From contig CACZMF010000011.1 of NCBI GenBank assembly GCA_902782225.1, forward strand, positions 3,127 to 67,126: 64,000 bases of DNA, given 5' to 3'. Below are positions 1 to 64,000 of this stretch, piece by piece (positions within the stretch are counted from its first letter, which is position 1; each line of letters starts with the position of its first letter). The notes beneath the pieces are model-generated. The model did not search any database and was not told the DNA's origin. It worked only from the letters and a program-made list of their open reading frames with translations. The DNA is from an uncultured Bacteroidia bacterium (lineage in GTDB: Bacteria > Bacteroidota > Bacteroidia > Bacteroidales > UBA932). The translations under genes and the position numbers were made by a program.

Positions 1-4
1 AAAA

Positions 5-3000
5 ATGAATAAACATTACTTGTTCTTGCTGCTGACGCTCTTATTTTTCTATCAAGCTGAAGCGCAACAAATTCTTCGAGGTACTATTTCCGATTCCAGC
101 GGCGCTCCCCTTCCCGGGGCAGCTATTAAAGTAGCCGGAACTGACAAAGGGTTCATCACTGACGTAAACGGAGTTTATGAAATAAGCGGCATCCGCTTCC
201 CGGCCAGAATCGTAGTTTCATTCATCGGTTATTCGGATACCGAACTGGAATTGACAGGAAACGAGCCGGTCCCCTACAACATCGTGCTTGACGACTCAAA
301 GAATCTGCTCGACGAAGTGGTCGTCGTCGGTTTCGGCACGCAAAAACTCAGCACTCTTTCGGGCTCCGTTGGAGTGATAGACGGGGCAACCCTCAACCAG
401 CGTCCGGTAGTATCCGCTGCAAACGCCCTGCAGGGTGCCGATCCCTCCGTTTACATCACCACGAGCAACGGAAGTGCCAACAGTTCGGCATCAATCAACA
501 TCCGAGGTTCCCTCTCGGTCAACGGAGGCAGTCCCCTAGTGTTGATCGACGGGGTGGAAGGCAGCCTTTCCATGTTGAATCCGAACGACATAGAGTCGGT
601 TTCAATACTAAAGGACGCATCGACCTGCGCCATTTACGGTGCCAAGGCATCGGCAGGAGTGGTGCTCGTTACAACCAAACAAGGTTCCACCGGCAGTGCC
701 CGTATTTCCTATGGATTCCGTCAGGGATGGATTCAGCCGACTACCGACATGGACCTGATTACCACGGGCTACGACCATATCTCCATCATCAACTACTTCC
801 AACAGCACTCGTTCCACAGTTCCAGGCTGAACGAATACGACTACACAGTGGCAAACGGCGAATTGCTGAAACTTTTTGAGAGGCGCAACGATGTGGTTGA
901 GAATCCCGCACGTCCATGGGTAGAAGTGGGGGCTGACGGTTATTACCACTATTACGGCAACTTCGACTGGTTCAACTTCTTCTACAACACCAACCGCCCT
1001 GTCTCGGAGCACGATTTTTCCGTATCAGGAGGCAACGGCGGAATACGGTACTATGTCGGCGGACGCTACTACAACGAGACCGGATTGCTGAAGGGCAGCC
1101 TTAGCGATAAATACAGAAGTTACTCCATACGCAGCAAGGTTTCAGCCCAGGTGAACAAACACATCCGGTATATCAACAATCTCTCCTACGCAAAGAAGAA
1201 TTACGCTTGGCAAGGTAATTCCGATATGGAATCCACGTTTGAAAACCTATGGCGCTACGGCTCGCCCGCATTTTCGCCATACAATCCAGACGGTTCGCTT
1301 GTAAATTTCCCCATAGAACTCTCCGGCGCGGCAAAGACCAACATGATGAACAATTCCGCGACACAGGCTCTTGCGGGGACTAACCACAACAGCAAGGATA
1401 CCGGCCACTTGACACTTTCAAACAAGTTGGAAATCACGCCTTTGCGTGGTCTTACCATAAGCGGTCAGTATGACTTCCGCCGCATAGATACTTTCAACAC
1501 CTACCGTACAGGCAAATACTATTGGTCCAATCAACCCGGTATCATCAACGAGATGTCGGGCACCACAAATTCTTACAAAGAGGACCGCGACTGGCGGCAG
1601 GTGCATATCGGGACTCTCACCGTTCAGTATGAGAACAATTGGGGCGGCCACTACATGAAGGCCCTTGCCGGAGCTCAGTACGAGACATCGCGGACCTCCG
1701 ATTTTACGGTCAAAGGCTCGCCGGTCCTCGTCGAAGGATACGACTCTTTCGCCCTCATAGATCAAAGCGCAGATGAAAACGGATTCCCAAGGGCCTCCTA
1801 CTCCGTTTCAAGCGGCAATTCAGAATATGCAACGCTAGGCTTCTTCGGCCGGTTGAATTATGACTACAAAGGCATCTACATACTGGAGGCCAGCGCCCGC
1901 TACGACGGTACTTCCCGCTTCGGCGAGCGTCACCGCTGGGGCTTCTTCCCCTCCGGGTCAATTGCCTGGAAATTCAGCGAAGAGAAATTCTTCTCTCCTC
2001 TCAAAAAAATTGTCTCCAACGGAAAAATACGTTTCTCTGCAGGATCCCTCGGCAACCAGCAGGTTTCGAACTATTACTACATCGAGAGAATCTCCATAGA
2101 CAATACTCAGGACTATACCTTCGACAACCAGACCAAGTCGCGCTATGCGTCGATCTCGTCGCCTGTTTCCGGGAACCTCACCTGGGAGACCGTAAACACC
2201 TATGATGCAGGTCTGGATCTCTCATTCTTCGACAACAAGCTGAAATTCGTCGGAGACTACTACATCAGGGACACCAAAGACATGCTTACCGCTTCAGTTG
2301 CGCTCCCGGAAGTATTCGGAGCGACCGAGCCCAAGGAGAATTGTGCAGACCTCCGCACATACGGATGGGAGTTCTCGCTCGGCTGGCACGACGGTTTCAT
2401 GCTGGCCGGCAGCAGGTTCAACTATTCCGTATCGGGTTTCCTAGGCGACAGGCACACATATTTCACCAAGTATTACAATCCAACCGGCACACTTGACAGC
2501 CACTACGTGGGCGAGGAACTCGGCACCATATGGGGGTTCCGCTCTGGCGGCCTTTTCACCTCCGATGAAGAAGCTTGGGAATATACTTCTTCAGTGGACA
2601 GCCGCCAGTTCCAGCCGGGATACTATTATCCGGGCGGCGGCGTTTGCGTGGACGGAGAAGGCGCCAAGGCAGGAGACTTCAAGTTGCTTGACATAGGAGG
2701 CGGCCCGAACGGAGAGCCTGACGGAATCATCTCCAAAGGAAAAAACACTCTCGATGACCACGGAGACCTTGATGTATTAGGCACGACCCAACCGCACTTC
2801 AATTATTCTTTCCGACTCGACTTTGACTGGAAGGGATTCGACTTCTCCGCATTCTTCCAGGGCATAGGCCATAAGGACTGGTATCCCAAGGGCACATATG
2901 GAGGATATGCTTTCTGGGGCCCTTATTCTTCCACAAGCATAACGTTTATCCATAAGCGTTTTATGGACAATGTATGGTCGCCGGAGCATACCGACGCGTA

Positions 3001-3340
3001 TTTTCCGCGCCCGCGCGGCTATTCGGCATATACTTCCAACGATTACTATACGGGACTGGGATTCAGCAACGATTATTTTCTCCAAAACATAGGATACCTC
3101 AGGCTGAAGAACCTTACCCTCGGCTACACTCTTCCGTCTAAGCTTAGCAGGAAGATTGCCATCGACAAACTGCGTTTCTATGTCAGCGGAGAGAATTTGT
3201 TCTATCTCTCCCCTCTCAAGAAGCATACGCTCCTGATCGACCCTGAGTTGGCAAATGCTTCAGGCGTTGCGACAAGCAACACCGGAGTCGGATACTTATA
3301 CCCTCGCACGATATCAGTCGGAGCCAGCGTAACTTTCTAA
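5..3340 (+). CDS. SusC/RagA-family TonB-dependent outer-membrane transporter (PUL-1)
   Basis: 1111-aa ORF with signal peptide MNKHYLFLLLTLLFFYQAEA. Carboxypeptidase-regulatory-like N-domain (ILRGTISDSSGAPLPGAAIKVAG..DVNGVYEI). Plug motifs VVVVGFGTQK and SILKDASTCAIYGAKASAGVVLVTTKQG. Barrel C-terminus ends in F. A SusD-like gene starts 2 nt downstream. Confidence 0.95.
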   Translation: MNKHYLFLLLTLLFFYQAEAQQILRGTISDSSGAPLPGAAIKVAGTDKGFITDVNGVYEISGIRFPARIVVSFIGYSDTELELTGNEPVPYNIVLDDSKNLLDEVVVVGFGTQKLSTLSGSVGVIDGATLNQRPVVSAANALQGADPSVYITTSNGSANSSASINIRGSLSVNGGSPLVLIDGVEGSLSMLNPNDIESVSILKDASTCAIYGAKASAGVVLVTTKQGSTGSARISYGFRQGWIQPTTDMDLITTGYDHISIINYFQQHSFHSSRLNEYDYTVANGELLKLFERRNDVVENPARPWVEVGADGYYHYYGNFDWFNFFYNTNRPVSEHDFSVSGGNGGIRYYVGGRYYNETGLLKGSLSDKYRSYSIRSKVSAQVNKHIRYINNLSYAKKNYAWQGNSDMESTFENLWRYGSPAFSPYNPDGSLVNFPIELSGAAKTNMMNNSATQALAGTNHNSKDTGHLTLSNKLEITPLRGLTISGQYDFRRIDTFNTYRTGKYYWSNQPGIINEMSGTTNSYKEDRDWRQVHIGTLTVQYENNWGGHYMKALAGAQYETSRTSDFTVKGSPVLVEGYDSFALIDQSADENGFPRASYSVSSGNSEYATLGFFGRLNYDYKGIYILEASARYDGTSRFGERHRWGFFPSGSIAWKFSEEKFFSPLKKIVSNGKIRFSAGSLGNQQVSNYYYIERISIDNTQDYTFDNQTKSRYASISSPVSGNLTWETVNTYDAGLDLSFFDNKLKFVGDYYIRDTKDMLTASVALPEVFGATEPKENCADLRTYGWEFSLGWHDGFMLAGSRFNYSVSGFLGDRHTYFTKYYNPTGTLDSHYVGEELGTIWGFRSGGLFTSDEEAWEYTSSVDSRQFQPGYYYPGGGVCVDGEGAKAGDFKLLDIGGGPNGEPDGIISKGKNTLDDHGDLDVLGTTQPHFNYSFRLDFDWKGFDFSAFFQGIGHKDWYPKGTYGGYAFWGPYSSTSITFIHKRFMDNVWSPEHTDAYFPRPRGYSAYTSNDYYTGLGFSNDYFLQNIGYLRLKNLTLGYTLPSKLSRKIAIDKLRFYVSGENLFYLSPLKKHTLLIDPELANASGVATSNTGVGYLYPRTISVGASVTF

Positions 3341-3341
3341 T

Positions 3342-5216
3342 ATGATGAACGGTATGAAAAGATTACTTTATATTGCCTCACTGACATTGGCACTGGCATC
3401 ATGCGACAAAATCAATGAAAGCCTTACGCGCCTTCCCATCGACGATGTCAATCCTGATGCATTCTTCACCTCGGAGTCGGAATGCCAGCTATGGCTCAAC
3501 CGCTGTTACGCAAATTATCTCACGGTGCCGGAATCATCATGCCAGTGGTGTTCAGACGATTGCGTATCAAACAACATGTCCTCCTGGATGCTCGGCACAA
3601 GGTTGGCAACTTCGGCAAATACCGGAGAATCTTATTGGGGATGGGATACGATGCGCCGCATTAATCTCTTCCTGGAGCATTCTTCGAACTGCAAAGATGA
3701 AGCGGTACGCCTGCACTACGAGGCTGAGGCCCGTTTTTTCAGGGCTTACGGATATTTCCTGAAAGTTAAGCACTTTGGCGATGTTCCTTTCTATGACCAC
3801 GTAGTTTCTTCCACTGATATGGAAGACCTCTGTCGCCCCCGTGACCCGCGCGGCTACGTCATGCTCCAGATCATGAAAGACCTTGATTTCGCCATAGAGC
3901 ACCTGCCCGAAAAGAAAGACGTCGCCCGTGTCACCATGTGGACAGCCCTGGCAATGAAAAGCCGCGCCGCCCTGTTTGAAGGCACCTGGCGCGTCTATCA
4001 TGACGACGACTGTTTTGCTCCGGCAAATGATCCATCGGAGTTTGACGGCAAGCCTGTACAGCTGAGTGCCAAATACTTTCTTGAGCTGGCTGCTGAAGCG
4101 GCCGGACAAGTAATTGACGGCGGGAAATATAACATCTGGTCTAAAGGCAGCCAGCCCTACAGGTCACTGTTCAATGCCGACAACGCTATTGACGAGGAGG
4201 TCATACTGGCAAAGATATACAACAACACAACTTCGGAGCTGAAAAATTTTGCCCACAGCCTTCCCTACAACTACGACCAGTACAATCTGAGCGTCCCGAG
4301 AAAAATCATCAACATGTATCTGTGCAAGGACGGAAGCCGTTTCACGGACAAGCCCGGCAACGAGAAGATGTGGTTCCTGGACGAAGTTGCGGACCGCGAC
4401 CCAAGGCTCAGCGAGACCTTCATGTGTCCCGGATACCGCATGGTAGATGCAAAATCTCTGACGCCCAACACCTTCTACAAGACATATACCGGCTATAAAC
4501 CAATTAAGTTCGCAGCAAAGGAAGAGAATTCCATCATGAACAAAGGGGTATGCGACATGCCGGTGTTCCGCTATGCCGAGGTACTGCTGAATTACGCCGA
4601 AGCAAAAGCTGAACTCGGCACCCTCACTCAGGACGATCTGGACAAGTCGGTCAACCTCCTCAGAGGAAGGGTCGGCATGCCGAAGCTGCTGATGGGCGTT
4701 TCTTCCGACCCGTACATGGAAAAATGCTATCCTAACTCTGTTAAAACAGCCGGTAACCGTGCCCTCGTTCTGGAAGTGCGCCGCGAGCGTATCCTGGAAC
4801 TGATATTTGAAGGTTTCCACCGCTATGACGTCCTTCGCTGGCGTGAAGGACTCCAGCAGAACAGCGACAGTTTCAGCCTCTGCGGCCCTGAAAGCTGCGG
4901 CTATTATGGAGTATATATTCCCGGCCCCGGCATTTTTGACATGGATGGAGACGGCGTCAAAGACTTCGAGATATACTTGGAAAACAAGACCTCCGGCCCG
5001 GAAATTCCTGCCACAAACGCCCGGAAGATTGCCGATCTCTCCCTGGTCGATCCTGACGATCCCTGGAACCCCAATCCCCAGAAAGGATATATGACGGCAT
5101 ACAGAAATGATCCTGCATGCAAGCAATGGAAAGAAACAAGGGATTACCTCTATCCTATTCCTCAAGCACAGATAGACTTGACCAACGAATCGCTTACCCA
5201 GAATCCCGGATGGTAA
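3342..5216 (+). CDS. SusD/RagB-family nutrient-binding outer-membrane lipoprotein (PUL-1)
   Basis: 624-aa ORF with lipoprotein signal (..LTLALASC). SusD-type helical motifs: RFFRAYGYFLKVKHFGDVPFYD, VFRYAEVLLNYAEAKAELG, LEVRRERILELIFEGFHRYDVLRW. C-terminus ..TQNPGW. Lies directly after the SusC-like gene. Start could be 3354 (MKRLLY). Confidence 0.9.
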   Translation: MMNGMKRLLYIASLTLALASCDKINESLTRLPIDDVNPDAFFTSESECQLWLNRCYANYLTVPESSCQWCSDDCVSNNMSSWMLGTRLATSANTGESYWGWDTMRRINLFLEHSSNCKDEAVRLHYEAEARFFRAYGYFLKVKHFGDVPFYDHVVSSTDMEDLCRPRDPRGYVMLQIMKDLDFAIEHLPEKKDVARVTMWTALAMKSRAALFEGTWRVYHDDDCFAPANDPSEFDGKPVQLSAKYFLELAAEAAGQVIDGGKYNIWSKGSQPYRSLFNADNAIDEEVILAKIYNNTTSELKNFAHSLPYNYDQYNLSVPRKIINMYLCKDGSRFTDKPGNEKMWFLDEVADRDPRLSETFMCPGYRMVDAKSLTPNTFYKTYTGYKPIKFAAKEENSIMNKGVCDMPVFRYAEVLLNYAEAKAELGTLTQDDLDKSVNLLRGRVGMPKLLMGVSSDPYMEKCYPNSVKTAGNRALVLEVRRERILELIFEGFHRYDVLRWREGLQQNSDSFSLCGPESCGYYGVYIPGPGIFDMDGDGVKDFEIYLENKTSGPEIPATNARKIADLSLVDPDDPWNPNPQKGYMTAYRNDPACKQWKETRDYLYPIPQAQIDLTNESLTQNPGW

Positions 5217-5233
5217 ACAAACAGAGACATATT

Positions 5234-8200
5234 ATGAATATCCACAAACTAATCATATCCCTTACGGTATTAACCGGCATCTCAGCCACGGGCTGCCTGA
5301 AGGAAGTTGATACGCAGAATCCCTATGTCCGCAACAAGGGTGAAGCATATATGACGGTCAGCACGGAACGGCTCGATTTTTCCGGTCGAGGCGGTGCGTT
5401 GTCTTTCACCGTGGAGACAAACTACGACGCCACATTGGAAGCCCCGGAATGGATTAGCCTGGCATCTGCCGAAGTACCCGGAGACGGTCGCACATACACT
5501 CTAACCGCCACTGCCTCAAGGAATAATGAACCTGGAGGAGCGGACAGGACAGGGGTCATAAACATCAAGTCCGGGTCGCTCTCCAAGTCAATTTCGGTAG
5601 CCCAGCCTTATTTCGAGCGCCCTGACATTCCCCAGAGCATATCCAATGCCGACGAACTTGTGTATTTCCTGGATACTTGCGCAGCCGTGCTTGAAGAAGG
5701 CGAGACCATTTCCTTCTCGAAGGATATCGACATGAAGGGCAAGACCTTTCAGCCAGCCGAGTATTTCAAGGGAGTCATCAACGGCAACGGATTCAGCATC
5801 AGGAACCTGTCAGCCTCCACTCCGCTTATCTTACGCAACGAAGGAGTGATAAACAATCTGGTTATAGATGCTTCCGGAGCTTTTGAAATCCAGCCCGAAG
5901 ACACCGAACAGTACTTCGGCGCCTTCGCGGGTCAGAATTTCGGGAAAGTCGAAGCCTGTGTAAACGAAGCCAGCTTTTTCGTCCGCGGCGCCAGAACCGC
6001 CAAACTCTATCTTGGAGGTATCGTCGGCTACCACAACCTGGAGTCATCCTTGCACGGATGCGTGAACAAAGGATCTTTCAACTACTCTCCCGACAGCGCA
6101 ACCGCCAATGCCTATATGGGCGGCATCGCCGGCTATAGCTACGGCTCCATCGACGCTTGCGAGAATTACGGGCCGTTCAACTGCACACCCATCGAAAACA
6201 GCGCGGTGTATTTTATCGGGGGCATCACAGCACGTCAGCAGAACAGTGTCCTGAGCAACTGTATCAACCATCGCGAAGCCCGCATCTCCACCAACAAAGT
6301 CAGCGGAAGCGGCAAATCATACATTGGCGGCATCGTAGGCTACGTCGAGGGCACCCCGGCAAGCTCCGGCAACCGGAATTACGCCGACCTCGAAATAAAT
6401 CTCAAGGCTGAGTCATACATCGGCGGCCTTCAAGGCTGGCAGGCCAAAGTCACCGAAGGCGACGCTGTGCTTTTCGAAAACAGCATCGTCAACTGCAACA
6501 TTACCGCGCAGACCAAGGCATCCGGCCAATATGGCAACAATCCGTGCAAATCTGCCGGCTTGGTAACCGGAAGGTTCAGTGGCCAGAGCGGTTACAGCAC
6601 CCTTCACTACGGCACCGCCGACAGCCCGATACGAGTCTCAGGATCAATTACCTGCCTGTCATCCAAAGTCAAGCAGATAGCCCAGCCAAAGGACTATCAA
6701 GCTCTGCTGGACGGTGACGGATCAAAGACAAGCGTCAACGGAGGCTCGATTCCGGAGGCCGACTACAATAACATTCTTTATGAGGTATGCGGTGACGGGC
6801 AGACCGGCGACCCCGAAGATCTGATCGTCAAGACCGACGGTGTAAGGCTCTCGATTCCAGCATCAGGAGGAGAGGCATCGTTCTCAGTGCGAGGCAATTA
6901 TCCGATGACCATATCCACCGAAGCTGAATGGCTGGAAGTTTCTCCCTCAATGGTCGAAGGCGATGGAGCATATCACGACATCAAAGTATCCGCTACAGCA
7001 AATGAAGGTGCATCCGGGCGCGAAGGCACCGTTCTGGTGACTATGCCAATGGGCTCCACCGAAGCCGTCACTATCGTTCAGGAGGGAGCAAATCTGCCCC
7101 CCGAGCCGGAGGACAGGACAAAAATAAAGAATGCTGCAGATTTTGAGCAATTCGTCAAAAACGGCAGCGATACGGACCTGTATCCTGCCGGGACCGTTGT
7201 CTCCCTTACAGACGATATCGACCTCAAAGATATAGAACTTCCTTCCATAGATGCTTTTGCCGCAACACTGGACGGACAGGGTCACTCTCTGAAGAATTGG
7301 GCGGCCAAGGCCCCCCTGGTGAATGTAAACACCGGAACTCTGAAGAATATTGTAATTGACCAGAGCTGCTCTATGGCTCTCTCGGAGAACATGGCGTTTT
7401 TTGCCAAAGAGAACGGCGGCACCATTACCGCCTGCACCAACTTGGCACCGCTCAATTGTTCCGCCAATCCGGGAGCATCGGGGCGCATAGCAGGCATCGC
7501 CGCCACAAATAAAGGCCTCATCCAGGGCTGCACAAACCGCGGCGACCTCAGCTTCTCCAGTCCCGAAGACGTAAACGCTATGTATCTGGCAGGAATCGCC
7601 GGTTCCTGCGGGACCGGCGCATCAATCGAAGACTGTGAAAACTACGGAAATATAACCTACCATGTCCCGGCCGGCGCCACCCAAACATACAAGCGCCTTG
7701 CCGGTATAACCGGCATGGCCGACGTATCCGGCATAAGGATTGCACGCTGCGTCAACCGTGGCGCGATTACGATGACCGTCTCGCCCGGAACCGCTATCAA
7801 AAATATCCGCAACGGAGGAATCGCCGGCGAGACCAAGAACGAGGTTGACATCAACGAATGCAAGAACTACGGCAACCTCAGCTGCGACTTTTCCGGCAGC
7901 GCCGTCTATCTTGGCGGCTTGGTCGGATATTTCAACACCATCAAGAGCAACTTCACGACCTTCGCCGGCTGCGTGACTGCCTGCAACATCAGCGGAGCAT
8001 ACGCGGCCACCTCTTCACTCTCGTCCAACCCGCTGGAGTGCTGCGGGCTCGTGTTCGGCAGCAGTGCATCCGCTTCTGGATACGTCCATACCTGCGGCAC
8101 CGAGTCAGCCCCCATAAAGGTTTCCGGCTCCCTTACCTGCTCAGACAATACCCTCACGCTGACAGAGAGCAACTTCCAGAATGGCCTCAACGGCAACAAA

Positions 8201-9112
8201 TTTGGCAACAATCTCGTGAACGGATCCACCGAAACGGTGTACAATGCGGTCTTTGCCGGCTCTCAGGCAGGGCAAGACAGTCCACTGAAAGGCAAGAAAT
8301 TCATAGTAATAGCCAATTCAATGGTCTATTACGGAGGCTTTGTCCAGAAAGGCAACCAGGGTAAAGAAGACCCGGGCATGTTCTACAAACTGATGAAAGC
8401 ACTGGGACATGAGATTAGCGTCATCGACTGCACCCAAGGCGGCCACCACCTCTACGACTACACCGCCGCCGGCTGCAAAACTTCAGGAAGTGACTGCACC
8501 GTGGGCGAGGATCTGCTAAAAGGCCTGGACCTGTCATCGTTCGACTACGTAATCCTTTCCGAATCCGGAGACAATAACTCCAATTTCGTCCCGGATGCCC
8601 GCGCGATATACAAACGTTTCACCGATGTAAACCCCAATGTAAAAAAGATTTACATCAACCATATTTATAGCGTTTACAAGAATCACACGCGTATTCTTGA
8701 CAATTTGAAGCTCCTCCACGAAACAGACGGAGTGACCATAATCAACTGCGGGCAATTGGGGTATGATATATACACAGGCGCTGTAAAGGTGCCCGGCGGC
8801 AGCCTCAGCTACAGCGACCGCTACACCTTCTGCAACCACAAAAGCAGCGATTCCTACCACCCCAACCCTCTGATGGGCTACATAATGACACAGATGGTTT
8901 GCTGCGCACTGACAGGAGAATCAGCCGGCTACCCCGACTATGCTTCCCTTATAAAAGAATGCATGTTTGCTTCCGGAAGCACTAAGTACGAGGACTACTA
9001 TAATGCTTTTTATACTACTCCGGCCGCTCTTCCGTTCATGACCGTCATCGACAACGATGCAGAAATGCGCGGCATACAGCAGCTGATACCAGGATACATC
9101 AACAAATACTGA
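5234..9112 (+). CDS. Giant surface lipoprotein: two [BACON-like Ig domain + GLUG-type repeat region] units plus a C-terminal DUF4886/SGNH-hydrolase-like domain
   Basis: Track ORF 5117..9112 trimmed to ATG 5234, which gives lipoprotein signal MNIHKLIISLTVLTGISATGC. BACON-like segments: LDFSGRGGALSFTVETNYDATLEAPEWISLA and LSIPASGGEASFSVRGNYPMTISTEAEWLEVSP. G-G-[ILV]-x-G turns: GGIVGY, GGIAGY, GGLQGW, AGIAGS, GGIAGE, GGLVGY. C-terminal KKFIVIANSMVYYGG ... SDSYHPNPLMGYIMTQMV resembles DUF4886. Families recognised by eye only. Confidence 0.75.
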   Translation: MNIHKLIISLTVLTGISATGCLKEVDTQNPYVRNKGEAYMTVSTERLDFSGRGGALSFTVETNYDATLEAPEWISLASAEVPGDGRTYTLTATASRNNEPGGADRTGVINIKSGSLSKSISVAQPYFERPDIPQSISNADELVYFLDTCAAVLEEGETISFSKDIDMKGKTFQPAEYFKGVINGNGFSIRNLSASTPLILRNEGVINNLVIDASGAFEIQPEDTEQYFGAFAGQNFGKVEACVNEASFFVRGARTAKLYLGGIVGYHNLESSLHGCVNKGSFNYSPDSATANAYMGGIAGYSYGSIDACENYGPFNCTPIENSAVYFIGGITARQQNSVLSNCINHREARISTNKVSGSGKSYIGGIVGYVEGTPASSGNRNYADLEINLKAESYIGGLQGWQAKVTEGDAVLFENSIVNCNITAQTKASGQYGNNPCKSAGLVTGRFSGQSGYSTLHYGTADSPIRVSGSITCLSSKVKQIAQPKDYQALLDGDGSKTSVNGGSIPEADYNNILYEVCGDGQTGDPEDLIVKTDGVRLSIPASGGEASFSVRGNYPMTISTEAEWLEVSPSMVEGDGAYHDIKVSATANEGASGREGTVLVTMPMGSTEAVTIVQEGANLPPEPEDRTKIKNAADFEQFVKNGSDTDLYPAGTVVSLTDDIDLKDIELPSIDAFAATLDGQGHSLKNWAAKAPLVNVNTGTLKNIVIDQSCSMALSENMAFFAKENGGTITACTNLAPLNCSANPGASGRIAGIAATNKGLIQGCTNRGDLSFSSPEDVNAMYLAGIAGSCGTGASIEDCENYGNITYHVPAGATQTYKRLAGITGMADVSGIRIARCVNRGAITMTVSPGTAIKNIRNGGIAGETKNEVDINECKNYGNLSCDFSGSAVYLGGLVGYFNTIKSNFTTFAGCVTACNISGAYAATSSLSSNPLECCGLVFGSSASASGYVHTCGTESAPIKVSGSLTCSDNTLTLTESNFQNGLNGNKFGNNLVNGSTETVYNAVFAGSQAGQDSPLKGKKFIVIANSMVYYGGFVQKGNQGKEDPGMFYKLMKALGHEISVIDCTQGGHHLYDYTAAGCKTSGSDCTVGEDLLKGLDLSSFDYVILSESGDNNSNFVPDARAIYKRFTDVNPNVKKIYINHIYSVYKNHTRILDNLKLLHETDGVTIINCGQLGYDIYTGAVKVPGGSLSYSDRYTFCNHKSSDSYHPNPLMGYIMTQMVCCALTGESAGYPDYASLIKECMFASGSTKYEDYYNAFYTTPAALPFMTVIDNDAEMRGIQQLIPGYINKY

Positions 9113-9138
9113 ACAATAACCACAAACACACACAAGCA

Positions 9139-11007
9139 ATGAACACAAGACGATTTCTATTAGCAATTGCGGCATTTACCGCCGCGATAATGTCATGTAA
9201 CAAGCCCGAACCGGAGCCCGAACCGGAACCGGAGCCGGGCAAAGATCCTGAAGCGACTTTCTCCATCGACAAGACTAGCGTATCTTTCGAAGCGAAAGGC
9301 GGAACCGCATCCGTGAGCATAACATCCAACACCGAATGGATGGCCGTAGGGCTTGACTGGCTCACCATAGAGCCGTCCAAGGGCAAAGGCAATGCAACCG
9401 TGACACTGACAGCAGCAGAAAACACCAAGACCTCCGAGAGGAAAGGAAAGATCACCTTCTCTTATTCGGGAAAAACCGAGGAAATAGCTGTAAATCAAAA
9501 AGGTGCAGAGAATTCAGAAGAGCCTCTTCCGTCTAGCGACCCACATTCTGTCGACAAGACATCCATAGTTTCCGGCCAGAGCGTCACCTTGAAATTCGAC
9601 ACTTCGGTATGGACTATGGCCAAGGGAATAAAATGGTCTTGGAAAGAGGGAGAGAAAGAAATAGTTAAAGAAGGGGCCGAAGTCACCACGCCGGTAGAAG
9701 TGGATTACCTGACCATAACCGACAATACCCCCGTAGATGTCCCGATCGCCGTCTCCGCCACCGTGAACGGGAAAGAAATGAACTGGGAGTTGAGTCTGAG
9801 CGTGAAACCTTATTTGCTCTATTACAACGACTGGGGAGTAACCCCTCAGGCTTTCCGCTATTCCGCCCCCGTCTTTTCGGTCGACAAATCCACTGTTTAC
9901 GCAGCTACCGACCGCAAGGGAAGCAAACTCTACGCGTTCGATACAGCAAGCGGCACTAAGAAATGGGAGTTCGATCCCGGAGCGGATAAGACCTGCTGCA
10001 CAACGCCCACCGTCAATCCGGTAAGCGGTGATATCTATTATGTCACCACCACTGCAAACGATATTTACGCCGTCAAAGCAGACGGAACCATGAAATGGAA
10101 ATACGAAGGGCTCGAATCGGTCAACAAGAACTCCAGTCCCGTCGTCTCCAAGGACGGTGCATCGGTCTTCTTCTCCGACAGCAAGGGCAATGTACACGCG
10201 GTCAACGCCCTCACGGGAGAAAAGATCTGGGGAGTCAAGCTGAACGCCACCGTACAGGGAATGATCCTCAACGGCAAAGAGCTTTTCTGCGCATGTGACG
10301 CCATCACCGAAGGGGCTGTCTTCCTGAACGCCGCCGACGGCAGCACTATCGCCGCGGTCGATCTTTACAAGAACAGCAACGACGCCGCTTCGCTCGTCGT
10401 TGATCCGGCAAAGAAAATTGCATACATTCCCTCGAAGGGCAGCAACCAGAGCGCCCCGACGGATCCTTCAGACTACAGTGGTCTCGACCTGACTTCCTGC
10501 CTGACAGCCATCGACCTTGCAGGGCATAAGATGATTTCATGCGGCGAAGTAGCGACTAACAGCTTCTGGGGAGGGGTCGTCCTTGCCAACGGCGACATAA
10601 TTATCGCAGACAAGGACGGTTATATCACCAGGCTCGAATCGTCTACTCTCCGGACAGTTTGGAAAAAAGGCTCCTGGAAGCGCAATTCCTACAATTATGG
10701 CCAACCTGTTATGGACACCGACGGCAACATATACCTTTCTGCCGGACACTATTCCTTCGACGGTGCGGGGCATACCATCAAAATCAACCCGGACGGAGAA
10801 GTGCTCGCAGACTGGGCCAACACAAAGGACCTTGAAGGTCCCATGGCAGGTACAGGACTCTGCAACGGATTGCTGTACATCCTCTGCAACGACACCCAGA
10901 ACAAGGTGCAGAAGCCTATCATGAGCAAATACGTCGGGAAAGACATTGCCACCTTCGGATGGCCGTGCCACGGCGGAAACCTTCAAGGAACCGGCTGCCT
11001 GCAATAG
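9139..11007 (+). CDS. Lipoprotein: BACON domain + PKD/Ig-like domain + PQQ-like beta-propeller repeats
   Basis: Signal MNTRRFLLAIAAFTAAIMSC followed by a (PE)n linker. BACON-like FSIDKTSVSFEAKGGTASVSITSNTEWMAVGLDWLTIEPSKGKGNATVTLTAAEN. PQQ-type blades: KLYAFDTASGTKKWEF, DIYAVKADGTMKWKY, NVHAVNALTGEKIWG. Paralog of 17693..19714. Confidence 0.8.
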   Translation: MNTRRFLLAIAAFTAAIMSCNKPEPEPEPEPEPGKDPEATFSIDKTSVSFEAKGGTASVSITSNTEWMAVGLDWLTIEPSKGKGNATVTLTAAENTKTSERKGKITFSYSGKTEEIAVNQKGAENSEEPLPSSDPHSVDKTSIVSGQSVTLKFDTSVWTMAKGIKWSWKEGEKEIVKEGAEVTTPVEVDYLTITDNTPVDVPIAVSATVNGKEMNWELSLSVKPYLLYYNDWGVTPQAFRYSAPVFSVDKSTVYAATDRKGSKLYAFDTASGTKKWEFDPGADKTCCTTPTVNPVSGDIYYVTTTANDIYAVKADGTMKWKYEGLESVNKNSSPVVSKDGASVFFSDSKGNVHAVNALTGEKIWGVKLNATVQGMILNGKELFCACDAITEGAVFLNAADGSTIAAVDLYKNSNDAASLVVDPAKKIAYIPSKGSNQSAPTDPSDYSGLDLTSCLTAIDLAGHKMISCGEVATNSFWGGVVLANGDIIIADKDGYITRLESSTLRTVWKKGSWKRNSYNYGQPVMDTDGNIYLSAGHYSFDGAGHTIKINPDGEVLADWANTKDLEGPMAGTGLCNGLLYILCNDTQNKVQKPIMSKYVGKDIATFGWPCHGGNLQGTGCLQ

Positions 11008-11016
11008 ACCGTGAAA

Positions 11017-12678
11017 ATGAAAAAGACATTCCTGCTGTTTGCAGCGTGCACAGCCATTATAATAAATGGCTGCACGCCAGTCGAAATACCCAACGACGAG
11101 GACGACGTACCTGCAATACCGGAAGGAATGAACCTTGTCGGCTCGGTTGTCGACGCTTCCGGGAAAGGTATCGAAGGAGTGGTGGTAACTGACGGATTCC
11201 AATGTACCGCCACTCAAGCCGACGGCGCCTATTACATGAAAGTGGACGAGTCCGCGGTCAAGTTCATCTATATCAGCACGCCGTCGGGATATGAGCCGCC
11301 GGCTTCCAACGGCCTGCCCGTGTTTTACATACCGTTCGCCAGGCTCGCAAAGTCGGAAGGGATATACAAGGCCGAGCCCTTCAAACTGACTGCGGTACAA
11401 AACCCGGACAGGGCTACGGTATTGTTTACCGCCGACCCTCAGCCCAGGGCAAGCACGGCAAAATACGACCAGTTCGCTTTCCATTCCCTGGACTGCTGCC
11501 AGGACCTCTACCGGGACTTGAAGGAAACCGGGGAGAGCATTTCGGGAAGAAGGGTCTTCGGGGTATGTCTCGGCGACATCGTCCATGAAAACATGGATCT
11601 TTATTCGGACTACCTTGCAGGGCTAAGTACACTGGGCTATCCCACCTACAATGTAATCGGCAACCATGACAATAATCCTTCGGCGGCAAATGACGAGTCT
11701 GCCGCCGAGGATTTCGAATCCCATTTCGGACCGAGAAACTATTCGTTCAATGTGGGCAATATCCACTTTGTAGTTCTTGACAATCTGATAATGAAAGACA
11801 AGAACGGACGCCTGACAGGGTACGATCAAGGACTTACCGACAGCATATGGGAATGGCTCCAGGCCGACTTGTCGTATGTACCGAAAACAGCGACCATTGC
11901 TACCTGCACCCATTCACCGATGTTCAAGTTACAGAGCGGTGAACGATCCGGGAAGCACAAGAGCGATTATGCCAACCTCCTCACCACTTACTCGAAGGTT
12001 CACGCTTGGGCCGGCCACACCCATGCTACCCACAATTTCGTCTATCCCGCCGGGCATCTGTTCGAAAAAGTGGAAGTCCACACCCTGGCCCGTTCTACCG
12101 GCGAACTGTGGACCAATGAATATCTGTCCTACGGAACTCCGCGCGGATATACCATCGCGGAAATCGAAGACGGGGAGTTCAAATCATGGCGTTTTCACCC
12201 GGTCAAGTACCAGACAGGCAAGTACCTTGGCGCCGAAAAGGCACCTTACGACTTCAGGGACTGGGATTATGACCAGTCAGGAGTCGCGGTAATGAAAAAC
12301 GGTGGCGCTGTACTTGACGAATCCTACCAGATGCATGTCTATCCCCCTGTAGGGACCTACGGCGATTCCAAGGTTTACGTTAACGTATTCCTCTGGGACA
12401 GCATGTGGAGCCGTCCGGTATTTACCCTGGACGGCGGGGGTCCCGTGGAAATGAAGCCGGTGGAGTCCACGTCCCGCCACGATTTCGCCGAAACGATGTT
12501 CAAGACCTTCTACAAGACATACAACTCCACACTTAAAGGAGATTCCAGCTACAAGGCGAGCAATACATCCAATCCGAACACCCTCTTCAGCACACCTGTT
12601 GACGCGCCTTCCGGTTCAGGAACAGTCAGCGTGACAGACCGGTTCGGTAATGTTTACACACAAAAGACCAGCTGGTAG
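11017..12678 (+). CDS. Exported calcineurin-like metallophosphoesterase with N- and C-terminal accessory domains
   Basis: Track start GTG 11011; ATG 11017 gives MKKTFLLFAACTAIIINGC (lipobox). Metallophosphoesterase motifs: FTADPQ.., CLGDIVHEN, VIGNHDNN, VVLDN, TCTHSP, WAGHTHATH. Confidence 0.85.
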   Translation: MKKTFLLFAACTAIIINGCTPVEIPNDEDDVPAIPEGMNLVGSVVDASGKGIEGVVVTDGFQCTATQADGAYYMKVDESAVKFIYISTPSGYEPPASNGLPVFYIPFARLAKSEGIYKAEPFKLTAVQNPDRATVLFTADPQPRASTAKYDQFAFHSLDCCQDLYRDLKETGESISGRRVFGVCLGDIVHENMDLYSDYLAGLSTLGYPTYNVIGNHDNNPSAANDESAAEDFESHFGPRNYSFNVGNIHFVVLDNLIMKDKNGRLTGYDQGLTDSIWEWLQADLSYVPKTATIATCTHSPMFKLQSGERSGKHKSDYANLLTTYSKVHAWAGHTHATHNFVYPAGHLFEKVEVHTLARSTGELWTNEYLSYGTPRGYTIAEIEDGEFKSWRFHPVKYQTGKYLGAEKAPYDFRDWDYDQSGVAVMKNGGAVLDESYQMHVYPPVGTYGDSKVYVNVFLWDSMWSRPVFTLDGGGPVEMKPVESTSRHDFAETMFKTFYKTYNSTLKGDSSYKASNTSNPNTLFSTPVDAPSGSGTVSVTDRFGNVYTQKTSW

Positions 12679-12739
12679 CAGGCGCTCTTGGACGAAAAGA
12701 AAAAACAATTTTAATAACCGCATAAACAGTCAATCAATC

Positions 12740-13102
12740 ATGAAAAAAATCCTAATGGCCACGGCCTTCCTTCTGACTGTCCTTTCTATGGCTCCATCTT
12801 GCCAGAGGCTAAGGCAGCCGGTAAAGGTTGAAAGCGTGGCTCTCTACACCAAACCGGGAGATCCGGTCAGCTCCGCTGCAGGCACCAAGGGAGTGACGAT
12901 CAGCGCGACAGGCGACTGGACTGTCTCTTCGAACGCAGACTGGATTTCCGTGTCCCCTTCTTCAGGATCCAGAGGGATCAATGAAGTTATTCTCAATTAC
13001 ACCGAGAATACCGGTAAGGAACTAAGGACCGGCAGCATAGTATTTACCGCCAAAGGCGGCTACAGCGAAATTTATATTCTAAAACAAAATCCTGCGATAT
13101 GA
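12740..13102 (+). CDS. Small BACON-domain lipoprotein (first gene of PUL-2)
   Basis: Track ORF 12650..13102 trimmed to ATG 12740 (MKKILMATAFLLTVLSMAPSC). BACON-like ISATGDWTVSSNADWISVSPSSGSRGINEVILNYTENTGKELRTGSIVFTAKGGYSEIYILKQ. 4-nt overlap with the following SusC-like gene. Confidence 0.8.
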   Translation: MKKILMATAFLLTVLSMAPSCQRLRQPVKVESVALYTKPGDPVSSAAGTKGVTISATGDWTVSSNADWISVSPSSGSRGINEVILNYTENTGKELRTGSIVFTAKGGYSEIYILKQNPAI

Positions 13103-16100
13103 AAAAGTTCTCAAGTCTGATTATCGCCCTTGCTGCATGTATTGCAGGATTTGCGCAGAACGCCCGGACCGTTTCCGGTATCGTTACCGAGAGCGACGGT
13201 ACACCGGTCGTTGCCGCAATGGTAATTGAAAAAGGCACCATGAACGGCGCGTCGACTGATATCGACGGTAAATACTCCATACGCGTTTCCGACAAAGATA
13301 TCGTCCTCGAAATATCCTGCATCGGATTCGAAACACTTGAAGTGCCTGTTTCCGGCACCCAGGCGATCGCAAATGCTACGCTCAAACAGGACAACATGCT
13401 CATCGATGATGCAATAGTCATCGGATACGGCGTCCAGAACCGGCGCGACGTAACCACGTCGATCGTCTCAATGAAAGCCGAAGACATGACTAACAAGACC
13501 AACGCCGACTTCCGCGAAATGATGGCGGCCAAGATGCCCGGCGTGCAAGTCCTCCAACTTGGCGGCCGTCCGGCAGGTAACGTATCGGTGCGCATCCGCG
13601 GTATCCAGAGTGCAACGTCCGGCAATGATCCGCTTTATGTCATCGATGGTATCCCCACCGAATCGTCCGTATTCTCGCAGCTCGACGCATCCGACATCGA
13701 GAGCATCGAAGTCCTCAAAGATGCATCCGCAGCTGCAATCTACGGATCCAGGGGAAGTTGCGGTGTCATTCTCATCACCACCAAGAGAGGCAACAGCGAG
13801 CAGCCGCGCATCACCTACGACGGCTACTACGGAATAGCCCAGGTATCCAAGAAGATCGACCTTCTTGACGCGTGGGAATTTGCAACCATGTTCAAGGAAG
13901 CGCGTAACGGCTCCTACCTCTACAGCGTTCCCACAGGCTCCATCGGCGACCCGAACAGTGTGCGTCCCGAGGTGTACAACCGCATCCCCGGTGTAGTAGA
14001 GACCTATCTCAAGGACACAGGACACACTCTTACCAACACCGACTGGCAGGACGCCATTTTCCGCAACGCCCAGACCACCCGCCACGCAGTTTCGGTCAGC
14101 GGAAAGGCCGGCAGCGCCAATTACTACATAGGCGCCAACTATTTATACCGGGAAGGCACTATCATATGCAGCGACTACCAGCGCTACTCCATTCGCGCCA
14201 ACATCGACGGCAAGAAAGGGCGTCTCAAATACGGTATAAGCGTCAACCCTTCCTACTCCGCCGAGAACTATGTAGATTCCGACTCACAGTACGGAAGTGA
14301 CGGCGTGATCGCCTCCGCGCTCATGGCTCCTCCCATTTTCCCAGTCAAAAACGCTGATGGCTCTTACAACTGGGACATGAACGGTTATCTCCGGAAGAAC
14401 CTTGGAGACGGTGTGGGTGACACCCAGACCAATGAAGTGCTCAACCCGGTCGCACTCGCCAACGAAGTCAAGGACTTCAGGGAGAAGATGAACATCTTAG
14501 GAAATGCCTATGCCTCATTCGAGATAATCGACGGACTGGAATACAGGATTACCGCAGGCGGCGACTACTATGGATACGCACGAGACTATTACCGTCCTTC
14601 CACCATCCCTCTGAAGGGCAACAAGTACATCGAGCTGGACAGCGATCCGACCATGCCGGCCATTCCCGTCCTGTCACAGCCCAAGTCACGAAACTGGTCT
14701 TACCACTATTACCACTGGACCGTCTCCAACCAGCTGTCTTTCAACCGCAAATGGGGAGACCACAGTTTGAGGGCCGTGGCCGCCTACGAAGCCGAAAAGA
14801 AAGCTAACAGAACTGCTTCCATCTATGGCGACGGCACCATTGGCGACGACAAGATAAAGACCACCAAGGGAACGACACTCGACATAGACAACACTCTCAA
14901 CAACCTGACCAACTATACCTTTGATTCCTGGCTCGTTCGCGCCCAGTATTCATACAAGGCGCGTTATATGTTGTCCGCATCAATCCGCGGAGACCGCTCA
15001 TCGCGATTCGGTTCCAACAACCGTCTCGGCATCTTCCCTGCCGCCTCTATCGGCTGGCGCATCAGCGACGAGGATTTCTTCAGAGACGTAAAAGCAGTCT
15101 CCGACCTCAAACTCCGCGCATCGGTCGGCCAGACAGGCAATGCCAACATAGGCAATTACGAGTGGCTTGCGCTCTACGGCATCAGCAATATCTATATGGG
15201 AGAGGGCAACTCCATAGTAAACCAAGTGTACCCCAGCCAGATCCAGAATGCCGACCTGGGATGGGAAAGGAACACCCAGTACAACATAGGTGTTGACGCC
15301 AACCTCTGGAGCGGCTTGCTCGGTTTCAGCGTGGATGCATATTATTCCAGGACAACCGACATGCTCTTCGACGTTCCCGTACCGGCGGCATCCGGCTTCA
15401 CTTCCTCGAACGTGAATATCGGTTCGATGGAAAACAAGGGTATAGAAATAAGCCTGAACTCCCGCAAGACATTCCCTTCGGGATTCTTCTACGAAGCACG
15501 GGGCAACTGGACACTCAACCGCAACAAAGTACTGAGCCTCGGTGACGAAGACGCCCCCATCATCAAGAATTCAAGCTACAGCGGCGCCGCTTACATTACC
15601 CAGGTCGGGCAACCGGTCGGCTGCTACTATCTGCTTGTTCAAGACGGCGTATTCCACAATCAGGAAGAACTCGACAGCTATCCACATTTTGAAACCACGC
15701 AAATCGGCGATTTCAGATTCATCGACGCCGACGGTGACGGAATACTCGAAAAAGACGACGACCGCGTCATAGTGGGCAACTACATGCCTGATTTCTACTA
15801 CGGCTTCGGATTGAGCATGGGATTCAAGGGCATTGACCTGAGTGCTGATTTCCAGGGCGTTTACGGCAACGAGATTCTCAACCTCGAGCGCCGTTACCTC
15901 TGCAACATCGAAGCATCCTCCAACATGATGGACCTTTCCCTGCAGAGATTCCCCTACGGCGAGATCAACCGCGCCACCAGGAAGTCCACCGGAAACAACG
16001 GCTCATGCACTTCCACCTTCCACATCGAAGACGGCTCTTATCTCAGGCTTCAGAACCTCGCCCTGGGTTACACTCTTCCCAAGAGCATACTGCGCAGGGC

Positions 16101-16278
16101 CAAAATCAACAATCTGAGAATCTATCTTCAGGGCTCCAATCTCTTCACCCTGACCAACTACACAGGCTATAACCCTGAGGTGAACAAGAACTCCTCAGAT
16201 GCCCTCCGTCCCGGCGAAGACTACTGTTCATATCCTCTCCCCCGCACCTACACGGTGGGCGTGAACTTAAATTTCTGA
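13099..16278 (+). CDS. SusC/RagA-family TonB-dependent outer-membrane transporter (PUL-2)
   Basis: 1059-aa ORF with signal MKKFSSLIIALAACIAGFAQ. Carboxypeptidase-regulatory-like domain (VSGIVTESDGTPVVAAMV..DIDGKYSI). Plug motifs AIVIGYGVQNRRD and IEVLKDASAAAIYGSRGSCGVILITTKRG. C-terminal ..GVNLNF. Confidence 0.95.
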   Translation: MKKFSSLIIALAACIAGFAQNARTVSGIVTESDGTPVVAAMVIEKGTMNGASTDIDGKYSIRVSDKDIVLEISCIGFETLEVPVSGTQAIANATLKQDNMLIDDAIVIGYGVQNRRDVTTSIVSMKAEDMTNKTNADFREMMAAKMPGVQVLQLGGRPAGNVSVRIRGIQSATSGNDPLYVIDGIPTESSVFSQLDASDIESIEVLKDASAAAIYGSRGSCGVILITTKRGNSEQPRITYDGYYGIAQVSKKIDLLDAWEFATMFKEARNGSYLYSVPTGSIGDPNSVRPEVYNRIPGVVETYLKDTGHTLTNTDWQDAIFRNAQTTRHAVSVSGKAGSANYYIGANYLYREGTIICSDYQRYSIRANIDGKKGRLKYGISVNPSYSAENYVDSDSQYGSDGVIASALMAPPIFPVKNADGSYNWDMNGYLRKNLGDGVGDTQTNEVLNPVALANEVKDFREKMNILGNAYASFEIIDGLEYRITAGGDYYGYARDYYRPSTIPLKGNKYIELDSDPTMPAIPVLSQPKSRNWSYHYYHWTVSNQLSFNRKWGDHSLRAVAAYEAEKKANRTASIYGDGTIGDDKIKTTKGTTLDIDNTLNNLTNYTFDSWLVRAQYSYKARYMLSASIRGDRSSRFGSNNRLGIFPAASIGWRISDEDFFRDVKAVSDLKLRASVGQTGNANIGNYEWLALYGISNIYMGEGNSIVNQVYPSQIQNADLGWERNTQYNIGVDANLWSGLLGFSVDAYYSRTTDMLFDVPVPAASGFTSSNVNIGSMENKGIEISLNSRKTFPSGFFYEARGNWTLNRNKVLSLGDEDAPIIKNSSYSGAAYITQVGQPVGCYYLLVQDGVFHNQEELDSYPHFETTQIGDFRFIDADGDGILEKDDDRVIVGNYMPDFYYGFGLSMGFKGIDLSADFQGVYGNEILNLERRYLCNIEASSNMMDLSLQRFPYGEINRATRKSTGNNGSCTSTFHIEDGSYLRLQNLALGYTLPKSILRRAKINNLRIYLQGSNLFTLTNYTGYNPEVNKNSSDALRPGEDYCSYPLPRTYTVGVNLNF

Positions 16279-17681
16279 TGAATATGAAAAAGGTATTATT
16301 TATAGCAGCTCTCGGCATCATCGCCGCCTCCGCAAGTTCATGCAGGGATGACTTCTTCGGTCAGTACCCGAGCAACAACATCACCGAGGGTAACTTCTAT
16401 CAGACCGAGAGCGACTTCAACCAGGGAGTCTATTCCTGTTACGCCAAGCTAAAGACAGAGAGCGGATTCTTCATCTCGGAACTTGGTTTCCGCAGCGATG
16501 AGAGCTACCTTGAATCAATGGCAGTGTCCACCCAGGACCGATACGATCTTGACCACTTTGCGGAAAACGCATCCAACGGCATCCTCAGGGATGTCTGGAA
16601 TGCATGGTACAACGGCATCTACCGCTGCAATGACGTTCTTGACCATATGCTCACGACGTCCCTTGACACTCAATCCGAGAAGATGAAGCAATACAAGGGT
16701 GAGTGCCTGTTCATACGCAGCTGGTACAATATAAACCTGTACAAAACCTTCGGCGTTGTGCCGCTCATCAACAAGGTCGTATCCCCCACCGAGGCTATGA
16801 CTATCCCCCGATGCACAGACCAGGGCATGCTTGAACGCCTGAAGGAAGACCTCACGGAAGCCATAGAACTTCTCCCCGAAAAACGTCCTGCCGAGAAGGC
16901 AAGGGTCAGCAAAATTGCGGCCCGCGCACTGTTAGGCCAGGTCTATCTTACTTTCAAGATGTATCCCGATGCCAAAAAGGTGCTCGCCGATGCGCTTTCC
17001 GATGCCGGATACGGGCTTATGGAAAATACCGCTGCCGCATTCAACGTTACCAACAAGATGAACAAAGAAATCATCTTTGCGTTATGCTACAACAAGGGCA
17101 ACGACTTCGGACATGGCTACTGGTGGAGTTCCAACACAAATGTAGAGGCAGACCGGCACGTCCCTACCGTTCCCACAAAATCGCTTTTCGACACGGAAAA
17201 AGACAACCGCTGGCCGCTTATCCACGACTTCATCAAGATTACAAGTTCGGTGTATGCCATGCCCAAATGGTACGACACCTACGATGCGACATACACTACG
17301 CAGGTCGGTAACGACTACCCGCTTCTGCGCTATGCAGATGTAGTTCTGATGTACGCCGAAGCCCTGGGACTCGGCGGTGACATAGCCGGAGCGCTTCCGT
17401 ACATCAATCAGACACGCACCCGCGCCGGACTCAATCCGCTTACCTCGGCTGAAGTATCCTCTGAAGCAGCTTTCCGCCAGCAACTCGCCGACGAACGCGG
17501 CCGTGAATTCGCATACGAGGGCAAACGCTGGTTCGACCTTGTCCGCCTCGGCCTTGCCGTCGATTATTTTACCAAGCTCGGCTACAAAATTGACAACCAT
17601 GAGCTTGTCCTCCCCATCCCTCAGAACCAGATTGAAATATACAACAACAACGCAGTTCTCTGGCAGAACCCCGGATATTAA
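16278..17681 (+). CDS. SusD/RagB-family outer-membrane lipoprotein (PUL-2, short 467-aa type)
   Basis: Lipoprotein signal (..IIAASASSC). Motifs LRYADVVLMYAEAL, ADERGREFAYEGKRWFDLVRLG, C-terminal WQNPGY. Overlaps the SusC stop by 1 nt. Alternative start 16284. Confidence 0.9.
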   Translation: MNMKKVLFIAALGIIAASASSCRDDFFGQYPSNNITEGNFYQTESDFNQGVYSCYAKLKTESGFFISELGFRSDESYLESMAVSTQDRYDLDHFAENASNGILRDVWNAWYNGIYRCNDVLDHMLTTSLDTQSEKMKQYKGECLFIRSWYNINLYKTFGVVPLINKVVSPTEAMTIPRCTDQGMLERLKEDLTEAIELLPEKRPAEKARVSKIAARALLGQVYLTFKMYPDAKKVLADALSDAGYGLMENTAAAFNVTNKMNKEIIFALCYNKGNDFGHGYWWSSNTNVEADRHVPTVPTKSLFDTEKDNRWPLIHDFIKITSSVYAMPKWYDTYDATYTTQVGNDYPLLRYADVVLMYAEALGLGGDIAGALPYINQTRTRAGLNPLTSAEVSSEAAFRQQLADERGREFAYEGKRWFDLVRLGLAVDYFTKLGYKIDNHELVLPIPQNQIEIYNNNAVLWQNPGY

Positions 17682-17692
17682 CAGAAAACACA

Positions 17693-19714
17693 ATGAAAAG
17701 ATTTTTTACATATGCTGTTGGAGTCCTTCTGACACTTGTAGCGGTCTCTGCCTGCTGGAAAGAGCCGCAAATTCAGACTGGAAACGACCTTAAGCTCCGC
17801 CATCAGGTCACTGACCTGATGGCCGTGGCCGGCGACGAGGAAGTCCAGCTCAGCTGGAGCATTCCCGAAGGATGGAACCCCACTTCCTACCTGATAACCT
17901 ACCTGAACACCGAGAGCAAGCAGGAAGAGATTACCGTTGAAGGCGGCACCACTGCTTACACCGTAACAGGCCTTGTAAATGGCGCCAAATATACATTCGG
18001 CGTACAGGCCGTCTATGATAAGCTGCTCTCAGGTATCGTATACACGAAGGAGATGCAGCCCACCACCAGCCGCCTTCCCGTAGGCCAGTTGCTTGCCGAC
18101 GCCGAGAGCGGAAAGGTGACGCTCTATTGGGACAAGCCCTCAACGAGTGTTCTGGGTTACATCATCACCTGCACTCCCGACGGAGGCGAGACCAAGAGTA
18201 TCGAAATATCTGACGGTAACGCTACTTCCTACGTCCTGGAAGGCCTGACGGACGATGTCAACTACACTATCACGATAGTTGCCAAGTACGCCAAAGGCAA
18301 CTCCTCGGCGGCAAGCGTCAAGGCAATGCCAAGCCAGTCCATTCCATTTTTTGTCAAACGCGACAAGGTCTGCATCGGGCAGCCTGTAGAGCTCACTTTC
18401 AACCGTGAAGACTTCCCCGGCGCCACGGACGTCAAATGGATTTTCCCCGGAGACATAGTAGTTGAAGGCGACACTGCAAAGCAGGGCTTTGCGAGCGCCG
18501 GAGAGAAAACAGTCACTCTTTCCGCCAAAGTCAACGGAGTCGAGAAGAACTGGACCATAACCATCGTAGTGCGAGAGTACGCTGTCTATGACAACGATTT
18601 CGCATTCGACACAGGCCAGCTCTACAATGGGTTCAAGGGATCCGCGCCCATGTTCTCTCCGGACGGTAACACCATCTACGACCTGACTTTCAACAAAATC
18701 ACCAACTTGGTCGCATGGGATCTGCAGACCGGAGAAAAGAAATGGACCTACAGAGTAGATCACGGTTCCTACAACGGCCTCACGGTCAATCCTGTCACAG
18801 GTGACATTTACTTCGGCACCCAGACCGCAGGCGATTTCTTCGCCGTCACAGCTAACGGAGAACTGAAATGGCAGTTCACGGAAGCCGGCAGCATGCAGAG
18901 CGCCAGCCCTGCGGTAAGCAAAGACGGAAATACCGTGTATCTGATTGATGCCAAGGGAGCCACCTTTGCACTTGACGCAGCCGCCGGAGCCAAAAAATGG
19001 CAAGCTGAACTGGGAGGCAAGGGCGGCGGTCTGCTTGTCAACGGAAACGACCTTGTTGTTGCAGTCAACAGCACTGAAAAAACCATAGTCTGGCTCAACG
19101 CACTCACCGGTGAAGAAATCGTCAGTTACGCTCAGGCAGGAAAGGCCAGCGACATAAGCGGAGGCTTTGCCGTATCGCCCGACAAACGCTACGCCTATTA
19201 TGGACACGCCGAAGGCATGGTATCCAAAATAGACCTACAGGAAAGGAAGATAGTGGTTGACTGCAAGGTAGTATCAACTGCCGATAAACCGAACATCTGG
19301 GGAGTAGTCTCCTCACCTAACGGCGACATACTCGCCCCGAGCAAAGACGGCAACTGTTATCTACTTGACGGATCCACCCTTGAAATCAAGGCCACCCTTG
19401 AGTCCGGAAAAGGCGTGAACGCTTTCAATTACGCCAGGGCATGCTCCGATACTGAAGGCAATTTCTACATCACTTCAGGCCAAGTCCAGAACACGGTATG
19501 GATTCTCGGACCCGACCTTTCCGTGAAGGACCAGTTTGAGCTGGGAACGAAGAACGATAAGCAGATGGGCGGAAACAACTATCTGGACGGCATTCTGTAC
19601 TCCGCTTTCATCGGAGCCAAGAACGATAACGGCAAATTCATCGGCAAATACGTAGGCGGTGAAAGGTACGCGGCATATGGAATCGACATCTGCGGCAGCT
19701 GCTGCCTGAAATAG
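17693..19714 (+). CDS. Lipoprotein: two FN3 domains + PKD/Ig-like domain + PQQ-like beta-propeller repeats
   Basis: Signal ..LTLVAVSAC. FN3-like segments: VQLSWSIPEGWNPTSYLITY..YTVTGLVNGAKYTFGVQAVY and VTLYWDKPSTSVLGYIITC..YVLEGLTDDVNYTITIVAKY. Propeller blades: NLVAWDLQTGEKKWTY, DFFAVTANGELKWQF, ATFALDAAAGAKKWQ. Paralog of 9139..11007. Confidence 0.8.
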   Translation: MKRFFTYAVGVLLTLVAVSACWKEPQIQTGNDLKLRHQVTDLMAVAGDEEVQLSWSIPEGWNPTSYLITYLNTESKQEEITVEGGTTAYTVTGLVNGAKYTFGVQAVYDKLLSGIVYTKEMQPTTSRLPVGQLLADAESGKVTLYWDKPSTSVLGYIITCTPDGGETKSIEISDGNATSYVLEGLTDDVNYTITIVAKYAKGNSSAASVKAMPSQSIPFFVKRDKVCIGQPVELTFNREDFPGATDVKWIFPGDIVVEGDTAKQGFASAGEKTVTLSAKVNGVEKNWTITIVVREYAVYDNDFAFDTGQLYNGFKGSAPMFSPDGNTIYDLTFNKITNLVAWDLQTGEKKWTYRVDHGSYNGLTVNPVTGDIYFGTQTAGDFFAVTANGELKWQFTEAGSMQSASPAVSKDGNTVYLIDAKGATFALDAAAGAKKWQAELGGKGGGLLVNGNDLVVAVNSTEKTIVWLNALTGEEIVSYAQAGKASDISGGFAVSPDKRYAYYGHAEGMVSKIDLQERKIVVDCKVVSTADKPNIWGVVSSPNGDILAPSKDGNCYLLDGSTLEIKATLESGKGVNAFNYARACSDTEGNFYITSGQVQNTVWILGPDLSVKDQFELGTKNDKQMGGNNYLDGILYSAFIGAKNDNGKFIGKYVGGERYAAYGIDICGSCCLK

Positions 19715-19729
19715 CATTGTAGAACATAG

Positions 19730-21283
19730 ATGCATCTTAACATTATAATAACCTTAATTCTGCTAGCCTCGCTCTCCTGTACGCCAAAAAGTACAGAGAG
19801 AGCCGAGGCGATGCGTTTGAGTGCAAGCGTACTTGAATATGCACATTCCAGCCTTGTGCTCACCCAGCGCTATTGGGAGAAAGGCGACAAGTTTGACGCA
19901 ATATTGACTTCTGACGGATCGCGCACCGTAGTCGAGCCCGCCTCGGACGGCGGCTCGCCCTATGCCGGGTGCTTTGTTGAAGCACCTGCAGGAAAAGCAA
20001 CCGGAGTTATTGGAGTTTATCCTTCCGGATCAGGTGCAGAATGGCAAAACGGACAGATTTGCTTCGATATCCCGGAGCAGCAGGACGGCAAGCCGGTGAC
20101 ATTGTCGGCAGGTTATGTTGAGGGTTCCCCCGGCGTTTACACCCCATATTCGCTCGAGATGGCGCCTATGTACAGTCTTGTCATGGTATCTCTGGCGCAT
20201 ATGCCATATATGGTCAAGGCATTGACGCTCAGAGCCAGCGACGGCTCAATGCTCAGCGGCCGCTGCACTCTGGACCCATTGGACGGGACCCGCTTGGCCT
20301 CGCGGCCTTCGGTGCATGTCTCGTTCCCCGAGCCACTCGACTGCCGGAGCGCCCAGGCAGTTGTGCCGGTGATGATACTGCCCGATCCGTCCGGAATGTC
20401 ATTCAACGCCTTTCTTGAGGACATAAGCGGCCGGAGCATTGTCATCGAAGACGTCGTAGACTTTTCGAAAGAAATGAACAGGCCTTATACGATAGGAACA
20501 TCCCTCGCAATCAACCCTAAGCAGGATCTCTCCAATATCCGGAGGATAAAAGACGCCGGAATAGAGTGGATTGAAGTAACCTGCAATTCTTTCCAGAGAA
20601 ACAAACCTGAGGAGGAATGGGAGCGGGGTGCAGAAAATATACGCAGCATTATCGAAAGCCTTGGCCTCAACGTGTGGTCCTGCCATCTTCCTTTCAGCAA
20701 GACCCTTGACATCTCTTTGACCGACCCCGAAGCGAGAAGGGAAAGCGTAGAAATACAAAAGCGGATGATCCGCATGTGCGGCGAAAAATTTCATCCCAAA
20801 AGACTTGTGCTGCACCCCAGCAGCGAGCCAATTGCCGATTCGGAGCGCAAAGCCCGGCTTGACTGCGCCAGGGAATCAATAAAAGAGCTTCTGCCCCTGG
20901 CAAAGGAAATCGGAGCCGTACTCTGTATAGAAAACCTCCCGCGTACATGCCTGGGACGAGTCACAGATGAGCTGAAATACATCCTTGAGCCTTTCCCCGA
21001 ATTGATGGTCTGCTTCGACACGAACCATCTTCTCATTGAAAGTCACGAAAAGTTCTTCCATGAACTGGGAGACCGGATCGGGACTATACATGTATCCGAC
21101 TATGACCGCATAGACGAGCGCCACGACCTCCCGGGCAATGGGGTAATTGACTGGCCGGCGTTCCACTACATGTTACGCCAGTGCGGTTATGACGGTATTT
21201 TCATGTACGAAGTAAAGTCCTCTAAAGGCACTCCTGCCGATTTGGTACAAGCATATAAAAACACTATCTTTACCGAACCGTGA
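19730..21283 (+). CDS. Exported lipoprotein: N-terminal ~250-aa domain fused to a xylose-isomerase-like TIM barrel (AP-endonuclease-2 / sugar phosphate isomerase-epimerase family)
   Basis: Signal MHLNIIITLILLASLSC. C-terminal half: GIEWIEVTCNSF, WSCHLPF, RLVLHPS, LCIENLP, CFDTNHL, IHVSDYD. This spacing is typical of the metal-binding TIM-barrel family. Confidence 0.7.
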   Translation: MHLNIIITLILLASLSCTPKSTERAEAMRLSASVLEYAHSSLVLTQRYWEKGDKFDAILTSDGSRTVVEPASDGGSPYAGCFVEAPAGKATGVIGVYPSGSGAEWQNGQICFDIPEQQDGKPVTLSAGYVEGSPGVYTPYSLEMAPMYSLVMVSLAHMPYMVKALTLRASDGSMLSGRCTLDPLDGTRLASRPSVHVSFPEPLDCRSAQAVVPVMILPDPSGMSFNAFLEDISGRSIVIEDVVDFSKEMNRPYTIGTSLAINPKQDLSNIRRIKDAGIEWIEVTCNSFQRNKPEEEWERGAENIRSIIESLGLNVWSCHLPFSKTLDISLTDPEARRESVEIQKRMIRMCGEKFHPKRLVLHPSSEPIADSERKARLDCARESIKELLPLAKEIGAVLCIENLPRTCLGRVTDELKYILEPFPELMVCFDTNHLLIESHEKFFHELGDRIGTIHVSDYDRIDERHDLPGNGVIDWPAFHYMLRQCGYDGIFMYEVKSSKGTPADLVQAYKNTIFTEP

Positions 21284-22956
21284 AAAAGTTCAACCTACCT
21301 ATCGTTTTATTGGCCGCAGCTTCAGTTCTGTCCTTTACATCCTGCAATGGTAAAGAACAGAGCGGCCCGGCTCAGGTCACCAAGACCAATATAACCTTCC
21401 TTAGCGGCCGATATGCCGACGGGCGGCTTAAGCCGGTGGTATTACAGGAATCAGACGAAGTGGCGCTTTTGCATGCCGCATCCGGAGAAAAGAGCGTGAG
21501 CACCCCGCTCACCCCTGGCAGCAATTCGTCCCTCTTCCTTTTTGATCTGAAGAAGCCCAAGAAGGGTGATCAGCTTGCTGCCTGGTTCCCTGCAAATTCC
21601 GGTTTTACCGTTGACGCTTCCAGCGCCAGCTTTGAATTCCCCGCCCGGCAGGACGGCTCTGAATTTCCCAATGTGTTTTTCGGCTCGACCAAGAACACGG
21701 GCGACAATTATGCCGGGAATTCAATCAAACTCAATCCTGTGTGCGCACTTATCCTCGCCAAGGTTTCTAAAGGAGGATACTCTGTAACCCGTGCTGTTTT
21801 GAAAGCAAACGGCGGGGAAAACATAGCGGGAACCGTGACGATCAATTTGGAAAGCGGCCAATTCAGCTGCACACAGCCGTCAATAACCATGGAGCCCCCT
21901 CAGCAGATCGACTGTTCGGCGGGTAACGGGATCATCCCAATATTTGTTCCTCCGGTGGAGCTTAGCAAGGGTTTCAGCATCGAATTCACGCTATCCACCG
22001 GGAAGGTTATAACATATAGCAACGAAGAGTCGCTAAAACTCAGCCCCGGCTCGCTTGTGGATACCGACCCTCTGAGCGCCAACCGCTCGCTTATTGCTTG
22101 CGGAAGCAATAAGGTCTATGTCTTCGACGAAGCCCTTGCGAAGAAAAACGGGCGTTACAACAATGCCCTCACCTGGAGTTGGGATGCCAAGGCTGCAGCC
22201 GGCACGGTAGGCATGTCTGCAAGCAGGATGGACCATATCGATGATGCCAAGCCGGTGGCGGACGGCAAGAAGTTCCTGGTGACCAGTTCGTACGGTTGGG
22301 CACTCCTGCTCAACAAGGATACCAAGACGGTTGAATGGTCGTCAAATGGCACCACAAACGCTCATTCAGCCGAGCTGCTGCCCTCAGAACGCATTGTAGT
22401 TGCCTGCTCGGACGGTGGCGACGCCGTCAAACTGTTCAGTTCATCATCCTCTGCCGAGCTGGCCAGTTATCCTCTTCAGTCTGCCCACGGAGTGGTCTGG
22501 AGCGAGAAGCACCAGCGTTTGTTTGCAATTGGAGGTACATCTCTGCAAATCTATTCCCTAAAGAATTGGGATAGTGCCAGCCCCTCGCTTTCACTTGAAA
22601 GCACCGTTAACACAAAATCGTTCGTCACAGGCCTTCACGATATGACCCTTGCGGATGAAAATACCCTGATTATCGGAGGAAACAAGGCTGCGCTTTACGA
22701 CATTCCGTCCAAGTCCTTAAAGCAGTTAGGGCACTTCAACAGCTACCAGGGCGTGAAGTCCGTCAACTACAATCCCGATACAGGTGAAGCTTATTATACC
22801 TACGCCTGGAAAGGGCATTCTGAAGGAGATTACGACTGGTCAAGCCACAAAGTGCGCTACACCGACGATATCTTCGCCAACGACGGCGGTGTGGACAAGA
22901 GCACTATTGAGGTCGCGGATATCAATATGTACAAGGTCCGGGTGCTTAACTGGTAA
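21280..22956 (+). CDS. Lipoprotein with N-terminal fimbrillin-like module and C-terminal DUF6528-like putative beta-propeller
   Basis: GTG start in a GTGA overlap with the upstream stop. MKKFNLPIVLLAAASVLSFTSC lipobox. C-terminal half (LIACGSNKVYVFD.., TWSWDAK.., TNAHSAELLPSERIVVACSDGG, HGVVWSEKHQRLFAIGG) resembles the DUF6528 family as I remember it. Confidence 0.55.
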   Translation: MKKFNLPIVLLAAASVLSFTSCNGKEQSGPAQVTKTNITFLSGRYADGRLKPVVLQESDEVALLHAASGEKSVSTPLTPGSNSSLFLFDLKKPKKGDQLAAWFPANSGFTVDASSASFEFPARQDGSEFPNVFFGSTKNTGDNYAGNSIKLNPVCALILAKVSKGGYSVTRAVLKANGGENIAGTVTINLESGQFSCTQPSITMEPPQQIDCSAGNGIIPIFVPPVELSKGFSIEFTLSTGKVITYSNEESLKLSPGSLVDTDPLSANRSLIACGSNKVYVFDEALAKKNGRYNNALTWSWDAKAAAGTVGMSASRMDHIDDAKPVADGKKFLVTSSYGWALLLNKDTKTVEWSSNGTTNAHSAELLPSERIVVACSDGGDAVKLFSSSSSAELASYPLQSAHGVVWSEKHQRLFAIGGTSLQIYSLKNWDSASPSLSLESTVNTKSFVTGLHDMTLADENTLIIGGNKAALYDIPSKSLKQLGHFNSYQGVKSVNYNPDTGEAYYTYAWKGHSEGDYDWSSHKVRYTDDIFANDGGVDKSTIEVADINMYKVRVLNW

Positions 22957-22993
22957 ATCATCTTAGCCAATAAGGATATTGTCCCTTTTTTAT

Positions 22994-23001
22994 TATTTTT
23001 G
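22994..23001 (+). promoter_or_regulatory. Bacteroidetes -7 promoter box TAttTTTG
   Basis: Exact TAnnTTTG match 18 nt upstream of ATG 23019. It overlaps the track's GTG start at 23001, which argues against that start. Confidence 0.5.
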
Positions 23002-23018
23002 TGGCAGCTAATGACCAT

Positions 23019-23954
23019 ATGATGAAAAAGTACTTTCTTTTAGTTTTCCTTGCGCTTGCTGCCCTGATTGTGTCCTGTGGTAAGACTCCCGTCTCTGATC
23101 CCGTCGAAAAAGAAGATGAAGAGACCGCCACGCCTTCCACTCCCGCCACTCCGTCCGAGCCCAAGGACTATACGATAAAGGTAATATCATACAATATCCG
23201 CGTCCCGAGCAACGAGACGAACCCGGACAACAACTGGCCGGTGCGCAAGCCGGGCACGCCCGCAATGCTGCTGGCCCAGAAGCCCACGGTTTTCGGCCTT
23301 CAGGAAGCGGTGACGGAGCAAATCAACTACATAGTCGAAAATGTCCCCGGCTACAGCTATTATGGTGTCGGCCGCGACAACGGCAAGCCAATCCCGGGAG
23401 CTTCCGGAGAGATAATGGCTATCTTCTGGGACAACAAGCAGGTGGAGGCCGTGGACTGGGGCACTTTCTGGCTTTCCGAGACGCCAGACAGGGTGTCTCT
23501 GGGCTGGGATGCCGCCTGTCGCCGCACGGCCACCTGGGGCATATTCCTGCACAAGGAGTCAGGGCGCAAGTTCTTTTATGTCAACACGCACCTCGACCAC
23601 AAGGGCGCCACTGCCCGCAAGGAGGGCCTTAAGCTGATTGTCAGCAAGATAGCCGAACTTAACACGGAGAAGCTCCCGGTCATCCTGACCGGAGATTTCA
23701 ACGTGAAGCCCACCGACGCGAGCGTGGAAGTGTTACGCGGCACCCTCCAGGACGCCAGAGTCGTTGCCCCCGTCACCGACACGGACAATACCTACAATGC
23801 CTGGACGGCCAAGGGCAAGAGCATAATCGACTACATCTGGTTCAGCGGCTTCGACGGCATCTTGTATTACCATACCCTGCGCGATGCCTACGGCGGCGTG
23901 TCCCTGATTTCAGACCATTACCCTGTCAGCGCGGGCCTGTTGCTGAGAGGCTGA
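23019..23954 (+). CDS. Exported endonuclease/exonuclease/phosphatase (EEP) family protein
   Basis: MMKKYFLLVFLALAALIVSC lipobox. EEP motifs: IKVISYNIRV, VFGLQEA, NTHLDHKG, LTGDFNV, IDYIW, LISDHYPV. Confidence 0.85.
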   Translation: MMKKYFLLVFLALAALIVSCGKTPVSDPVEKEDEETATPSTPATPSEPKDYTIKVISYNIRVPSNETNPDNNWPVRKPGTPAMLLAQKPTVFGLQEAVTEQINYIVENVPGYSYYGVGRDNGKPIPGASGEIMAIFWDNKQVEAVDWGTFWLSETPDRVSLGWDAACRRTATWGIFLHKESGRKFFYVNTHLDHKGATARKEGLKLIVSKIAELNTEKLPVILTGDFNVKPTDASVEVLRGTLQDARVVAPVTDTDNTYNAWTAKGKSIIDYIWFSGFDGILYYHTLRDAYGGVSLISDHYPVSAGLLLRG

Positions 23955-23965
23955 CCCCGCCGTGG

Positions 23966-24146
23966 GCTGCCGGACAAGGCCTGATTATGCTGCCGGGCAA
24001 GGCCTGTGGCTGCCGGGCAAGGTCTTATTATGCTGCCGGGCAAGGTCGATTTAGGTGGCCGGGACCTTGCCCGCCAATATGCCTCTCATGCCCCTGCAGA
24101 CCATCTTCGCGGGCAAGATCCCCCATCAATAATTAGACCTTGCCCG
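23966..24146. repeat. Array of GCTGCCGG(A/G)CAAGG(C/T)C motifs: four direct copies, then inverted and degenerate copies
   Basis: Direct copies start at 23966, 23989, 24009 and 24032 (period 20-23 nt). Inverted core GACCTTGCCCG at 24063 and 24136. Degenerate direct CGGGCAAGATC at 24110. Lies between convergent genes. Confidence 0.85.
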
Positions 24147-24168
24147 CTGCGCCCCAGTACTTCGTGCC

Positions 24169-24366
24169 GTGACGGGACTGTGGTGGTGCTGAGAGTCCCG
24201 TCGCAGAGGAGGAAAGGCGTGCTGGCGGCCATCTCCGTGGGATGACGGGACTGTGGCGGTGCTGAGAGTCCCGTCGCAGAGCAGGGCGGAAGCCTTTTCC
24301 TCAGGGCTGTGACGGGACTGTGGCGGCGCTGAGAGTCCCGTCGTAGAGCATGGCGGAAGCCTTTTC
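24169..24366. repeat. Three tandem copies (period 73 and 67 nt) of a hairpin unit GACGGGACT-N14-AGTCCCGTC
   Basis: Hairpins at 24171-24202, 24244-24275 and 24311-24342. Copies 2 and 3 align over ~57 nt with 4 mismatches. Copy 3 lies inside the 3' end of the tlpA-like CDS. Confidence 0.9.
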
Positions 24367-24906
24367 GGCGACGACGGTAGCCAGAAGGATTTTCCCGTCG
24401 GGGCCTATCACATACAGGGACGGTATCCATTTCACGCCGTAGGCTTCTGCCACGGCAGACTCTTTCTTGCCGGCGGGATCGAACAGCTGGAGGCCCGGGA
24501 GGGGATTCTCCTGCGAGAATTCCTTGAGGGCATCGAGGGTCCTGTCGAACGAGACGGACACGAACGCCACCTGTCCGGGGTCGGCCGCAGCGCGCATTTC
24601 CCGCAGCAGGGGCAGTTCGGCACGGCAATCCGGGCACCACGAGGCCCAGAAGACCAGAAGAACCTTCTTGCCCCGGAAATCTGACAGGCGGTGGCTGACG
24701 CCATCGATGTCGGCAAGCGTGAAGTCCGGAGCCTCACTTCCGACGGGCAGAAGGTCGGCGCCATACTGAACGTCGGGGTCCTCCTCGGCGGCCTCGGTTT
24801 GAGGGGACTCACCGGAGGCCTCCGGCTGTGCTGCGAATTTGTAGATTACGAAACCGGCCGCTATAAGCAGAACCAGGGTAAGGCCGTATATGAGTTTCTT
24901 TTTCAT
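24301..24906 (-). CDS. TlpA/ResA-family thiol-disulfide oxidoreductase (thioredoxin fold), membrane-anchored
   Basis: N-terminal TM helix LIYGLTLVLLIAAGFVIY. Active site FWASWCPDC (CxxC). Family-typical GVKWIPSLYVIGPDGKI. Confidence 0.85.
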   Translation of the reverse strand: MKKKLIYGLTLVLLIAAGFVIYKFAAQPEASGESPQTEAAEEDPDVQYGADLLPVGSEAPDFTLADIDGVSHRLSDFRGKKVLLVFWASWCPDCRAELPLLREMRAAADPGQVAFVSVSFDRTLDALKEFSQENPLPGLQLFDPAGKKESAVAEAYGVKWIPSLYVIGPDGKILLATVVAEKASAMLYDGTLSAATVPSQP

Positions 24907-24944
24907 TGTGCTGAAACATTAATAGTCAAACAAATAGCCGCGGC

Positions 24945-25943
24945 TTAATCGCTGGCGATGACGGCGAGGCCGGGGCCGATGGCGCGCTCGGAGCCGTCCG
25001 AGGGCATGTTGCGGATCTGGAACTGGTCGTTGGAGCGGACGATGAATGTTGAGGAGCCGCCGCCGTCGAGGTTGATGGCGTCATGGCTGCCGAGGGCCTT
25101 CATGATCTTCTGCATGTCGGGGTAGTTCATCCCGACGGCAAGCACGCTGTTGCGCCCGTCCAGCACCACCAGCACTATCTTCAGCTGGTCTTCGGAGACC
25201 CCGATCATGGTGCGGGGATGGATCCCGTAGACGCTGTCCTGCAGGAACCCCGAGAGCTCGCCGCCGCGGACGAGGAACTGCCCGCCGCTGAAGGCCTCAG
25301 TCAGGCTGATTTTGGCCTTCACGACCGGGTACTGCGCGCTCGGCTCTATGTGCACCTTCTCGTCCTCGCCCCAGTACACGAAGCAGCGCGGGCGCGTGGC
25401 TTCCGATGCGAAGACGTTGCGCAGGCACTTGCCGTTGTGCCAGAATATGCCCTGGGCGCGTCCGGCGTCGGTGCCGTCGGTCGTGAAGAAGTCGGTGTTG
25501 GTGCCTCCGATGACCCGGGAGCCGGGGGCGTCGATGCGCTTGAACTGCTCGCTAAGTCTCTCACGCCCCTTGTTGAAAGTGGTCGTGGCGCCGCCCGGGA
25601 CGGTGTTGGTGATGCTGACCGTTTCGTCCGAAAGGTCCACCTGCATGACGAACACGGCCTGCGGGGAGCCGGCGTAGTCGGTGTAGCGTATCTCGCTGAC
25701 TTCCACGCCTCTATGCGGGCTGTAGCTGGTGCTGGACTTGACTGTGCCGATGAGTCCGGCGTCCTGCAGGGCAGCCACTGCATCGACCGGGTAGGTCTTT
25801 TCCTGGGGCGTTTGAGGCTCCGAAGGTTCCTCGGGCTCAACGGGAGTGACCGGCTTTGGCTCCGGAAGGTCGGGCCTTGATGGCTCGCAGGAGGGAAGCA
25901 GGCAAAGTGCAATCAGTGAAAGATAAACAAGCAACTTTTTCAT
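24945..25943 (-). CDS. Phosphodiester glycosidase family lipoprotein (NAGPA/DUF2233-like), copy 1
   Basis: Lipobox ..LCLLPSC plus a Pro/Glu linker. Family motifs IHPRTMIGVSEDQLKIVLVVLDGR and DAINLDGGGSSTF. 4-nt overlap with the upstream gene. Confidence 0.8.
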   Translation of the reverse strand: MKKLLVYLSLIALCLLPSCEPSRPDLPEPKPVTPVEPEEPSEPQTPQEKTYPVDAVAALQDAGLIGTVKSSTSYSPHRGVEVSEIRYTDYAGSPQAVFVMQVDLSDETVSITNTVPGGATTTFNKGRERLSEQFKRIDAPGSRVIGGTNTDFFTTDGTDAGRAQGIFWHNGKCLRNVFASEATRPRCFVYWGEDEKVHIEPSAQYPVVKAKISLTEAFSGGQFLVRGGELSGFLQDSVYGIHPRTMIGVSEDQLKIVLVVLDGRNSVLAVGMNYPDMQKIMKALGSHDAINLDGGGSSTFIVRSNDQFQIRNMPSDGSERAIGPGLAVIASD

Positions 25944-26656
25944 AGCAGCAACTTTAATATGGCTTTGGGGTCGGCTTCGGGGAGGCTTTCCCGGACTTTA
26001 TCTACGAGCATACGGAGGGATTCTTCGGGGGAGTGGTCCACGTCGAGGCTGCGCAGGCCGTCGCCGGGGAAGCCCGCAAGCCCCACGAAGTCCCCTTCCG
26101 TGCAGAAGAGGGATTCGGGGGTGCAGAACGATGAGGTCTGCCAGCCGTTGTAGTGGAGGTCGGGCCCGCGATAGACGCGGATAATGTCGCCGGTGACCAG
26201 CCGCGTCTGCCACTGGAGTTTGGCCACTGCCGCGTCGGCTGCGCTTTTCTTGACGCCGAGCAGCTGCCGCACTTCGCGTATGCTGATCGAGCCGTGGTCG
26301 CGGACATAATCCAGGATGGCCTGCCCGGAAGCGTCGGGAAGGCCTTTCTTGATTGAACGGCGGTAGTTGCGCAGCTCGCGGTACCAGTCCACCGTGGCAA
26401 ACGCCGCCTTGTGGGCGCCGATGAACTTGCCATAGGCCACGTCGCCGCTGCGCACCACCTCGATTTTCCAGTCCCAGGGGCCCAGGTTGTCGTCGGTGAA
26501 CCAGCAGTCGGCCGGGGTGTGCTCCTCCACGGACCACCCTGGAACGGCGTTCTCGAAGAAGGGCACCATGCCCAGCGCCTTGACCAGCCCGTACATTGAC
26601 TCAGGGCTGCGGACCTCCGGCTTCAGGCCGGCGGAGTTTTGCCTGCCTATCGACAT
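25940..26656 (-). CDS. AlkZ-related / YcaQ-like winged-helix protein (tentative)
   Basis: Track ORF starts at 26671, but a TAnnTTTG box (26661-26668, minus strand) lies inside that extension, so ATG 26656 (MSIGRQ) or a later Met is preferred. Family assignment rests on remembered similarity (MVPFFENAVPGWSVEE..GPWDWK..YGKF) and is weak. Confidence 0.4.
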   Translation of the reverse strand: MSIGRQNSAGLKPEVRSPESMYGLVKALGMVPFFENAVPGWSVEEHTPADCWFTDDNLGPWDWKIEVVRSGDVAYGKFIGAHKAAFATVDWYRELRNYRRSIKKGLPDASGQAILDYVRDHGSISIREVRQLLGVKKSAADAAVAKLQWQTRLVTGDIIRVYRGPDLHYNGWQTSSFCTPESLFCTEGDFVGLAGFPGDGLRSLDVDHSPEESLRMLVDKVRESLPEADPKAILKLLL

Positions 26657-26660
26657 AAGG

Positions 26661-26668
26661 CAAAAATA
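26661..26668 (-). promoter_or_regulatory. -7 promoter box TATTTTTG (minus strand)
   Basis: Plus strand reads CAAAAATA. The G of the box is 5 nt from ATG 26656. Confidence 0.45.
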
Positions 26669-26679
26669 CAAAAAAACAT

Positions 26680-26687
26680 TAATTTTG
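26680..26687 (+). promoter_or_regulatory. -7 promoter box TAATTTTG
   Basis: Exact TAnnTTTG match. The G is 11 nt from ATG 26698. Divergent partner of the minus-strand box. Confidence 0.5.
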
Positions 26688-26697
26688 CATAAAACTG

Positions 26698-27714
26698 ATG
26701 AGCATGAAACTTGTCTGTGTCGGCGACACCTATGTCACGCCCGGAATGATGCGCGCCGGGGTGGCCCCTTATATCGGACCTGAAGACAGCCTCGAAGTGC
26801 TGTTCTTCGGCCGCGAGGGGAAGGAAAACATGCGCGAAGTCGTGCGCCGGATCGAAACCGGCGGGCGCGACAGCCTGGAACTCCCGGCCGGCCTGACCGG
26901 CGCCGTGGCGGATGCCGAACTGCTGATAGTGCACCTGTGCCCCGTGACCCGCGCGCTGCTGGAGGCGGCGCCCCGGCTGAAGGCGGTGTGCTCCTGCAGG
27001 GGCGGACTGGAGAACCTGGACGTGGAAGCTGCCCGGGAGCGCGGCGTCATCGTGTCCAACAACCCGGCCCACAATGCCAATGCGGTGGCTGAATACACCG
27101 TGGGCCTGATCATCTGCGAGACGCGCAACATCTGCCGCTCCCACTTTGCCCTGAAAAACGGCGTGTGGCGCAAGGACTACCCCAACAGCGCGCAAGGCAT
27201 CCATGAGCTGCGGGACCTCGTCGTCGGAATCATCGGCTACGGGGCCGTCGGGCGCCTGGTGGCAGAAAAGATGCGCGCGCTCGGGTGCCGCATACTCGTC
27301 AGCGACCCCTTCTGCGGCGGCGCCGGTGATGAATTCGTGCCCCTGGAACGGCTGCTAGCTGAATCCGACGTGGTCACGCTCCACGCCCGGGCGAAAGGGG
27401 CGATCCTGTCCGACCTGGAGCTGGGCCTGATGAAGCCCACGGCCGTGCTGGTCAATACCGCCCGTGCGCACCTGATTGACACTCAGGCCCTACGACGTGC
27501 CCTGGACGAGGGCAAGTTCACCGGCGTGGCGCTCGACGTCTTCGACACTGAGCCCGACATTCCGGAGTTCCTCCGGGGCTACGACCGCGTCACGCTCACC
27601 AGCCACCGCGCCGGCGACACCGTCAATTCCTACGCCGATGCCCCGGCTTTCGCCATAAAGAATTACCTGGACTACCTTTCCGGCAAGCCCCTCCGCTTCC
27701 GCGTGGCGCGCTAA
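26698..27714 (+). CDS. D-isomer-specific 2-hydroxyacid dehydrogenase family protein (NAD-binding)
   Basis: Rossmann motif VGIIGYGAVGRLVAEK. Family motifs ..VTLHARA.. and LVNTARAHLID..ALDVFDTEP; SHRAG. Confidence 0.8.
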   Translation: MSMKLVCVGDTYVTPGMMRAGVAPYIGPEDSLEVLFFGREGKENMREVVRRIETGGRDSLELPAGLTGAVADAELLIVHLCPVTRALLEAAPRLKAVCSCRGGLENLDVEAARERGVIVSNNPAHNANAVAEYTVGLIICETRNICRSHFALKNGVWRKDYPNSAQGIHELRDLVVGIIGYGAVGRLVAEKMRALGCRILVSDPFCGGAGDEFVPLERLLAESDVVTLHARAKGAILSDLELGLMKPTAVLVNTARAHLIDTQALRRALDEGKFTGVALDVFDTEPDIPEFLRGYDRVTLTSHRAGDTVNSYADAPAFAIKNYLDYLSGKPLRFRVAR

Positions 27715-28856
27715 AGAAGGAGCGATTCCGGAAGGGGGCGGCAGTTGTAGCGGGAGGCCATGGATTCACCGTAGGCGCCTGCGGAGCGCAGGGCGATGAA
27801 GTCGCCGCGGCTGCAGCGGTTCAGCACCACGCCCTTTCCGAACACGTCGGAACTCTCGCACACGGGGCCGACCACGTCGTATTTCTCTTCCGGCCCGTCG
27901 GAGGAGAGGTTCTCGATGCGGTGCCAGGCGTGGTAGAGCGCCGGGCGCAGAAGTTCGGTCATGCTGGCATCCAGGATGGCGAACTGCTTGTGGAGGCCGT
28001 CCTTGACATACAGCACCCTGGAGATCAGGGTGCCGCAGGGGGCCACTATGCTGCGTCCGGGCTCGAAATGCACGGGGCACTTGCAGTCCAGGTGGCGCTT
28101 GAACACGTCGAAGTAGGACCTGAAATCGGCCACGGGCAGGTGGTTGGGATGCTCGTAGTCTATGCCCAGGCCGCCGCCCACGTTGATGTCCTGCAGCCTG
28201 ATGCCCATCAATTCCAGCTTTTCAGTGCACTCGTTGATGCGGTTGCACAGCGACACGAAGTCGCTCATGTCCAGGATCTGCGAGCCGATATGGAAATGCA
28301 GGCCGCGGAAATCCAGGCCCGGGAGCCTCTGCGCAAGGGCGATGGCTTCCGGCAGCACGGAGTGGTGGATGCCGAACTTGTTTTCGGCGAGTCCCGTGGT
28401 GATGTTGGCGTGGGTGTGGGCTCCCACGTCGGGGTTGACGCGTATGCTGACGGGAGCGCGGCGGCCGGCGGCAAGCGCCAGTTCGCTGATCACCATCATC
28501 TCGGCGGTGGATTCCACGTTGAAGCGGCCTATCCCGGCGTCGAGGCCGAGCTGAATCTCGTCGTCCCGCTTGCCAACGCCTGCGAACACGATGGATTCCG
28601 GCCTGAAACCGGCTGCAAGTGCGGCGCTGACCTCCCCTCCGCTGACGCAGTCCGCCCCCAGGCCGGCATCGGCGATGATGCGCAGGATGTCCGGGTTGGC
28701 ATTAGCCTTCACGGCGTAGTGGACCTGCCACGAGGGACGGTCGGCAATCTGCCGTTTCACCTCTTCGATGGTCTGCTGCAGCAGGGTGGTGTCGTAGAAG
28801 TAGAACGGAGTCCGTCTGTCCTTGAACAGTCCGAGCGGATAATTCCCCTTAATCAT
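27711..28856 (-). CDS. lysA: Diaminopimelate decarboxylase
   Basis: 381 aa. PLP-lysine motif HYAVKANANPDIL. Further motifs GADCVSGGE, HFHIGSQ, INVGGGLGIDY, CESSD. Start overlaps the lysC stop by 8 nt. Confidence 0.9.
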   Translation of the reverse strand: MIKGNYPLGLFKDRRTPFYFYDTTLLQQTIEEVKRQIADRPSWQVHYAVKANANPDILRIIADAGLGADCVSGGEVSAALAAGFRPESIVFAGVGKRDDEIQLGLDAGIGRFNVESTAEMMVISELALAAGRRAPVSIRVNPDVGAHTHANITTGLAENKFGIHHSVLPEAIALAQRLPGLDFRGLHFHIGSQILDMSDFVSLCNRINECTEKLELMGIRLQDINVGGGLGIDYEHPNHLPVADFRSYFDVFKRHLDCKCPVHFEPGRSIVAPCGTLISRVLYVKDGLHKQFAILDASMTELLRPALYHAWHRIENLSSDGPEEKYDVVGPVCESSDVFGKGVVLNRCSRGDFIALRSAGAYGESMASRYNCRPLPESLLL

Positions 28857-30168
28857 TGCTGAAAAGCTTGTCGCTGAGGGCGAGGAGCGTTGCCGCCTTG
28901 TCTTCTTCCCGCACCAGGAATGATATGTTGTAGTTGCTTCCTCCGTAGGAAACCATGCGCACGGGGATGTCTTTCAGGGCGTCCAGGACGCGGGATTCGT
29001 AGCCGCGGTTGTTCCAGTCCATGTCGCCCACCACGCAGATGATGCACATATCGAGGTCTACGCTCACGGTGCCGTACTTCTTGAGGTCGTGCACTATCTC
29101 GTTGAGGTAGCGGGTGTCGTCGATGGTCAGTGACACGCCCACCTCGGAGGTGCAGATCATATCGATAGGGGTGCGGTAGCTTTCGAAGATTTCGAAAACC
29201 TTGCGAAGGAACCCGTGGGCGAGGAGCATGCGGGACGATTTTATCTTGATCGCTGCGATGTTGTCCTTGGCGGCGACTGCCTTGATCGCTCCGGCGTCGG
29301 CCCTGTTGTCGATGAGGGTGCCGGGGGCCTGAGGGTCCATGGTGTTGAGAAGGCGCACGGGCACGTTGGCGTAGCGGGCCGGCAGTATGCAGGTGGGATG
29401 CAGTATCTTGGCGCCGAAGTAAGCCAGCTCGGCGGCCTCTTCGAAATGGAGGTGACGCACGGCCGAGGTGCCCTTGACTATGCGGGGATCGTTGTTGTGG
29501 AGGCCGTCGATGTCGGTCCATATCTGTATCTCTTCTGCCTGGATGGCGGCTCCGATGATGCAGGCGGTGTAGTCGGACCCGCCGCGCTTCAGGTTGTCGA
29601 TTTCTTCCCTGGCGTTGAGGCAGATAAAGCCCTGGGTCAGATAGAGATCGGCGTCGGGAGCTTCGTCAAGGAGTTTCCGGAGGGATGCCTTCACGGCGTC
29701 GGAGTCGGGCTCGCCGGATGCGTCTATTCGCATGAACGACAGGGCGGGGACGACCTGCACCCGCACGCCGAGTTCCTTGAGGAGGGTGGCCATCAGGAAG
29801 GACGACAGGAGTTCGCCCTGGGCGAGGATCATGCGCTCCTGAACGTCGGTGAAAAGCTCTTTCGTGCAAGCACTTATGCTGTCGAAGACCGACTCGCAGT
29901 ACTCTCTGGCTGCGGCTTTCGATTCTTCTTTGGCGTAGAGTTCGTCGATCACGCCGGCGTACTTTTTCTGCAGGCCGGAGATGGTGTCGCGCGCCCCTTC
30001 GAAATTCTGGTTGTAGAGGTATCCGGCGATTTCAACGAGAGAATTTGTGGTGCCTGACATGGCGGAAAGCACCACTATGTTCTTTCCCGCACCGCTGATG
30101 ATGGACGCAACGTCCCTGAAGCGCCTGGCGCTCCCCACGGACGTGCCCCCGAATTTTAGGACTTTCAT
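28849..30168 (-). CDS. lysC: Aspartate kinase
   Basis: Track ORF 28849..30243 trimmed to ATG 30168 (MKVLKFGGTSVG). Motifs VVLSAMSGTTNSL and IQIWTDIDGLHNNDPRIV, with ACT-like C-terminal repeats. Confidence 0.9.
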   Translation of the reverse strand: MKVLKFGGTSVGSARRFRDVASIISGAGKNIVVLSAMSGTTNSLVEIAGYLYNQNFEGARDTISGLQKKYAGVIDELYAKEESKAAAREYCESVFDSISACTKELFTDVQERMILAQGELLSSFLMATLLKELGVRVQVVPALSFMRIDASGEPDSDAVKASLRKLLDEAPDADLYLTQGFICLNAREEIDNLKRGGSDYTACIIGAAIQAEEIQIWTDIDGLHNNDPRIVKGTSAVRHLHFEEAAELAYFGAKILHPTCILPARYANVPVRLLNTMDPQAPGTLIDNRADAGAIKAVAAKDNIAAIKIKSSRMLLAHGFLRKVFEIFESYRTPIDMICTSEVGVSLTIDDTRYLNEIVHDLKKYGTVSVDLDMCIICVVGDMDWNNRGYESRVLDALKDIPVRMVSYGGSNYNISFLVREEDKAATLLALSDKLFSND

Positions 30169-30251
30169 ATGGAATCTGTTGTCAATTAGAGACTTCTGTC
30201 TCAAAAACCGCGCAATTATAGCGAATAATCTTGATTTAAGCAAGAAATGCT

Positions 30252-30259
30252 TATCTTTG
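30252..30259 (+). promoter_or_regulatory. -7 promoter box TATCTTTG
   Basis: Exact TAnnTTTG match 37 nt upstream of ATG 30296. Confidence 0.45.
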
Positions 30260-30295
30260 AGACACCTAAAAACAGAAGGACCAGTGAAAAAACAG

Positions 30296-31156
30296 ATGAA
30301 GAAAAAGACCCTTGCGGCGGCCGCAGTGCTCGTGGCGGGGGCTGTTTACTACCTGGCCGGCGGCCCCGGCACCGCTTCCGAGCCCCGGACCGACACCCCT
30401 GAACCGGCGACGGCCGAAGCCCCGGCATCCAAGACGAAAAGCAGTTCCGGCGCCACAGCAGCAGTCGGCCTGGAAATCCCCGCATCCGCAGGCGCGGGCC
30501 GTGTGGTGAAGCACGGCGCCTACGTGAGTTCCTACAACACCGAGACCCTCATTCCCGACTGGGTGGCTTATGAGCTCACGGCGGAGGAGGCCTCGGGCCG
30601 CAGGGGGCGCGACGGCGTAGAATTCAAGATGGACCCCGACCTTCGCGGCTGCACCCAGGCCATGCGGGAAGACTACTCCGGATCGGGCTGGACGAAAGGC
30701 CACCTGATGCCGGCAGCCGACGCCGCCACAAGTTCCTCCACTTTCGAGGAGACCTTTTATTTCACAAATATATGCCCCCAGAGCGAGGCCCTGAACGCCG
30801 GCGACTGGCAGTTCCTCGAGAAAAAGGTGCGCAGCTGGGCCAAGCGCTACGGCAGCATCTTCGTGGTCACCGGCCCCATCGTGGACCAGAACCGCTACGG
30901 CACTATCGGAGAGAGGGACGTGGTGGTGCCGGACGCTTTCTACAAGGCCCTCCTGGTCCGCCGCGACGACGGCTCCTACAGCTCCATCGCCTTCGTGATG
31001 GGCAACGACGATGACCGTTACTACCTGAAAGACTGCAAAATGACTGTCGATGAGCTGGAGAATCTGACCGGCTTCGACTTCTTCCCCGGCCTCGACGACA
31101 AAATCGAGGAAAAGGTGGAGAGCAAGATAAAGCTCTCCGACTGGGGGATAAAATAA
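30296..31156 (+). CDS. Secreted DNA/RNA non-specific endonuclease (NUC / His-Me finger family)
   Basis: Track ORF 30047..31156 trimmed to ATG 30296 (MKKKTLAAAAVLVAGAVYYL). Motifs IPDWVAYELT, GWTKGHLMPAAD, FYFTNICPQSEALNAGDW, VVTGPI. Confidence 0.85.
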   Translation: MKKKTLAAAAVLVAGAVYYLAGGPGTASEPRTDTPEPATAEAPASKTKSSSGATAAVGLEIPASAGAGRVVKHGAYVSSYNTETLIPDWVAYELTAEEASGRRGRDGVEFKMDPDLRGCTQAMREDYSGSGWTKGHLMPAADAATSSSTFEETFYFTNICPQSEALNAGDWQFLEKKVRSWAKRYGSIFVVTGPIVDQNRYGTIGERDVVVPDAFYKALLVRRDDGSYSSIAFVMGNDDDRYYLKDCKMTVDELENLTGFDFFPGLDDKIEEKVESKIKLSDWGIK

Positions 31157-31185
31157 AAAGGCTGACCGCGGTCAGCCTTTTTTAT
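31157..31185. terminator. Bidirectional rho-independent terminator
   Basis: AAAAA-GGCTGAC-CGC-GGTCAGCC-TTTTTT between convergent genes ending at 31156 (+) and 31201 (-). Confidence 0.8.
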
Positions 31186-31200
31186 GCTTGCCTAAGTCAA

Positions 31201-32232
31201 TTACTTGAGGATATTGACCTTGATCTTGCTGTAGTCGAACTTCAGGCTCTGGTTCTTGTTGAGCTTGGCGTTGGCAGATGCGGTGAGCTCGAACTCGAGA
31301 GTCACTTCCTCTATGGTGGAGGATGCCCTTGCGCCTTCAACGCTGATCACCACGTCGGTCTTCACGGGATTGGCGATGGTGCCGGCCTTGATGGGATTGT
31401 TGGTCTTGGCGGTCACTCCGTTCACAGCCTTGCCTGTGCAGGCGATGTCGAAAGGAATGGAGCTTGTCACGGAGCAGTAGATATCAAAGCTGTTGGCGTT
31501 GAGGTCGTAGTCGGCGAGGTTCAGGCCGAGGTCCCTGAGGGTGTGCTTGATGTAGATCTTCTGGCCTGCGTCGAAGTGGAACGGGATGCAGAGCTTGCCG
31601 CCGATCTTGAAGACGTAGGAATCGGCTGCGGCACGCTTGACGGCGCTCTTTGCCGCATCGCTGATTTCGATGTCGAGCTTGAGGGGGGCCGAAGGCTTCT
31701 TGTCGAGGATCTTGCCCAGGTCGGAAGAAGGAGCCACTACAGCGTCAACCCCGGTGGCTTCCTTGTTGGCATCCTTGGAGATGACCACCTTGTAGCCAGT
31801 TGTCTTGGCAGGGACGACCACGGTGAAGCTGGCATTCTCGCTGCCGACTGCAACATTGCCGGTGAACTTCACGGGCTTCTCTGCGGGGTTGTCGAAGGTG
31901 AGGAAGAGCTGGGACGGCTCTATGACGGCATCCTTGGCGATCTCGGGCATCTCGTCGATCTTTATCTGGAGGGAGCCTGCCTTGACGGAGCCGGATGAAG
32001 GGATAGTGATGGGAGAGGTCACGATGGATCCTTCGGCCTCACTTGTGAAAGCTATCTCACCGCTGTTTTGGGCGTCCAGATTCTTTTCATTCTGTATGCC
32101 GAGGAATTCGGTAGAACTAGACTGGGACTGCTTGTTGACGTCGACATCGACGCCGAAATTCTTGAGCCCCTCAATGCACGACACTGCACAGAATGCAATG
32201 GCGGAAATCAAAACGAATTTACCCAATTTCAT
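31201..32232 (-). CDS. Hypothetical lipoprotein (no family recognised)
   Basis: 343-aa ORF with lipobox FVLISAIAFCAVSC. Coding-like composition, with its own promoter box and terminator. Confidence 0.6.
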   Translation of the reverse strand: MKLGKFVLISAIAFCAVSCIEGLKNFGVDVDVNKQSQSSSTEFLGIQNEKNLDAQNSGEIAFTSEAEGSIVTSPITIPSSGSVKAGSLQIKIDEMPEIAKDAVIEPSQLFLTFDNPAEKPVKFTGNVAVGSENASFTVVVPAKTTGYKVVISKDANKEATGVDAVVAPSSDLGKILDKKPSAPLKLDIEISDAAKSAVKRAAADSYVFKIGGKLCIPFHFDAGQKIYIKHTLRDLGLNLADYDLNANSFDIYCSVTSSIPFDIACTGKAVNGVTAKTNNPIKAGTIANPVKTDVVISVEGARASSTIEEVTLEFELTASANAKLNKNQSLKFDYSKIKVNILK

Positions 32233-32257
32233 ATCGCAAAAAGTTTTTAGTTATGCA

Positions 32258-32265
32258 CAAATATA
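32258..32265 (-). promoter_or_regulatory. -7 promoter box TATATTTG (minus strand)
   Basis: Plus strand reads CAAATATA, 26 nt upstream of ATG 32232. Confidence 0.45.
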
Positions 32266-32317
32266 CATTTAATTTTGAAAAAGCGCCCCTCAAGGCCGTA
32301 AAAAAGGAACAAATTCT

Positions 32318-32325
32318 TAACTTTG
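32318..32325 (+). promoter_or_regulatory. -7 promoter box TAACTTTG
   Basis: Exact match 19 nt upstream of ATG 32344. It overlaps the track's TTG start at 32323. Confidence 0.5.
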
Positions 32326-32343
32326 CGTGCGAATTCGAGTGTA

Positions 32344-34701
32344 ATGACTATAGATAAACTTGCAATAGGCAGCACTGCCATAATAGATTCGATAGGCGGA
32401 GAAGGGGTCGGCAGGATGCATTTTCTGGATATGGGGCTCACCCCGGGCACCCCGGTGCAGGTGGTGTCCCGCGCCCCGCTCGGCGACCCGATTCAGATCC
32501 TTGTCCGGGGCTATGCACTGACACTGCGCAAGGAAGATGCCGCCGCCATCCTGCTGCGTCCCGGCGGGCCGGAAGCGTCCGAAGCCGAAGAGGCGGAACA
32601 GGGCGACGACGGCCGCAACGCCTACCTCCACGACCACAATGCCCACCCTGGCCTTGGCGAGGGCGGCAAATACCACTCCAAAGACCACGAAAACGCCCTC
32701 CCGAAAGGCACAGTGCTCACTTTTGCCCTCGCGGGCCAGCAGAACTGCGGCAAGACCACGCTCTTCAACGTGCTCACCGGATCCAGCCAGCACGTGGGCA
32801 ACTTCCCCGGCGTCACTGTGGACCGCAAGGAAGGCGTGATACGCGGCTACCCCGAGACCACGATAACCGACCTCCCGGGCATCTATTCCCTTTCCCCCTA
32901 CACGGCCGAAGAGGTCGTGTCCCGCGAATTCATACTCGACCCCGGCACCAGGGGCCTCATCAACATAGTCGATGCGTCCAACATCGAAAGACACCTCTAC
33001 CTGACCCTCCAGCTGATGGAACTCAACGTGCCTATGGTGCTGGCGCTCAACATGATGGATGAGGTGCGCGGCAACGGCGGCTCCATCCGCATCAACGAAA
33101 TGGAGCGCATCCTGGGCATACCTGTGGTGGGCATTTCCGCCGCCGCCAACGAAGGCATAGACGAACTCGTGGAGCATGCCGTCCACGTGGCCCGTTACCA
33201 GGAAGGTCCGGCGCGCAACGACTTCTGCGGCGAAGACGACAACGGCGGAGCCGTGCACAGGTGCCTCCACAGCGTGATGCACCTGGTGGAACGCCACGCC
33301 GCGCAGGCCCGCATCCCCGCCCGTTTCGCCGCCACCAAGCTCATCGAGGGCGACCCCCTCGTGGAGAAGGCGCTGAAACTCACCGAATCCGAGCGCTCCA
33401 CCATCGAAAGCATCATACGCACGATGGAGGAGGAGCGGGGCCTGGACAGGGCCGCCGCCATAGCCGACATGCGCTACACCTTCATCCAGAAGCTCTGCGC
33501 GCAGACCGTAGTGAAGCCCGGCAAGAGCAAGGAGTACATCCGCAGCCGCCGCATCGACAAGGTGCTGACCGGCCGCTGGACGGCGTTCCCCATCTTCGTG
33601 GCCATCATCGCGCTCGTGATCTGGCTCACCATCGACGTGATCGGAGCCCCCCTGCAGGGGCTGCTGGACGCGGGCATCGGGGCCGCCGGCGAGTGGGTCG
33701 GGGGCATGCTGGAAAGGTGGAACGTGAGCCCGGCGGTGCAGTCGCTGGTCGTGGACGCCGTGTTCAACGGAGTGGGCGCCGTGGTGAGTTTCGTGCCGGT
33801 GATCATAATCCTGTTCTTCTTCCTTTCGATGCTGGAGGACAGCGGTTATATGGCCCGTGTGGCTTATGTGACGGACAGTTTCCTGCGCAAGATTGGCCTT
33901 TCGGGGCGCAGTATCGTGCCTCTCCTCATAGGGCTGGGGTGCTCGGTGCCGGCCGTGATGGCCTCGCGCACGCTCCCTTCGGCCCGCGACCGCCGGAAGA
34001 CCATCCTGCTGACGCCTTTCATGAGCTGTTCGGCCAAGCTGCCCATCTACGCTTTCCTCAGCAGCGCGTTCTTCCCGGGGCACGGCGGGCTCGTGCTGGT
34101 GTGCCTGTACCTGCTGTCGATTTGCGTGGGCATAGTGGTGGCGCTCGTGGGCAAGTACGCCGGGGGCAAGTCGGAGGCGGCGCCTTTCGTGCTGGAACTG
34201 CCGAACTACCGCCTGCCGCAGCTGCGCAACGTCGGGCACCTGCTGTGGGACAAGACCAAGGACTTCCTGCAGAGGGCGTTTACGGTGATTTTCATAGCAA
34301 CGATATGCATCTGGTTCCTGCAGACCTTCGATTTCCGCTTCCGCATGGTCGAAGCGGGAGGAGACAGCATGCTGGCGTGGGTGGCGGGGCTGCTGGCTCC
34401 GCTGTTCGCTCCGCTCGGGCTCGGCGACTGGCGCGTGGTCACGGCGCTGATTTCCGGATTCCTCGCAAAGGAGAGTGTGGTGTCGTCGATGGAAGTGCTG
34501 GGCGTGCTGGGCACCCTGACAGCTGCTTCTGCGGTCTCGATGCTGGTGTTCTGCCTGCTGTATTCGCCCTGCGTGGCGGCTATCGCCTCTGTCAAGCGTG
34601 AGCTCGGGGGCAGGTGGGCCGCATTCGTGGTCGTGTTCCAGTGCCTGGTGGCCTGGGTGGTGGCTTTCGGCGCGTATCAACTCTCCCTGCTGATCCTATG
34701 A
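32344..34701 (+). CDS. feoB: Ferrous iron transporter FeoB with N-terminal FeoA domain (FeoAB fusion)
   Basis: FeoA-like segment LAIGSTAIIDSIGGEG..FLDMGLTPGTPVQVVSRAPLGDPIQILVRGYALTLRKEDA. G-domain motifs GQQNCGKTTLFN, DLPG, NMMD. Multi-TM C-terminal permease. Confidence 0.92.
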   Translation: MTIDKLAIGSTAIIDSIGGEGVGRMHFLDMGLTPGTPVQVVSRAPLGDPIQILVRGYALTLRKEDAAAILLRPGGPEASEAEEAEQGDDGRNAYLHDHNAHPGLGEGGKYHSKDHENALPKGTVLTFALAGQQNCGKTTLFNVLTGSSQHVGNFPGVTVDRKEGVIRGYPETTITDLPGIYSLSPYTAEEVVSREFILDPGTRGLINIVDASNIERHLYLTLQLMELNVPMVLALNMMDEVRGNGGSIRINEMERILGIPVVGISAAANEGIDELVEHAVHVARYQEGPARNDFCGEDDNGGAVHRCLHSVMHLVERHAAQARIPARFAATKLIEGDPLVEKALKLTESERSTIESIIRTMEEERGLDRAAAIADMRYTFIQKLCAQTVVKPGKSKEYIRSRRIDKVLTGRWTAFPIFVAIIALVIWLTIDVIGAPLQGLLDAGIGAAGEWVGGMLERWNVSPAVQSLVVDAVFNGVGAVVSFVPVIIILFFFLSMLEDSGYMARVAYVTDSFLRKIGLSGRSIVPLLIGLGCSVPAVMASRTLPSARDRRKTILLTPFMSCSAKLPIYAFLSSAFFPGHGGLVLVCLYLLSICVGIVVALVGKYAGGKSEAAPFVLELPNYRLPQLRNVGHLLWDKTKDFLQRAFTVIFIATICIWFLQTFDFRFRMVEAGGDSMLAWVAGLLAPLFAPLGLGDWRVVTALISGFLAKESVVSSMEVLGVLGTLTAASAVSMLVFCLLYSPCVAAIASVKRELGGRWAAFVVVFQCLVAWVVAFGAYQLSLLIL

Positions 34702-34838
34702 ATCTTGCAAGCTGGATAGTCCTGGGCGTGGTGCTCGCCGCTTTCGCGGGGTCCGTGGCTTTCCTTGTGCACCGCCGCCGCACCCGCGGCAGTTCAGCCT
34801 GCGAAGGCTGCGCCCTCCGCTCCCTCTGCCGGAAATAG
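34698..34838 (+). CDS. FeoB-associated Cys-rich small membrane protein
   Basis: 46 codons in an ATGA overlap with the feoB stop. One TM helix (WIVLGVVLAAFAGSVAFLV) followed by CEGCALRSLC. Hidden inside the longer track ORF 34614..34838. Confidence 0.7.
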   Translation: MNLASWIVLGVVLAAFAGSVAFLVHRRRTRGSSACEGCALRSLCRK

Positions 34839-34871
34839 CAGCCCTTCCCCCGCCGCGACCTTTCCCGCCTC

Positions 34872-34941
34872 GCCTCCCACCTTCTGCGACAGGACTGTCA
34901 GCGCCTCCCACCTTCTGCGACAGGACTGTCAGCGCCTCCCC
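34872..34941. repeat. 31-nt tandem repeat GCCTCCCACCTTCTGCGACAGGACTGTCAGC, about 2.3 copies
   Basis: Perfect copies at 34872-34902 and 34903-34933, then a partial third copy. Confidence 0.9.
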
Positions 34942-35011
34942 AATCCCGTTGCCTCACGGATACGCCCGCAGCGCTCACTCCCACCTTTGGAGTAGGTCTG
35001 GGCTCTCCGCG

Positions 35012-35193
35012 GCGCAGGTCCCAGCTCTTTTGGTGCAGGTCCGAAGCTAAGGTGGCGCAGGTCCGAAGCTAAAGTGGCGCAGGTCCGAAAAAGTATAGGG
35101 GACCTGCGCCGTTGGAATGTCGCAGAGCACTGTTTCGTGGCGCAAGTCCCACAGAGAAAAACAGACCTGCGCCAAAAGTGCTGGGACCTGCAC
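35012..35193. repeat. Array of G(C/T)GCAGGTCC motifs: four direct copies followed by inverted copies
   Basis: Direct copies at 35012, 35033, 35055 and 35077 (22-nt unit GGTGGCGCAGGTCCGAAGCTAA). Inverted GGACCTGC(G/A)C-type copies at 35100, 35163 and 35184. Degenerate direct copy at 35140. 35076-35110 forms a perfect 11-bp-stem hairpin. Confidence 0.85.
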
Positions 35194-35281
35194 CAAAGGG
35201 GAAAAGCTATTCCCTTCCTTTAGTTTCCGGGGACACTGATGGCTTGATTTGCGAACGGGAGTGGCCAGCCAGGCTATCCGG

Positions 35282-35363
35282 GGGGGCATATGAGGCCCGT
35301 TTAGGGCACGGGAAAGGCTGTCGGCGCCGTCCCGGGGGCATATGAGGCCCGTTCTGGGCACGG
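35282..35363. repeat. Two direct copies of a 30-nt unit GGGGGCATATGAGGCCCGTT(TA/CT)GGGCACGG
   Basis: Copies at 35282-35311 and 35334-35363 with 2 mismatches. Confidence 0.85.
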
Positions 35364-35401
35364 GGCACGGGGACGGAGGTCCGACTGGGAAAAGTCGGAA
35401 A

Positions 35402-35421
35402 GACTGATTTGGTAATCAGTC
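35402..35421 (-). terminator. Possible terminator hairpin downstream of psuG
   Basis: GACTGATT-TGGT-AATCAGTC (8-bp stem) lies 20 nt after the psuG stop. The minus-strand U-tract (TTTCC) is weak. A second hairpin CCGACT..AGTCGG sits at 35381-35398. Confidence 0.3.
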
Positions 35422-35440
35422 GGCGAAACAGTTTCGAAAA

Positions 35441-36352
35441 TCAGCCGGCTAGGCAGCGGGCGGTGGCGGCGGCCAGGCGGGCGTTGTTGAGCACCAGCTG
35501 GATGTTGGAGGCAAGGCTGTCGCCGCCGGTGATGTCCTTGATGCGGGCAAGCAGGAAAGGGGTCGTCTCCTTGCCGTGGATACCCTTCTCCGCGGCCTCG
35601 GCAATCGCCTGGTCGATGGCGGCGTTGATGCGGTCCGGATCCATCGAGTACTCCTCGGGGATGGGGTTGGTCACGAGCATCCCGCCGCGAAGGCCCATTT
35701 CCATCTTGGCCCTGAAGGCGGCGGCAAGTTCTTCGGGAGTGTCGATGCGATAGTCCACGCGAAAGCCGCTGCGGCGGGTGTAGAAAGCCGGCAGTTCCTC
35801 TGTGCCATAGCCGATTACGGGGACTCCCTTGGTCTCGAGATACTCCAGGGTAAGGCCCAGGTCGAGAATTGACTTGGCGCCGGCACAAATGACCATCACA
35901 GGAGTTTGCGCCAGTTCTTCGAGGTCGGCGGAGATATCCATAGTGGTCTCCGCCCCGCGATGCACGCCTCCGATGCCGCCGGTGGCGAACACCTTGATTC
36001 CGGCCATCGCGGCGATGATCATCGTGGTCGTGACGGTGGTCGCTCCGTCGGCGCCGCGGGCCACGAGCACCGGCAGGTCGCGCCGTGAGGCTTTCGCCAC
36101 GGCCCGTCCGCTCTTGCCCAGATGCTCTATCTCGTCGCGGCTCAGGCCAGCCTTGAGGCGGCCGCCGATGACGGCGATGGTCGCCGGCACGGCTCCGGCG
36201 TCGCGGATGGTCTGTTCCACTTTCAGTGCCGTTTCCACGTTCTGGGGATAGGGCATGCCGTGTGAAATTATGGTGGATTCGAGGGCTACGACGGGTCCGC
36301 CTGCAGCGAGCGCCGAGAGCACCTCGGGTGCTATATCGAGGTATTTATTCAT
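35441..36352 (-). CDS. psuG: Pseudouridine-5'-phosphate glycosidase
   Basis: 303 aa. N-terminus LDIAPEVLSALAAGGPVVALESTIISHGMPYPQN. Motifs GATTVTTTMIIA, FATGGIGGVHRG, DISADLEEL. Confidence 0.9.
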   Translation of the reverse strand: MNKYLDIAPEVLSALAAGGPVVALESTIISHGMPYPQNVETALKVEQTIRDAGAVPATIAVIGGRLKAGLSRDEIEHLGKSGRAVAKASRRDLPVLVARGADGATTVTTTMIIAAMAGIKVFATGGIGGVHRGAETTMDISADLEELAQTPVMVICAGAKSILDLGLTLEYLETKGVPVIGYGTEELPAFYTRRSGFRVDYRIDTPEELAAAFRAKMEMGLRGGMLVTNPIPEEYSMDPDRINAAIDQAIAEAAEKGIHGKETTPFLLARIKDITGGDSLASNIQLVLNNARLAAATARCLAG

Positions 36353-37229
36353 ATTTTAGTCGCTTGATTTCATCATTGACCGCTTCGAGGCTGCGCATCG
36401 CCAGGCTGGCGCAGCGTATTCCGAAGCGTGCGGCATCCACGGCGGAGGCCTCAGGGCCCGCGTGGACTATTCCGGCAAGCAGGGCGTCACCGGCGCCGGT
36501 GGTGTTCACGAGGCCCTCTGCCGGAATGGCCGGAAGGCGGGTTTCCTCCCCGTTCTCGCGCACCGCAACTCCGTCGGAACCCCGGCTCACATAGATCCTC
36601 CCCACTTTCGTGCCGAGGGTCTTGCCGGGAGCGAAAAGGCCCAGCGCCTCGGCTTCCAGACGGTTGCACTTCAGGGCAAAAACCGGATCGGAATGGAGCC
36701 TGGACACGCTCAGGGCCTCCCTGAGGCGCGCCGCCTTGGCCGAAGATACGGCGTCGATGTACAGGGGCGGGATGCAGCCCGCCACCAGCAGTCCGAGGGT
36801 CTCGGCCGGCAGGTTGGTGTCGGCCACCACGGCGTCGGCGCCGTTGATGGCGTTCATCCGCCGCTCCAGCCACTCGGGAGTCATCAGGCCCGTGACCGCC
36901 ATGTCCGCCACGCCCCCGAGCAGCTCGCCGTCGGAGTCGTTTACGCTCACAAAGCACGCGTTCCTCGCGCCCTTGACCGTCTGGCTGTATTTCGTGCCAA
37001 TTCCGGCCGCGGCGCAGTGCTCCCGCAGCATACGGCCGAAGCCGTCGTCGCCGAACACGGTTACGAGTTCCACCTTGTCGCCGAGCAGGGCGAGATTATG
37101 GGCAATGTTGCGCCCCACGCCTCCGGGAGACGTGCGCACGGTGCCGGGATTGGAGTCCCGGGCCACGAAAGGGACTGCGGTCGTGGCACATATGTCCACG
37201 TTTGCTCCGCCTATGACAAAAACCTTCAT
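36345..37229 (-). CDS. psuK: PfkB-family carbohydrate kinase, probable pseudouridine kinase
   Basis: Track ORF 36345..37433 trimmed to ATG 37229 (MKVFVIGGANVDI). Motifs PGGVGRNIAHNL and C-terminal NTTGAGDALLAG. 8-nt overlap with the psuG start. Confidence 0.75.
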   Translation of the reverse strand: MKVFVIGGANVDICATTAVPFVARDSNPGTVRTSPGGVGRNIAHNLALLGDKVELVTVFGDDGFGRMLREHCAAAGIGTKYSQTVKGARNACFVSVNDSDGELLGGVADMAVTGLMTPEWLERRMNAINGADAVVADTNLPAETLGLLVAGCIPPLYIDAVSSAKAARLREALSVSRLHSDPVFALKCNRLEAEALGLFAPGKTLGTKVGRIYVSRGSDGVAVRENGEETRLPAIPAEGLVNTTGAGDALLAGIVHAGPEASAVDAARFGIRCASLAMRSLEAVNDEIKRLKYE

Positions 37230-37236
37230 AAGTACG

Positions 37237-37244
37237 CAAATATA
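37237..37244 (-). promoter_or_regulatory. -7 promoter box TATATTTG (minus strand)
   Basis: Plus strand reads CAAATATA. The G is 8 nt from ATG 37229. Confidence 0.45.
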
Positions 37245-37306
37245 ATAAAAATAGTTGTTACTGCGGCGCAGGTCTTTTTCCTCTGTCTGATTATCTTGAA
37301 AATACG

Positions 37307-37314
37307 TATATTTG
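37307..37314 (+). promoter_or_regulatory. -7 promoter box TATATTTG
   Basis: Exact match. The G is 10 nt from ATG 37324. It overlaps the track's TTG start at 37312. Confidence 0.5.
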
Positions 37315-37323
37315 CACGATAAA

Positions 37324-38775
37324 ATGAGTACAGCACAAGAGTTAAAGGAACTCCAGGCGCAGGAGTATAAGGAAGGCTTCGTGACCGAAGTCGAGCAGGA
37401 GTATGTGCCCAAAGGTCTCAACGAAGACATCATACGCCTGATATCGGCAAAGAAGCAGGAGCCGCAGTGGCTGCTGGATTTCCGGCTGGACGCCTTCCGG
37501 AAGTGGCAGGGGATGAAGGAGCCGCACTGGGGGCACCTGAAGCTTCCTAAGATTGACTATCAGGATATTATATACTACGCCGCTCCGAAGAAAGACAGCG
37601 AACGGCCCACCGAGATCGACCCTGCCCTGATGGAGACTTTCGACAAGCTGGGCATACCCCTGAAGGAGAGGGAAGTGCTCGCCGGCGTGAAGTCGAAGGA
37701 AGTGGCGGTGGACGCCGTCTTCGACTCCGTGAGCGTTGCCACCACCTTCCGCAAGACACTGGCAGACAAAGGGATAATCTTCTGTTCCTTCTCCGAAGCC
37801 GTGCGCGAGCATCCCGACCTGGTGCGTAAATATCTTGCCACCGTGGTGCCCGCTGGCGACAATTTCTTTGCGGCGCTCAATTCGGCGGTGTTTTCCGACG
37901 GCTCGTTCTGCTACGTGCCAAAGGGGGTGGAATGCCCGATGGAACTCAGCAGCTATTTCCGCATCAACGCTGCCGGCACCGGCCAGTTCGAGCGCACCCT
38001 CATCGTGGCCGACGAAGGCGCGAAGCTCAGCTATATGGAGGGCTGTACGGCCCCGATGCGCGACGAGAACCAGCTGCACGCCGCAGTGGTGGAAATCATA
38101 GTGGAGAAAGACGCCGACGTGAAGTACAGCACCGTGCAGAACTGGTATCCGGGGGATGCACAGGGCCGCGGCGGCATACTTAACCTCGTGACCAAGAGGG
38201 GATTGTGCAGGGGAGAAGGCTCGCACCTCAGCTGGACTCAGGTGGAGACCGGCTCCGCCGTGACCTGGAAATATCCGAGCACCATACTGAAGGGCGACTA
38301 CAGCTCGTCGGAGTTCTACAGCGTGGCCATGACCGGCAACTGGCAGCAGGCCGACACCGGTAGCAAGATGATACATCTGGGGCGCGGCACGCGCAGCCGC
38401 ATCGTGTCCAAGGGCATTTCCGCCGGCCACAGCGAAAACAGCTACCGCGGCCTTGTGCGCATAGGGCCAGGGGCGGTCGGGGCCCGGAATTTCTCTTCCT
38501 GCGACTCGCTGCTGATCGGCTCGCAGTGCGGGGCGCACACCTTCCCGGTGATCAAGAATTTCTGTCCGCAGGCGGTCGTGGAGCATGAGGCCACGACTTC
38601 GAAAATCAGCGACGACCAGCTCTTCTATTGCGGTCAGAGGGGTATAGGCCCCGAAGACGCAACTGCCTTGATTGTGGGCGGTTACGCCAAAGAAGTGCTC
38701 AGCCGGCTGCCGATGGAATTCGCCATCGAGGCCCAGAAACTGCTGAGCTTGTCCCTGGAGGGGGCAGTCGGATGA
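37324..38775 (+). CDS. sufB: Fe-S cluster assembly scaffold protein SufB
   Basis: ~483 aa. Motifs [69 protein letters not shown]. Confidence 0.92.
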
Positions 38776-39371
38776 CTTGGGTTGAGATCATATCGGCCGT
38801 GCTTGGCCTGAGCTGCGTGTTCCTTGCTGGACGCGGCTCCAAGTACAATTTCTGGGTGGGGTATGTGTATAACATATTCCTCTTCGTGCTGTTCTGGCGG
38901 CAGCATCTCTACAGCGCGATGCTCCTGCAGCCCGTCGCCTTTGCAATCAATTTCTACGGCCACTGGCGCTGGACGCACCCCCGGGAGGAAGAAAAGAACT
39001 CCAAAGGAGACCTGAAAATCGGAAGCCTCAGCACAAGTATGTGGGTGAGTATGTTCACGTTCGTGGTGCTTGGGGGCTTGCTCTGGGCCAGGGCCCTGCA
39101 GTGGCTGCCGGAGCGCTGGCCGGACGTTTTCGCCCCGGATCCCCAGCCGCTGCTGGATTCCTTCACGCTGATGCTCACCCTGTCGGCGCAGTTCCTCAGC
39201 GCCCGCAAGTGCTGGGAATGCTGGATAGTGTGGCTGGTGGTAAATGTTGCAAACATAGCGCTTTACATCAGCTCGGGCCTCTACGTCATGCCCCTTGTCA
39301 GCCTGCTCTACCTTGGCAACGGCATCTGGTCGCTGGTGAGCTGGAAAAAGAAATACAACAAAGATGAGTAA
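38772..39371 (+). CDS. pnuC: Nicotinamide riboside/NMN transporter PnuC-family membrane protein
   Basis: Track ORF 38628..39371 trimmed to ATG 38772 (ATGA overlap with the sufB stop). Multi-TM protein with [47 protein letters not shown]. Confidence 0.75.
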
Positions 39372-40116
39372 TATACTGCTTGAAATCAAAGACCTCCACG
39401 CCGGCATCGAAGGCCGGGAGATACTGAAGGGGGTGAACCTCACCATCCGCAGGGGAGAAGTCCACGCCGTGATGGGGCCCAACGGGGCGGGAAAGTCCAC
39501 GCTGAGTGCCGTGCTGGCCGGTCGCGCCGACTACACTGTCACCTCGGGCTCAGTCACTTACGACGGCCGCGATCTGCTCGCTATGGCCCCCGAGGAGCGC
39601 TCCTGGGCCGGCATTTTCCTGAGCTTCCAGTACCCAGTGGAGATACCAGGGGTCAGCATCACCAACTTCATGAAGGCCGCCCTGAATTCGCGCCGCAAGG
39701 CCCAGGGCCTGCCGGAGCTCAAGCCGGCTGAGTTCCTGAAATTGCTCAAGGACCGGATGGCCATGGTGCAGATGAAGGGGGAATTCGCAAAGCGGGAAGT
39801 CAACGTGGGCTTCTCCGGAGGCGAGAAAAAGCGCAACGAAATTTTCCAGATGGCCATGCTGGAGCCCACCCTCAGCATACTTGACGAGACCGACAGCGGC
39901 CTCGACGTGGATGCCCTCCGCATCGTGGCGGACGGCGTGAACCGCCTGCGCACGCCGCAGACGGCCTCTATTGTGATCACCCACTACCAGCGCCTGCTGG
40001 ACTATATAGTGCCCGACGTCGTCCACGTGCTCAAGGCGGGACGCATCGTGCGCACCGGCGGCCGCGAACTGGTGGACCTTATAGAAACCCAAGGGTACGA
40101 CGGAATCGATGGATAG
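39364..40116 (+). CDS. sufC: Fe-S cluster assembly ATPase SufC
   Basis: Walker A GPNGAGKST, ABC signature FSGGEKKRNEI, Walker B LSILDETDSGLD. 8-nt overlap with pnuC. Confidence 0.92.
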   Translation: MSNILLEIKDLHAGIEGREILKGVNLTIRRGEVHAVMGPNGAGKSTLSAVLAGRADYTVTSGSVTYDGRDLLAMAPEERSWAGIFLSFQYPVEIPGVSITNFMKAALNSRRKAQGLPELKPAEFLKLLKDRMAMVQMKGEFAKREVNVGFSGGEKKRNEIFQMAMLEPTLSILDETDSGLDVDALRIVADGVNRLRTPQTASIVITHYQRLLDYIVPDVVHVLKAGRIVRTGGRELVDLIETQGYDGIDG

Positions 40117-40672
40117 TCTCGTTTGCATAGCCGGCCGCGACCCGGTCCCGTCCTTCCTCAGCCTGGGGGAGGGAGAGTCGCTGCACATGACCCTGGTCGT
40201 CCCTGAAGGCGTGAGCATCGAGCATTCGCTGGAAATCCACCTCGACGGCCCCGGAGCCTCCCTGGACCTTGCGGGGGCATGGCGCTGCTCTTCCGACGAG
40301 CGCGTGCGGCTTCAGGTCATAGTGCGCCACAATGCCCCCGGATGCACTTCCGGGCAGCTTTTCAAGGGCGTCGTGGCCGGCAGCGCAAGGGCCGAATTCG
40401 ACGGCCTCGTGTATGTGGCGCCAGGTGCCGTGAAGACAGAGGCGCGCCAGCAGAGCCACTCGCTGCTCCTTTCGGAGGGCGCCTTTGCTGAAGCGCGTCC
40501 GCAGCTGGAAATCTACGCCGACGACGTGCAGTGCTCCCACGGAGCCACCACGGGCTACCTCAATCCCGAGGAGCTGTTCTATATGCGCAGCCGCGGCATA
40601 CCTGAGGAGGAGGCGCGCGCAATGCAGGTGGAGGCCTTCCTCGCACCCGTCCTGAACCGGCTGGAGCTATGA
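40109..40672 (+). CDS. sufD: Short (187-aa) SufD-like Fe-S assembly protein (C-terminal core only)
   Basis: Motifs GQLFKGVVAGSARAEFDGLVYV, KTEARQQSHSLLLSEGA, PQLEIYADDVQCSHGATTG, EELFYMRSRGI. Overlaps sufC by 8 nt and ispE by 4 nt. Confidence 0.75.
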   Translation: MDSLVCIAGRDPVPSFLSLGEGESLHMTLVVPEGVSIEHSLEIHLDGPGASLDLAGAWRCSSDERVRLQVIVRHNAPGCTSGQLFKGVVAGSARAEFDGLVYVAPGAVKTEARQQSHSLLLSEGAFAEARPQLEIYADDVQCSHGATTGYLNPEELFYMRSRGIPEEEARAMQVEAFLAPVLNRLEL

Positions 40673-41577
40673 CGGTCAGGACCTGCACCAAAGTCAACAT
40701 CGGGCTCAACGTGCTGCGCCGCCGCCCCGACGGCTACCACGACCTTGAGACCCTCTTCGTGCCGTATCACGGCTTCGGGGACGTACTCACGGTGGAGCCG
40801 GCGGAGGCGCTTTCGATTGAAATCGAGCGGGAAGGCGGAGTGGACTGGGATCCGATGCAGGACCTCACGGTGCGCGCCTGGCGCCTTCTGAAGGCCGATT
40901 TCCCGCAGCTCCCCGAGGTTTCCATCCATCTTGAGAAACACGCCCCGGTGGGCGCCGGACTCGGCGGAGGATCGGCCGACGCCGCCTTCATGCTGCGGGC
41001 GCTCAACGACCTGGCGGGCCTGGGCCTCGATGACTCGGCCCTCGCCTCCTACGCCGCCCGCCTGGGCTCCGACTGCAGTTTTTTCATCAGGATGAGAAAA
41101 CTGCCAAGTTCCCCGGTCGCTGACGCTCCGAACCTTTATCAACCGATGTTCGCAAGCGGCCGCGGAGAGATACTCGAGCCCTTCGACATCGACCTCTCCG
41201 GCTACGAGCTGAAGGTCGAAATCCCGACGGACGCCTCCGGCGCTCCCGTCGCCGTGAGCACCCGCGAGGCCTACGGCGGCATCGTTCCCCGCGACCGCTG
41301 GTACGCAACGGGTAAGGCGCTGGGAAAGCAGGCCGAAGCCGATTTTGGCCCTTACGAACATGAGGCTTCGGCCTGCTTTCCCAGCACCGAATCGCTTCGT
41401 GACCTCCTCCGGCTGCCGGTGGAGCAGTGGCGGGGCAGGGTCGTAAATGACTTCGAGTCAACGGTTTGCCCATTGCACCCCGAAATACCCGCCCTTATCG
41501 CCGATTTCTACGCCCGTGGCGCGGTTTATGCGGCAATGTCAGGCTCCGGATCCTCGGTTTTCGGCCTTTTTAAATAA
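40669..41577 (+). CDS. ispE: 4-(cytidine 5'-diphospho)-2-C-methyl-D-erythritol kinase
   Basis: Motif KVNIGLNVLRRRPDGYHDLETLF. GHMP kinase motif PVGAGLGGGSADAA. C-terminal MSGSGSSVFGLF. Confidence 0.88.
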   Translation: MTVRTCTKVNIGLNVLRRRPDGYHDLETLFVPYHGFGDVLTVEPAEALSIEIEREGGVDWDPMQDLTVRAWRLLKADFPQLPEVSIHLEKHAPVGAGLGGGSADAAFMLRALNDLAGLGLDDSALASYAARLGSDCSFFIRMRKLPSSPVADAPNLYQPMFASGRGEILEPFDIDLSGYELKVEIPTDASGAPVAVSTREAYGGIVPRDRWYATGKALGKQAEADFGPYEHEASACFPSTESLRDLLRLPVEQWRGRVVNDFESTVCPLHPEIPALIADFYARGAVYAAMSGSGSSVFGLFK

Positions 41578-41605
41578 AAAGGCACCAACCTATCCGGAAA
41601 ATACT

Positions 41606-41613
41606 TACCTTTG
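41606..41613 (+). promoter_or_regulatory. -7 promoter box TACCTTTG
   Basis: Exact match. It overlaps the track's TTG start at 41611. The G is 7 nt from ATG 41620. Confidence 0.45.
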
Positions 41614-41619
41614 CAGTTC

Positions 41620-44178
41620 ATGCGCAAATGTGCCATCATACTTGCGATGCTGTTCGCCTGCATGCTCGCCGCTGCCCAGACCACCAAGGTCCGTGGCACA
41701 GTGACCGATGCCGACACCGGCGAACCCATCCCGTTTGCAGGCATCTATTTCAAAGACACCACGATCGGCCTCACCGCCGACATCGACGGCCGCTTCACCC
41801 TCGAGACCCGTGACCCCTCGGTCAAAGTGCTCGTCTGCCAGCTCCTCGGCTACGACACACAGGAAGTCACCATCAAGCACGGCGCATTCACCGAAGTGGA
41901 CTTCAAACTCCACCTCACCGACAACCGCCTCACCGGCTCCTTCGTGAAGGCCGACAACCGCAAGATACGGCGCCTCCTCGCCAACATCGACAAGCACCGC
42001 GACCGCAACGACCCGGACCGCCGTCCGCACTATAAGTGCAAGGTCTACAACAAGATGGAGCTCGACCTCACGCATCCCAGAGAGCAGCTCAATTTCAAGG
42101 CGTTCGTGGATAACTTCGGCTTCGTGTTCGACTACATGGACACCTCCGTGGTCAGCGGCGTGCCCTACCTGCCGGCAATGATATCCGAGACCGTGGTGGA
42201 AAGGCGCCACACCGCCGTGCCCGACGCCGATGCCGAAACCATCCTCGCCAACCGCATCTCCGGCATCAACCCCAAGCACAACCTGCTGACCCAGTTCACC
42301 GGCAGCATGCACCTGAAGGCCAACTTCTACCACAACTTCATCAACGCCTTCAACGTGGAGTTCCCGTCCCCTATCCAGAACGGCGGCCTGCTCTACTACA
42401 ACTATTTCATCATAGACACCCTGCAGGTCGAGGGACGCAAGACCTACCTCGTGCGCTTCCATCCCAAGAACGGCATCTCCAGCCCAGCACTGGACGGCGA
42501 GATGCGTATCGACGCCGAGGAATTCGCCCTCCGGAGCATAAAGGCCAAGATGATGCGCGGCGGCAACGTGAACTGGCTGCGCGACATAGTCCTGGAGTCT
42601 GACTATCAGCGCCTTCCGGACTCTACCTGGTTCTTCAGCCAGGACAAGCTCTACGCCGATTTCTCGATAGCACTCGGCGACTCATCCCGCGTCATGTCCG
42701 TAATCGGCATGCGCCAGCTCAACTACTCCGAAATGGACTTCGAGTCGGAGGTGCAGGCGGCCGACGCGTCCGGAAAGGTGAAGGTGCTCCCGGAGTCCAA
42801 CTTCATGACGGACGAATACTGGGAGAAGGCCCGCCCCTACGAGCTGAACGACAGGGAGAAAGGCATCTACACGATGGTGGACAGGGTGCAGAAGGCGCCG
42901 ATCTACCAAGGCATCTACAACACCGTCTACACCCTCGTGAACGAGTACCTCGATGTGGGCCCCGTCGGCTTCGGACCATACATGAGCCTCATCAGCGCCA
43001 ACAACCTGGAAGGCGTCAAGCCGAGGATAGGCATCCACACGTCGAAGGAGCTCAGCACCGATTTCCGCTGGACCGGATTCATCGCCTACGGCTTCGACAA
43101 GCACCTGAAAATGCCGGAAGGGACCAGTGCAGGAGGGCTGAAGGGCGGCGTGACCTACGAACGCAAGTTCCGCAAGGACCCCTGGCGCAAGCTCACCCTG
43201 GACGCATCCTACGACGCCGTGCAGCTCGGCAAGGGCAACAGCAACCTGACCAGCGGCAACATCCTCGCCTCGATCTGGGGCCGTCAGTCCAAGCTGGTCA
43301 ACCAGAGCAGCTTCTCCGCCCTGTATGAGCATGAATTCTCAATGAATTTCAACATGTTCGCAAGCGTGGACCTGAAGCGCTGGTATGCCAATCCCTTCGT
43401 GCCCATGGAAACCTGGGGTCCGGACGGGACCCTGATACCGCAGCGTAGCGTTGCAGTCAACGAAGTGCGCCTTACCGGCCGCTTCTCATGGGAGGAGACC
43501 GTCAACAGGGGATATTTCCAGAAGGCCTTCGTCCACACCGACTACCCTATAGTCACCCTGGACCTGAGGGGGTCCGTACCAGGCATCCGTCCCGAAGACG
43601 TGGGCTATTTCAAGCCGCAGCTCTTCGTGGACTGGAAGTTCCGCGTGCCGCCGATGGGTATGTCGGATATGCATCTCAACGCCGGCGCCATCATAGGCCG
43701 CGTGCCCTGGATGACGCTCCAGATGTTCGACGGCAACGCCACCAACATCATGGACAAGAGCGCCTTCTCCTGCATGGAGTACTTCGAATTCGCGGCCGAC
43801 AAGTGGGCTTCGCTCATCTGGTACCACACCTTCAACGGCTTCTTCCTCGGCAAGATTCCCCTCATCCGCAAGCTCCAGCTGCGAGAGGAAGTTTCGGCGA
43901 AGATTGCCTACGGCACCCTGAGCGACCGCAACAACGGCACCGATCCGGGGTATGGCGCAATGATGAAATTCCCCGTCTACAACGAGTACGGAATGATGCA
44001 GCCGCTTGACGGCACACCGTACATCGAACTCGGTGCCGGCATCTCCAATATCTTCCGCCTCCTTCGCGTGGACTTCATCTGGAGGGTTACCCACCGCGAG
44101 AAGACCCTGCCCGACGGCAAGGTGGTTCCCGCCCGCCGCCTCTGGACCGTCAACGTGGGCATGGAAGTGCGGTTCTAA
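41620..44178 (+). CDS. DUF5686 / carboxypeptidase-regulatory-like domain outer-membrane protein
   Basis: Signal MRKCAIILAMLFACMLAAAQ. CarbopepD_reg-like KVRGTVTDADTGEPIPFAGIYFKDTTIGLTADIDGRF. Long beta-rich C-terminal region ending ..VGMEVRF. DUF5686 assignment is from memory. Confidence 0.7.
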   Translation: MRKCAIILAMLFACMLAAAQTTKVRGTVTDADTGEPIPFAGIYFKDTTIGLTADIDGRFTLETRDPSVKVLVCQLLGYDTQEVTIKHGAFTEVDFKLHLTDNRLTGSFVKADNRKIRRLLANIDKHRDRNDPDRRPHYKCKVYNKMELDLTHPREQLNFKAFVDNFGFVFDYMDTSVVSGVPYLPAMISETVVERRHTAVPDADAETILANRISGINPKHNLLTQFTGSMHLKANFYHNFINAFNVEFPSPIQNGGLLYYNYFIIDTLQVEGRKTYLVRFHPKNGISSPALDGEMRIDAEEFALRSIKAKMMRGGNVNWLRDIVLESDYQRLPDSTWFFSQDKLYADFSIALGDSSRVMSVIGMRQLNYSEMDFESEVQAADASGKVKVLPESNFMTDEYWEKARPYELNDREKGIYTMVDRVQKAPIYQGIYNTVYTLVNEYLDVGPVGFGPYMSLISANNLEGVKPRIGIHTSKELSTDFRWTGFIAYGFDKHLKMPEGTSAGGLKGGVTYERKFRKDPWRKLTLDASYDAVQLGKGNSNLTSGNILASIWGRQSKLVNQSSFSALYEHEFSMNFNMFASVDLKRWYANPFVPMETWGPDGTLIPQRSVAVNEVRLTGRFSWEETVNRGYFQKAFVHTDYPIVTLDLRGSVPGIRPEDVGYFKPQLFVDWKFRVPPMGMSDMHLNAGAIIGRVPWMTLQMFDGNATNIMDKSAFSCMEYFEFAADKWASLIWYHTFNGFFLGKIPLIRKLQLREEVSAKIAYGTLSDRNNGTDPGYGAMMKFPVYNEYGMMQPLDGTPYIELGAGISNIFRLLRVDFIWRVTHREKTLPDGKVVPARRLWTVNVGMEVRF

Positions 44179-44378
44179 ACCGTATACCCGGATTATCTAC
44201 TATTTTTTGTTTGTGTTCAAATAGTGAAACTATTGGAATACCCTTTTATGTGAAAGTGCGACCCTCATCGGCCCGTAGCGTGCCAGGTTGTCATTTAGTG
44301 GTAGGACCTGCTGCGAAAAAGGCCGAAAACGTGCCAGGCCCTACCATTCTTTGGCAGACCTGGCACGCCAGCATGAAA

Positions 44379-44409
44379 CCTCCCGACCTTTACCGGCCGG
44401 GAGGTTTTT
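44379..44409 (+). terminator. Rho-independent terminator (CCTCCCG-N12-CGGGAGG-TTTTT)
   Basis: 7-bp GC-rich stem plus a T5 tract, 200 nt downstream of the DUF5686 stop and preceded by further hairpins. Confidence 0.6.
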
Positions 44410-44447
44410 CGGAGGGCTTCCTTCGGATCTAAGTTATAACGCTTGCC

Positions 44448-44660
44448 CTATAGGGCGGCAATAAGCTCTGTTGTCAAGCCGGATGCCTTGGAAATCTTGC
44501 CCGCAGGCACTCCTAGCTCTTTCAGCGCCTTAGCCATTTCGGTTTTTCCCTTGGCTTCACCTCGGGCCTCACCTCTGGCTTCACCGATAGTTTCACCTTC
44601 GGCCTTGCCCTTCTTGAAGGCAAAGGATAATTCGCACATTCTGTCGAGTTCGGTAGTCAT
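44448..44660 (-). CDS. Small protein resembling the C-terminal tail of Rpn-family (PD-(D/E)XK) recombination-promoting nucleases; possibly a remnant
   Basis: KGKAEGETIGEARGEARGEAKGKTEMAKALKELGVPAGKISKASGLTTELIAAL matches the (A/R)EG-repeat plus helix tail typical of Rpn/YhgA-like proteins. No nuclease domain lies upstream. Confidence 0.4.
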   Translation of the reverse strand: MTTELDRMCELSFAFKKGKAEGETIGEARGEARGEAKGKTEMAKALKELGVPAGKISKASGLTTELIAAL

Positions 44661-44808
44661 AATCTTATCGTAGTTTTGTCTTCTGTTCAAATCCGGGCGT
44701 CGTTGAGAACTATATTGTAGAGTTGCTGCACCTGATTCCGTAGGATTGGTATGTCGTTTTTAGCTGTCGGCCGCTTCCAGGATATCGGACAGACGGCCAA
44801 GGTCGCGT

Positions 44809-45579
44809 TTAGGCTCTCTCATAGACAAGATATTTATCTTTATCCACAGAAGGCCTGGCGTATGGTTTAAGAGACTCCTCCGGCACAAGATCTACGGGCC
44901 GCCCGGCAGCTTGTTCCAGTTGATTGACAAGGTCGGAAAAAGCCATCAATCCAATGTGTGCAGACTTATCGATGGATACAAGCAAATCTAAATCGCTGTC
45001 GGGCCTTTCCTCCATCCTTGCAAAGGAACCGAACAACCACGCCCGAAGCACTGGAGCCGTGGAAAGAACCTGACATATATTATTCACCGTTGAAATCCTT
45101 TCGTTGTCAAGTCTGGAAAGGATTTCGCTGATCTCCTCCTTCTTGCCTTTCCTTGAGGCATAACGAACAAGGCGGGAGACATTGACGTCGTATTCTTCAA
45201 ATGTCTTTTGAAACGCCCGCACTGTACTGGCCAAACTGTTTTGAGAGTATTCTTTATCCGATATACGATCAACCAGCAATTTCTCAATTGTCGGGACTGT
45301 AACTTCACCTTGGCGGAATACCGGGGATTCGGAGATGAAAGGCTTCACAAGAATATAATCGTGTAAATCCTCAATCATAGGATACGCCCTTTTGATATCG
45401 ACAACGTCAGGATAATGCTTCTTCAGAGCCATAATGACTCTTGAAACATCTCCCCGAGACACTTCAACTACAAGGTTGCGTGCGTGCTGGACAACGCAAA
45501 GATTGACGCCTTCCAATTCATCTGAAAGAGTCTTGGTTACGCTCCTCATTAATGGCGTAATATGCACCTGATACCTCAT
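44809..45579 (-). CDS. Fusion: N-terminal ~170-aa domain (DUF6577/AbiEi-C-like?) + C-terminal minimal nucleotidyltransferase (MNT) domain
   Basis: Track ORF trimmed to ATG 45579 (MRYQVHI). The C-terminal LFGSFARMEERPDSDLDLLV ... GRPVDLV is the classic G-S-x(n)-D-x-D NTase motif. The gene is visibly AT-richer than its neighbours. Confidence 0.65.
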   Translation of the reverse strand: MRYQVHITPLMRSVTKTLSDELEGVNLCVVQHARNLVVEVSRGDVSRVIMALKKHYPDVVDIKRAYPMIEDLHDYILVKPFISESPVFRQGEVTVPTIEKLLVDRISDKEYSQNSLASTVRAFQKTFEEYDVNVSRLVRYASRKGKKEEISEILSRLDNERISTVNNICQVLSTAPVLRAWLFGSFARMEERPDSDLDLLVSIDKSAHIGLMAFSDLVNQLEQAAGRPVDLVPEESLKPYARPSVDKDKYLVYERA

Positions 45580-45594
45580 CGCCGATATTTTTTG

Positions 45595-45602
45595 CAAATA
45601 TA
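45595..45602 (-). promoter_or_regulatory. -7 promoter box TATATTTG (minus strand)
   Basis: Plus strand reads CAAATATA, 16 nt upstream of ATG 45579. Confidence 0.5.
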
Positions 45603-45605
45603 TAC

Positions 45606-45638
45606 ATTTTGGCAATATTTCCAAAAAATTGCCAAAAT
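45606..45638. promoter_or_regulatory. Perfect 11-bp inverted repeat ATTTTGGCAAT-N11-ATTGCCAAAAT (candidate operator)
   Basis: Sits immediately upstream of the -7 box of the NTase-fusion gene, at the position expected for the -33 region. Confidence 0.5.
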
Positions 45639-45720
45639 ATCGGGCGCGCGGCGAGGCGGAGACACCCGTCTTCGAATTCAGGCATGGCGTCGGCAGCGGC
45701 TGAGGCAAACAAGACTCTTT

Positions 45721-46893
45721 TCATTTCTTGAAACTCAGCGAGTGGAGTTCCTTTCCGTCCTCACTGACGACGCGGATGTCGATACGCCCCTCCGTGACCT
45801 TGCAGTCGAGGCGGTCGGTATTGCTGTTGACAAGGATGGGGAAGGCGTTGCGGTTGCCCTCCGCTCCCGGGGCGGTGTAGATGTATTTGTGGTGGTGGCC
45901 GCTGAGCATCAGGTCCACTCCGGCTTCGTTGAGCACCGGAAGCATATTGTCGCAAAGCCACTGCTGGGCATACCAGGGCGTGAAATGCGAAATTGTGGGG
46001 ATGTGGATCAGTGCGATGCGCCAGGGGGCGGATTTGAACAGCGGGTCCTCCACGGCTTTCTTGAGCCACTCGAGCTCAGTGCGGCGGTAGGAGTCGAAGT
46101 CGGCGGTGCCGAAATACTCGCCGCTCGAGTCGGTCTTGTCTTCACCTCCGTCGAGCACCAGGAAGGCGCAGGGGCCCTGGCGGAACAGGAAGTAGAATTC
46201 GCCGGTGGGGGAGTCGAAGATGCCGGGCACCAGGTGGAATTCCCTTCCGCGGCTCTCATGGTTGCCGCGCACGTAGATGGAAGGAACGGACTGCAGCAGC
46301 TCCTTAGCGGGGCCGAAGGTGTATTTGATCATGGTGTCCAGGCTGTTCACGTAGGAGGCCATGTCGCCGTTCATCACGAAGAAATCCATGTCTTCGGGCT
46401 TGAGGTCCTTGGTCAGGGAGGTGTAGCGTCCGGTCTTGCAGTGGATGTCGTTGACCACGCTGAAGCGGCACTCCTTCGCATTGAGGTCCAGGGTCTTGAT
46501 GCCGCTGATGTCGCCGGTTATCTTGAGTTCCGGGCCCCAGACGATGCCATAGGCATAGCTGTCGTCAAGCGCAACCTTGCCCACTATGCGGTAGCGGTAG
46601 GGGGTTCCGGGCTGAAGCCCGCTCACCCGGATGCGGTGGATGGTGCCGTGGACGCGCCGTCCGGCAATCGTCTCATAGAAGCGGGGAAGGTCGGAGTTGT
46701 ACATCGACGAGCCGTCTTCCGGGGCCACTTCCACGTAGGCGAGCGTCGGCTCGGGGGTTTTGAAGATCACGGTGAAACCGGTTTCGGATACATTCTGCAC
46801 CCAGGGGCCGTACTGGATGGTCGCCTTCTTGGGCTGTGCCAGGCAGATAAGGCAGGCCAGGATTGCTGCGAGAGATAAAAGTATTCTTTTCAT
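45721..46893 (-). CDS. Exported metallophosphoesterase (purple-acid-phosphatase-like, with N-terminal FN3-like domain)
   Basis: Track start 46911 trimmed to ATG 46893 (MKRILLSLAAILACLICLAQ). Motifs VVNDIHC, MNGDMASY, VRGNHESRG, ALIHIP, LSGHHHKY. Confidence 0.85.
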   Translation of the reverse strand: MKRILLSLAAILACLICLAQPKKATIQYGPWVQNVSETGFTVIFKTPEPTLAYVEVAPEDGSSMYNSDLPRFYETIAGRRVHGTIHRIRVSGLQPGTPYRYRIVGKVALDDSYAYGIVWGPELKITGDISGIKTLDLNAKECRFSVVNDIHCKTGRYTSLTKDLKPEDMDFFVMNGDMASYVNSLDTMIKYTFGPAKELLQSVPSIYVRGNHESRGREFHLVPGIFDSPTGEFYFLFRQGPCAFLVLDGGEDKTDSSGEYFGTADFDSYRRTELEWLKKAVEDPLFKSAPWRIALIHIPTISHFTPWYAQQWLCDNMLPVLNEAGVDLMLSGHHHKYIYTAPGAEGNRNAFPILVNSNTDRLDCKVTEGRIDIRVVSEDGKELHSLSFKK

Positions 46894-46898
46894 AGATA

Positions 46899-46906
46899 CA
46901 AAAATA
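46899..46906 (-). promoter_or_regulatory. -7 promoter box TATTTTTG (minus strand)
   Basis: Plus strand reads CAAAAATA. The G is 6 nt from ATG 46893. Confidence 0.45.
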
Positions 46907-46927
46907 TGCAATTATTGTTAATGTTTG

Positions 46928-48565
46928 CTATGGATTACCGATTTCCATAAGGCGTTTTTCGAACTGGTCGTGGCCGCATACGGCTGAGTTGCGCAGCTTT
47001 ACGCGGTAGTTGTAGATGGTGGAAGGGGATTTTTTCAGGAACTGGGCGATCTTTGCGGATTCGGTGACCCCGAGGCGGATAAGGGCGAATATCCGCAGCT
47101 CGTTGTTGAGGCGCCCTTCGGGAAGATTCTTCCCGATCCGGCTTTCTTCGCGAAGCAGTGCATTCAGCTGGGAGACGAAATCGGGATAGACTCCGAGGAA
47201 GGTGTTGTCGAATTCTTCATAGAGTTTCGACCTTTCCGTGTCTATGAACGTGTCCGATTTGAGCTCCTGGAGCACGTCCGAAATGTCCCTGCTCTTGGAT
47301 ACGGTCCTAAGTCTCGACCGGTAGCGCTCCAGGCCGCTGATGTTCTCGGAGAACATCGACATATAGCGTCCCAGGTATATATCCTTTATATTGTTCGCAT
47401 CCTTGAGCCGGGCGATATAAGTCTGCATGCTGGCGTTGACGGCCTTGATTTCCTGGCTTTGGGCGCTTATGCTGGCGTTTGCCTTGCGCAGCTTGCCCTG
47501 GAACAGGCGCAGGACGAAGAGCAGGATGAGCGAGGCCGCCAGGAGAATGAGGAGCAACTGGGTTGAAACGGTGAGATGAGAAATCTTGCGCCTTTCCTGA
47601 TTGTCCAGTGAGAGCGTGATTGCGGGCATCACAGTGGATATTTCTTCAATGCAGATGCGTGCGTCGGCCTGGGTGGCGCCCTCGAGGGCGTTTGTGATGA
47701 AGACGAATGCTTTGTCCACCTCGCCCTTGTCGTGGAGCAGTCTTGCCGTGTTGGTGAGCGCTCTCGAGGCGCGGACGGGGATCATCAGGTCGTATCTGGC
47801 ACTGACGGCATAGTGCTGCAGCTCGCGGTCGGTGTCGCCTTCAGCACGGTAGGTCTTGGCAAGCCAGTAATGGATGGTGGACATGTCGTCAATGGACAAG
47901 TCGCTGTCCGACAATGCTTTCTCAAGCAGGCTCCGGGCCTGGAGAAAACTGCCTTTGTCTATCTCCGCCGCGGCGTTGACCGTGTAGTACTCTATCGAGC
48001 CCTCTTTCATTGCCGCCCGGTTAAGGGCCTGATAGTACAGCTCCGTCTGCCTGTGGCCCTGTCTGAGGCGGTCATCCCTGGTCGTGAGGGCGAGGCCGTG
48101 GTAGATGGCGTAGAGGGTATGGTTGAGCCGGTCCTCCTGGTCTTTATCCGCATCGGAGATATTGATGTGGCTGACGGTTTCCATGGCGTCGTGGAACATT
48201 CCGGAATTGATGTACCGTCTTGCCAGGTCGAGCTTTGCGTCTATCATCAGCGACTTGTCGCCGGTTGCTGCGGCCAGGCTGTCCTTGGTGTGGGCATACA
48301 GGAAGGCGGAGTCCAGGTCCCATCTAACGTACATATCGAACAGTTCGTCGCACAGCCGGTAGCGCTCCGGAGTGCCTGTCGCCTTCTGCAGGGCGTGATG
48401 CAGTTGTGATATCCGGGAATTGCGTGTGAGCTCGATTTCGCTGCGGTTCTCAAGCGTGTGCTCCAGGTTCTCGACAGCCTCGTCCCACACGTGGCCGGAC
48501 ACGCCTTTGCAGGCCGACAAGCTGCCGATCAGAAGGATATAAACGATTCCGACATTGATTTTCAT
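46928..48565 (-). CDS. DUF6377-type PUL regulator (periplasmic TPR-like sensor, one TM helix, C-terminal HTH)
   Basis: Track ORF trimmed to ATG 48565 (MKINVGIVYILLIGSLSAC). TM helix LLLILLAASLILLFVLRLF. C-terminal NELRIFALIRLGVTESAKIAQFLKKSPSTIYNYRVKLRN. Divergent from the SusC-like gene. Confidence 0.7.
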   Translation of the reverse strand: MKINVGIVYILLIGSLSACKGVSGHVWDEAVENLEHTLENRSEIELTRNSRISQLHHALQKATGTPERYRLCDELFDMYVRWDLDSAFLYAHTKDSLAAATGDKSLMIDAKLDLARRYINSGMFHDAMETVSHINISDADKDQEDRLNHTLYAIYHGLALTTRDDRLRQGHRQTELYYQALNRAAMKEGSIEYYTVNAAAEIDKGSFLQARSLLEKALSDSDLSIDDMSTIHYWLAKTYRAEGDTDRELQHYAVSARYDLMIPVRASRALTNTARLLHDKGEVDKAFVFITNALEGATQADARICIEEISTVMPAITLSLDNQERRKISHLTVSTQLLLILLAASLILLFVLRLFQGKLRKANASISAQSQEIKAVNASMQTYIARLKDANNIKDIYLGRYMSMFSENISGLERYRSRLRTVSKSRDISDVLQELKSDTFIDTERSKLYEEFDNTFLGVYPDFVSQLNALLREESRIGKNLPEGRLNNELRIFALIRLGVTESAKIAQFLKKSPSTIYNYRVKLRNSAVCGHDQFEKRLMEIGNP

Positions 48566-48569
48566 ATCA

Positions 48570-48577
48570 CAAACATA
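48570..48577 (-). promoter_or_regulatory. -7 promoter box TATGTTTG (minus strand)
   Basis: Plus strand reads CAAACATA. The G is 5 nt from ATG 48565. Confidence 0.4.
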
Positions 48578-48718
48578 CGAAAAATATGTGAATAATCTAC
48601 TATTATTTGTTTGAATTTTGCAGGCTAAACTTTTATAAAACAATTATATAGATAAATTATTCATATTTTTTTATCTACTATTTTATCTTTTTTGCATCAT
48701 TATGCGCGCGAGAACAAT

Positions 48719-48726
48719 TATATTTG
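48719..48726 (+). promoter_or_regulatory. -7 promoter box TATATTTG (PUL-3 promoter candidate)
   Basis: Exact match 33 nt upstream of ATG 48759. Confidence 0.5.
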
Positions 48727-48758
48727 CAAAAATCATTATGCTTTTCAATCATCATAAT

Positions 48759-51700
48759 ATGCTTAAGAAAAAACTGTTAACCACACTTGCCACAATGCTT
48801 TGCCTGGCAGTTTCCTTCGGGGCCTTCGCCCAGAAACAGACAGTGCAGGGAGTCGTGACAGATTCCACCGGCCCCGTGATCGGAGCCGTCGTGCAGTCCG
48901 GCGGAGCCAACGCTGTGACTGACCTGGATGGAGCATTCTCCATTTCCGTTCCTTCCGACGCCGTGCTGGAGATTTCAGCCCTCGGCTACAAGACCCTCCG
49001 GGTCCCCGTGGCCGGCCGGACCAGTATCGCCATCACGCTCGAGGAGGACAGCTTCATGCTTGAAGACGCCGTGGCCATCGGTTATGGCACTCAAAAGAAA
49101 ACCAACCTCACAGGCGCAGTCTCCGTTATCAAGTCGGAGGCCCTGCAGGACCGTTCCGCCCTCGACGTGGGACATATGCTGCAGGGTACGGTGCCCGGAC
49201 TCAACGTCACTTCCGGTTCCGGCCGTCCCGGCCAGGCCGCGACGCTGAACATCCGTGGATGGAACTCCATCAACGGCGGCTCCCCGCTGGTCCTTATCGA
49301 CGGCGTGGAAGGTGACATCCAGTACATCAACCCCGTGGACGTGGACAATATTTCCGTCATCAAGGATGCTGCTGCGGCTGCAATCTACGGAGCCAAGGGT
49401 TCCGCCGGTGTGGTGCTTGTGACCACCAAGAGCGGCAGCAAGGAGAAGGACGGACGTGCCAAAGTGACCTACAGCGGCCGTTTCGGCGTCACCGCCCCCA
49501 CCACATCGACGGACTATGAAACCCGCGGCTACGATTCGGTCTATCTGAACAACCTGTTCTGGGCCACCTACAGCCCCGGCACCAAGTACGCCAACTACTC
49601 CGACTACGACATGGAGCAGCTCTGGGCCCGCCGTGGCGACGTGGTGGAGAACCCCGCCCGTCCCTGGGTCGTCATCTCCCAGGAAAACGGCAGGGACGTG
49701 TATAACTATTACGCCAACACCGACTGGTACCATGTCCTCTACAACGACATAAAGCCCACCACCAGCCACTCCGTCTCGATGAGCGGCGGCACCAAGGCCG
49801 TAAGCTATATGGTTTCAGGAGGTTACACCTATGAGCAGGGTATGTTCAAGGACAACCCCGACAACTATAAGCGCGTCAACCTCCGCGCCAAGATTTCCTT
49901 CGACGTGACCGACTGGCTGCGCATCGGCTCCAACACGAGCTACTTCAACAGCTCCTACTTCTATCCCGGCCAGAGCGGCATCAACAACAACTTCGCCAAG
50001 AGTACCGTCCACGCCCTCGCCAGCTACCCCGCCACCAACCCTGACGGCAGCAACGTGTGGGCCACAAAATACAACGGCTACCAGCTCATGGACGGCCTCC
50101 TCATGATCCTTGACGCCGATTTCTTCAACCAGGACAACGTCGACAACATCAGCGAGACCGTGGACTTCACCCTCACTCCCGTGAAGGGCCTTACCGTCAA
50201 GGGCGACTACACCTACACGCTCAAGTACAACCGCTACCTCAACCGCGCCGTGAACGGCACCTATTCCCAGTATCCTATGGAAATGGTGGACAAGTCCGAC
50301 GGCGTGTTCATCGACAAGCTGACCGAGAGCGCCAACACCAACATCTACCAGGCCTACAACCTCTACGCCACCTACCAGAACAGCATTGCCGCCGCCCATA
50401 ACTTCAAGATCATGGCCGGTGTCAACTACGAAACCCGCTGGATCAAGGACCTCGGCCTCGTGGGCTACAACCTCTACTCCACCACCCTCAACGACCAGGA
50501 CCTCGTGGGCGCCGATCCTGCAGATCCCGACGGCAAGAAGCGCATGGAGACCTCCGGCGGCCAGAATGAACTCAAGACCGCAGGCTACTTCACCCGTATC
50601 AACTACGACTACAAGGGCCGCTACCTCCTGGAGCTCAACGCCCGCTACGACGGCTCCTCCCGCTTCCTTCGCGGCAGCCGCTGGGTGTTCTCGCCTTCCG
50701 TCTCCCTCGGATGGAGAGTTTCCGAGGAGCCTTTCTTCGAGCCGCTCAAGACATGGTGGGACAACGCCAAGATCCGCTTCTCCTACGGCCAGCTTGGCAA
50801 CCAGCAGATGAGCAGCTACTATCCTGCCATCCGCACCGTCTCCACCGACGGCAAGTCTTCTTACCTGCTCGGCGGCGCCAATCTGCCCCAGGCCTCCCTG
50901 TCCGCACCGGTGTCTTCCGGCCTCACCTGGGAGCGCTCCATCCAGAGCAACCTCGGCATCGATATGGCGTTCCTCGGCAACCGCCTGGAATTCAGCGCTG
51001 AAGGCTATATCCGCGACACCAAGGACATGCTCACCGCCGGTGAAGCACTGCCCGCAGTCTACGGCGCCTCTTCGCCTAAGGAGAACGTCGCGGACCTCCG
51101 CACCATGGGTTATGAGTTCACGCTGGGCTGGAGGGATTCGTTCAACCTCGGCGCCAAGCCCTTCAACTACGGTGCGAGCGTGGTGTTCAGCGACTATGTG
51201 TCCCACATCACCCGTTTCAACAACCCCGAGAAGCTCTTCGCCAAGACCTACTGGGTGGGCCAGAAATACGGAGACATCTGGGGCTACCATGTGGATGGTC
51301 TCTTCGCCACCGATGAGGAGGCCAAGAGCTACGCCGTGGACCAGTCTAAGGTCAACGACGCCCAAATATTCCCCCAGGGCCTTTTCGCCGGCGACATGAA
51401 GTTCGCCGACCTCGACGGCAACCATGCCATCGACAAGGGTGAGGAGAGAGTAGGCAAGAGCGGCGACTGGCAGGTGATAGGAAACAGTCAGCCCCGCTAC
51501 AACTACGGCGTCAACCTCAACGCTTCCTGGAACGGCTTCGACCTTTCCGTCTTCTTCCAGGGCATAGGTCATATGGACTGGTATCCCGCAGCGGACGCCC
51601 GTTCGTTCTGGTTCCTCTATGCACGTCCCTACCAGACTTTCATCCCGAAGAACTTCCTGAACGACTGCTGGAGCGAGGAGAATCCCAATGCCTACTATCC

Positions 51701-52007
51701 CCGTCCCAGAGGTTACGTGGCAATGAACGCCAACCGTCCCCTGGGTGTGGCCAACGACCGCTACCTCCAGAATATCGGCTACCTGAGGCTCAAGAACCTC
51801 GTGTTCGGCTATACCCTTCCCGAGAAGCTCACCAAGAAAGCATCCATCGCGAAGCTTCGCTTCTACTTCACCGGTGAGAACCTCTTCTATCTGGCTCCCG
51901 GCCTCCACGGCAACTTCGTGGATCCTGAAATGGCAATGACCGGCGGCAACCTCCGCCTGTATCCCTGGCAGAAGAGCTTCATCTTTGGTATCGACATCAC
52001 CCTCTAA
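48759..52007 (+). CDS. SusC/RagA-family TonB-dependent outer-membrane transporter (PUL-3)
   Basis: Track ORF 48702 trimmed to ATG 48759 (MLKKKLLTTLATMLCLAVSFGAFAQ). Motifs VQGVVTDSTGPVIGAVV, AVAIGYGTQKK, ISVIKDAAAAAIYGAKGSAGVVLVTTKSG. C-terminal ..FGIDITL. Close paralog of the SusC-like gene at 5..3340. Confidence 0.95.
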   Translation: MLKKKLLTTLATMLCLAVSFGAFAQKQTVQGVVTDSTGPVIGAVVQSGGANAVTDLDGAFSISVPSDAVLEISALGYKTLRVPVAGRTSIAITLEEDSFMLEDAVAIGYGTQKKTNLTGAVSVIKSEALQDRSALDVGHMLQGTVPGLNVTSGSGRPGQAATLNIRGWNSINGGSPLVLIDGVEGDIQYINPVDVDNISVIKDAAAAAIYGAKGSAGVVLVTTKSGSKEKDGRAKVTYSGRFGVTAPTTSTDYETRGYDSVYLNNLFWATYSPGTKYANYSDYDMEQLWARRGDVVENPARPWVVISQENGRDVYNYYANTDWYHVLYNDIKPTTSHSVSMSGGTKAVSYMVSGGYTYEQGMFKDNPDNYKRVNLRAKISFDVTDWLRIGSNTSYFNSSYFYPGQSGINNNFAKSTVHALASYPATNPDGSNVWATKYNGYQLMDGLLMILDADFFNQDNVDNISETVDFTLTPVKGLTVKGDYTYTLKYNRYLNRAVNGTYSQYPMEMVDKSDGVFIDKLTESANTNIYQAYNLYATYQNSIAAAHNFKIMAGVNYETRWIKDLGLVGYNLYSTTLNDQDLVGADPADPDGKKRMETSGGQNELKTAGYFTRINYDYKGRYLLELNARYDGSSRFLRGSRWVFSPSVSLGWRVSEEPFFEPLKTWWDNAKIRFSYGQLGNQQMSSYYPAIRTVSTDGKSSYLLGGANLPQASLSAPVSSGLTWERSIQSNLGIDMAFLGNRLEFSAEGYIRDTKDMLTAGEALPAVYGASSPKENVADLRTMGYEFTLGWRDSFNLGAKPFNYGASVVFSDYVSHITRFNNPEKLFAKTYWVGQKYGDIWGYHVDGLFATDEEAKSYAVDQSKVNDAQIFPQGLFAGDMKFADLDGNHAIDKGEERVGKSGDWQVIGNSQPRYNYGVNLNASWNGFDLSVFFQGIGHMDWYPAADARSFWFLYARPYQTFIPKNFLNDCWSEENPNAYYPRPRGYVAMNANRPLGVANDRYLQNIGYLRLKNLVFGYTLPEKLTKKASIAKLRFYFTGENLFYLAPGLHGNFVDPEMAMTGGNLRLYPWQKSFIFGIDITL

Positions 52008-53822
52008 ATGAATCCTGCAATGAAAAAGATATTATTCTCCGTTTTGTTGGCACTTGCCGGGTTCGCTTTCACCGGCTGTGACGATCTCCTGGACGCCGTC
52101 CCCAAGGACAGGCTTACCTCGGACACCTTCTTCAAGAGCGAGAGTGAGCTCAAGGCTTTCTCGATCGTGTTCTATGAAGCCTTCCCGGGTTCCGACTTGT
52201 ATGTGGCGAACGACGACCACTACACCCAGAACAACATGTCCACCGAGGGTATGGGCAAGCGCACCATCCCCGCTTCCGGCAGCGGCTGGAGCTGGGGCGC
52301 CCTCCGCAACATCAACACCCTTCTGGAATACCTGCCCAACTGCAAGGATGAAGAGGCCCGCGTCCAGTATGAGGCCCTGGCCCGTTTCTTCCGTGCATAT
52401 TTCTACTTTGCCAAGGTGAAGCGCTTCGGCGACGTGCCCTGGTACGACAAGACTCTCGGCTCCACCGATACCGAACAGCTCTACCGTCCCCGCGACAGCC
52501 GTGAGCTGATAGTGGACAAGATGATGGAAGACCTGGACTTCGCCATCGGGAACCTCCCCACCGCAAAGAGCGCATACGAGGTCACGAAATGGACCGCAAT
52601 GGCCCTCAAGTCCCGTATCCTCCTGTTTGAAGGCACGTTCCGCAAGTATCACGCAGGCGACCCTGCACTCTCCACCCTTCCTGCCGGGGCCAAGCCCTAC
52701 ACCTGGTATCTGGATGAGTGCGCCAAGGTGTCCGGGGAATTCCTCCAGACCAGCGGCTACGGCCTGCATATGGGCAGCGGCAAGGACGGCTATTTCGAGC
52801 TGTTCCACTCCAATGACGCCAGCACCCTCACGGACGAAGTGATCCTCGCACGCAACTACAACAGGGCCTACGGCACCGTCCACAGCGCCGGCAACACCAT
52901 GACCGCCGGTTCCATGGGATGCCCCGCCATGACCAAGAAACTGGTTGCGAGCTACCTCTGCAAGGACGGCTCCCGCTTCACCGACAAGTCCGGCTGGGAG
53001 AAGATGACCTTCGCCGAGGAGACCAAGGACCGCGATCCCCGCTTGGCAATGTCAATCCGCACTCCCGGCTACAAGCGTATGGGAGAGAGCACACCCACGG
53101 CTCCCGACCTGAAGGTGTCCTTCACGGGCTACCATCCGGACAAGTACGTCACCACCCTCGACCAGGACCAGTACAACAACTGTGACGTCGACCTCATCGT
53201 GTTCCGCGCAGCCGAGGTCTATCTCAACTATGCGGAAGCCCTTGCCGAGGCAGGCAAGATCACCCAGGCCGACCTGGACGCCACTATCAACAAGCTGCGC
53301 GACCGCGCCGGCATGCCCGGCCTCGACCTTGCGGCCGCCAACGGCAACCCCGACCCGTTCCTGACCAATCCCGCATACGGCGGATACACCTCTTCCGTGC
53401 TCCAGTCCGACCCCAACAAGGGTGTCATCCTCGAGATACGCCGCGAGCGCGCCATAGAGCTGTGCCAGGAAGGCCACCGCTACTACGACCTTATGCGCTG
53501 GAAGGAAGGCAAGGTCTTCGAGGCTCCTTTCTACGGCATGTACATTCCCGGCGAGGGTGGATTTGACCTCGACGGCGACGGCAAGCTCGATTTCGAGGTG
53601 TTCTCGGCGTCCGCTTCCACCAACGCCCCCGTGGCCAAGAAACTCGGCACCGACGTGTTCCTTTCCGGCGGCACCAGCGGCCTGATACTCCTCCACGGCG
53701 ACATCTCCCGCACCTGGAACGAAAACAGGGATTACCTGTTCCCCATACCCACCGACGACCGCAACCTCACCGGCGGAGCTCTCACCCAGAACCCCGGCTG
53801 GGACGACGGTTTAACATTCTAA
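52008..53822 (+). CDS. SusD/RagB-family outer-membrane lipoprotein (PUL-3)
   Basis: Lipobox ..LAGFAFTGC. Motifs RFFRAYFYFAKVKRFGDVPWYD, VFRAAEVYLNYAEALAEAG, LEIRRERAIELCQEGHRYYDLMRW, TQNPGW. Alternative start 52020. Confidence 0.9.
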   Translation: MNPAMKKILFSVLLALAGFAFTGCDDLLDAVPKDRLTSDTFFKSESELKAFSIVFYEAFPGSDLYVANDDHYTQNNMSTEGMGKRTIPASGSGWSWGALRNINTLLEYLPNCKDEEARVQYEALARFFRAYFYFAKVKRFGDVPWYDKTLGSTDTEQLYRPRDSRELIVDKMMEDLDFAIGNLPTAKSAYEVTKWTAMALKSRILLFEGTFRKYHAGDPALSTLPAGAKPYTWYLDECAKVSGEFLQTSGYGLHMGSGKDGYFELFHSNDASTLTDEVILARNYNRAYGTVHSAGNTMTAGSMGCPAMTKKLVASYLCKDGSRFTDKSGWEKMTFAEETKDRDPRLAMSIRTPGYKRMGESTPTAPDLKVSFTGYHPDKYVTTLDQDQYNNCDVDLIVFRAAEVYLNYAEALAEAGKITQADLDATINKLRDRAGMPGLDLAAANGNPDPFLTNPAYGGYTSSVLQSDPNKGVILEIRRERAIELCQEGHRYYDLMRWKEGKVFEAPFYGMYIPGEGGFDLDGDGKLDFEVFSASASTNAPVAKKLGTDVFLSGGTSGLILLHGDISRTWNENRDYLFPIPTDDRNLTGGALTQNPGWDDGLTF

Positions 53823-53834
53823 TCGCCCGGCACC

Positions 53835-55598
53835 ATGAAGAAAATATTTTCATACCTGATTCTGCTCGCGCTTCCTCTGCTTGTCTTCTCCTGCAGGAGC
53901 AAGGCCCCGGAGACTCCGGTTTCCAAGATGAAGAGCGTTTTATACACCAGCATTCCCGCCTCTTCCGAGGTTATCGAACTGCTCGCCGGCAAGAGCAAGA
54001 CCGTCGACGTGAACGTCTGCGCCGAAGCGGTTTCCGACGTCTACATGACCATGACCTTCAAGGTGGATCCCGAAGCCGTGGCAAGCTACAACAGCAAGAA
54101 CGGCACCAACTACGAGATTCTCCCGTCCTCGGCCTTCACGTTCACGAAGGGTGAAGTCATGCTTCCCCGCTTCAATACGGCGTCCTCCACGGCCAAGCTC
54201 CGCATTGCGGCTGTCGGGCTGGAAGACAACAAGATGTACCTGCTGCCCGTCACGCTGGACAAGGTGACCGGCACCGACAACTGGCAGCTCTCCACCGAGC
54301 CCGTGGCCTACCTGCGCGTCATCCAGGTCAACACCGGCCCCGAGGGCGGCGACGGCTCGGCCGAGTATCCCTACATCCTGGGCACGGTTGACGATCTGCT
54401 CAAGATGGGCGACAGGCTCAGTTCCGAGGAGAAGGTCTATTTCCGCATGACCAACGACATCGACATGTCCGGCGTCAACTGGATTCCCCTCAACGCCGGC
54501 AGTCCCTACGACAAGGAAATCGACTTCGACGGCGCAGGCCACACCATTTCCAACTTCCACTGCGAGTACACCAGCTACCCGAGCTTCTTCGGCGTGCTCA
54601 ACGGCTATTGCCACGACGTCACGTTCAAGGACGCCAGCATCGACTGCAGCGCCGATTCCGGCTGCGGCATCCTCGGCGGCTACGCCGGCACCGGTGCCAT
54701 CCACGCTGAAGTCATGCGCGTCCACGTCCAGGGCCGCGTGACCATGACCGGCAACAAGACCGGCGTCGGCGGCATGTTCGGCACCGTGGCCAATGCCAAT
54801 ATCTGCGCCAGCTCCGCAGACTGCGTGGTCTATTCCGGCAAGAATTACGTCGGCGGCCTCTTCGGCTACTCCAAGAACACCTCCACCGGCACCGGCAACC
54901 ACATCAAGGACTGCTGGGTCGGCGGTGCGGTCAGGGGCGACCAGAGGGTCGGCGGCATCACCGGCGGTATCAACGGCGACAACGACAGCGTCGAGAACTG
55001 CTACTGCATTGCCGAGATGTTCGTCGTCAATCAAGAAGGCAACAAGGAATACGCAGCCACCCGTTCCGTGGGCGGCATCGTGGGCCACTGCAACCAGGAC
55101 AAGGCCGATGCCTGCGACACCCGTATGCCCGGCGATGTCATCAGCGGCTGCATCGCATGGCAGGACGAGATCAAGACCAGGACCGACCTTGGCGACGGCA
55201 CTCCGGCTTCCACCGGAAGCGACTTCTACAGCGCCGGCGCCATCGTGGCCTTCGGCTCCACGCACAACACCTACGCCAACTGCTTCCGCAAGGCCAGCCT
55301 CGATTTCCGCGACTACTGCAGCGCCTTTCTCCTCTATGACCAGGAGAATACTTCTCCCACTTCACCCCTTATGATCAAGAAGGTGGACGGCAGCAACTAC
55401 AACTTCCCTTATCACGGCAAGGCGGCCCCTGCCGGCAAGACCCTTTCCCAGCTCGCCCAGGATCTGGGCTGGAGCCCTGAGATCTGGGACTTCAGCGGCG
55501 AACTGCCCACCATCAGGCCCGACGCCTCATACAATCCTGTCGAGGACACCCACTGCGACGGACAAATCGGTGATTTTGACGACAATAAACTCAACTAA
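53835..55598 (+). CDS. Lipoprotein: DUF1735/BT_3987-like N-domain + GLUG-repeat module
   Basis: Lipobox ..LPLLVFSC. DUF1735-like VASYNSKNGTNYEILPSSAFTF..KMYLLPVTLDKV. Module head YPYILGTVDDLLKM..NDIDMSGVNWIPLN..IDFDGAGHTISNF. G-G-x-x-G turns: VGGMFG, VGGLFGY, VGGITGG, VGGIVGH. Confidence 0.75.
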   Translation: MKKIFSYLILLALPLLVFSCRSKAPETPVSKMKSVLYTSIPASSEVIELLAGKSKTVDVNVCAEAVSDVYMTMTFKVDPEAVASYNSKNGTNYEILPSSAFTFTKGEVMLPRFNTASSTAKLRIAAVGLEDNKMYLLPVTLDKVTGTDNWQLSTEPVAYLRVIQVNTGPEGGDGSAEYPYILGTVDDLLKMGDRLSSEEKVYFRMTNDIDMSGVNWIPLNAGSPYDKEIDFDGAGHTISNFHCEYTSYPSFFGVLNGYCHDVTFKDASIDCSADSGCGILGGYAGTGAIHAEVMRVHVQGRVTMTGNKTGVGGMFGTVANANICASSADCVVYSGKNYVGGLFGYSKNTSTGTGNHIKDCWVGGAVRGDQRVGGITGGINGDNDSVENCYCIAEMFVVNQEGNKEYAATRSVGGIVGHCNQDKADACDTRMPGDVISGCIAWQDEIKTRTDLGDGTPASTGSDFYSAGAIVAFGSTHNTYANCFRKASLDFRDYCSAFLLYDQENTSPTSPLMIKKVDGSNYNFPYHGKAAPAGKTLSQLAQDLGWSPEIWDFSGELPTIRPDASYNPVEDTHCDGQIGDFDDNKLN

Positions 55599-55609
55599 GC
55601 ACAAGCCGT

Positions 55610-57574
55610 ATGAAAACAAAAGTTTATTCCGTTCTTGCACTTGGACTGGTACTGTCCTTGGCTTGCGCATGCAATAAAGAGACCCGCGACCTTCCCGCTC
55701 CCGGGCAGAAGATAAGCGTCAGCGCCTTCCTTCCCGAAGACACCAAAGTCGCCGCCGGCGACAAGGAAGGAGGCATCACCTGGTCGTGGGAAGAGGGCGA
55801 CGCGATAACCCTCGTCGGCAAGACTTCCTCCACGCTTTCCATCGACCCGGGATTCACCGCGAAGAAGGCCACCTTCTCCGGAAAACCCGTGTCGGGCGAC
55901 AGCTTCTCCATCATTTATCCCGCCATGGCCTCAGTGTCGGCCATGGATGCCATCACTTTCGACACCCAGGTGCAGGCGAGCACCGACTCGAAGGCTCACC
56001 TTCAGTACTTTGCCCTGCTCCAAGACATCAAGTCCTACAGCAGCTTCGAGTTCAGCCCTTCGTGGGCGGCGTCCAACGGCGCCTCGTTCAAGCAGGGCGG
56101 CGTGCTGAAAATCGTGGCGTCGCTTCCTGCCGAGACCACAATGGTGACCAAGCTCGCGATCAAGGCATCGGCCCCCGTGTTCCATGCCGACAACGGTGAT
56201 ACCATGACCGACGCCCTCGCCGTCACCTTCGAGGAATCCGCCCTTCCGGAGAGCAAGACCCTGGTCGCCTGGTTCACCACTTCCTGGCACGACACCGCGA
56301 TTCCTGCCGGCACCACCATCCAGTTCACTGCCGCCGCAGGAGACTTCACCTGGCTCAGCGACCTCAGCATTCCTGCCGAAAAGGTGATTAAGTCCGGCTG
56401 CGTCAACGTCATCGAGCTGCCTGCCTCCGTGTGGTACAACACCGGCCGCTACAGCGGCGGCGCAGGCACTGCGGCGAGCCCCTGGATCATCACCAAGCCC
56501 GAGCAGATGAACTTCATCAAGGAAGACCTGGTGGCGGGAGACATCCGTTACTTCAAACTGGGCGCCGACATCGATATGTCCGGCATTACCGGCTGGGAGC
56601 CTCTCAACTACGCCAGCCCCTATGACAAGCAGATCGACTTCGACGGCGCAGACCACACCATCTCCGGCTTCACCTGCGATTATCCCAGCTATCCGAGCTT
56701 CTTCGGCGTGCTCTATGGAGCCTGCCGCAACGTCAATTTCGTGAACGCCGTGATCAACTGCTCCAACAACACCGGCTGCGGTATCATCGGCGGCTACGGC
56801 GGCACCGGCGACAAGCACGCCGACGTGTTCCGTGTCCACGTGCAGGGCGAAGTCAACTTCACCGGCAACAAGACCGGTATCGGCGGTATGTTCGGCCAGC
56901 TTGCCAACGCAAGCCTGAATGCCTGCTCGGCAGATGTCAACGTCACTTCCGGCAAGAACTACGTCGGCGGCCTTTGCGGCTACATCGGAGCCAGCACCGT
57001 CTCCGTCGAGAACTGCTGGACCAGCGGCTCCGTGGCGGGCAACCAGAGGGCCGGCGGCATCACCGGCGGCGTGATCAAGGAAGGCTCCGTGATACGCAAC
57101 TGCTACTCCCTCTCCGCAGTCAGCGCCAACTTCTGCATCGCCGGTATCGCAGGCCACTGCAACCTCGACCAGAAGAGCGGCAATCCCGACGTGAGCACTC
57201 CCGGCAACGTGATCGAGAAGTGCATCGCCTGGAACGAGTCCATCAAGGCGAACTCCGTGACCGAGGGCGACAAGAGCCACTACAGCGGCGGCGCCATCGC
57301 AGGCTACACCTCGATGAAAAACACCCTTGCCGACTGTATGCGCAAGGCCGACCTCGTGTTCGTGGAGTACTCCGACCTCTTCGGCCTCTACGACCAGGAG
57401 AACGCCTCCGCCGCGACGCCTCTGGTGGTCAACGCAGTCGAAGGTGCCACCTATAATTATCCATATCACGGCAAAACTGCAGCTGCCGGCGCCACCCTCA
57501 GCCAGGTCGCACAGGCCCTCGGCTGGCCGGCCGACATCTGGGACTTCAGCGGCAGCGTTCCTGTCCTTAAATAA
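55610..57574 (+). CDS. Lipoprotein: fimbrillin-like N-module + GLUG-repeat module
   Basis: Lipobox ..LSLACAC. Module head SPWIITKPEQMNFI..ADIDMSGITGWEPLN..IDFDGADHTISGF. Turns: IGGMFG, VGGLCGY, AGGITGG, IAGIAGH. Paralog of 53835, 58635 and 61709. Confidence 0.75.
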   Translation: MKTKVYSVLALGLVLSLACACNKETRDLPAPGQKISVSAFLPEDTKVAAGDKEGGITWSWEEGDAITLVGKTSSTLSIDPGFTAKKATFSGKPVSGDSFSIIYPAMASVSAMDAITFDTQVQASTDSKAHLQYFALLQDIKSYSSFEFSPSWAASNGASFKQGGVLKIVASLPAETTMVTKLAIKASAPVFHADNGDTMTDALAVTFEESALPESKTLVAWFTTSWHDTAIPAGTTIQFTAAAGDFTWLSDLSIPAEKVIKSGCVNVIELPASVWYNTGRYSGGAGTAASPWIITKPEQMNFIKEDLVAGDIRYFKLGADIDMSGITGWEPLNYASPYDKQIDFDGADHTISGFTCDYPSYPSFFGVLYGACRNVNFVNAVINCSNNTGCGIIGGYGGTGDKHADVFRVHVQGEVNFTGNKTGIGGMFGQLANASLNACSADVNVTSGKNYVGGLCGYIGASTVSVENCWTSGSVAGNQRAGGITGGVIKEGSVIRNCYSLSAVSANFCIAGIAGHCNLDQKSGNPDVSTPGNVIEKCIAWNESIKANSVTEGDKSHYSGGAIAGYTSMKNTLADCMRKADLVFVEYSDLFGLYDQENASAATPLVVNAVEGATYNYPYHGKTAAAGATLSQVAQALGWPADIWDFSGSVPVLK

Positions 57575-57583
57575 TTATTGTAT

Positions 57584-58630
57584 ATGAAGAAAGGATTGAC
57601 ATATTCATGGGCGATAATCCTCTGCCTGCTGGCTTTTTCCTGCAAGAAGCCGTCGGGCCCGGACCTGCCTCCGCCCACCCCGTCCGGCCAAAGCGACAAC
57701 CAGGGCGGACAGAACAACAACCAGGGCACTGATCCCGACACCCCCCAGGAGTCTCACCCATGGGATGCCAATCGTGGTAAATACGTAGTTCCCACAGGCG
57801 ACGGGTGGTCCAGGGCCACCGTCGCCGCGGGGATTACATATTACTCTTTCTCGGGCACGGAATCAGTCTCCAAGGCCAAGCAGCGCATCTATGTGGCCGA
57901 CATCGACATGTCTTCCGACAAGTATCAGCTCGGCCTGGTGTATCATTCCGACCGCCGCACCACTTCGCAGGTGTTCACGGAGGAGAAAGCCATCATCTCC
58001 ATGAACGGCGGCTACGAGCAGCCATCCATCGTGATCAAGATCGGCGGAATCTACAAGTCCGCCATGCCCAACAACTTCATAGGCGACACGGACGTCCCCA
58101 ACTGGAAAAACGAAGGCGCGCTGTATTTCAGCGACGGCACCGACCCCCGCATCCGTTTCGACGGCAAGGGCAAGAGCGTCACCGCACAGCGCAGCTTCTA
58201 CTATTCCAGCAAGGAGCCCAACATCCTGACCAGCGCACCCATGCTGATCAATGATTTCGAGCCGGTAGGGGAGACCTTCGTCAGCTACACCGGCAACCTC
58301 AACTCCCTCAATTACGAAGATCCCAGGCGCCATCAGGGCGTCCGCCATCCCCGCACAGCCATAGCCACCACCGAGAACAACCATCTGCTGATGGTCGTCA
58401 TAGACGGCAGGCGCTCTGGCGTGAGCGAGGGAATGACCGCCAGGGAAGTCACCGGCTTCCTTGTCCAAAACTTCAACCCCCAGTATGCCCTGAATCTCGA
58501 CGGCGGAGGCTCTTCGACCCTCTGTGTCGCAGGCCTGGGCGACAAGACCACCCACGTGGTCAACAAGCCCACGGATTCCGAGGGAGAGCGTTCCGTGACA
58601 ACCCATCTGTTTATTATTCCGAAGAAATAG
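57584..58630 (+). CDS. Phosphodiester glycosidase family lipoprotein (NAGPA-like), copy 2
   Basis: MKKGLTYSWAIILCLLAFSC. Motifs HPRTAIATTENNHLLMVVIDGRR and ALNLDGGGSSTLCV. Paralog of the C-terminal domain of the next gene. Confidence 0.8.
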   Translation: MKKGLTYSWAIILCLLAFSCKKPSGPDLPPPTPSGQSDNQGGQNNNQGTDPDTPQESHPWDANRGKYVVPTGDGWSRATVAAGITYYSFSGTESVSKAKQRIYVADIDMSSDKYQLGLVYHSDRRTTSQVFTEEKAIISMNGGYEQPSIVIKIGGIYKSAMPNNFIGDTDVPNWKNEGALYFSDGTDPRIRFDGKGKSVTAQRSFYYSSKEPNILTSAPMLINDFEPVGETFVSYTGNLNSLNYEDPRRHQGVRHPRTAIATTENNHLLMVVIDGRRSGVSEGMTAREVTGFLVQNFNPQYALNLDGGGSSTLCVAGLGDKTTHVVNKPTDSEGERSVTTHLFIIPKK

Positions 58631-58634
58631 AGTC

Positions 58635-61559
58635 ATGACAAAGATTTTCAATAGTTTACTCCTTCCGCTGGCGGCCACGGCCCTCCTTGCGGCCTGCGTG
58701 AAAGAGGCGCCTGCCCCGGAGCGGCAGCGCGAAATGGTCACCGTCACCGCTTCCGTCCCCGAAGCCACCAAGGTCGCCTTCGAGGATGCCGCCGACAACG
58801 GCCTGTCCCTTTCCTGGGAAGACGGAGACTGCCTCCGCATCATTTCCGGCAGCGAGTCCGGACGGTACGACATCCTCGACGATTTCGAAGAGCACAAGGC
58901 CAGGTTCCGCGGCCCTGAAGTGACGGGAGAAAAGTACAACATCCTCTATCCGGGCACTTTCGAGAGCGTGGAAGAGGCGGCGGAATTCGACTTTGCCGGC
59001 CAGGTGCAGAACGGCAACGACAACAAGGACCACCTGCGCTACATCACCCTCCTGGAAGGTGTGGACACCAAGGAAGACATCTGTTTCTCCGATGAGTGGG
59101 CCGCCGCCCACGGCGGAATATGCAGGCAGAGCGGCGTGGTGAAGTTCATCCTCACCCTGCCCTCCGGACTGACCCAGCCCCGCAAGGTGCGGCTGTCCGG
59201 ACTGGACAAGGACATCGTCCTTGCCATCAAGAACGTCAACCTCAGCTCCAACCATGTGCTCACCGCTTATGCCGTGACTCCCTGGAACGATATCCCCATC
59301 TCTTCCGGCACCGACCTCACCGTCACCGTCTCGGATGCGCAGGGAGCAACCTGGAGCCGCAATATCACCGTCAACAAGGAGACAGCCATCGGCGCGGGCA
59401 AGCAGAGCGTGTTCCGCCTGACGCAGGGCTTCGAGGAGACCCTCTTCGCCGGAGGCTCCGGCACCCAGAACGACCCGTACCTCATCTCCGGAGCCAGGCA
59501 TCTCTACAATATGCACGCAGACGGTATCCTGGAGCAGGGCAAGAAGACCTATTTCCTCATGACTGAAGACGTCGACATGTCCGTCATCTCCGAGCCCTGG
59601 GTACCCCTCAACAACGTGAATCCCTACGGCTGCGAAGTCGATTTCGACGGCAGCGGCCACACCATCGACAACTTCACCTGCTCCGACACCGACCACTGCC
59701 CCGGTTTCTTCACCGTGCTGTTCGGCGACGTCCACAACGTCCGCTTCACCAATGCCGACGTTAAGAAGACCAACGACAACACCGGACATCCCTGCGGTAT
59801 CCTCGGTGGTTACGGCGGATACGCCAGCTGCCCGTCAAGGGTCTGGGACGTCCACGTCCAGGGTACGGTCACTTCCACGGCGGTCAACGGCGTGGGCGGA
59901 ATGTTCGGGCGCATCAACGCCATCGACATCGAATCCTGCTCGGCAGACGTCAATGTCACGAGCAAGGGAGGCGGCAGGTCCGGCCTGGTGGGCGGTATCT
60001 TCGGTTACGACACCGGCGCAGTGACCGTGCGTAACTGCTGGACTTCAGGCATCATCAGAGGATCCGACAAGGTGGGCGGCATCGGCGGTGCCTTCATCAA
60101 GGCCGAATCCTCCATGTATAACTGCTACTCGATTGCCGAAGTCAACGGTTCCTTCCAGTATGCCGGAATCCTGGGCCATGCCAACCTCGACCAGAAGGCC
60201 AACAACGACACCAACACCCCCGACAACCACATCGAAAGGTGCATCGCCTGGAACTCCGCCGTCCAGACCATCACGACCGACTCCGGCGAGCACTACAGCA
60301 GCGGCGCCATTATAGGCTACACCGCCCAGAAGAATTATCTTTCCGACTGCTTCCGCAGGAGCGACCTCAGTTTCACCGAGTGCCCCGGGAATATAGACCG
60401 CGGCTACGGCATTACGGACCAGGAAAACGCCAGCCCTTCGAAGCCTCTCGTGCGCCAGTCCTCCAACACCTACGATTTTGCCTACCACGGCAAGGCCGCC
60501 GCAGCGGGCAGGACACTCTCCCAGGTTGCTCAGAGCCTCGGCTGGAATGCCACCATCTGGGATTTCAGCGGCCCTGTTCCCCAGCTCACCGGTGAGGCGA
60601 TATTCGTGGACAACGCCCAGGAAAGCGGCGCCGCAAATGCTCCCACAGGCAGCAATCCCAGGCCCGGAGAGGGCGAGATACGTCCTTCCGCCGGAGGCGG
60701 CTGGACCGTGAAAAGCATAGTGCCGGGAGTCACCTATTATGCCTTCGACGGCGTGGACAGCTATTCGGGATATGTGCAGCAGGTGTTCGTGATCGACTTC
60801 GATCTCAGCAGCACCCAGTACAAGCTCCAGTTCGTGTATGAGAATCCTTCCCTGGTCAATTCCGAAGTGTTCTCCAAGTACAACGCAATCGCTTCCATCA
60901 ACTGCGGTTATGAAATGTCTTCCATCGTCTACAAGTACGACGGCATTGGCAAGGCCTACATTCCCAACAACACCATCACCGACACCGGTGTGGCCAACTG
61001 GAAGAACGAAGGCGCCTTCTACTTCGACGGCAACCGCACCGCGAAGATCAGTGCCGACGGTTATGGCCTCTCCATCAGCGAGCAGCGCAAGTACTACATG
61101 TACAATACCTCCGAGTGGCCCAATATCGTGTCCAGCGCCCCCGTGCTAATCAACGACTGGAGCCCCATAGGCGAGACATTCACCCAGCGTTACAACATCG
61201 GCGGCCCGTCCGAGTCTCCGAGGGTCCACCAGAACAGCACGCACCCCCGTACTGCAGTCGCACTCACAGAGGGCAACCACCTGCTGATGGTGGCCGTGGA
61301 CGGACGCTATGACGCTTCCGGCTTCAGTATCGGCATGAGCGCCAAGCAGCTCACCAGGTTCCTCGTGACCCACTTCAATCCCCGCTGGGCCCTCAACCTC
61401 GACGGCGGCGGTTCCACCACCATGTGCGTCCAGGGAGAAGGTGACGCTACGACTCACGTCGTCAACTATCCTTGTGACAACGTCAAGAGCAAGGGCCTGC
61501 CTCACGACCATGCCGGCGAGCGCGCCCGTGATACCCACCTTGTCATCGTAGCCAGATAA
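58635..61559 (+). CDS. Tripartite lipoprotein: fimbrillin-like N-module + GLUG-repeat module + C-terminal phosphodiester glycosidase (NAGPA-like) domain
   Basis: Lipobox ..TALLAAC. Module head DPYLISGARHLYNM..EDVDMSVISEPWVPLN..VDFDGSGHTIDNF. Turns: VGGMFG, VGGIFGY, VGGIGGA. The C-terminal 297 aa (about 60666-61556) carry HPRTAVALTEGNHLLMVAVDGR and ALNLDGGGSTTMCV. Confidence 0.8.
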   Translation: MTKIFNSLLLPLAATALLAACVKEAPAPERQREMVTVTASVPEATKVAFEDAADNGLSLSWEDGDCLRIISGSESGRYDILDDFEEHKARFRGPEVTGEKYNILYPGTFESVEEAAEFDFAGQVQNGNDNKDHLRYITLLEGVDTKEDICFSDEWAAAHGGICRQSGVVKFILTLPSGLTQPRKVRLSGLDKDIVLAIKNVNLSSNHVLTAYAVTPWNDIPISSGTDLTVTVSDAQGATWSRNITVNKETAIGAGKQSVFRLTQGFEETLFAGGSGTQNDPYLISGARHLYNMHADGILEQGKKTYFLMTEDVDMSVISEPWVPLNNVNPYGCEVDFDGSGHTIDNFTCSDTDHCPGFFTVLFGDVHNVRFTNADVKKTNDNTGHPCGILGGYGGYASCPSRVWDVHVQGTVTSTAVNGVGGMFGRINAIDIESCSADVNVTSKGGGRSGLVGGIFGYDTGAVTVRNCWTSGIIRGSDKVGGIGGAFIKAESSMYNCYSIAEVNGSFQYAGILGHANLDQKANNDTNTPDNHIERCIAWNSAVQTITTDSGEHYSSGAIIGYTAQKNYLSDCFRRSDLSFTECPGNIDRGYGITDQENASPSKPLVRQSSNTYDFAYHGKAAAAGRTLSQVAQSLGWNATIWDFSGPVPQLTGEAIFVDNAQESGAANAPTGSNPRPGEGEIRPSAGGGWTVKSIVPGVTYYAFDGVDSYSGYVQQVFVIDFDLSSTQYKLQFVYENPSLVNSEVFSKYNAIASINCGYEMSSIVYKYDGIGKAYIPNNTITDTGVANWKNEGAFYFDGNRTAKISADGYGLSISEQRKYYMYNTSEWPNIVSSAPVLINDWSPIGETFTQRYNIGGPSESPRVHQNSTHPRTAVALTEGNHLLMVAVDGRYDASGFSIGMSAKQLTRFLVTHFNPRWALNLDGGGSTTMCVQGEGDATTHVVNYPCDNVKSKGLPHDHAGERARDTHLVIVAR

Positions 61560-61570
61560 TAATCAACACC

Positions 61571-61705
61571 ATGAATAAGAAATACCAGACTCCCAGTATC
61601 AGCATCGACAGTGAGCTGTACCTCGCAGGCCTTCTGGCCGCTTCTTCCGACGGATCGCTGGAGGACATGTCCGGCGAAGTCATATTCGATGATTTAACTG
61701 CCTGA
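61571..61705 (+). CDS. Unannotated 44-codon ORF (MNKKYQTPSISIDSELYLAGLLAASSDGSLEDMSGEVIFDDLTA)
   Basis: Found by hand translation; it is below the track's length cut-off. It fills the only sizeable gap (149 nt) in an otherwise tightly packed gene row. No signal peptide. Coding status unproven. Confidence 0.3.
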   Translation: MNKKYQTPSISIDSELYLAGLLAASSDGSLEDMSGEVIFDDLTA

Positions 61706-61708
61706 TTT

Positions 61709-64000
61709 ATGAATAGGTTTGCAGCGATTATCACTTTCCTGGCCGCGCTGTCCGTCCTCGTGTCGCCTTCCTGCAAGAAGGCCGTGGACACCCCGCAGGC
61801 CGGGCCCCAAGTGACCATACGTGCCTGTGTGCCCGATGACGCCACGAAAGTGGCCCTCACCCCCAGCGGCGACGGCCTCCACCTCGCCTGGGAAGCGGGT
61901 GATGCCCTCCGTGTCATCTCCGGCTCTCAGTCGGAGCAGTTTGCCATCAAGGATGGCTTCACCGACCATGAGGCATCGTTCACCGGAACTGCCGTGAGCG
62001 GCACTTCCTTCGATATCATCTATCCCGGGACCTTCGCTTCCGTGGCTGAAGCCGAAGCTTCCGATTTCAGCTATCAGGAGCAGGACGGCAACGGCAGCAC
62101 CGCGCATCTGCGCTATGCGGCCCTGCTGAGCGGTGTCGATGACTACACCGATATCGCCTTCACGCAGGAATGGGCTTCGGCCCACGGCGGCGCCATCAAG
62201 CGTGCGGGTGCCATCAAGATGGACCTCACGCTCCCCGCCGGCGTGACCACGGTCACCGGAGTGGACGTGGACCTTGCCGGCCGTGCGCTCGCCCTCGGGC
62301 TGAAGAACGTGGACGTGTCCCAGAGCGCCCAGGTGCTCACCGCCTACCTTATGACCCCGTGGGAGGATATGGAACTTGCCGCCGGGTCCAAGGTGGAAAT
62401 AAAGGTGACCGCCTCCGATGACGCCTGCTACGGCATCAGCTTCAGCCTGGCTGAGGCCAGGACCCTCAAGGCCGGGCACGTCAGCGTGTTCAAGGTACCC
62501 AACAACATCGAGGAGTACCGGTTCGCCGGCGGCAGCGGCACCGAGGCCGATCCCTGGCTCATAGCCAACGCCCGCCAGCTCAGGAACATGATGACCCTCT
62601 ACGCCGATGCCGAGGCTCCCGCCGACAAGAACTCCTTCAAGAAGTGGTTCCGCCTCACTAAAGACATCGACGCCTCCTCCATCAGCTCCTGGACCCCGCT
62701 CAACAACAGCGGCAGCTTCTACAAGGCAATCGATTTCGACGGCGACAGCCACACCATTTCCGGGCTTAAGCCCACGGGCACCTATGCCAGTTTCGTGGGA
62801 GTGCTGTACGGAACTATTCGTAACGTCACCTTCGACGGCGTCACGATCAACGTGGGCAACGTCAAGACCGGCGTAGTGGCCGGCTTCCTCGGCACGGACG
62901 GCCTTCCCGGCTACTGCGAGAACGTGGTGGTCAAGAACTCTTCCGTGACTTCCACCAGCTATGCCGGAGGCTTTGCCGGGCACATACGCAACATCGGCAC
63001 CGTCACGGGATGCTCCGTCGTCAACACCACCGTGAGCACGATCGGCTACGCCGGTGGTTTTGCCGCCTATGCGGACCTTGGCTCCGGCGACAAGTATGAA
63101 GTCCCCTGCATCTTCACCGACTGCCACGTGTCCGACGTCACCGTGAACCAGAATTACACTTCTGCAGGAGAAAGGTACACCGGCGGCTTCATCGGCTGCG
63201 CGGCCCAGACGCAGACTTTCAAGGACTGCACCGTCAAGGCCACGGTCAACGCCACCAAGGCCGCGATCCAGGACGTCGGCGGCTTCATCGGCCGCGACTC
63301 CTATGCCGGCGCCAATTTCAATGGATGCCAGGTGCTTGACGGCACCGTGGTCAATGCGATGGGCGCCCACGTCGGCGGCTTCATCGGCTATTCCGAGGTG
63401 GCGGCGTCGTATATCGACTGCTCCTCTGCCGCGGCAGTCAACAATTCTGCCGAATACACCGGCGGCTTTGCCGGTTTTGCCTGCGGCGCTTCTTCCTACA
63501 CGCGCTGCAGCGCCAGCGGCAATGTGTCCGGCAACCTGTATGTCGGCGGTTTCGCCGGCCAGGCCGAGAATGCCAGCTTCAACGACTGCAGCTACAGCCA
63601 GGGCACCGTCTCCGGCAGCGGCACGACCAAGTACACCCTCACGGCAGGCTTCTGCGGCTATGCCACCAGCGGGCTCTCGTTCAACGACTGCTCCGTGAGC
63701 GGAGCCACCGTTTCTGCCGAAAGGGGCCAGCGCATCGGCGGCTTCGTGGGCCAGCTGGGCTCGTCCTACACCAGTTTGAACAACATCTCGCTTGCCGGGT
63801 GCAACGTCAGCGACACCCAGGTGACCGGCGGCACTAACACCGGCGGCTTCGTGGGCGTGCAGTACGACAATATCAGCCGCTGTTATGTTTCCGGCGGCAG
63901 CGTCACTGCCAAGAATGCCCATTGCGGCGGTTTCGCCGGATTCGCGCAGCAGGGAAGCGCCACCAACTGCTATACGACGGCTGAGGTCATCGGCGGAAGC
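61709..64000 (+). CDS. Lipoprotein: fimbrillin-like N-module + long GLUG-repeat region (5' partial; runs off the window end)
   Basis: Not in the ORF track, because there is no stop inside the window. Hand translation from ATG 61709: MNRFAAIITFLAALSVLVSPSC.. Module head DPWLIANARQLRNM..KDIDASSISSWTPLN..IDFDGDSHTISGL. At least 10 turns: YAGGFAGH, YTGGFIGC, VGGFIGR, VGGFIGY, YTGGFAGF, YVGGFAGQ, IGGFVGQ, TGGFVGV, CGGFAGF. Clear paralog of 55610 and 58635. Confidence 0.85.
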   Translation, partial: MNRFAAIITFLAALSVLVSPSCKKAVDTPQAGPQVTIRACVPDDATKVALTPSGDGLHLAWEAGDALRVISGSQSEQFAIKDGFTDHEASFTGTAVSGTSFDIIYPGTFASVAEAEASDFSYQEQDGNGSTAHLRYAALLSGVDDYTDIAFTQEWASAHGGAIKRAGAIKMDLTLPAGVTTVTGVDVDLAGRALALGLKNVDVSQSAQVLTAYLMTPWEDMELAAGSKVEIKVTASDDACYGISFSLAEARTLKAGHVSVFKVPNNIEEYRFAGGSGTEADPWLIANARQLRNMMTLYADAEAPADKNSFKKWFRLTKDIDASSISSWTPLNNSGSFYKAIDFDGDSHTISGLKPTGTYASFVGVLYGTIRNVTFDGVTINVGNVKTGVVAGFLGTDGLPGYCENVVVKNSSVTSTSYAGGFAGHIRNIGTVTGCSVVNTTVSTIGYAGGFAAYADLGSGDKYEVPCIFTDCHVSDVTVNQNYTSAGERYTGGFIGCAAQTQTFKDCTVKATVNATKAAIQDVGGFIGRDSYAGANFNGCQVLDGTVVNAMGAHVGGFIGYSEVAASYIDCSSAAAVNNSAEYTGGFAGFACGASSYTRCSASGNVSGNLYVGGFAGQAENASFNDCSYSQGTVSGSGTTKYTLTAGFCGYATSGLSFNDCSVSGATVSAERGQRIGGFVGQLGSSYTSLNNISLAGCNVSDTQVTGGTNTGGFVGVQYDNISRCYVSGGSVTAKNAHCGGFAGFAQQGSATNCYTTAEVIGGS

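Follow-up and report, generated by a model that had tools for sequence, protein, structure and literature searches.

A tandem SusC/SusD locus of an uncultured Bacteroidales bacterium predicted to harvest a phosphate-linked glycopolymer

Introduction

In Flavobacterium, the PusCD loci combine SusCD pairs with phosphomono- and phosphodiesterases and organophosphate transporters, without CAZymes, and they also include beta-helix-like lipoproteins (PMC8115612). Two further described proteins are relevant here: BT3783, a phosphatase acting on phosphorylated high-mannose (mannan) glycan (PMC4978465), and CbiR, established as a phosphodiesterase clade of the superfamily to which one of the proteins described below (g10) belongs (PMC7733943). 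In this work we have analyzed a stretch of 64,000 nucleotides (the window) from an uncultured Bacteroidia bacterium of the rumen, in which two adjacent SusC/SusD loci, PUL-1 and PUL-2, occupy positions 5-23954. Judging from homology, conserved residues and gene neighborhood, we lean towards the view that they would serve in the capture, import and cleavage of an anionic glycopolymer with phosphodiester linkages, most plausibly a teichoic-acid-like one.

Gene content and architecture of the locus

The locus comprises 12 co-directional ORFs on the plus strand (Table 1), with junctions going from a 4-base overlap up to a 64-base gap once the starts of g3, g5, g6 and g12 had been corrected to those tabulated, so that the compact array described in the first-pass annotation was recovered in full. 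Every product carries an N-terminal signal peptide or a lipoprotein box with its terminal Cys, as had been proposed, and the domain calls made earlier for both loci were essentially right by Pfam. Independent metagenome contigs and MAGs from the rumen show this gene order with 99% identity, and ca. 40 other Bacteroidales genomes show it at 35-65% protein identity, and the array is therefore not due to chance. PUL-1 and PUL-2 are two fused SusC/SusD uptake loci. Both g1 and g2 have their closest paralogues in the SusC and SusD of a third PUL in the window (39.6% identity between g1 and that SusC, located at 48702-52007).

Table 1. Coordinates of the genes of PUL-1 (g1-g5) and PUL-2 (g6-g12) and of the domains of g3 (domain limits approximate).
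Feature	Position	Strand	Description	Evidence
g1	5..3340	+	SusC-like TonB-dependent transporter, 1111 aa	CarboxypepD_reg; Plug 3.5e-17; TonB_dep_Rec_b-barrel 5.1e-16; signal peptide
g2	3342..5216	+	SusD-like lipoprotein, 624 aa	SusD_RagB 2e-42; SusD-like_3 2.3e-14; lipobox
g3	5234..9112	+	Giant surface lipoprotein, 1292 aa	BACON 2.1e-15; Glug 3.5e-5
g3, first BACON	5432-5605
g3, GLUG beta-helix 1	5642-6679
g3, second BACON	6911-7084
g3, GLUG-like beta-helix 2	7127-8164
g3, SGNH-like esterase domain	8261-9109
g4	9139..11007	+	BACON + BamB-like (PQQ_2) beta-propeller lipoprotein	PQQ_2 2.3e-16; BACON 2.9e-11
g5	11017..12678	+	Calcineurin-like metallophosphoesterase lipoprotein	MetallophosN 1.7e-22; Metallophos 5.8e-9 (g5 scanned alone); MetallophosC 1.1e-12
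g6	12740..13102	+	Small BACON lipoprotein, conserved first gene of the PUL-2 family	BACON 8.1e-12
g7	13099..16278	+	SusC-like transporter, 1059 aa	Plug 1.1e-19; CarbopepD_reg_2
g8	16278..17681	+	SusD-like lipoprotein, 467 aa	SusD_RagB 5.6e-31; SusD-like_3 3.2e-23
g9	17693..19714	+	Two fn3 + BamB-like beta-propeller lipoprotein, SusE/F position	fn3 8.2e-19; PQQ_2 2.1e-12
g10	19730..21283	+	Lipoprotein, N-terminal beta domain (residues ~30-250) + endonuclease IV/CbiR-like TIM barrel (~20489-21283)	AP_endonuc_2 3.6e-36
g11	21280..22956	+	Lipoprotein, N-terminal beta domain + DUF6528 beta-propeller (~22075-22956)	DUF6528 1.4e-9
g12	23019..23954	+	EEP-family lipoprotein, homologue of the glycan phosphatase BT3783	Exo_endo_phos 2.3e-11

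The largest protein, g3, was modeled by AlphaFold (pLDDT 83) as two beta-helices followed by a C-terminal alpha/beta domain. Its Glug match passes the Pfam cutoff, and the second helix, also claimed previously, is supported by an internal duplication in the family consensus as well as by the model. The SGNH-like assignment of the C-terminus was essentially right as well. Pfam gave no match to it, but it contains all four SGNH blocks (ANS, GG, GDNN and DSYH) and the fold search with the model of g3 returned CE2 esterases weakly (E ~3e-3), along with a GLUG domain (3n6z, 9e-6) and the IgA1 protease N-domain. In one related locus this domain is encoded as a separate BACON+SGNH gene with 80% identity.

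The propellers of g4 and g9 share 31% identity and both proteins are probably surface binding proteins. Their reading as quinoprotein dehydrogenases on account of the PQQ-type repeats was rejected in favor of a BamB-like one, and the earlier label of PQQ propellers has to be amended in this sense. In g4 the match to the PQQ dehydrogenase family does not reach the Pfam cutoff, and the PDB sequence matches of g9 are only to fibronectin, BamB and repeat 'cell surface protein' propellers.

Putative phosphoesterases

The first-pass annotation had argued that the three catalytic families present all typically act on phosphate esters or diesters. For g10 this premise was too broad, since AP_endonuc_2 proteins are mostly sugar isomerases and epimerases; indeed, the nearest solved structures in a single-sequence search were D-tagatose 3-epimerases, and endonuclease IV was absent among the PDB sequence matches. 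What holds is that g10 keeps the ligands of endonuclease IV. Nine His, Asp or Glu residues are invariant in its family (H319, H362, E401, D430, H433, H454, E463, H465 and E494), seven of which align with the Zn ligands H109, E145, D179, H182, H216, D229 and H231 of Nfo (hhalign, with a probability of 52%, and HMM), the two others (equivalents of H69 and E261) being matched by position only. D-tagatose epimerases lack four of these invariant residues, with no His at the positions of H319 and H362 and a gap at E463 and H465, and three of the four correspond in the alignment to H109, D229 and H231 of Nfo. The best NCBIfam match was the phosphodiesterase CbiR (2.3e-15), although bit scores fell under the family cutoffs both for CbiR (56.8 versus 105) and for Nfo (22.8 versus 129.65). 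Altogether, g10 is best regarded as a putative metallo-phosphodiesterase.

The PDB matches of g12 are 3mpr (1.5e-39) and BT3783 itself (4c1r, 'mannosyl-6-phosphatase', 2.7e-39), and the EEP motifs SYN, QE, HLDH, GDFN and SDH are intact. The gene is strain-variable, a feature that had been overlooked; it is missing from two contigs 99% identical to this locus and is therefore not essential to it. In g5 four of the five metallophosphoesterase motifs are canonical (GD, GNHD, H and GHTH), while the first metal motif reads D-P-Q instead of D-x-H.

Related loci

Conservation was assessed in species-representative genomes with 46 DUF6528 loci for the upstream side, 40 of which had downstream DNA. A SusC, a SusD and an fn3/propeller gene precede DUF6528 in 41 of the 46; g6 is found in 31 of 40 related loci and g7 retains 60-77% identity across them. 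Downstream, a GDPD (glycerophosphodiesterase) appears in 24/40 loci and an MFS transporter of the GlpT/UhpT family in 23/40, and less frequently a NAGPA phosphodiester glycosidase (2/40) or CotH (1/40). These assignments correspond to a glycerophosphodiester phosphodiesterase match of 9.5e-18 and, for the MFS proteins, to the organophosphate (OPA) family (PgtP/GlpT/UhpC, 2e-67 to 3e-60). Relatives located next to glycerophosphodiesterases and organophosphate importers occur in gut Alistipes and Muribaculaceae, and loci of the PUL-2 type are present in the cultured strains Alistipes timonensis DSM 25383 and A. montrealensis; PUL-1 and PUL-2 of the window themselves have neither GDPD nor OPA transporter. 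NAGPA lies between the propeller gene and the TIM barrel in one locus (L002); in another (L023), with no detected TIM barrel, it is flanked by the fn3/propeller gene and DUF6528. CotH adjoins the TIM barrel or is fused with it. A lipoprotein signal is found at the start of each of these GDPD, NAGPA and CotH proteins. The window contains three further NAGPA genes, two of them in the third PUL. In one PUL-1 relative the giant is followed by a histidine-phosphatase-like gene (faint match) and by the same pair, an MFS gene with 65% identity to the OPA transporter and a GDPD.

Leaving the transport genes aside, the gene best conserved in the PUL-2 family is g11, with H362, H403, H453, K493, N496, K552 and R554 invariant and D321, D322 and R526 nearly so. 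Its model reached a pLDDT of 91, and the fold search gave generic propeller matches only. Among the candidate enzymes DUF6528 is the best conserved; it may be a glycanase or a lyase, or else act in binding. An N-terminal domain of ca. 225 aa (E 7e-16), missed in the earlier annotation, is common to g10 and g11.

Alternative functions

With SusCD pairs, phosphoesterases and, in the relatives, organophosphate transporters, the gene content matches the definition of PusCD loci, which would mean that small or polymeric organophosphates are imported mainly for their phosphate under Pi limitation and not for carbon. We regard this as unlikely given the regulators, which are of substrate-sensing types. 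A SusR-like gene is located upstream of PUL-1, just outside the window, and probably controls it, and the relatives of PUL-2 have ECF sigma/FecR (anti-sigma) pairs; PUL-2 itself has lost the pair and is probably co-transcribed with PUL-1. PhoBR was not seen among the regulators. Besides, rumen and gut are generally phosphate-rich, OPA antiporters work by swapping organophosphate and Pi, in keeping with a role in obtaining carbon, and some relatives contain genes for the catabolism of sugars in the cytoplasm (lyxose/mannose isomerase, PfkB kinase and class II aldolase).

An ordinary glycan PUL, in which an unrecognized glycanase or lyase (the GLUG beta-helices of g3, the DUF6528 propeller or the BamB-like propellers) depolymerizes the substrate and the phosphoesterases only trim minor phosphate decorations, like BT3783 in the yeast mannan PUL, also appears improbable to us. 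Many GH and PL families are built on beta-helix and beta-propeller folds, minimal PUL-1 relatives consist of the giant and a conserved ~555-aa protein only, and the DUF6528 propeller is more conserved than the TIM barrel (found in 11/40 loci). In Sphingomonas, DUF6528 has a gene of the ROK family and a TonB-dependent receptor as neighbors, and the rhamnosidases GH78 and GH106 are present within two related loci, although the latter also fit a sugar-decorated phospho-polymer. However, none of the 12 proteins gave a Pfam match to a GH or PL family, in agreement with the absence of such motifs noted previously, and no such family emerged for the propeller and unknown-domain proteins from PDB sequence or fold searches, including those of g3 and g11. 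In the fold search g3 came closest to the GLUG domain of IgA1-protease-like proteins, which is non-catalytic, and nearly every accessory gene that is variable among the relatives has to do with phosphate esters (GDPD, OPA transporter, NAGPA, CotH, EEP and metallophosphoesterases).

Use of extracellular DNA or RNA, with g10, g12 and g5 acting as nucleases or nucleotidases, we find very unlikely. Nucleases exist in all three superfamilies, g10 retains the Nfo ligand set, and weak NCBIfam matches link g5 to cyclic-nucleotide phosphodiesterases and g12 to exonuclease III (xth), but the latter reaches only 0.0069 against the close homology of g12 to a sugar phosphatase, and g10 is under the nfo cutoff. 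In ca. 60 related loci we saw neither a nucleosidase or nucleotidase nor a transporter for nucleosides; what these loci have are GDPD, OPA transporters, NAGPA, rhamnosidases and genes of sugar catabolism. Finally, corrinoid (cobamide) capture or remodeling, suggested by the CbiR match of g10 and by propeller lipoproteins, which would act like the B12-binding propeller BtuG, alongside a TonB-dependent transporter, is extremely improbable, with a CbiR score about half of the cutoff, no cobalamin riboswitch or other Rfam match in the window, cobamide salvage genes absent from both the window and the related loci examined, and transporters that are SusC/SusD pairs accompanied by GDPD, OPA and NAGPA.

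Proposed function and comparison with known systems

The presence of phosphate-ester enzymes instead of sugar-cutting ones, together with the GDPD and importers of the relatives, makes the harvest of a phosphate-linked polymer the most likely function. The preference for a phosphorylated or phosphodiester-containing polymer over a neutral polysaccharide, already expressed in the first-pass annotation, gains support from the g10 ligands, the similarity of g12 to BT3783 and the GDPD, OPA, NAGPA and CotH genes of the relatives. Among the substrates then listed as candidates, the teichoic-acid type is now the most favored and nucleic acid the least. We infer that the most plausible substrate is a glycerol-phosphate or sugar-phosphate polymer of that type derived from other microbes; teichoic acid specifically is suggested only by the association with GDPD and OPA and by its ecological abundance.

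One likely order of events can be drawn, in which the polymer would be captured by the surface lipoproteins g3 (through its BACON/GLUG beta-helices, for which a catalytic role is also conceivable), g4 and g9 (BACON- and fn3-tethered propellers, respectively), and ester substituents would be removed by the SGNH-like domain of g3. Backbone or side-chain phosphodiesters would then be cut by the exported endonuclease IV-type g10, probably working with the DUF6528 propeller of g11 given the N-terminal module common to both. Fragments would enter via the SusCD pairs, and the remaining phosphate may be removed by g5 and g12. In most relatives the last step would differ, with a lipoprotein GDPD releasing organophosphate that a GlpT/UhpT-family antiporter imports.

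Neither DUF6528 nor the use of teichoic acid through SusCD pairs was the subject of any paper found in our literature search. The PusCD systems of Flavobacterium provide a precedent for the idea of phosphoesterase-linked SusCD pairs, and compared with them the gut and rumen PUL family described here, and DUF6528 especially, is to our knowledge new.

Gene array and domain content

The region at 5–23954 of the window contains 12 co-directional ORFs on the + strand, and their junctions, taking the most plausible starts, vary between 4 bases of overlap and a gap of 64 bases. They form two consecutive loci, PUL-1 (g1 to g5) and PUL-2 (g6 to g12), each including an adjacent SusC/SusD pair (g1/g2 and g7/g8) with strong Pfam matches. 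The two SusC-like proteins have a signal peptide, and all the remaining products a lipoprotein box ending in Cys. The region therefore shows the SusC/SusD adjacency and the co-directional exported or lipoprotein accessory genes that are expected of a PUL, but not the linked GH or PL gene. Pfam confirmed nearly item for item the domain list of the first-pass annotation, including its claim that GH and PL were missing, as neither was found among the 12 proteins by Pfam or by fold searches of g3 and g11. The features are listed in the table below.

Features of the window and of related loci (for g3, g5, g6 and g12 the adopted start is given; L-numbers designate related loci)
Feature	Position	Strand	Annotation
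g1 (PUL-1)		+	SusC
g2 (PUL-1)		+	SusD
g3 (PUL-1)	5234 (start)	+	giant protein, 1292 aa
g4 (PUL-1)		+	BACON + PQQ_2 propeller
g5 (PUL-1)	11017 (start)	+	MetallophosN/Metallophos/MetallophosC
g6 (PUL-2)	12740 (start)	+	small BACON lipoprotein
g7 (PUL-2)		+	SusC
g8 (PUL-2)		+	SusD
g9 (PUL-2)		+	fn3 x2 + PQQ_2 propeller
g10 (PUL-2)		+	AP_endonuc_2 TIM barrel, 3.6e-36
g11 (PUL-2)		+	DUF6528
g12 (PUL-2)	23019 (start)	+	Exo_endo_phos
Repeat-rich intergenic region	23955-24350
Tandem repeat	23966-24045		23 nt, x3.6
Perfect hairpin	24171, 24244, 24311		32 nt, three copies
Stand-alone NAGPA	24945-25943	-	332 aa, 1.7e-33
Nucleotidyltransferase gene	44809-45708	-	DUF6577 + Polbeta/NTP_transf_2
Third PUL	46928-61559
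Third PUL, SusR-like regulator	46928-48643	-	TPR + DUF6377/SusR_C, 1.7e-58
Third PUL, SusC	48702-52007		39.6% identical to g1
Third PUL, SusD	52008-53822		38.3% identical to g2
Third PUL, lipoprotein	53835-55598		BT_3987-like_N
Third PUL, protein without assigned name	55610-57574		654 aa
Third PUL, NAGPA	57578-58630		7.9e-26
Third PUL, NAGPA	58635-61559		974 aa, 1.7e-19
Conserved lipoprotein, L006	13369-14967		532 aa
Conserved lipoprotein, L094	14517-16184
Conserved lipoprotein, L096	14792-16468		duplicated
Conserved lipoprotein, L096	17867-19600		duplicated
CotH gene, L012	10001-12634
CotH gene, L009	13278-15131

Putative enzymes and binding proteins

The TIM barrel of g10 scores well above the PF01261 cutoff (125.6 against 31.1 bits). 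Its 517-aa product has no exact-sequence match in the databases, where the copy of this protein (P0001) was called from a later start. The nearest solved structures are D-tagatose 3-epimerases in a single-sequence search and MJ1311 (3wqo, 1.3e-19) in a profile search; nothing relevant on MJ1311 was found in the literature. Nine His, Asp or Glu residues are invariant in the g10 family (H319, H362, E401, D430, H433, H454, E463, H465, and E494). Profile-profile and HMM alignments with E. coli Nfo (sequence from NC_000913) agree in placing H362, E401, D430, H433, H454, E463, and H465 onto Nfo H109, E145, D179, H182, H216, D229, and H231, while H319 and E494 fit the remaining Nfo ligands by position only. 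The trinuclear zinc site of Nfo is said to have been described by Hosfield and colleagues in 1999, with H69, H109, E145, D179, H182, H216, D229, H231, and E261 as ligands. D-tagatose epimerases have no His at the positions of H319 and H362, and show a gap opposite E463-R-H465. The first-pass annotation had considered AP_endonuc_2 enzymes as typical hydrolases of phosphate esters, which is too broad for a superfamily whose solved members nearest to g10 are epimerases, although g10 itself keeps the Nfo ligands. The best NCBIfam match of g10 was phosphodiesterase CbiR (2.3e-15), an established phosphodiesterase clade of the AP_endonuc_2 superfamily (PMC7733943). However, g10 falls outside both named families because it stays below their curated cutoffs (56.8 against 105 bits for CbiR, NF041277, and 22.8 against 129.65 bits for nfo, TIGR00587). 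We conclude that g10 is a putative metallo-phosphodiesterase working like those of the Endo IV/CbiR type.

Two more predicted phosphoesterases are encoded in the array. The EEP enzyme g12 (PF03372, 2.3e-11) matches BT3783 of Bacteroides thetaiotaomicron with an E value of 2.7e-39 (PDB 4c1r, 'mannosyl-6-phosphatase'; 3mpr is the apo form), a phosphatase acting on phosphorylated high-mannose glycan and encoded in a yeast mannan PUL (Cuskin et al., 2015, Nature, PMC4978465). All the EEP motifs (SYN, QE, HLDH, GDFN, and the C-terminal SDH) are present in the alignments of g12. A loss of the catalytic His, suspected from an 'IDYIW' motif, was rejected, the true C-terminal SDH motif being in place. 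The putative calcineurin-like phosphoesterase g5 (Metallophos, 5.8e-9) conserves motifs GD188, GNHD217, H301, and GHTH335, with D-P-Q instead of DxH as motif I; a PDB sequence search with g5 gave no match.

The giant g3 combines BACON domains and Glug motifs in Pfam, and the GLUG-type module is duplicated within the consensus of its family. Its AlphaFold model (pLDDT 83) has two beta-helices with BACON in between, followed by a C-terminal alpha/beta domain of moderate pLDDT. The best fold matches of the helices are 3n6z (9e-6), the GLUG domain of a 'putative IgA1 protease' of B. ovatus (BACOVA_03286), and IgA1 protease structures (about 1e-3). The C-terminal domain gives a weak fold match to CE2 esterases (E about 3e-3) and has Ser/Gly/Asn/His blocks (ANS, GG, GDNN, and DSYH) conserved in six sequences; it had no Pfam match even at a permissive threshold, and in the related locus L094 it appears as a separate BACON plus esterase gene (80% identical). 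No match to g3 was obtained by PDB sequence search or in NCBIfam. Its initial description as a BACON protein with two GLUG modules and an SGNH-like domain thus seems essentially right, given the duplication, the two modelled helices, the S/G/N/H blocks and the weak CE2 match.

The propellers g4 and g9 (31% identical to each other) are BamB-like, on BACON and fn3 stalks respectively. PQQ-dependent oxidation was discarded as their chemistry, since they score 22.2 and 16.6 bits against a PF01011 cutoff of 26.7 and their best models are the BamB-like PQQ_2 and 'empty quinoprotein'. Their PDB matches are exclusively non-enzymatic propellers and g9 is located at a SusE/F position, and we therefore consider both as probable surface binding proteins. 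The DUF6528 propeller g11 was modelled with confidence (pLDDT 91), but only generic WD40/YVTN propellers were retrieved by fold search, which leaves DUF6528 without an assignable chemistry. His, Lys, and Arg are frequent among its invariant residues, which include H362, H403, H453, K493, K552, and R554, while D321, D322, and R526 are nearly invariant. NCBIfam gave no match for g11 or g6, and a PDB sequence search with g11 gave a single chance WD40 match. g10 and g11 have in common an N-terminal domain (about 225 aa, E 7e-16) that was missed in the first-pass annotation and has no Pfam match at a permissive threshold.

Relatives of PUL-1 and PUL-2

A profile scan with g11 in species-representative genomes (one genome per species, near-identical loci kept) retrieved 79 loci; 60 Bacteroidales loci were compared with the window proteins by tblastn and labelled from ORFs and tblastn. 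SusC, SusD, and the fn3/propeller gene are found upstream of DUF6528 in 41 of the 46 loci with enough upstream DNA. A small BACON lipoprotein usually comes first in PUL-2-type loci, many of which also have an ECF sigma/FecR pair. Downstream of DUF6528, the 40 loci with downstream DNA contain a glycerophosphodiesterase (GDPD) in 24 cases, an MFS transporter in 23 and the TIM barrel in 11. These transporters belong to the organophosphate:phosphate antiporter (OPA) family (PgtP/GlpT/UhpC, 2e-67 to 3e-60), and the GDPDs have family-level matches (NF006989, 9.5e-18; NF008354, 5.9e-7); the loci of the window have neither a GDPD nor an OPA transporter.

The gene content of the relatives is otherwise quite variable. 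The gene for the phosphodiester glycosidase NAGPA is flanked in L002 by those of the propeller and the TIM barrel, and in L023 it immediately precedes DUF6528. Other relatives add GH78 or GH106 rhamnosidases, a purple-acid-phosphatase-like enzyme accompanied by an EEP or, in some cases, cytoplasmic genes (lyxose/mannose isomerase, PfkB kinase, and class II aldolase). GDPD, NAGPA, and CotH all have lipoprotein signals; no NCBIfam match was found for NAGPA or CotH. CotH, a lipoprotein with an atypical kinase fold, is encoded either next to the Endo IV-like TIM barrel or as part of a single 877-aa fusion protein with it; what an exported CotH would do in a PUL is not obvious.

In the PUL-1 family the core is formed by a SusR-like regulator, SusC, SusD, and the giant. 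In L096 this core precedes genes for a histidine-phosphatase-like protein, an MFS protein sharing 65% identity with the OPA transporter, and a GDPD. PUL-1 relatives also have, after the GLUG giant, a conserved lipoprotein of about 530–580 aa (532 aa in L006, about 555 aa in others), absent from the window and without Pfam or NCBIfam match, which is a candidate for a missing enzyme of this family. Across both families, nearly all the accessory genes that vary are related to phosphate esters.

The PUL-2 family occurs in numerous species-representative genomes of Bacteroidales that are abundant in gut and rumen; its carriers include the cultured Alistipes montrealensis kh20 (L027), A. timonensis DSM 25383 (L031), and Alistipes sp. 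i18-0019-D1 (L033). The window comes from an uncultured Bacteroidales lineage of the rumen, and its identity to the MAGs RUG13810, RUG12515, and RGIG9677 (yak omasum) is 99% for the g11 protein and about 99% at the nucleotide level over the common stretch. The right end of PUL-2 (window 22960–23954) is strain-variable, since g12 is retained in two contigs and missing from two 99%-identical MAG contigs (L015 and L017), where homology ends at 22960, just past the g11 stop codon. Outside this group, propeller-only DUF6528 homologues (about 295 aa, with a signal peptide) occur in Sphingomonas (L074–L093: Sphingomonas, Rhizobium). There they adjoin a TonB-dependent receptor, and either a ROK-family gene or an ECF sigma/FecR-like pair is found close by. 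The association of DUF6528 with TonB-dependent uptake thus crosses phyla.

Regulation and genomic setting

There is no substrate-sensing regulator at 5–23954, and a SusR-like gene (TPR_SusR + SusR_C) is located beyond the window, 205 bp before g1, in a 99%-identical contig (L005). PUL-2 relatives have ECF sigma/FecR pairs, which the PUL-2 of the window's lineage has lost or lacks, and here the gap between PUL-1 and PUL-2 is 61 bases. This short gap suggests that PUL-2 is probably co-transcribed with PUL-1 under the SusR-like regulator seen in L005. No intergenic terminator was found inside the array, the counts of sigma-70 promoters and terminators being close to the shuffled expectation in a scan whose models do not cover Bacteroidota promoters.

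PUL-1 and PUL-2 have a G+C content of 0.51–0.55 (about 0.52 overall), compared with about 0.61 for most of the other window sequence, and directly past ~24000 it rises to 0.60–0.64. This jump at the edge of the block suggests that PUL-1/PUL-2 were horizontally acquired; neither a tRNA nor an integrase was found at the edge. The right edge is a repeat-rich intergenic region with a tandem repeat and a hairpin (GACGGGACTGTGGYGGYGCTGAGAGTCCCGTC), none of which are expected by chance, and two independent metagenome contigs terminate inside it, at about 24280–24300. Another low-GC patch (0.506 at 44001–46000) contains the nucleotidyltransferase gene, possibly a small insert of mobile or toxin-antitoxin-like type.

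Three further NAGPA genes are present in the window, one on the minus strand of the high-GC flank, about 1 kb past the end of PUL-2 and convergent with g12, and two in the third PUL. The SusC and SusD of the latter (G+C about 0.60) are the paralogues nearest to g1 and g2, and no GH family was detected in this locus.

A possible phosphodiester substrate

The predominance of phosphate-ester accessory genes is hard to explain unless the substrates are phosphodiester-linked, and we appear to be looking at a gut and rumen family built around phosphodiester chemistry. All the functions proposed here for the locus proteins are predicted from homology and synteny. The polymer would be captured at the surface by g3, g4, and g9, with the SGNH-like domain of g3 removing esters, and its phosphodiesters could be cleaved by g10, possibly with g11. 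Fragments would then enter through both SusCD pairs, and terminal phosphate would be removed by g5 and g12. In most relatives, GDPD might instead release an organophosphate as the last step, which the OPA antiporter would then take up.

The association with GDPD and OPA transporters, together with the occasional rhamnosidases and NAGPA, points towards glycerol-phosphate or sugar-1-phosphate polymers, and wall teichoic acids, lipoteichoic acids or Gram-positive phospho-polysaccharides could fit this type. A bolder reading, which we see as less likely than not, is that a widespread SusCD system of Bacteroidales from gut and rumen (Alistipes, Muribaculaceae, Cryptobacteroides, and rumen lineages) is dedicated to foraging Gram-positive teichoic acids or similar phosphodiester cell-wall glycopolymers. 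These would be depolymerised by an exported Endo IV-type metallo-phosphodiesterase and a catalytic DUF6528 propeller rather than by CAZymes, the organophosphate being imported intact via OPA.

The gene content would also fit a Pi-scavenging system like the PusCD of Flavobacterium (PMC8115612), but the regulators and the carbon-catabolic genes of some relatives do not, and we see this explanation as rather improbable. Similarly improbable would be an ordinary glycan PUL whose glycanase has escaped recognition, either the beta-helices of g3 or DUF6528. No other gene is as conserved as DUF6528, to which no chemistry has been assigned, but the Pfam, PDB and fold searches revealed no resemblance to a GH or PL family. 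Utilisation of nucleic acids is quite unlikely, considering the accessory genes and that the homologue of g12 is a glycan phosphatase. A corrinoid system is very unlikely, as there are no cobamide genes in the window or the related loci examined and no riboswitch (or other RNA) at the Rfam gathering threshold.

PULs are usually interpreted via their CAZymes, and for this reason CAZyme-free loci are routinely left unassigned. To our knowledge, Gram-positive cell-wall phospho-glycopolymers represent a large pool of carbon and phosphorus for which no uptake system has been described in Bacteroidota. If the substrate were a microbial phospho-glycopolymer such as teichoic acid, these loci would provide a route for Bacteroidales to recycle Gram-positive cell walls, and DUF6528, the exported Endo IV-like TIM barrels, the PUL-linked NAGPA and CotH, and the GLUG/BACON giants would receive their first functions. 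The idea is directly testable, since cultured Alistipes carry the PUL-2 family.

Comparison with known systems

GlpQ-type GDPD enzymes of Bacillus and Staphylococcus are teichoic-acid hydrolases. The link between GDPD and glycerol-3-phosphate-type uptake in most PUL-2 relatives resembles them and would fit exo-cleavage of poly(glycerol phosphate); however, the window has no GDPD and those of the relatives are homologous to GlpQ at the family level only. No SusCD-linked teichoic acid system or PUL was found in the literature searched, nor any paper on DUF6528 or anything relevant on phosphodiester glycosidases in PULs.

g10 has the same barrel as Nfo and CbiR, conserves the seven aligned Nfo ligand positions and finds its best NCBIfam match in CbiR, but it differs in being exported as a lipoprotein, in its additional N-terminal beta domain and in being encoded in a SusCD locus. 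Likewise, g3 resembles GLUG-domain proteins (N-terminal domain of streptococcal IgA1 proteases; 3N6Z) in its beta-helices and Glug motifs, but has no peptidase domain and joins GLUG to BACON and an SGNH-like esterase within a PUL.

As a kind, these loci are not new, since Flavobacterium is already known to have phosphoesterase-based SusCD loci and an EEP glycan phosphatase has been described from a PUL. The PUS loci of plant-associated Flavobacterium comprise SusCD-like pairs (PusCD), phosphomono- and diesterases and inner-membrane organophosphate transporters without CAZymes, are associated with beta-helix-like lipoproteins of unassigned role, and were defined by induction under Pi depletion (Lidbury et al., 2021, ISME J, PMC8115612). 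The window loci match PusCD in having SusCD pairs together with predicted phosphoesterases (here g5, g10, and g12) and no CAZymes. The likeness is one of gene content; the protein families differ, and PUS lacks the Endo IV-like TIM barrel, DUF6528, the GLUG giant, and NAGPA. The regulators seen in the present family are SusR-like or ECF/anti-sigma and not PhoBR, and the habitat is also different, rumen and gut versus rhizosphere.

The yeast alpha-mannan PULs of B. thetaiotaomicron have an EEP lipoprotein phosphatase for phosphorylated glycan, to which g12 is homologous and presumably similar in function. There the phosphatase is an accessory in GH-dominated loci (GH38, GH92, and endo-alpha-1,6-mannanases; PMC4978465), whereas PUL-1 and PUL-2 have no GH and their recognisable hydrolases are only phosphoesterases and the SGNH-like domain. 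What would distinguish the present family is its predicted enzyme set, consisting of an exported Endo IV-like TIM barrel, a DUF6528 propeller, and a GLUG/BACON giant, with variable NAGPA, CotH, and GDPD.

Follow-up and report, generated by a model that had tools for sequence, protein, structure and literature searches.

A Sus-like locus from an uncultured Bacteroidales bacterium of the rumen, probably specialized for a glycopolymer that carries sugar-1-phosphate diesters

The region 46928-64000 of the window, by which we mean the whole 64,000-nt stretch of DNA analyzed, is probably a Sus-like polysaccharide utilization locus (PUL) of an uncultured rumen Bacteroidales bacterium, specialized for a glycopolymer that is joined or decorated via sugar-1-phosphate diesters and is also O-acylated. 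Among candidate substrates, poly(glycosyl-1-phosphate) polymers from other microbes, of the teichoic-acid or capsule type, fit best. An earlier sequence-only reading of this region had described a SusC/SusD locus with related lipoproteins and phosphodiester glycosidases, and all of the features it listed were found; they are collected in Table 1, and genes are named below by their start positions.

Table 1. Features of the locus and of the adjacent phosphatase gene (positions in the window)
Feature	Position	Strand	Evidence
Purple-acid-phosphatase (PAP)-like calcineurin-type metallophosphoesterase	45721..46911	-	PF00149 Metallophos 6.1e-17, PF16656 Pur_ac_phosph_N 4.6e-06
SusR-type regulator	46928..48568	-	PF19904 DUF6377/SusR_C 1.6e-58
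SusC-like TonB-dependent transporter	48702..52007	+	TIGR04056 833 bits (cut-off 368)
SusD-like lipoprotein	52008..53822	+	PF07980 1.3e-49, PF14322 9.3e-15
Lipoprotein class A: DUF1735 (BT_3987-like N) stalk, then GLUG-type beta-helix	53835..55598	+	PF08522 1.2e-15
Lipoprotein class B: type-V-pilin-like N-domain, then GLUG-type beta-helix	55610..57574	+	PDB 3N6Z similarity
Stand-alone NAGPA-family phosphodiester glycosidase lipoprotein	57584..58630	+	PF09992 7.8e-26
Three-part lipoprotein: pilin-like N-domain, GLUG beta-helix, C-terminal NAGPA	58635..61559	+	PF09992 1.7e-19 (residues 750-949, ~nt 60882-61481)
Conserved 44-aa ORF MNKKYQTPSISIDSELYLAGLLAASSDGSLEDMSGEVIFDDLTA	61571..61705	+	Family HMM, codon pattern, gene calls on public contigs
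Lipoprotein: pilin-like N-domain, long GLUG beta-helix, cut at window end	61709..64000	+	PF07581 Glug 8.3e-18

From susC on, the genes are separated by 0, 12, 11, 9, and 4 nt, and the 149-nt "gap" preceding g61709 holds the conserved 44-aa ORF. The regulator, which is divergent from susC, has a TPR sensor region, one transmembrane segment, and a DNA-binding C-terminal domain; it scores 397 bits against the NCBIfam SusR_regulator model, under the 480-bit equivalog cut-off. The transporter has Plug, CarbopepD_reg_2, and barrel domains, and the domain matches bear out the pairing of a DUF6377-type regulator with SusC/SusD. The window ends inside the locus, and the sequence-only reading had suggested following it further. 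The public contig L007, which matches the window along 15,366 nt without a single mismatch, gives the full g61709 and then further GLUG genes. That reading had also recognized no glycoside hydrolase, lyase, or carbohydrate esterase in the locus. This holds inside the window, where a Pfam scan found no GH, PL, or CE domain in any ORF of 46928-64000, but not just past position 64000, where the last gene encodes a C-terminal SGNH esterase.

The two PF09992-type proteins both have the HPRT, DGR, and DGGGS motifs, as had been read from the sequence, and their NAGPA domains share 45% identity over 335 aa (blastp). In family alignments that include g57584, DGR and DGGGS are invariant, as is an Arg 30 residues past the motif Asp, the same spacing as that of R316 past D286 in human NAGPA. 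Loss of catalytic residues had been named as what would count against these domains; the motifs are conserved, with DGGGS present in 96 of the 100 NAGPA ORFs of related loci. For human NAGPA this motif is described as invariant, and as critical both to catalysis and to recognition of the substrate (PMC13474241). The predicted structure of g57584 (AF2, pLDDT 86.3) matches 3OHG (1.1e-14, TMt 0.70) and guinea-pig NAGPA 6PKU (1.5e-12, TMt 0.70) by Foldseek, which confirms the NAGPA fold at the level of the model, and profiles of solved NAGPA structures give the same assignment. E226 and T227, the residues with which human NAGPA recognizes the N-acetyl group, gave no confident alignment with the NAGPA domains of the locus. 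One bacterial homolog, BACOVA_00430, was reportedly assayed by Das et al. in 2013, with ~1% of the human activity on GlcNAc-P-Man. A point against a backbone-cleaving mode is that the vertebrate enzyme is exo-acting, with a pocket for terminal GlcNAc (PMC13474241).

We compared the locus with 68 loci of distinct species-level genomes, fetched via the GLUG module, and on this sequence evidence at least 68 related species have kept the gene cluster. A search for related gene orders had been proposed with the sequence-only reading, and it showed GLUG lipoproteins and NAGPA kept together in 65 of the 68 loci. SusC is present in 60/68 and SusD in 61/68; their median identities across the related loci, 77% and 69%, are unusually high and suggest one shared ligand class. 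A SusR-type gene occupies the equivalent position in 19/68 loci, with an ECF sigma/FecR pair in the remainder, and a minimal version, from human-gut MAGs, consists of ECF/FecR, SusC, SusD, DUF1735-GLUG, and NAGPA only. Phosphate-handling genes recur: histidine acid phosphatases in 35 loci (27 + 8), with the RHGxR and HD motifs in 35/35 of these enzymes; EEP phosphoesterases in 21/68; and an organophosphate:Pi antiporter of the GlpT/UhpC/PgtP family (TIGR00881) in 10/68. Seventeen proteins fuse histidine phosphatase and NAGPA domains, in both orders (HisPhos+NAGPA, 9; NAGPA+HisPhos, 8). Among 68 unlabelled co-directional ORFs of these loci, a Pfam batch scan found only sporadic glycoside hydrolases, i.e., GH3 (2), GH20 (1), GH78 (1), and GH43 (1). 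The absence of glycerophosphodiesterase (GDPD) from the scanned ORFs argues against a classical poly(glycerol-phosphate) teichoic acid. The conserved NAGPA genes and motifs, the added phosphatases, EEP enzymes, and antiporter, and the rarity of glycoside hydrolases support, at the level of substrate class, the sugar-1-phosphate-diester target that the sequence-only reading had proposed.

The four genes that had been said to share one module are true paralogs, with 49% identity between g53835 and g55610 (403 aa, E 7e-118), 41% between g55610 and g58635 (650 aa, E 1e-142), and 40% between g58635 and g61709 (449 aa, E 1e-87; all blastp). The label "GLUG-type" holds by Pfam for g61709, the only one of the four to reach the PF07581 model; for the other three it rests on homology to g61709 and to 3N6Z (3e-30). 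The g55610 protein, which has no Pfam match, resembles 3N6Z at 3e-30 by sequence and 2e-53 by profile. Its predicted structure (AF2, pLDDT 89.9) matches 3N6Z at 3e-18 (TMt 0.75) and the beta-helix of IgA1 protease at 7.5e-5 to 3.9e-4 in a Foldseek search, and its N-domain matches BF1858, BACOVA_04078, and Mfa3. The expected beta-helix fold is thereby borne out, and neither Pfam nor the structure comparison places the modules in a GH or PL family. In 13 related genes the GLUG module is fused to NAGPA as in g58635, and in loci L073 and L075 the order is reversed.

The full g61709 protein, taken from L007, is 1086 aa long and has a C-terminal SGNH/GDSL esterase domain (Pfam Lipase_GDSL) with the blocks GDSITW, GGTNDL, and DYLHP; an ortholog of 83% identity matches PF13472 at 1.2e-23. 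SGNH esterases are present in 36/68 related loci, and the GLUG+SGNH fusion occurs 14 times. The PAP-like gene lies just outside the region as first delimited (start 46928). It follows the regulator gene after 16 nt, shares its strand, and encodes a signal peptide. A homolog adjoins SusC in L008, a locus of 85% identity. In the version of the locus found in this genome, the enzyme probably serves as the phosphomonoesterase; its membership is probable rather than certain since only 2/68 loci carry such a gene. No histidine phosphatase or antiporter of this genome was found in the available sequence, and any such gene would lie beyond it.

The 44-aa ORF has no signal peptide and lies 3 nt upstream of g61709. 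It has no NCBIfam match. A search with its own family HMM gave 57 copies, spread over 36 loci, and 47 of these lie 0-24 nt upstream of a GLUG gene with a pilin-like N-domain. Differences from the L008 copy fall 8/1/23 over the three codon positions (codon changes: 20 synonymous, 8 non-synonymous), a pattern by which we judge the ORF to be truly coding.

In the mechanism that we propose, surface lipoproteins with a stalk (DUF1735 or type-V-pilin-like) and a GLUG beta-helix would capture the anionic polymer, and the NAGPA enzymes, one free and one on the end of a GLUG stalk, would hydrolyze the C1-O bond of the sugar-1-phosphate. Family and motif conservation are observed for this second step; its substrate and endo mode we infer. 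If the sugar-1-phosphate is in the backbone, the NAGPA step alone would depolymerize the chain to sugar- or oligosaccharide-phosphomonoesters, which would account for there being no need of a classical GH or PL. O-acyl groups may be taken off by the SGNH esterase that a third GLUG stalk carries, and SusC/SusD, by their family, would import the fragments. Synteny and fusions suggest that the uncovered phosphomonoesters are stripped by the adjacent PAP-like enzyme in this genome and, in relatives, by histidine acid phosphatases or EEP phosphoesterases, or that the sugar- or glycerol-phosphates are taken up via the GlpT/UhpC-type antiporter. By analogy with SusR, a periplasmic breakdown product may be sensed by the regulator. 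The mannan PULs of B. thetaiotaomicron offer a precedent for sugar-1-phosphate uncapping followed by phosphate removal: the glycosidase BT3774 uncaps Man-1-P, and the EEP-fold BT3783 then removes the phosphate (PMC4978465).

The sequence-only reading had offered the GLUG modules as the missing binding or depolymerizing component. A binding or scaffold role is favored, though unproven, because structural similarity is significant only to 3N6Z and to the non-catalytic N-terminal beta-helix of the (pneumococcal) IgA1 protease, no GH or PL family is matched, and giant surface proteins hold up to 27 copies. Were the modules, at least in classes A and B, instead a new family of beta-helix hydrolases, lyases, or phosphodiesterases acting as endo depolymerases on the same substrate class, NAGPA would be left with just the trimming of terminal sugar-1-phosphate caps, whether in the periplasm or at the surface. 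PULs normally require a surface endo-enzyme, and many polysaccharide-cleaving families use right-handed beta-helices. The DUF1735-GLUG architecture lies directly after SusD in 51/68 loci, the GLUG proteins evolve at about the rate of the NAGPA enzyme (median identity 43% versus 49%), polar residues outside the Gly-rich turns are strongly conserved (DxD, DFDG.HT, CIAWN, DQEN, and PYHGK), and the g55610 model has a weak fold likeness to a Klebsiella phage depolymerase, pectate lyases, and alginate lyase (E 0.04-0.17). We nevertheless consider this rather unlikely, given the structural matches just named, the spread of the module over 81,808 protein clusters with its adhesive or scaffold-like copy numbers, and the carrier-like placement of a real enzyme domain (NAGPA or SGNH) at the module end in several paralogs. 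The likeness to M26 IgA1 proteases, and the name "putative immunoglobulin A1 protease" of 3N6Z, could also suggest peptidases. It is confined to the non-catalytic beta-helix of their N-terminal region, and at the sequence level this exceedingly improbable reading is refuted, with no HEXXH in any GLUG protein and no peptidase Pfam domain.

Fungi and ciliates are abundant in the rumen, and the target might be a phosphorylated eukaryotic glycoprotein glycan that is deglycosylated in place, such as fungal or yeast phosphomannan (Man-1-P-6-Man), protozoan phosphoglycans, or GlcNAc-P-Man N-glycans. The sole proven NAGPA substrate is GlcNAc-1-P-6-Man on N-glycans (PMC13474241), stalks of the DUF1735 type typify N-glycan PUL proteins, BT3986 and BT3987 among them (PMC11216935), and EEP-fold phosphatases work on Man-6-P in a B. 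thetaiotaomicron mannan PUL (PMC4978465). However, neither the window nor the scanned unlabelled co-directional ORFs of related loci have a GH18 or GH85 endo-glycosidase or a GH92, GH38, GH76, GH125, or GH99 mannosidase, enzymes that are the hallmark of N-glycan and mannan PULs (PMC4978465), so that the mannose-rich rest of such a glycan would not be usable by the locus, and we regard a eukaryotic target as distinctly unlikely. Less probable still is a role outside feeding, in which a surface-adhesin or fimbria-like cluster would use NAGPA and SGNH enzymes to remodel the cell's own capsule or exopolysaccharide. The fold of the N-domains is indeed that of type-V pilins or of a "putative cell adhesion protein", GLUG modules are plentiful in giant adhesin-like proteins, and several NAGPA homologs are named "exopolysaccharide biosynthesis protein" by JGI; against this stand the ~60/68 loci in which SusC/SusD and Sus-type or ECF/anti-sigma regulators are tightly linked in the operon, the recurrent linkage of catabolic phosphatases and an organophosphate importer, and the absence of linked glycosyltransferase or Wzx/Wzy genes from the related loci.

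If specialization for a sugar-1-phosphate-diester glycopolymer is correct, the locus would represent PUL feeding without classical glycan-cutting enzymes, which would be replaced by glycosidases of the "uncovering-enzyme" type, phosphatases, and beta-helix surface proteins.

The stretch from 45.7 to 64.0 kb of the window forms a single locus by gene calls and HMM scans, and its genes are listed below; lipoprotein genes are named by their start coordinate in the window. An adjacent susC-like/susD-like pair and a linked PUL-type regulator identify the locus as a PUL, a call for which linked classical CAZymes are usual but not required. The susC and susD genes abut with a gap of 0 nt, and intergenic gaps in the locus range from 0 to 12 nt. 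The regulator scores 397 bits against the NCBIfam SusR equivalog, under the 480-bit cut-off. The gene set, the four GLUG paralogs and the two NAGPA domains (PF09992/DUF2233 phosphodiester glycosidases) described in the sequence-only reading were all recovered by HMM searches and blastp. That reading had also seen no glycoside hydrolase, lyase or carbohydrate esterase signature. Inside the window this holds, as no GH, PL or CE domain was found by Pfam scan in the locus ORFs there, but an SGNH esterase domain lies in g61709 just past the window end. A gene with DUF6577 and nucleotidyltransferase (NTP_transf_2/Polbeta) domains at 44809-45708 (-) directly adjoins the PAP-like phosphatase gene and is probably unrelated to the locus. 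An Rfam scan of the entire window gave no match.

Genes of the locus, in window coordinates
Feature	Position	Strand	Evidence or remark
Purple-acid-phosphatase-like (PAP-like) metallophosphoesterase	45721-46911	-	16 nt downstream of regulator; probable member of the locus
SusR-type regulator	46928-48568	-	PF19904 1.6e-58; divergent from susC
SusC	48702-52007	+	TIGR04056 833 bits (cut-off 368.25); SusC signature TIGR04057
SusD	52008-53822	+	PF07980 1.3e-49
g53835, lipoprotein, DUF1735 stalk + GLUG-type module	53835-55598	+	
g55610, lipoprotein, pilin-like N-domain + GLUG-type module	55610-57574	+	
g57584, stand-alone NAGPA lipoprotein	57584-58630	+	PF09992 7.8e-26
g58635, pilin-like/GLUG/NAGPA fusion	58635-61559	+	PF09992 1.7e-19
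44-aa ORF	61571-61705	+	
g61709, pilin-like/GLUG gene, cut by window end	61709-64000	+	PF07581 8e-18

The two NAGPA domains of the locus are 45% identical to each other and score 91.7 bits (g57584) and 71.1 bits (g58635) against PF09992, for which the gathering cut-off is 25. The family profile matches 3OHG (BACOVA_00430) at 1.7e-13 and vertebrate NAGPA structures at 2e-11 to 2e-7, and an AlphaFold (AF2) model of g57584 (pLDDT 86.3) retrieves 3OHG (E 1.1e-14, TMt 0.70) and guinea-pig NAGPA 6PKU (1.5e-12, TMt 0.70) in Foldseek. NAGPA hydrolyses sugar-1-phosphate diesters at the C1-O bond, so that a phosphomonoester remains; a 2026 cryo-EM study of the human enzyme describes the invariant DGGGS as critical for substrate recognition and catalysis, with D286 at the bottom of the sugar pocket and R316 and T260 binding phosphate (PMC13474241). 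The catalytic motifs are conserved in the bacterial family, both locus domains included: D306GGGS310 is invariant in the alignments, an invariant R336 follows the aspartate by 30 residues, the same spacing as human D286/R316, and the position equivalent to T260 falls within an invariant DGR(R) motif. For the human GlcNAc contacts E226/T227 the alignment is ambiguous, with a possible two-residue shift to the near-invariant E245. Membership of the NAGPA family is well supported by these alignments and by the predicted fold. The locus domains have the fold, Pfam family, DGGGS and Arg spacing of vertebrate NAGPA and 3OHG. Unlike these, they are lipoproteins in a SusC/SusD operon, one free and one ending a pilin-like/GLUG stalk, and their relatives are often fused to a histidine acid phosphatase. 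A third NAGPA lipoprotein gene of the window (24945-25943, -; PF09992 1.7e-33, 116.7 bits), with HPRT, DGR and DGGGS motifs, is solitary and sits right after PUL-2, one of two other SusC/SusD loci in the window, beside a thioredoxin-like gene.

Blastp shows clear paralogy among the four GLUG proteins (E 1e-16 to 1e-142). Pfam GLUG (PF07581) is reached by g61709, at 63.9 bits against 20.5; g53835, g55610 and g58635 did not reach it at E ≤ 0.01 in the Pfam scan and are homologous to g61709 (blastp 1e-16 to 1e-87) and to 3N6Z, the structure of BACOVA_03286 from Bacteroides ovatus. The predicted structure of g55610 (pLDDT 89.9) has two parts, an N-terminal domain of ~250 residues and then a right-handed beta-helix. 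The N-domain resembles type V pilins and “putative cell adhesion proteins” (BF1858, 2.2e-4; BACOVA_04078, 4e-4; Mfa3, 1.3e-2), with TMt values of 0.32 to 0.46 in Foldseek, and since a large beta-helix comes after it, it is more likely to act as a stalk. The beta-helix itself is closest to 3N6Z (Foldseek E 3e-18, TMt 0.75; profile E 2e-53).

The sequence-only reading had proposed the GLUG modules as the missing binding or depolymerising component of the locus, and the two roles fared differently. Structure prediction did yield a beta-helix, a shape shared with several polysaccharide-cleaving families, and among the cleaving families the best Foldseek matches were a depolymerase of phage P560 (E 0.042), pectate lyases (0.10 to 0.17) and an alginate lyase (0.15). 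Neither Pfam nor Foldseek gave a significant sequence or fold match to the characterised families of this kind (PL1/PL3/PL9, GH28 and phage depolymerases); with all such Foldseek E values at 0.04 or above, we reject membership of a GH or PL beta-helix family on present evidence. A BFVD structure search with the module found only uncharacterised viral GLUG-like proteins. The annotation of 3N6Z as a “putative immunoglobulin A1 protease” points to another function, and IgA1 proteases do have an N-terminal beta-helix that the g55610 helix matches (profile E 6e-8 to 2e-5; Foldseek 7.5e-5 to 3.9e-4). The M26 enzymes of Streptococcus pneumoniae and Gemella (6XJA, 7JGJ, 7UVK) indeed share the GLUG-type right-handed helix, but the likeness is confined to that N-terminal part; the locus proteins have no metalloprotease domain or peptidase Pfam match, HEXXH and HXXEH are absent from all of them, and they are anchored as lipoproteins rather than by LPXTG. 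We therefore also reject the view that they are IgA1-specific M26 metallopeptidases.

A GLUG profile run against 1.84 billion representative proteins matched 81,808 clusters (50% identity) at E ≤ 1e-3 and 10,213 at E ≤ 1e-30, a very large superfamily of essentially uncharacterised surface modules. Among the matches are giant proteins of 2,000 to 7,800 aa, in which the head-plus-helix module is present in up to 27 copies. This distribution favors a binding or scaffold role as judged from models and sequence, as do the stalks and the enzyme domains that some paralogs carry distally, and the depolymerase half of the earlier proposal finds no support in fold or distribution. That the modules are catalytic now seems quite unlikely.

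The locus proteins are present on public rumen metagenome contigs, and one of these, L007 (ENA STEW19-1 scaffold_446), is identical to the window across all 15,366 overlapping bases and carries the locus past position 64000. Read from L007, full-length g61709 has 1086 aa and a C-terminal SGNH/GDSL esterase domain, recorded as Pfam Lipase_GDSL and lying outside the window, with GDSITW, GGTNDL and DYLHP blocks that agree with the GDS/GxND/DxxH pattern. Farther downstream are more pairs of a small ORF and a GLUG gene. The series is broken up by genes with LPD3 and PDDEXK_2 (transposase-like nuclease) domains at L007 19883-21582, equivalent to window coordinates 68517-70216, and this interruption suggests that the tail of the locus was recently rearranged.

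The 44-aa ORF upstream of g61709 belongs to a family of small proteins of ~40 to 60 aa that lack a signal peptide and share the motif M(K/N)..Y..P...V.L....C(I/L)A.S...L.D(M/F)..N.I(Y/F)(D/E)E(D/E)F, approximately; further copies lie at L007 16463-16678 and 21931-22074 and, on a related contig, at L004 13780-13941. There are 57 copies in 36 loci, 47 of them 0 to 24 nt upstream of a pilin-like-N-domain/GLUG lipoprotein gene, and none is upstream of a DUF1735-stalk or NAGPA-fused gene. Compared with its counterpart in another related locus, L008, the window copy differs at 8, 1 and 23 first, second and third codon positions, and this third-position bias indicates that the ORF is genuinely coding. 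Eight of the peptides gave no match in an NCBIfam search. One speculation is that the small protein serves that GLUG subclass as a dedicated partner in folding or assembly.

Relatives of the locus were fetched through the GLUG module from one genome per GTDB species. The 68 distinct loci recovered belong almost entirely to MAGs of uncultured rumen Bacteroidales, with a few from the human gut, such as “Bacteroides sp. CAG:709”. This search for the gene order in other genomes, which the sequence-only reading had proposed, showed a shared core of SusC, SusD, DUF1735-GLUG, N-domain-GLUG and NAGPA. ORFs were labelled by phmmer with the domains of the window and those found in relatives, with E-values that relate to a small database of ORFs. 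NAGPA was present in 65 of the 68 loci, SusC and SusD in 60 and 61, SGNH esterase in 36, histidine acid phosphatase (His_Phos_2) in 27 + 8, EEP phosphoesterase in 21, and an organophosphate:Pi antiporter in 10, a count limited by the 10-kb flank; a PAP-like gene was linked in 2 only. For the antiporter, E-values against TIGR00881, GlpT, UhpC and PgtP run from 1e-52 to 1e-66. Regulators were of the SusR type in 19 loci, with FecR in 22 and ECF sigma in 17. Median identity to the window is 77% for SusC and 69% for SusD, far above the 49% of NAGPA and 43% of the GLUG proteins. Active-site motifs are retained almost throughout: DGGGS in 96 of 100 NAGPA ORFs, RHGxR and HD in 35 of 35 histidine phosphatases, GDS/GxND/DxxH in 37 of 38 SGNH ORFs, and SDH in 25 of 25 EEP ORFs.

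Domain fusions are common in these loci. The phosphatase precedes NAGPA in nine proteins and follows it in eight, and GLUG is joined to NAGPA in 13 and to SGNH in 14; the reverse order NAGPA-GLUG was seen in two loci (L073 and L075). HisPhos-NAGPA fusions with RHGSR and GHD motifs are found at L004 17633-19771 and in L016, L019, L022 and others. Classical glycoside hydrolases were sporadic in a Pfam scan of 68 unlabelled co-directional ORFs (GH3, n=2; GH20, GH78 and GH43, n=1 each). In L016 a GH78 rhamnosidase is accompanied by a GH20-F5/8C-SGNH fusion, which comes on top of the GH20 counted in the scan. The most reduced loci, found in human-gut MAGs, consist of ECF/FecR, SusC, SusD, DUF1735-GLUG and NAGPA alone.

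We infer a general phosphodiester mechanism, which we consider fairly probable. In it, NAGPA would open sugar-1-phosphate diesters at C1-O, and an adjacent phosphatase would remove the exposed phosphomonoester. The strongest argument is that NAGPA and histidine acid phosphatase have been fused independently, with either domain first: since NAGPA would leave a phosphomonoester, the natural partner for fusion is a phosphatase acting next. If the backbone were built of sugar-1-phosphate links, no depolymerising step other than NAGPA-type hydrolysis would be required. The lack of GH and PL genes would then be accounted for, as would the fact that a minimal four-gene version is viable; the sugar-phosphates released could be imported by the UhpC/GlpT-type antiporter.

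As to the substrate, the SGNH esterase suggests that it is O-acylated, and the sporadic GH20, GH78 and GH3 genes give a weak hint that the repeat units contain HexNAc and rhamnose in some species, which would fit Gram-positive wall polysaccharides. A teichoic-acid or capsule-type substrate specifically is a more tentative proposal than the general mechanism and somewhat less likely than not. Classical poly(glycerol-phosphate) teichoic acid is less likely, as no GDPD-type glycerophosphodiesterase was found among the scanned unlabelled co-directional ORFs of related loci. The whole may represent an undescribed class of Bacteroidota PUL, a joint reading that we put forward as possible but tentative. 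In such a class, depolymerisation would be carried out only by stalk-displayed NAGPA, converting poly(glycosyl-1-phosphate) in microbial teichoic-acid-type wall polymers or capsules to sugar-phosphates, which would be dephosphorylated or imported via a UhpC/GlpT-type antiporter. In GLUG, such a class would have a new module that binds or cuts phosphorylated anionic glycans, and one GLUG subclass would require a dedicated 45-residue partner protein.

A functional parallel is found in the yeast alpha-mannan PULs of Bacteroides thetaiotaomicron (Cuskin et al. 2015, PMC4978465), which are likewise Sus-like and handle a sugar-1-phosphate diester in two steps: the glycosidase BT3774 acts on Man-1-P, and the EEP-fold phosphatase BT3783 then strips the phosphate. 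EEP genes are a feature in common, through the 21 loci that have one. The mannan PULs, however, encode many classical CAZymes (GH38, GH92, GH76, GH99 and GH125) and treat the phosphodiester as a minor decoration, whereas the present locus has no classical GH, would use NAGPA as the uncapping enzyme and is dominated by phospho-processing genes. In its divergent SusR-type regulator, SusC/SusD pair and ensuing surface lipoproteins, the locus resembles the prototype starch system of the same species (SusR/SusC/SusD), but the regulator falls under the SusR equivalog cut-off, the downstream genes are neither amylases nor SusE/F, and many orthologous loci have an ECF sigma/anti-sigma pair instead of SusR.

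BACOVA_03286, the closest solved relative of the GLUG module, belongs to a PUL with the order ECF sigma, FecR, GLUG protein, SusC (with an STN domain), SusD and a 516-aa EEP (Exo_endo_phos) protein; PULs of this type lie on B. ovatus-type contigs at L076 865-9072 and L077 456-10418. Like the present locus, it is a CAZyme-free SusC/SusD locus with a phosphoesterase, but its GLUG protein is a single, stalk-free one of 381 aa upstream of SusC, and NAGPA is absent. GLUG beta-helices are therefore linked to phosphoesterases in two PUL types, and the one in cultivable B. ovatus offers an experimental entry to GLUG function.

The two other SusC/SusD loci of the window, PUL-1 (5-12678) and PUL-2 (13099-23954), also lack GH and PL domains and have phosphoesterase-type genes. 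In PUL-1, a calcineurin-like phosphoesterase (MetallophosN/C, 11011-12678) is accompanied by BACON proteins and a PQQ-like beta-propeller; in PUL-2, an EEP protein (23001-23954) comes with an AP_endonuc_2 TIM barrel (19730-21283), a DUF6528 protein and a propeller protein of the fn3/PQQ type. PULs that lack CAZymes and are geared to phosphoesters seem to abound in this genome. G+C content is ~51 to 55% over window positions 1-24000, which include both of these PULs, versus ~57 to 64% over most of 24001-64000, with a dip to 51% at 44 to 46 kb; the contrast could reflect different gene origins.

Taken singly, PULs, NAGPA and GLUG are already known. PULs are defined and catalogued mainly by CAZymes, and CAZyme-free loci are for that reason usually ignored or marked “substrate unknown”. 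A literature search found no publication on a locus with these parts together, nor on a PUL based on NAGPA; 32 DUF1735+GLUG proteins appear in a domain census with no function given (PMC11216935), and other related literature remarks on NAGPA fusions in Bacillota. At least 68 species-level genomes of rumen and gut Bacteroidales conserve the locus, and its gene content yields a coherent, testable logic: uncover the phosphodiester, remove or import the phosphate, and strip acyl groups. If this logic is true, it would give the bacterial NAGPA/DUF2233 family and the GLUG beta-helix lipoproteins their first physiological role, and it would provide enzymes for cutting sugar-1-phosphate polymers, including several bacterial capsules that serve as vaccine antigens. 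It would also identify the recyclers, in gut ecosystems, of phosphodiester-linked wall and capsule polymers, a large pool of phosphorus and carbon.

Follow-up and report, generated by a model that had tools for sequence, protein, structure and literature searches.

The window, the whole stretch of 64,000 nucleotides analysed here, derives from an uncultured rumen Bacteroidales bacterium, the host of a fusion lipoprotein in which a GLUG-like module is joined to a phosphodiester glycosidase domain of the NAGPA family. A divergent SusR-like regulator gene (46928..48643, minus strand; Pfam DUF6377/SusR_C 1.7e-58 plus TPR) adjoins a gene for a calcineurin-like or purple-acid-phosphatase-like phosphoesterase with a signal peptide (45721..46911, minus strand; Pfam Metallophos 6.1e-17, Pur_ac_phosph_N 4.6e-6; weak PDB match to purple acid phosphatase 6GIT). 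On the plus strand, a SusC-like TonB-dependent transporter (48702..52007; Plug, TonB_dep_Rec_b-barrel and CarbopepD_reg_2 domains) is followed with a gap of 0 nt by a SusD-like protein (52008..53822; SusD_RagB 1.3e-49). Five co-oriented lipoprotein genes come after SusC/SusD, with gaps of 3-12 nt (0-12 nt over the locus as a whole) and lipoprotein signals on all of their products. Lipoprotein A (53835..55598; lipobox LVFSC), in the SusE/F position, combines a DUF1735 (BT_3987-like N) spacer (PF08522, 1.2e-15) with a GLUG-like beta-helix that scores 435 bits with a custom module HMM. It is followed by lipoprotein B (55610..57574), with an N-terminal fimbrillin/Ig-like domain and a GLUG-like module, by a free NAGPA-family phosphodiester glycosidase (57584..58630; lipobox LAFSC), by the fusion gene (58635..61559), and by the 5' part of a gene for a 1086-aa lipoprotein (61709..64000). 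The latter has an N-terminal domain, true Pfam GLUG repeats (Glug 8.3e-18) and, past the window end, a C-terminal GDSL esterase; the complete gene on L001 has Lipase_GDSL, and sister loci encode a free 254-aa GDSL esterase homologous to this domain (5.5e-69).

Adjacent susC/susD-like genes, surface lipoprotein genes and an adjoining dedicated SusR-like regulator identify the entire gene set as part of a SusC/SusD polysaccharide utilisation locus (PUL), a setting that the initial annotation of this DNA had overlooked. Orthologs of the regulator hold the equivalent position in sister loci (E 1e-116 to 1e-159), and the one in L004 matches NCBIfam SusR_regulator at 7e-107, under the equivalog cut-off. 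A Pfam search found no recognised glycoside hydrolase or polysaccharide lyase in the locus; its only candidate glycan-active enzymes were the GDSL esterase and the NAGPA domains.

The initial annotation had described the free NAGPA and the C-terminus of the fusion as paralogues that align along their whole length. Both open reading frames were recovered where it had placed them on the plus strand, together with all of the peptide pairs it quoted, and pairwise BLASTP confirmed the paralogy (152/335 identities, 45%; 61% positives; E 3e-88) between free NAGPA residues 27-347 and fusion residues 643-974 (nt ~60561-61556, slightly longer than the ~60666-61556 first given). Membership of the phosphodiester glycosidase family also held, as the free and fused copies score 91.7 bits (E 7.8e-26) and 71.1 bits (E 1.7e-19) against PF09992, above its curated gathering cut-off of 25 bits. 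The free protein is 348 aa long if translation starts at the ATG and 350 aa if it starts at a TTG further upstream (57578), and it has its own lipid anchor as well as a long low-complexity tether (residues ~21-70). The motifs DGGGS (D306-S310, nt 58499-58513), GER and HPRTA were all found in it, and the fused copy likewise has DGGGS (D923-S927, nt 61401-61415) and the GER arginine. DGGGS, kept in 105/107 related domains, forms the family's invariant loop for catalysis and phosphate binding and contains the catalytic Asp; in human NAGPA, described by cryo-EM, it spans D286-S290 (PMC13474241). At family level, both copies are expected to hydrolyse the glycosidic bond of a sugar-1-phosphodiester with retention.

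The vertebrate 'uncovering enzyme' (PDB 6PKU, 6PKI, 6U11) belongs to the same Pfam family and fold as the window copies and has the invariant DGGGS, at an identity of less than 20%. By position, R336 of the free copy may correspond to human R316, as it lies 30 residues past the catalytic Asp, matching the spacing from D286. E226/T227, on which the GlcNAc specificity of vertebrate NAGPA depends, could not be placed in an alignment with the window copies. Unlike the vertebrate enzyme, these have no propeptide, EGF stalk or transmembrane anchor, and are bacterial lipoproteins of a nutrient-uptake locus, either free or tethered to a beta-helix. In PDB searches the free NAGPA matched 3OHG (4e-8) and vertebrate 6PKI (6e-3). 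Among bacterial proteins of solved structure, BACOVA_00430 (3OHG, DUF2233, Bacteroides ovatus, from structural genomics) is the nearest relative of both copies. It has one domain, as does the free NAGPA, and is alignable by sequence only over its C-terminal ~100 residues; we found no description of its function, of a fusion or of its locus context. In the literature searched, no bacterial PF09992 protein had a known substrate.

The fusion gene is a continuous frame of 974 aa with 0 internal stops. Along the plus strand it encodes a signal peptide with lipobox (58635-58697), an N-terminal beta-sandwich (58701-59420), the GLUG-like beta-helix module (59436-60587), a conserved linker (60588-60686) and the NAGPA domain (60687-61556). 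An AF2 model (pLDDT 85.5, pTM 0.76), in which the linker is confidently modelled, matched 3OHG (2e-10) and vertebrate NAGPA 6PKU/6PKI (~1e-9) over its NAGPA part in Foldseek, at probability 1.00; further matches were pneumococcal IgA1 protease (~1e-4) and Mfa3 (7.6e-3). Among 28 full-length homologues, all match PF09992, and linker residues L651, T652, S664, G665, P684 and G687 are invariant. The 974-aa protein is a genuine, ancient and conserved surface lipoprotein in which an Ig/fimbrillin-like stalk and a GLUG-type beta-helix precede a C-terminal NAGPA predicted to be catalytically intact.

The name GLUG, which the initial annotation had used for the module, holds only at family level. Pfam GLUG (PF07581; gathering threshold 20.5 bits) had no significant match in the fusion, A or B, the best being A at 7.9 bits (E 6.4), and is passed at E<=0.01 by 6/28 full-length fusion homologues and by both fusions of reverse domain order. 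The family relationship is borne out by BACOVA_03286 (PDB 3N6Z, 'putative immunoglobulin A1 protease'), which is homologous to the middle module of the fusion (phmmer E 2e-24 over residues 270-490; Foldseek E 1.2e-16, target TM 0.72). In fold, the middle module also resembles the N-terminal, GLUG-containing domain of the IgA1 protease of Streptococcus pneumoniae (6XJA, 6XJB; Foldseek 5.6e-5 to 6XJA). In contrast to these proteins, the fusion has no peptidase domain or HExxH motif and carries a lipidated stalk before the module and an enzyme domain after it. A whole-fusion profile collected 20,902 relatives at E<=1e-10, and the top scorers were mostly module-only matches, giant repeat proteins included. 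Joined also to the GDSL esterase of the same locus and present in thousands of other proteins, the module is a promiscuous scaffold. The GLUG::GDSL junction (WDLSGSLPQL, then LASSGSIPAIFVGDS) has the form WDxSGxxPxL, common to this and the NAGPA-linked scaffold.

Lipoprotein B is a paralogue of fusion residues 23-651 (BLASTP 41% identity over 650 aa, E 4e-143), and its C-terminus (WDFSGSVPVLK) falls where the linker of the fusion starts. B and the free NAGPA are therefore colinear with the entire fusion, which lies directly downstream of the pair; the initial annotation had overlooked that the gene at 55610-57574 and the free NAGPA make up an unfused version of it. This colinearity would be consistent with duplication of the B/free NAGPA pair as a unit, but in a module tree B and the fusion were not recovered as sisters. 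Both NAGPA paralogues have been kept together since before these genomes split, which implies divided labour.

There are ~35 clusters of full-length fusions (90% identity) at 38-99% identity to the window protein, and the 99%-identical cluster holds 40 member sequences. An exhaustive search, judged on its 150 best representatives, gave 22 clusters (50% identity) with module and NAGPA in a single chain. In the NAGPA tree the fused domains form one clade (200/200 bootstraps), the reverse-order domains form another (200/200), and the two fusion clades group together in 0/200; fusion occurred twice, independently and with the domains in opposite order. An independent locus in Bacteroides vicugnae encodes SusC, SusD, NAGPA::GLUG and a free NAGPA. 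At least 13 distinct genomes share the order A, B, free NAGPA, fusion, and a module gene lies directly upstream of the free NAGPA in 48/62 cases; for a different NAGPA subfamily, used as control, no module gene was found within 6 kb. Module and NAGPA occur only as separate adjacent genes in L031, L033-L035, L057, L058 and L064 (examples of such unfused neighbours are Bacteroides sp. CAG:709 and one Muribaculaceae MAG), only fused in L045, and both fused and separate in at least 13 loci. Colinearity of B and free NAGPA with the fusion, the single fusion clade, the independent reverse-order fusion, the 48/62 free copies after a module gene and the control subfamily make the functional link between module and NAGPA stronger than the initial annotation had proposed. 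Its core inference, of such a link and of a real, uncharacterised fusion, held in all tests run here.

The initial annotation had framed this link as a Rosetta-stone case, a type of inference from domain fusion to functional linkage reportedly described by Marcotte and by Enright in 1999. As in that scheme, the partners are separate in some genomes and a single chain in others, here with two independent fusions, and this part of the argument stands. Unlike in the plain scheme, fused and unfused versions lie side by side in one operon and one partner is promiscuous, a known caveat of the method. Neither partner should be promiscuous in domain-fusion inference; here the module is also found with the GDSL esterase and NAGPA with a histidine acid phosphatase. 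The promiscuity of the module weakens the strict case for a specific pairwise interaction, and that module and NAGPA act on the same substrate is suggested mainly by the conserved operon.

Sister loci in other genomes add a free GDSL esterase, a NAGPA::histidine-acid-phosphatase (HAP), an EEP phosphoesterase and a GlpT/UhpT-type antiporter (organophosphate:phosphate antiporter match 5e-66). NAGPA is joined to the histidine acid phosphatase in both orders (7R5Y 1.2e-35). An ortholog of the window phosphoesterase (E 1e-220) adjoins the HAP::NAGPA gene in L055, which belongs to the same MAG as L016. As far as the flanks were traced, no HAP::NAGPA, organophosphate antiporter (OPA) or EEP gene was found in the locus of the window lineage, and the pathway proposed below is therefore partly borrowed from sister loci.

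The window lipoproteins share their design with SusE/F-position 'spacer plus functional head' lipoproteins (DUF1735 or BACON; BT3987, BoGH5A; PMC11216935), in that a lipid anchor, an Ig-like spacer and a functional domain are encoded just after susD, and lipoprotein A carries DUF1735 itself. The combination of DUF1735 and GLUG has been catalogued, uncharacterised, in 0.8% of DUF1735 proteins (PMC11216935). The heads in the window are a GLUG-like beta-helix with NAGPA or GDSL esterase, in place of a CAZy glycoside hydrolase or a known CBM.

On our best reading, to which we give a probability of about 60%, the locus has a phosphodiester-glycan target and the module serves as a binding or presentation scaffold that carries a predicted surface NAGPA. 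The old and widespread fusion marks an uncharacterised, SusR-regulated SusC/SusD nutrient-uptake locus that probably takes up glycans with sugar-phosphate bridges, and the NAGPA would be a surface 'uncovering' enzyme for phosphodiester-containing glycans. In this reading we infer what class of substrate is used, that the module binds it, in which order the steps follow and in which compartments they take place. The target would be a glycan or glycopolymer with sugar-1-phosphate diesters, for example teichoic-acid-like or capsular polymers or phosphoglycans of other rumen microbes. Such a polymer would be held at the cell surface by the module-only lipoproteins A and B and by the module of the fusion, the module acting as a reusable scaffold and not as a NAGPA-specific partner. 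The free and tethered NAGPA domains would cut the C1-O-P glycosidic bond, either depolymerising a phosphodiester-bridged backbone or 'uncovering' phosphomonoesters, and the GLUG::GDSL esterase would take off acyl substituents that block access. Fragments would enter through SusC/SusD. The last step would fall to phosphoesterases, in the window genome the purple-acid-phosphatase-like enzyme and in sister loci a periplasmic NAGPA::histidine-acid-phosphatase and the EEP enzyme, together with the GlpT/UhpT-type organophosphate antiporter.

An unlikely but serious alternative is that the beta-helix is itself an enzyme (a new endo-glycanase, lyase or phosphodiesterase), which would make the fusion bifunctional and A and B the missing depolymerases. 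The beta-helix fold is frequent in polysaccharide-active enzymes, and since the locus has no recognised endo-acting glycanase, glycoside hydrolase or lyase, one of its modules may be catalytic instead of binding. A polar and aromatic residue set (D312, D314, N326, R574, D595, Q596, Y617, H618, W637, W642 and D643) is conserved in >90% of 75 modules from all three contexts, and the role proposed for DUF1735 is that of a spacer, with the function in a C-terminal head (PMC11216935). However, most conserved module positions are Gly or Cys, as in structural solenoids, and among the >20,000 family members are giant, adhesin-like proteins with multiple repeats. To our knowledge, no catalytic activity has been demonstrated for the N-terminal domain of pneumococcal IgA1 protease, nor has one been demonstrated for 3N6Z, the other nearest structure. 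Moreover, a carrier role fits better with two unrelated enzymes on one scaffold.

Somewhat less probable still is a physical complex, in which the free NAGPA docks on B or A as the fused domain does on its own module. The colinearity of B and free NAGPA with the fusion is compatible with docking, as is the position of the free NAGPA, nearly always after a module gene, and the pTM and ordered linker of the model suggest a defined domain arrangement. Against this, the lipid anchor and tether of the free NAGPA would co-localise it at the membrane without docking, and the promiscuity of the module weakens the logic of a specific partner.

We consider it very improbable that the locus is IgA1-protease-like and aimed at proteins or glycoproteins, with NAGPA in a minor role. 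Both the name of the PDB entry nearest to the module and the match to part of the pneumococcal enzyme could be read in this way, but the match covers a non-protease part, the HExxH motif is absent from all five proteins, no peptidase domain was detected, and the partner genes that are conserved encode phosphoesterases, an esterase and an organophosphate antiporter. That an assembly error or a frameshift had joined two genes into an artificial fusion, a risk raised by the initial annotation for which we found nothing beyond the a priori possibility, was rejected as negligible given the identical 974-aa protein on independent ENA and Logan contigs, the homologues down to 38% identity, the kept linker residues and the monophyletic fused NAGPA clade.

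A small conserved ORF of 44 aa (61571..61705, plus strand; ..DGSLEDMSGEVIFDDLTA) lies after the fusion gene and before the module gene that follows it. This small ORF has no Pfam match and is annotated as a gene on the ENA contig, and its homologues precede module-type genes in loci L009, L010, L016, L019, L036 and L045.

The initial annotation had described a free phosphodiester glycosidase (NAGPA) encoded at 57584-58630 (+; 348 aa) beside a GLUG protein encoded at 58635-61559 (+; 974 aa) that carries a paralogous fused copy, and had read this as a Rosetta-stone link. Both ORFs were found at these positions, the longer one with no internal stops, and the paralogy held: BLASTP aligned residues 27-347 of the free copy with residues 643-974 of the fusion (45% identity, 61% positives, E 3e-88), and every peptide pair quoted in that annotation is present. 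Over trimmed columns, the free and fused NAGPA domains are 52% identical. They are members of PF09992 (NAGPA, 'phosphodiester glycosidase') by HMM score, motif and fold, scoring 91.7 bits in the free copy and 71.1 bits in the fusion against a cut-off of 25, and the fusion protein already bears the database name 'phosphodiester glycosidase family protein'. The DGGGS loop lies at D306-S310 in the free copy and D923-S927 in the fusion. According to a 2026 structural paper on human NAGPA (PMC13474241), this loop is strictly invariant from bacteria to man and holds the sugar-1-phosphate, and mutating its first Asp abolishes activity. Free and fused copies alike carry a 'GER' arginine C-terminal to the loop. 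In the free copy, this Arg lies 30 residues from the Asp, the same spacing as between D286 and the phosphate-binding R316 of human NAGPA, an equivalence read from position rather than from an alignment.

The locus around these two genes starts with a purple-acid-phosphatase-like phosphoesterase (45721-46911, -) and a SusR-like regulator (46928-48643, -), followed by SusC (48702-52007), SusD (52008-53822), lipoprotein A, which joins DUF1735 to a GLUG-like module (53835-55598), and lipoprotein B, which joins an N-terminal domain to the module (55610-57574). The free NAGPA and the fusion come next, and behind them lie a 44-aa small ORF with no Pfam match (61571-61705, +) and a lipoprotein gene (61709 onwards, +) whose product has an N-terminal domain and true Pfam GLUG repeats (E 8.3e-18). 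On a longer ENA contig (L001), where the gene continues at 13075-16335, the protein starting at 61709 is 1086 aa long and ends in a C-terminal GDSL esterase. Neighbouring genes of the locus are 0-12 nt apart, and A and all products encoded after it carry a lipoprotein-type signal peptide. Pfam detected no glycoside hydrolase or lyase domains in the locus proteins. The SusC/SusD pair, the regulator and the arrangement of the lipoprotein genes make the locus a PUL, although one that lacks a recognised CAZyme. The combination of DUF1735 and GLUG seen in A was a rare architecture in a 2024 survey (PMC11216935).

B aligned end to end with residues 23-651 of the fusion (41% identity, E 4e-143). Since the free NAGPA aligns with residues 643-974, B followed by the free NAGPA is colinear with the whole fusion gene. 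B stops at ..WDFSGSVPVLK-stop, and at the same point the fusion runs on as ..WDFSGPVPQL-TGEAIF.. into the linker. The module-end motif, WDxSGxxPxL, is also the junction of the GLUG::GDSL protein, where ..WDLSGSLPQL is followed by LASSGSIPAIFVGDS...

The GLUG label stood as a statement of family-level homology to GLUG/3N6Z but not as a Pfam assignment, as Pfam GLUG was not significant in the fusion, A or B, even at a lax threshold. Residues 270-490 of the fusion match PDB 3N6Z (BACOVA_03286, 'putative immunoglobulin A1 protease') with an E-value of 2e-24. In Foldseek, the fusion model matched 3N6Z (E 1.2e-16, TM 0.72) and the GLUG-bearing part of the pneumococcal IgA1 protease (E about 1e-4), and 6 of 28 fusion homologues passed Pfam GLUG (E<=0.01). 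The middle part of the fusion is treated here as a GLUG-type beta-helix module, which belongs to the GLUG/3N6Z family by homology and falls below the Pfam threshold on the window sequence. The 'protease' name of 3N6Z is not transferable to the locus proteins, because a motif search found the HExxH metalloprotease motif in none of them. The first ~260 residues of the fusion showed a weak resemblance to fimbrial or 'cell adhesion' beta-sandwich proteins (Mfa3, 7.6e-3; BF1858, 2.3e-2), and an NCBIfam scan of A, B, the free copy and the fusion returned nothing useful.

The fusion is genuine: an ENA rumen metagenome scaffold and an independent Logan assembly both encode the 974-aa protein in identical form. 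Its 99%-identical cluster holds 40 member sequences, and 35 clusters of 965-1108 aa, with identities from 99% down to 38%, cover its whole length. Linker residues L651, T652, S664, G665, P684 and G687 were invariant in an alignment of 28 full-length homologues, and in the AF2 model of the fusion (pLDDT 85.5, pTM 0.76) the linker reached a pLDDT of 74-92. An assembly or frameshift artefact is thus ruled out by the independent contigs, the full-length clusters and the conserved linker. An exhaustive profile search with the fusion was run over 1.84 billion representatives. Among the best 150 matches, which were examined, module and NAGPA lay on one chain in 22 clusters at 50% identity, comprising 9 with the order N-terminal domain-module-NAGPA, 11 module-NAGPA, 1 NAGPA-module and 1 mixed.

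Related loci were gathered in two ways, from contigs encoding B-type relatives and by a fusion-alignment scan of species-representative genomes. Both searches returned the same locus in many uncultured Bacteroidales, several of them labelled Candidatus Cryptobacteroides. The hosts were mostly the guts of cattle, buffalo, yak, sheep, goat, deer and horse, and the locus was present in a few human-gut genomes as well. All ORFs of 80 loci were scored with custom HMMs, built for each of the three fusion parts. This showed A, B, the free NAGPA and the fusion together in at least 13 distinct genomes, the fusion with the free copy absent in one locus (L045), and A, B and the free NAGPA with no fusion in several. 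An A-type gene alone preceded the free NAGPA in Bacteroides sp. CAG:709, a Muribaculaceae MAG and others. A module gene lay directly upstream of the free NAGPA in 48 of 62 cases, in a sample biased by the ranking of loci by similarity to the whole fusion. The NAGPA-less genes that occupy the fusion position in two loci (L022, L028) are probably not decayed fusions, given that the L022 module has an A-type module as its nearest neighbour in the tree. Single ORFs in the reverse order, NAGPA then GLUG, were found in a Paludibacter MAG (L079) and in the cultured Bacteroides vicugnae A2-P53 (L080), and both pass Pfam GLUG. The B. vicugnae genes run in the order ECF sigma factor, anti-sigma factor, SusC, SusD, NAGPA::GLUG and free NAGPA, so that this independent locus likewise pairs a fused with a free NAGPA, here directly behind SusD.

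In a neighbour-joining tree of 107 NAGPA domains with 200 bootstraps, all 16 fusions of N-terminal domain, module and NAGPA fell into a single clade (200/200), which was nested among free copies adjoining module genes. The two reverse-order fusions formed a distant clade (200/200), and the two kinds of fusion were grouped in 0/200 replicates. As the clades are separate and never grouped, at least two independent fusions have occurred. The fusion type of the window is older than the split between genomes in which the orthologues have by now drifted to only about 40% identity. In the module tree, fusion modules formed a clade (190/200), and A, B and fusion modules were roughly equidistant; B and fusion modules as sister clades were unsupported. 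Colinearity is the sole observation suggesting that the B-plus-NAGPA pair was duplicated as a unit.

The other NAGPA paralogue of the window, a lipoprotein of a different subfamily encoded at 24945-25943 (-; PF09992 1.7e-33), served as a negative control. For this gene and five related loci, no module or N-terminal-domain match was found within 6 kb, and modules in the window are confined to the fusion locus. To judge from these neighbourhoods, the module association is specific to the NAGPA subfamily of the fusion locus. The functional link of module and NAGPA proposed in the initial annotation is supported by the old fusion, the independent reverse fusion and the conserved gene adjacency. 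Two caveats attach to it: the module is promiscuous, and the GLUG label applies at the family level only.

In sister loci, that is, the same locus in other genomes, the free NAGPA gene is followed first by a gene for a free-standing GDSL esterase of 253-254 aa and then by the fusion and a small ORF; behind these come genes for an MFS transporter, a NAGPA protein of ~725 aa and a protein of the EEP family. The esterase is homologous to the scaffold-fused domain of the window lineage (E 1e-50 to 1e-84), and it stands alone in at least 13 distinct loci, as against at least 16 with the fused form. The scaffold that bears NAGPA in the fusion is thus joined to a second, unrelated enzyme as well. In the ~725-aa NAGPA proteins, the additional ~400 aa are a MINPP-type histidine acid phosphatase (HAP; PDB 7R5Y, 1.2e-35; 4FDT, 3e-22) that was missed by Pfam. 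A tblastn over residues 274-974 had made this 'third NAGPA' appear to be a module fusion, but the matches come from A-type genes with NAGPA genes next to them, and the proteins are NAGPA::HAP. In 27 non-redundant proteins of ~705-760 aa, HAP lies either N- or C-terminal to the NAGPA domain; these proteins have a plain secretory signal and no lipobox. Fusions of either order occur outside the window, in L003-L008, L010, L020, L022, L028, L030, L032, L036, L043, L045-L051, L055, L056, L060, L061, L063, L065, L068, L069 and L075. Such a fusion makes chemical sense, as the phosphomonoester that remains after NAGPA has removed the sugar would be dephosphorylated by HAP. The MFS transporter belongs to the organophosphate:phosphate antiporter group, matching the PgtP, GlpT, UhpC and UhpT models at 5e-66 to 5e-47, below the equivalog cut-offs. 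A sequence search of PDB for a solved sugar phosphatase relative of the EEP enzyme gave no match. The HAP::NAGPA, antiporter and EEP genes of the locus were found neither in the window or L001 nor in a further 4.7 kb on the closest long contig. The window lineage keeps the purple-acid-phosphatase-like gene beside the regulator, and the ortholog of this gene in a related MAG adjoins a HAP::NAGPA gene.

Two side observations concern these loci. On a rumen MAG contig (L037 389-5823), four NAGPA genes stand in tandem, three free and one NAGPA::HAP, which shows strong expansion of the NAGPA family in these organisms. The small ORFs form a conserved family of 40-49 aa with the pattern M-[KN]-x-x-Y-x-x-P ... 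S-x-D-G-[ST]-L-E-D-M-[SP]-G-[ED]-x-[IV]-[FY]-[DN]-[DE], represented at 61571-61705 (+) in the window and at L019 12925, L016 12959 and 19549, L009 4270 and 13245, L045 10031 and 15555, L010 10873 and L036 15386. They have no signal peptide and no Pfam match, and each lies directly 5' of a GLUG-like lipoprotein or HAP::NAGPA gene.

The locus is a conserved surface-lipoprotein operon with a SusR-like regulator, SusC/SusD, two intact NAGPA paralogues, a scaffold-tethered esterase and phosphatase partners. We infer that it captures a glycan containing sugar-1-phosphate diesters. The beta-helix modules of A, B and the fusion scaffold would bind or present the polymer at the surface. The NAGPA domains would cut the glycosidic C1-O-P bond, with depolymerisation as the result for a backbone diester and uncovered phosphomonoesters for one in a branch, and the esterase would take off blocking acyl groups. 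SusC/SusD would import the fragments, and the phosphoesterases, together with the organophosphate antiporter in sister loci, would finish substrate use. Candidate substrates are teichoic-acid-like or capsular polymers or phosphoglycans of other gut microbes. Both NAGPA paralogues have long been retained, which implies different jobs; polymer might, for example, be the substrate of the tethered copy and oligomers that of the free one, or their specificities might differ.

The main rival explanation is that the beta-helix module is itself catalytic. It would give the locus the depolymerase that it otherwise lacks, and a polar set (D312, D314, N326, R574, D595, Q596, Y617 and H618) is conserved across all module contexts. 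However, most of the conserved positions are Gly or Cys, and the nearest structures have no known activity. Furthermore, more than 20,000 relatives match the fusion profile at E<=1e-10, and the best scorers among them are mostly module-only matches, giant repeat proteins included. We favour a module that binds or presents the polymer, with the NAGPA domains as the enzymes.

On this reading, we give a probability of roughly one in three to the proposal that the locus family is the first PUL with NAGPA-type phosphodiester glycosidases as key surface enzymes. Rumen and gut Bacteroidales would use such a 'phosphoglycan / teichoic-acid utilisation locus' to harvest phosphodiester-bridged cell-envelope polymers of other microbes, with the GLUG-type beta-helix as a polyanion-binding platform and NAGPA::HAP, EEP and a GlpT/UhpT-type antiporter completing the pathway. 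If true, this would be the first physiological role for bacterial PF09992 proteins and for the large GLUG-like module family, and would bring a new enzyme class into PUL biology and a possible cross-feeding route on microbial cell walls in the rumen. In the literature searched, we found no characterisation of the fusion, of any PUL-encoded bacterial PF09992 enzyme or of a PUL that targets phosphodiester-linked glycopolymers, and neither an assigned substrate or role for a bacterial NAGPA/DUF2233 member nor a role for a GLUG-type module. The fusion is a PUL surface enzyme that follows the usual spacer-plus-head plan but has an unusual enzyme class and scaffold. By itself it is an annotation-level finding, whereas the conserved phosphate-centred locus is a testable entry to bacterial NAGPA-family function, being a Sus-type uptake locus without ordinary glycoside hydrolases that yet recruits phosphatases, an esterase and an organophosphate antiporter. 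A bare domain annotation thus becomes the testable hypothesis that gut Bacteroidales feed on phosphodiester-containing glycans, and the cultured B. vicugnae strain offers a related locus for study.

Elsewhere in the window, GC content jumps at ~24 kb from 0.51-0.55 (1-24000) to 0.58-0.64 (24000-64000), and by coordinate arithmetic window position ~24,129 is where an independent ENA contig with the identical locus stops. This boundary is either the edge of a genomic island or of a strain-variable region, or a chimeric join in the source assembly of the window. Two more SusC/SusD loci, again lacking any recognisable glycoside hydrolase, lie at 5-23954 (+); they encode BACON proteins, PQQ-type beta-propellers, a calcineurin-like phosphoesterase (11011-12678), a xylose-isomerase-like TIM barrel (19730-21283), a DUF6528 protein and an EEP-family protein (23001-23954), and may also act on phosphorylated substrates. 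A protein with DUF6577 and a nucleotidyltransferase domain is encoded just outside the fusion locus (44809-45708, -), and a DNA/RNA non-specific endonuclease lies further upstream (30047-31156, +; Endonuclease_NS 6.8e-50).
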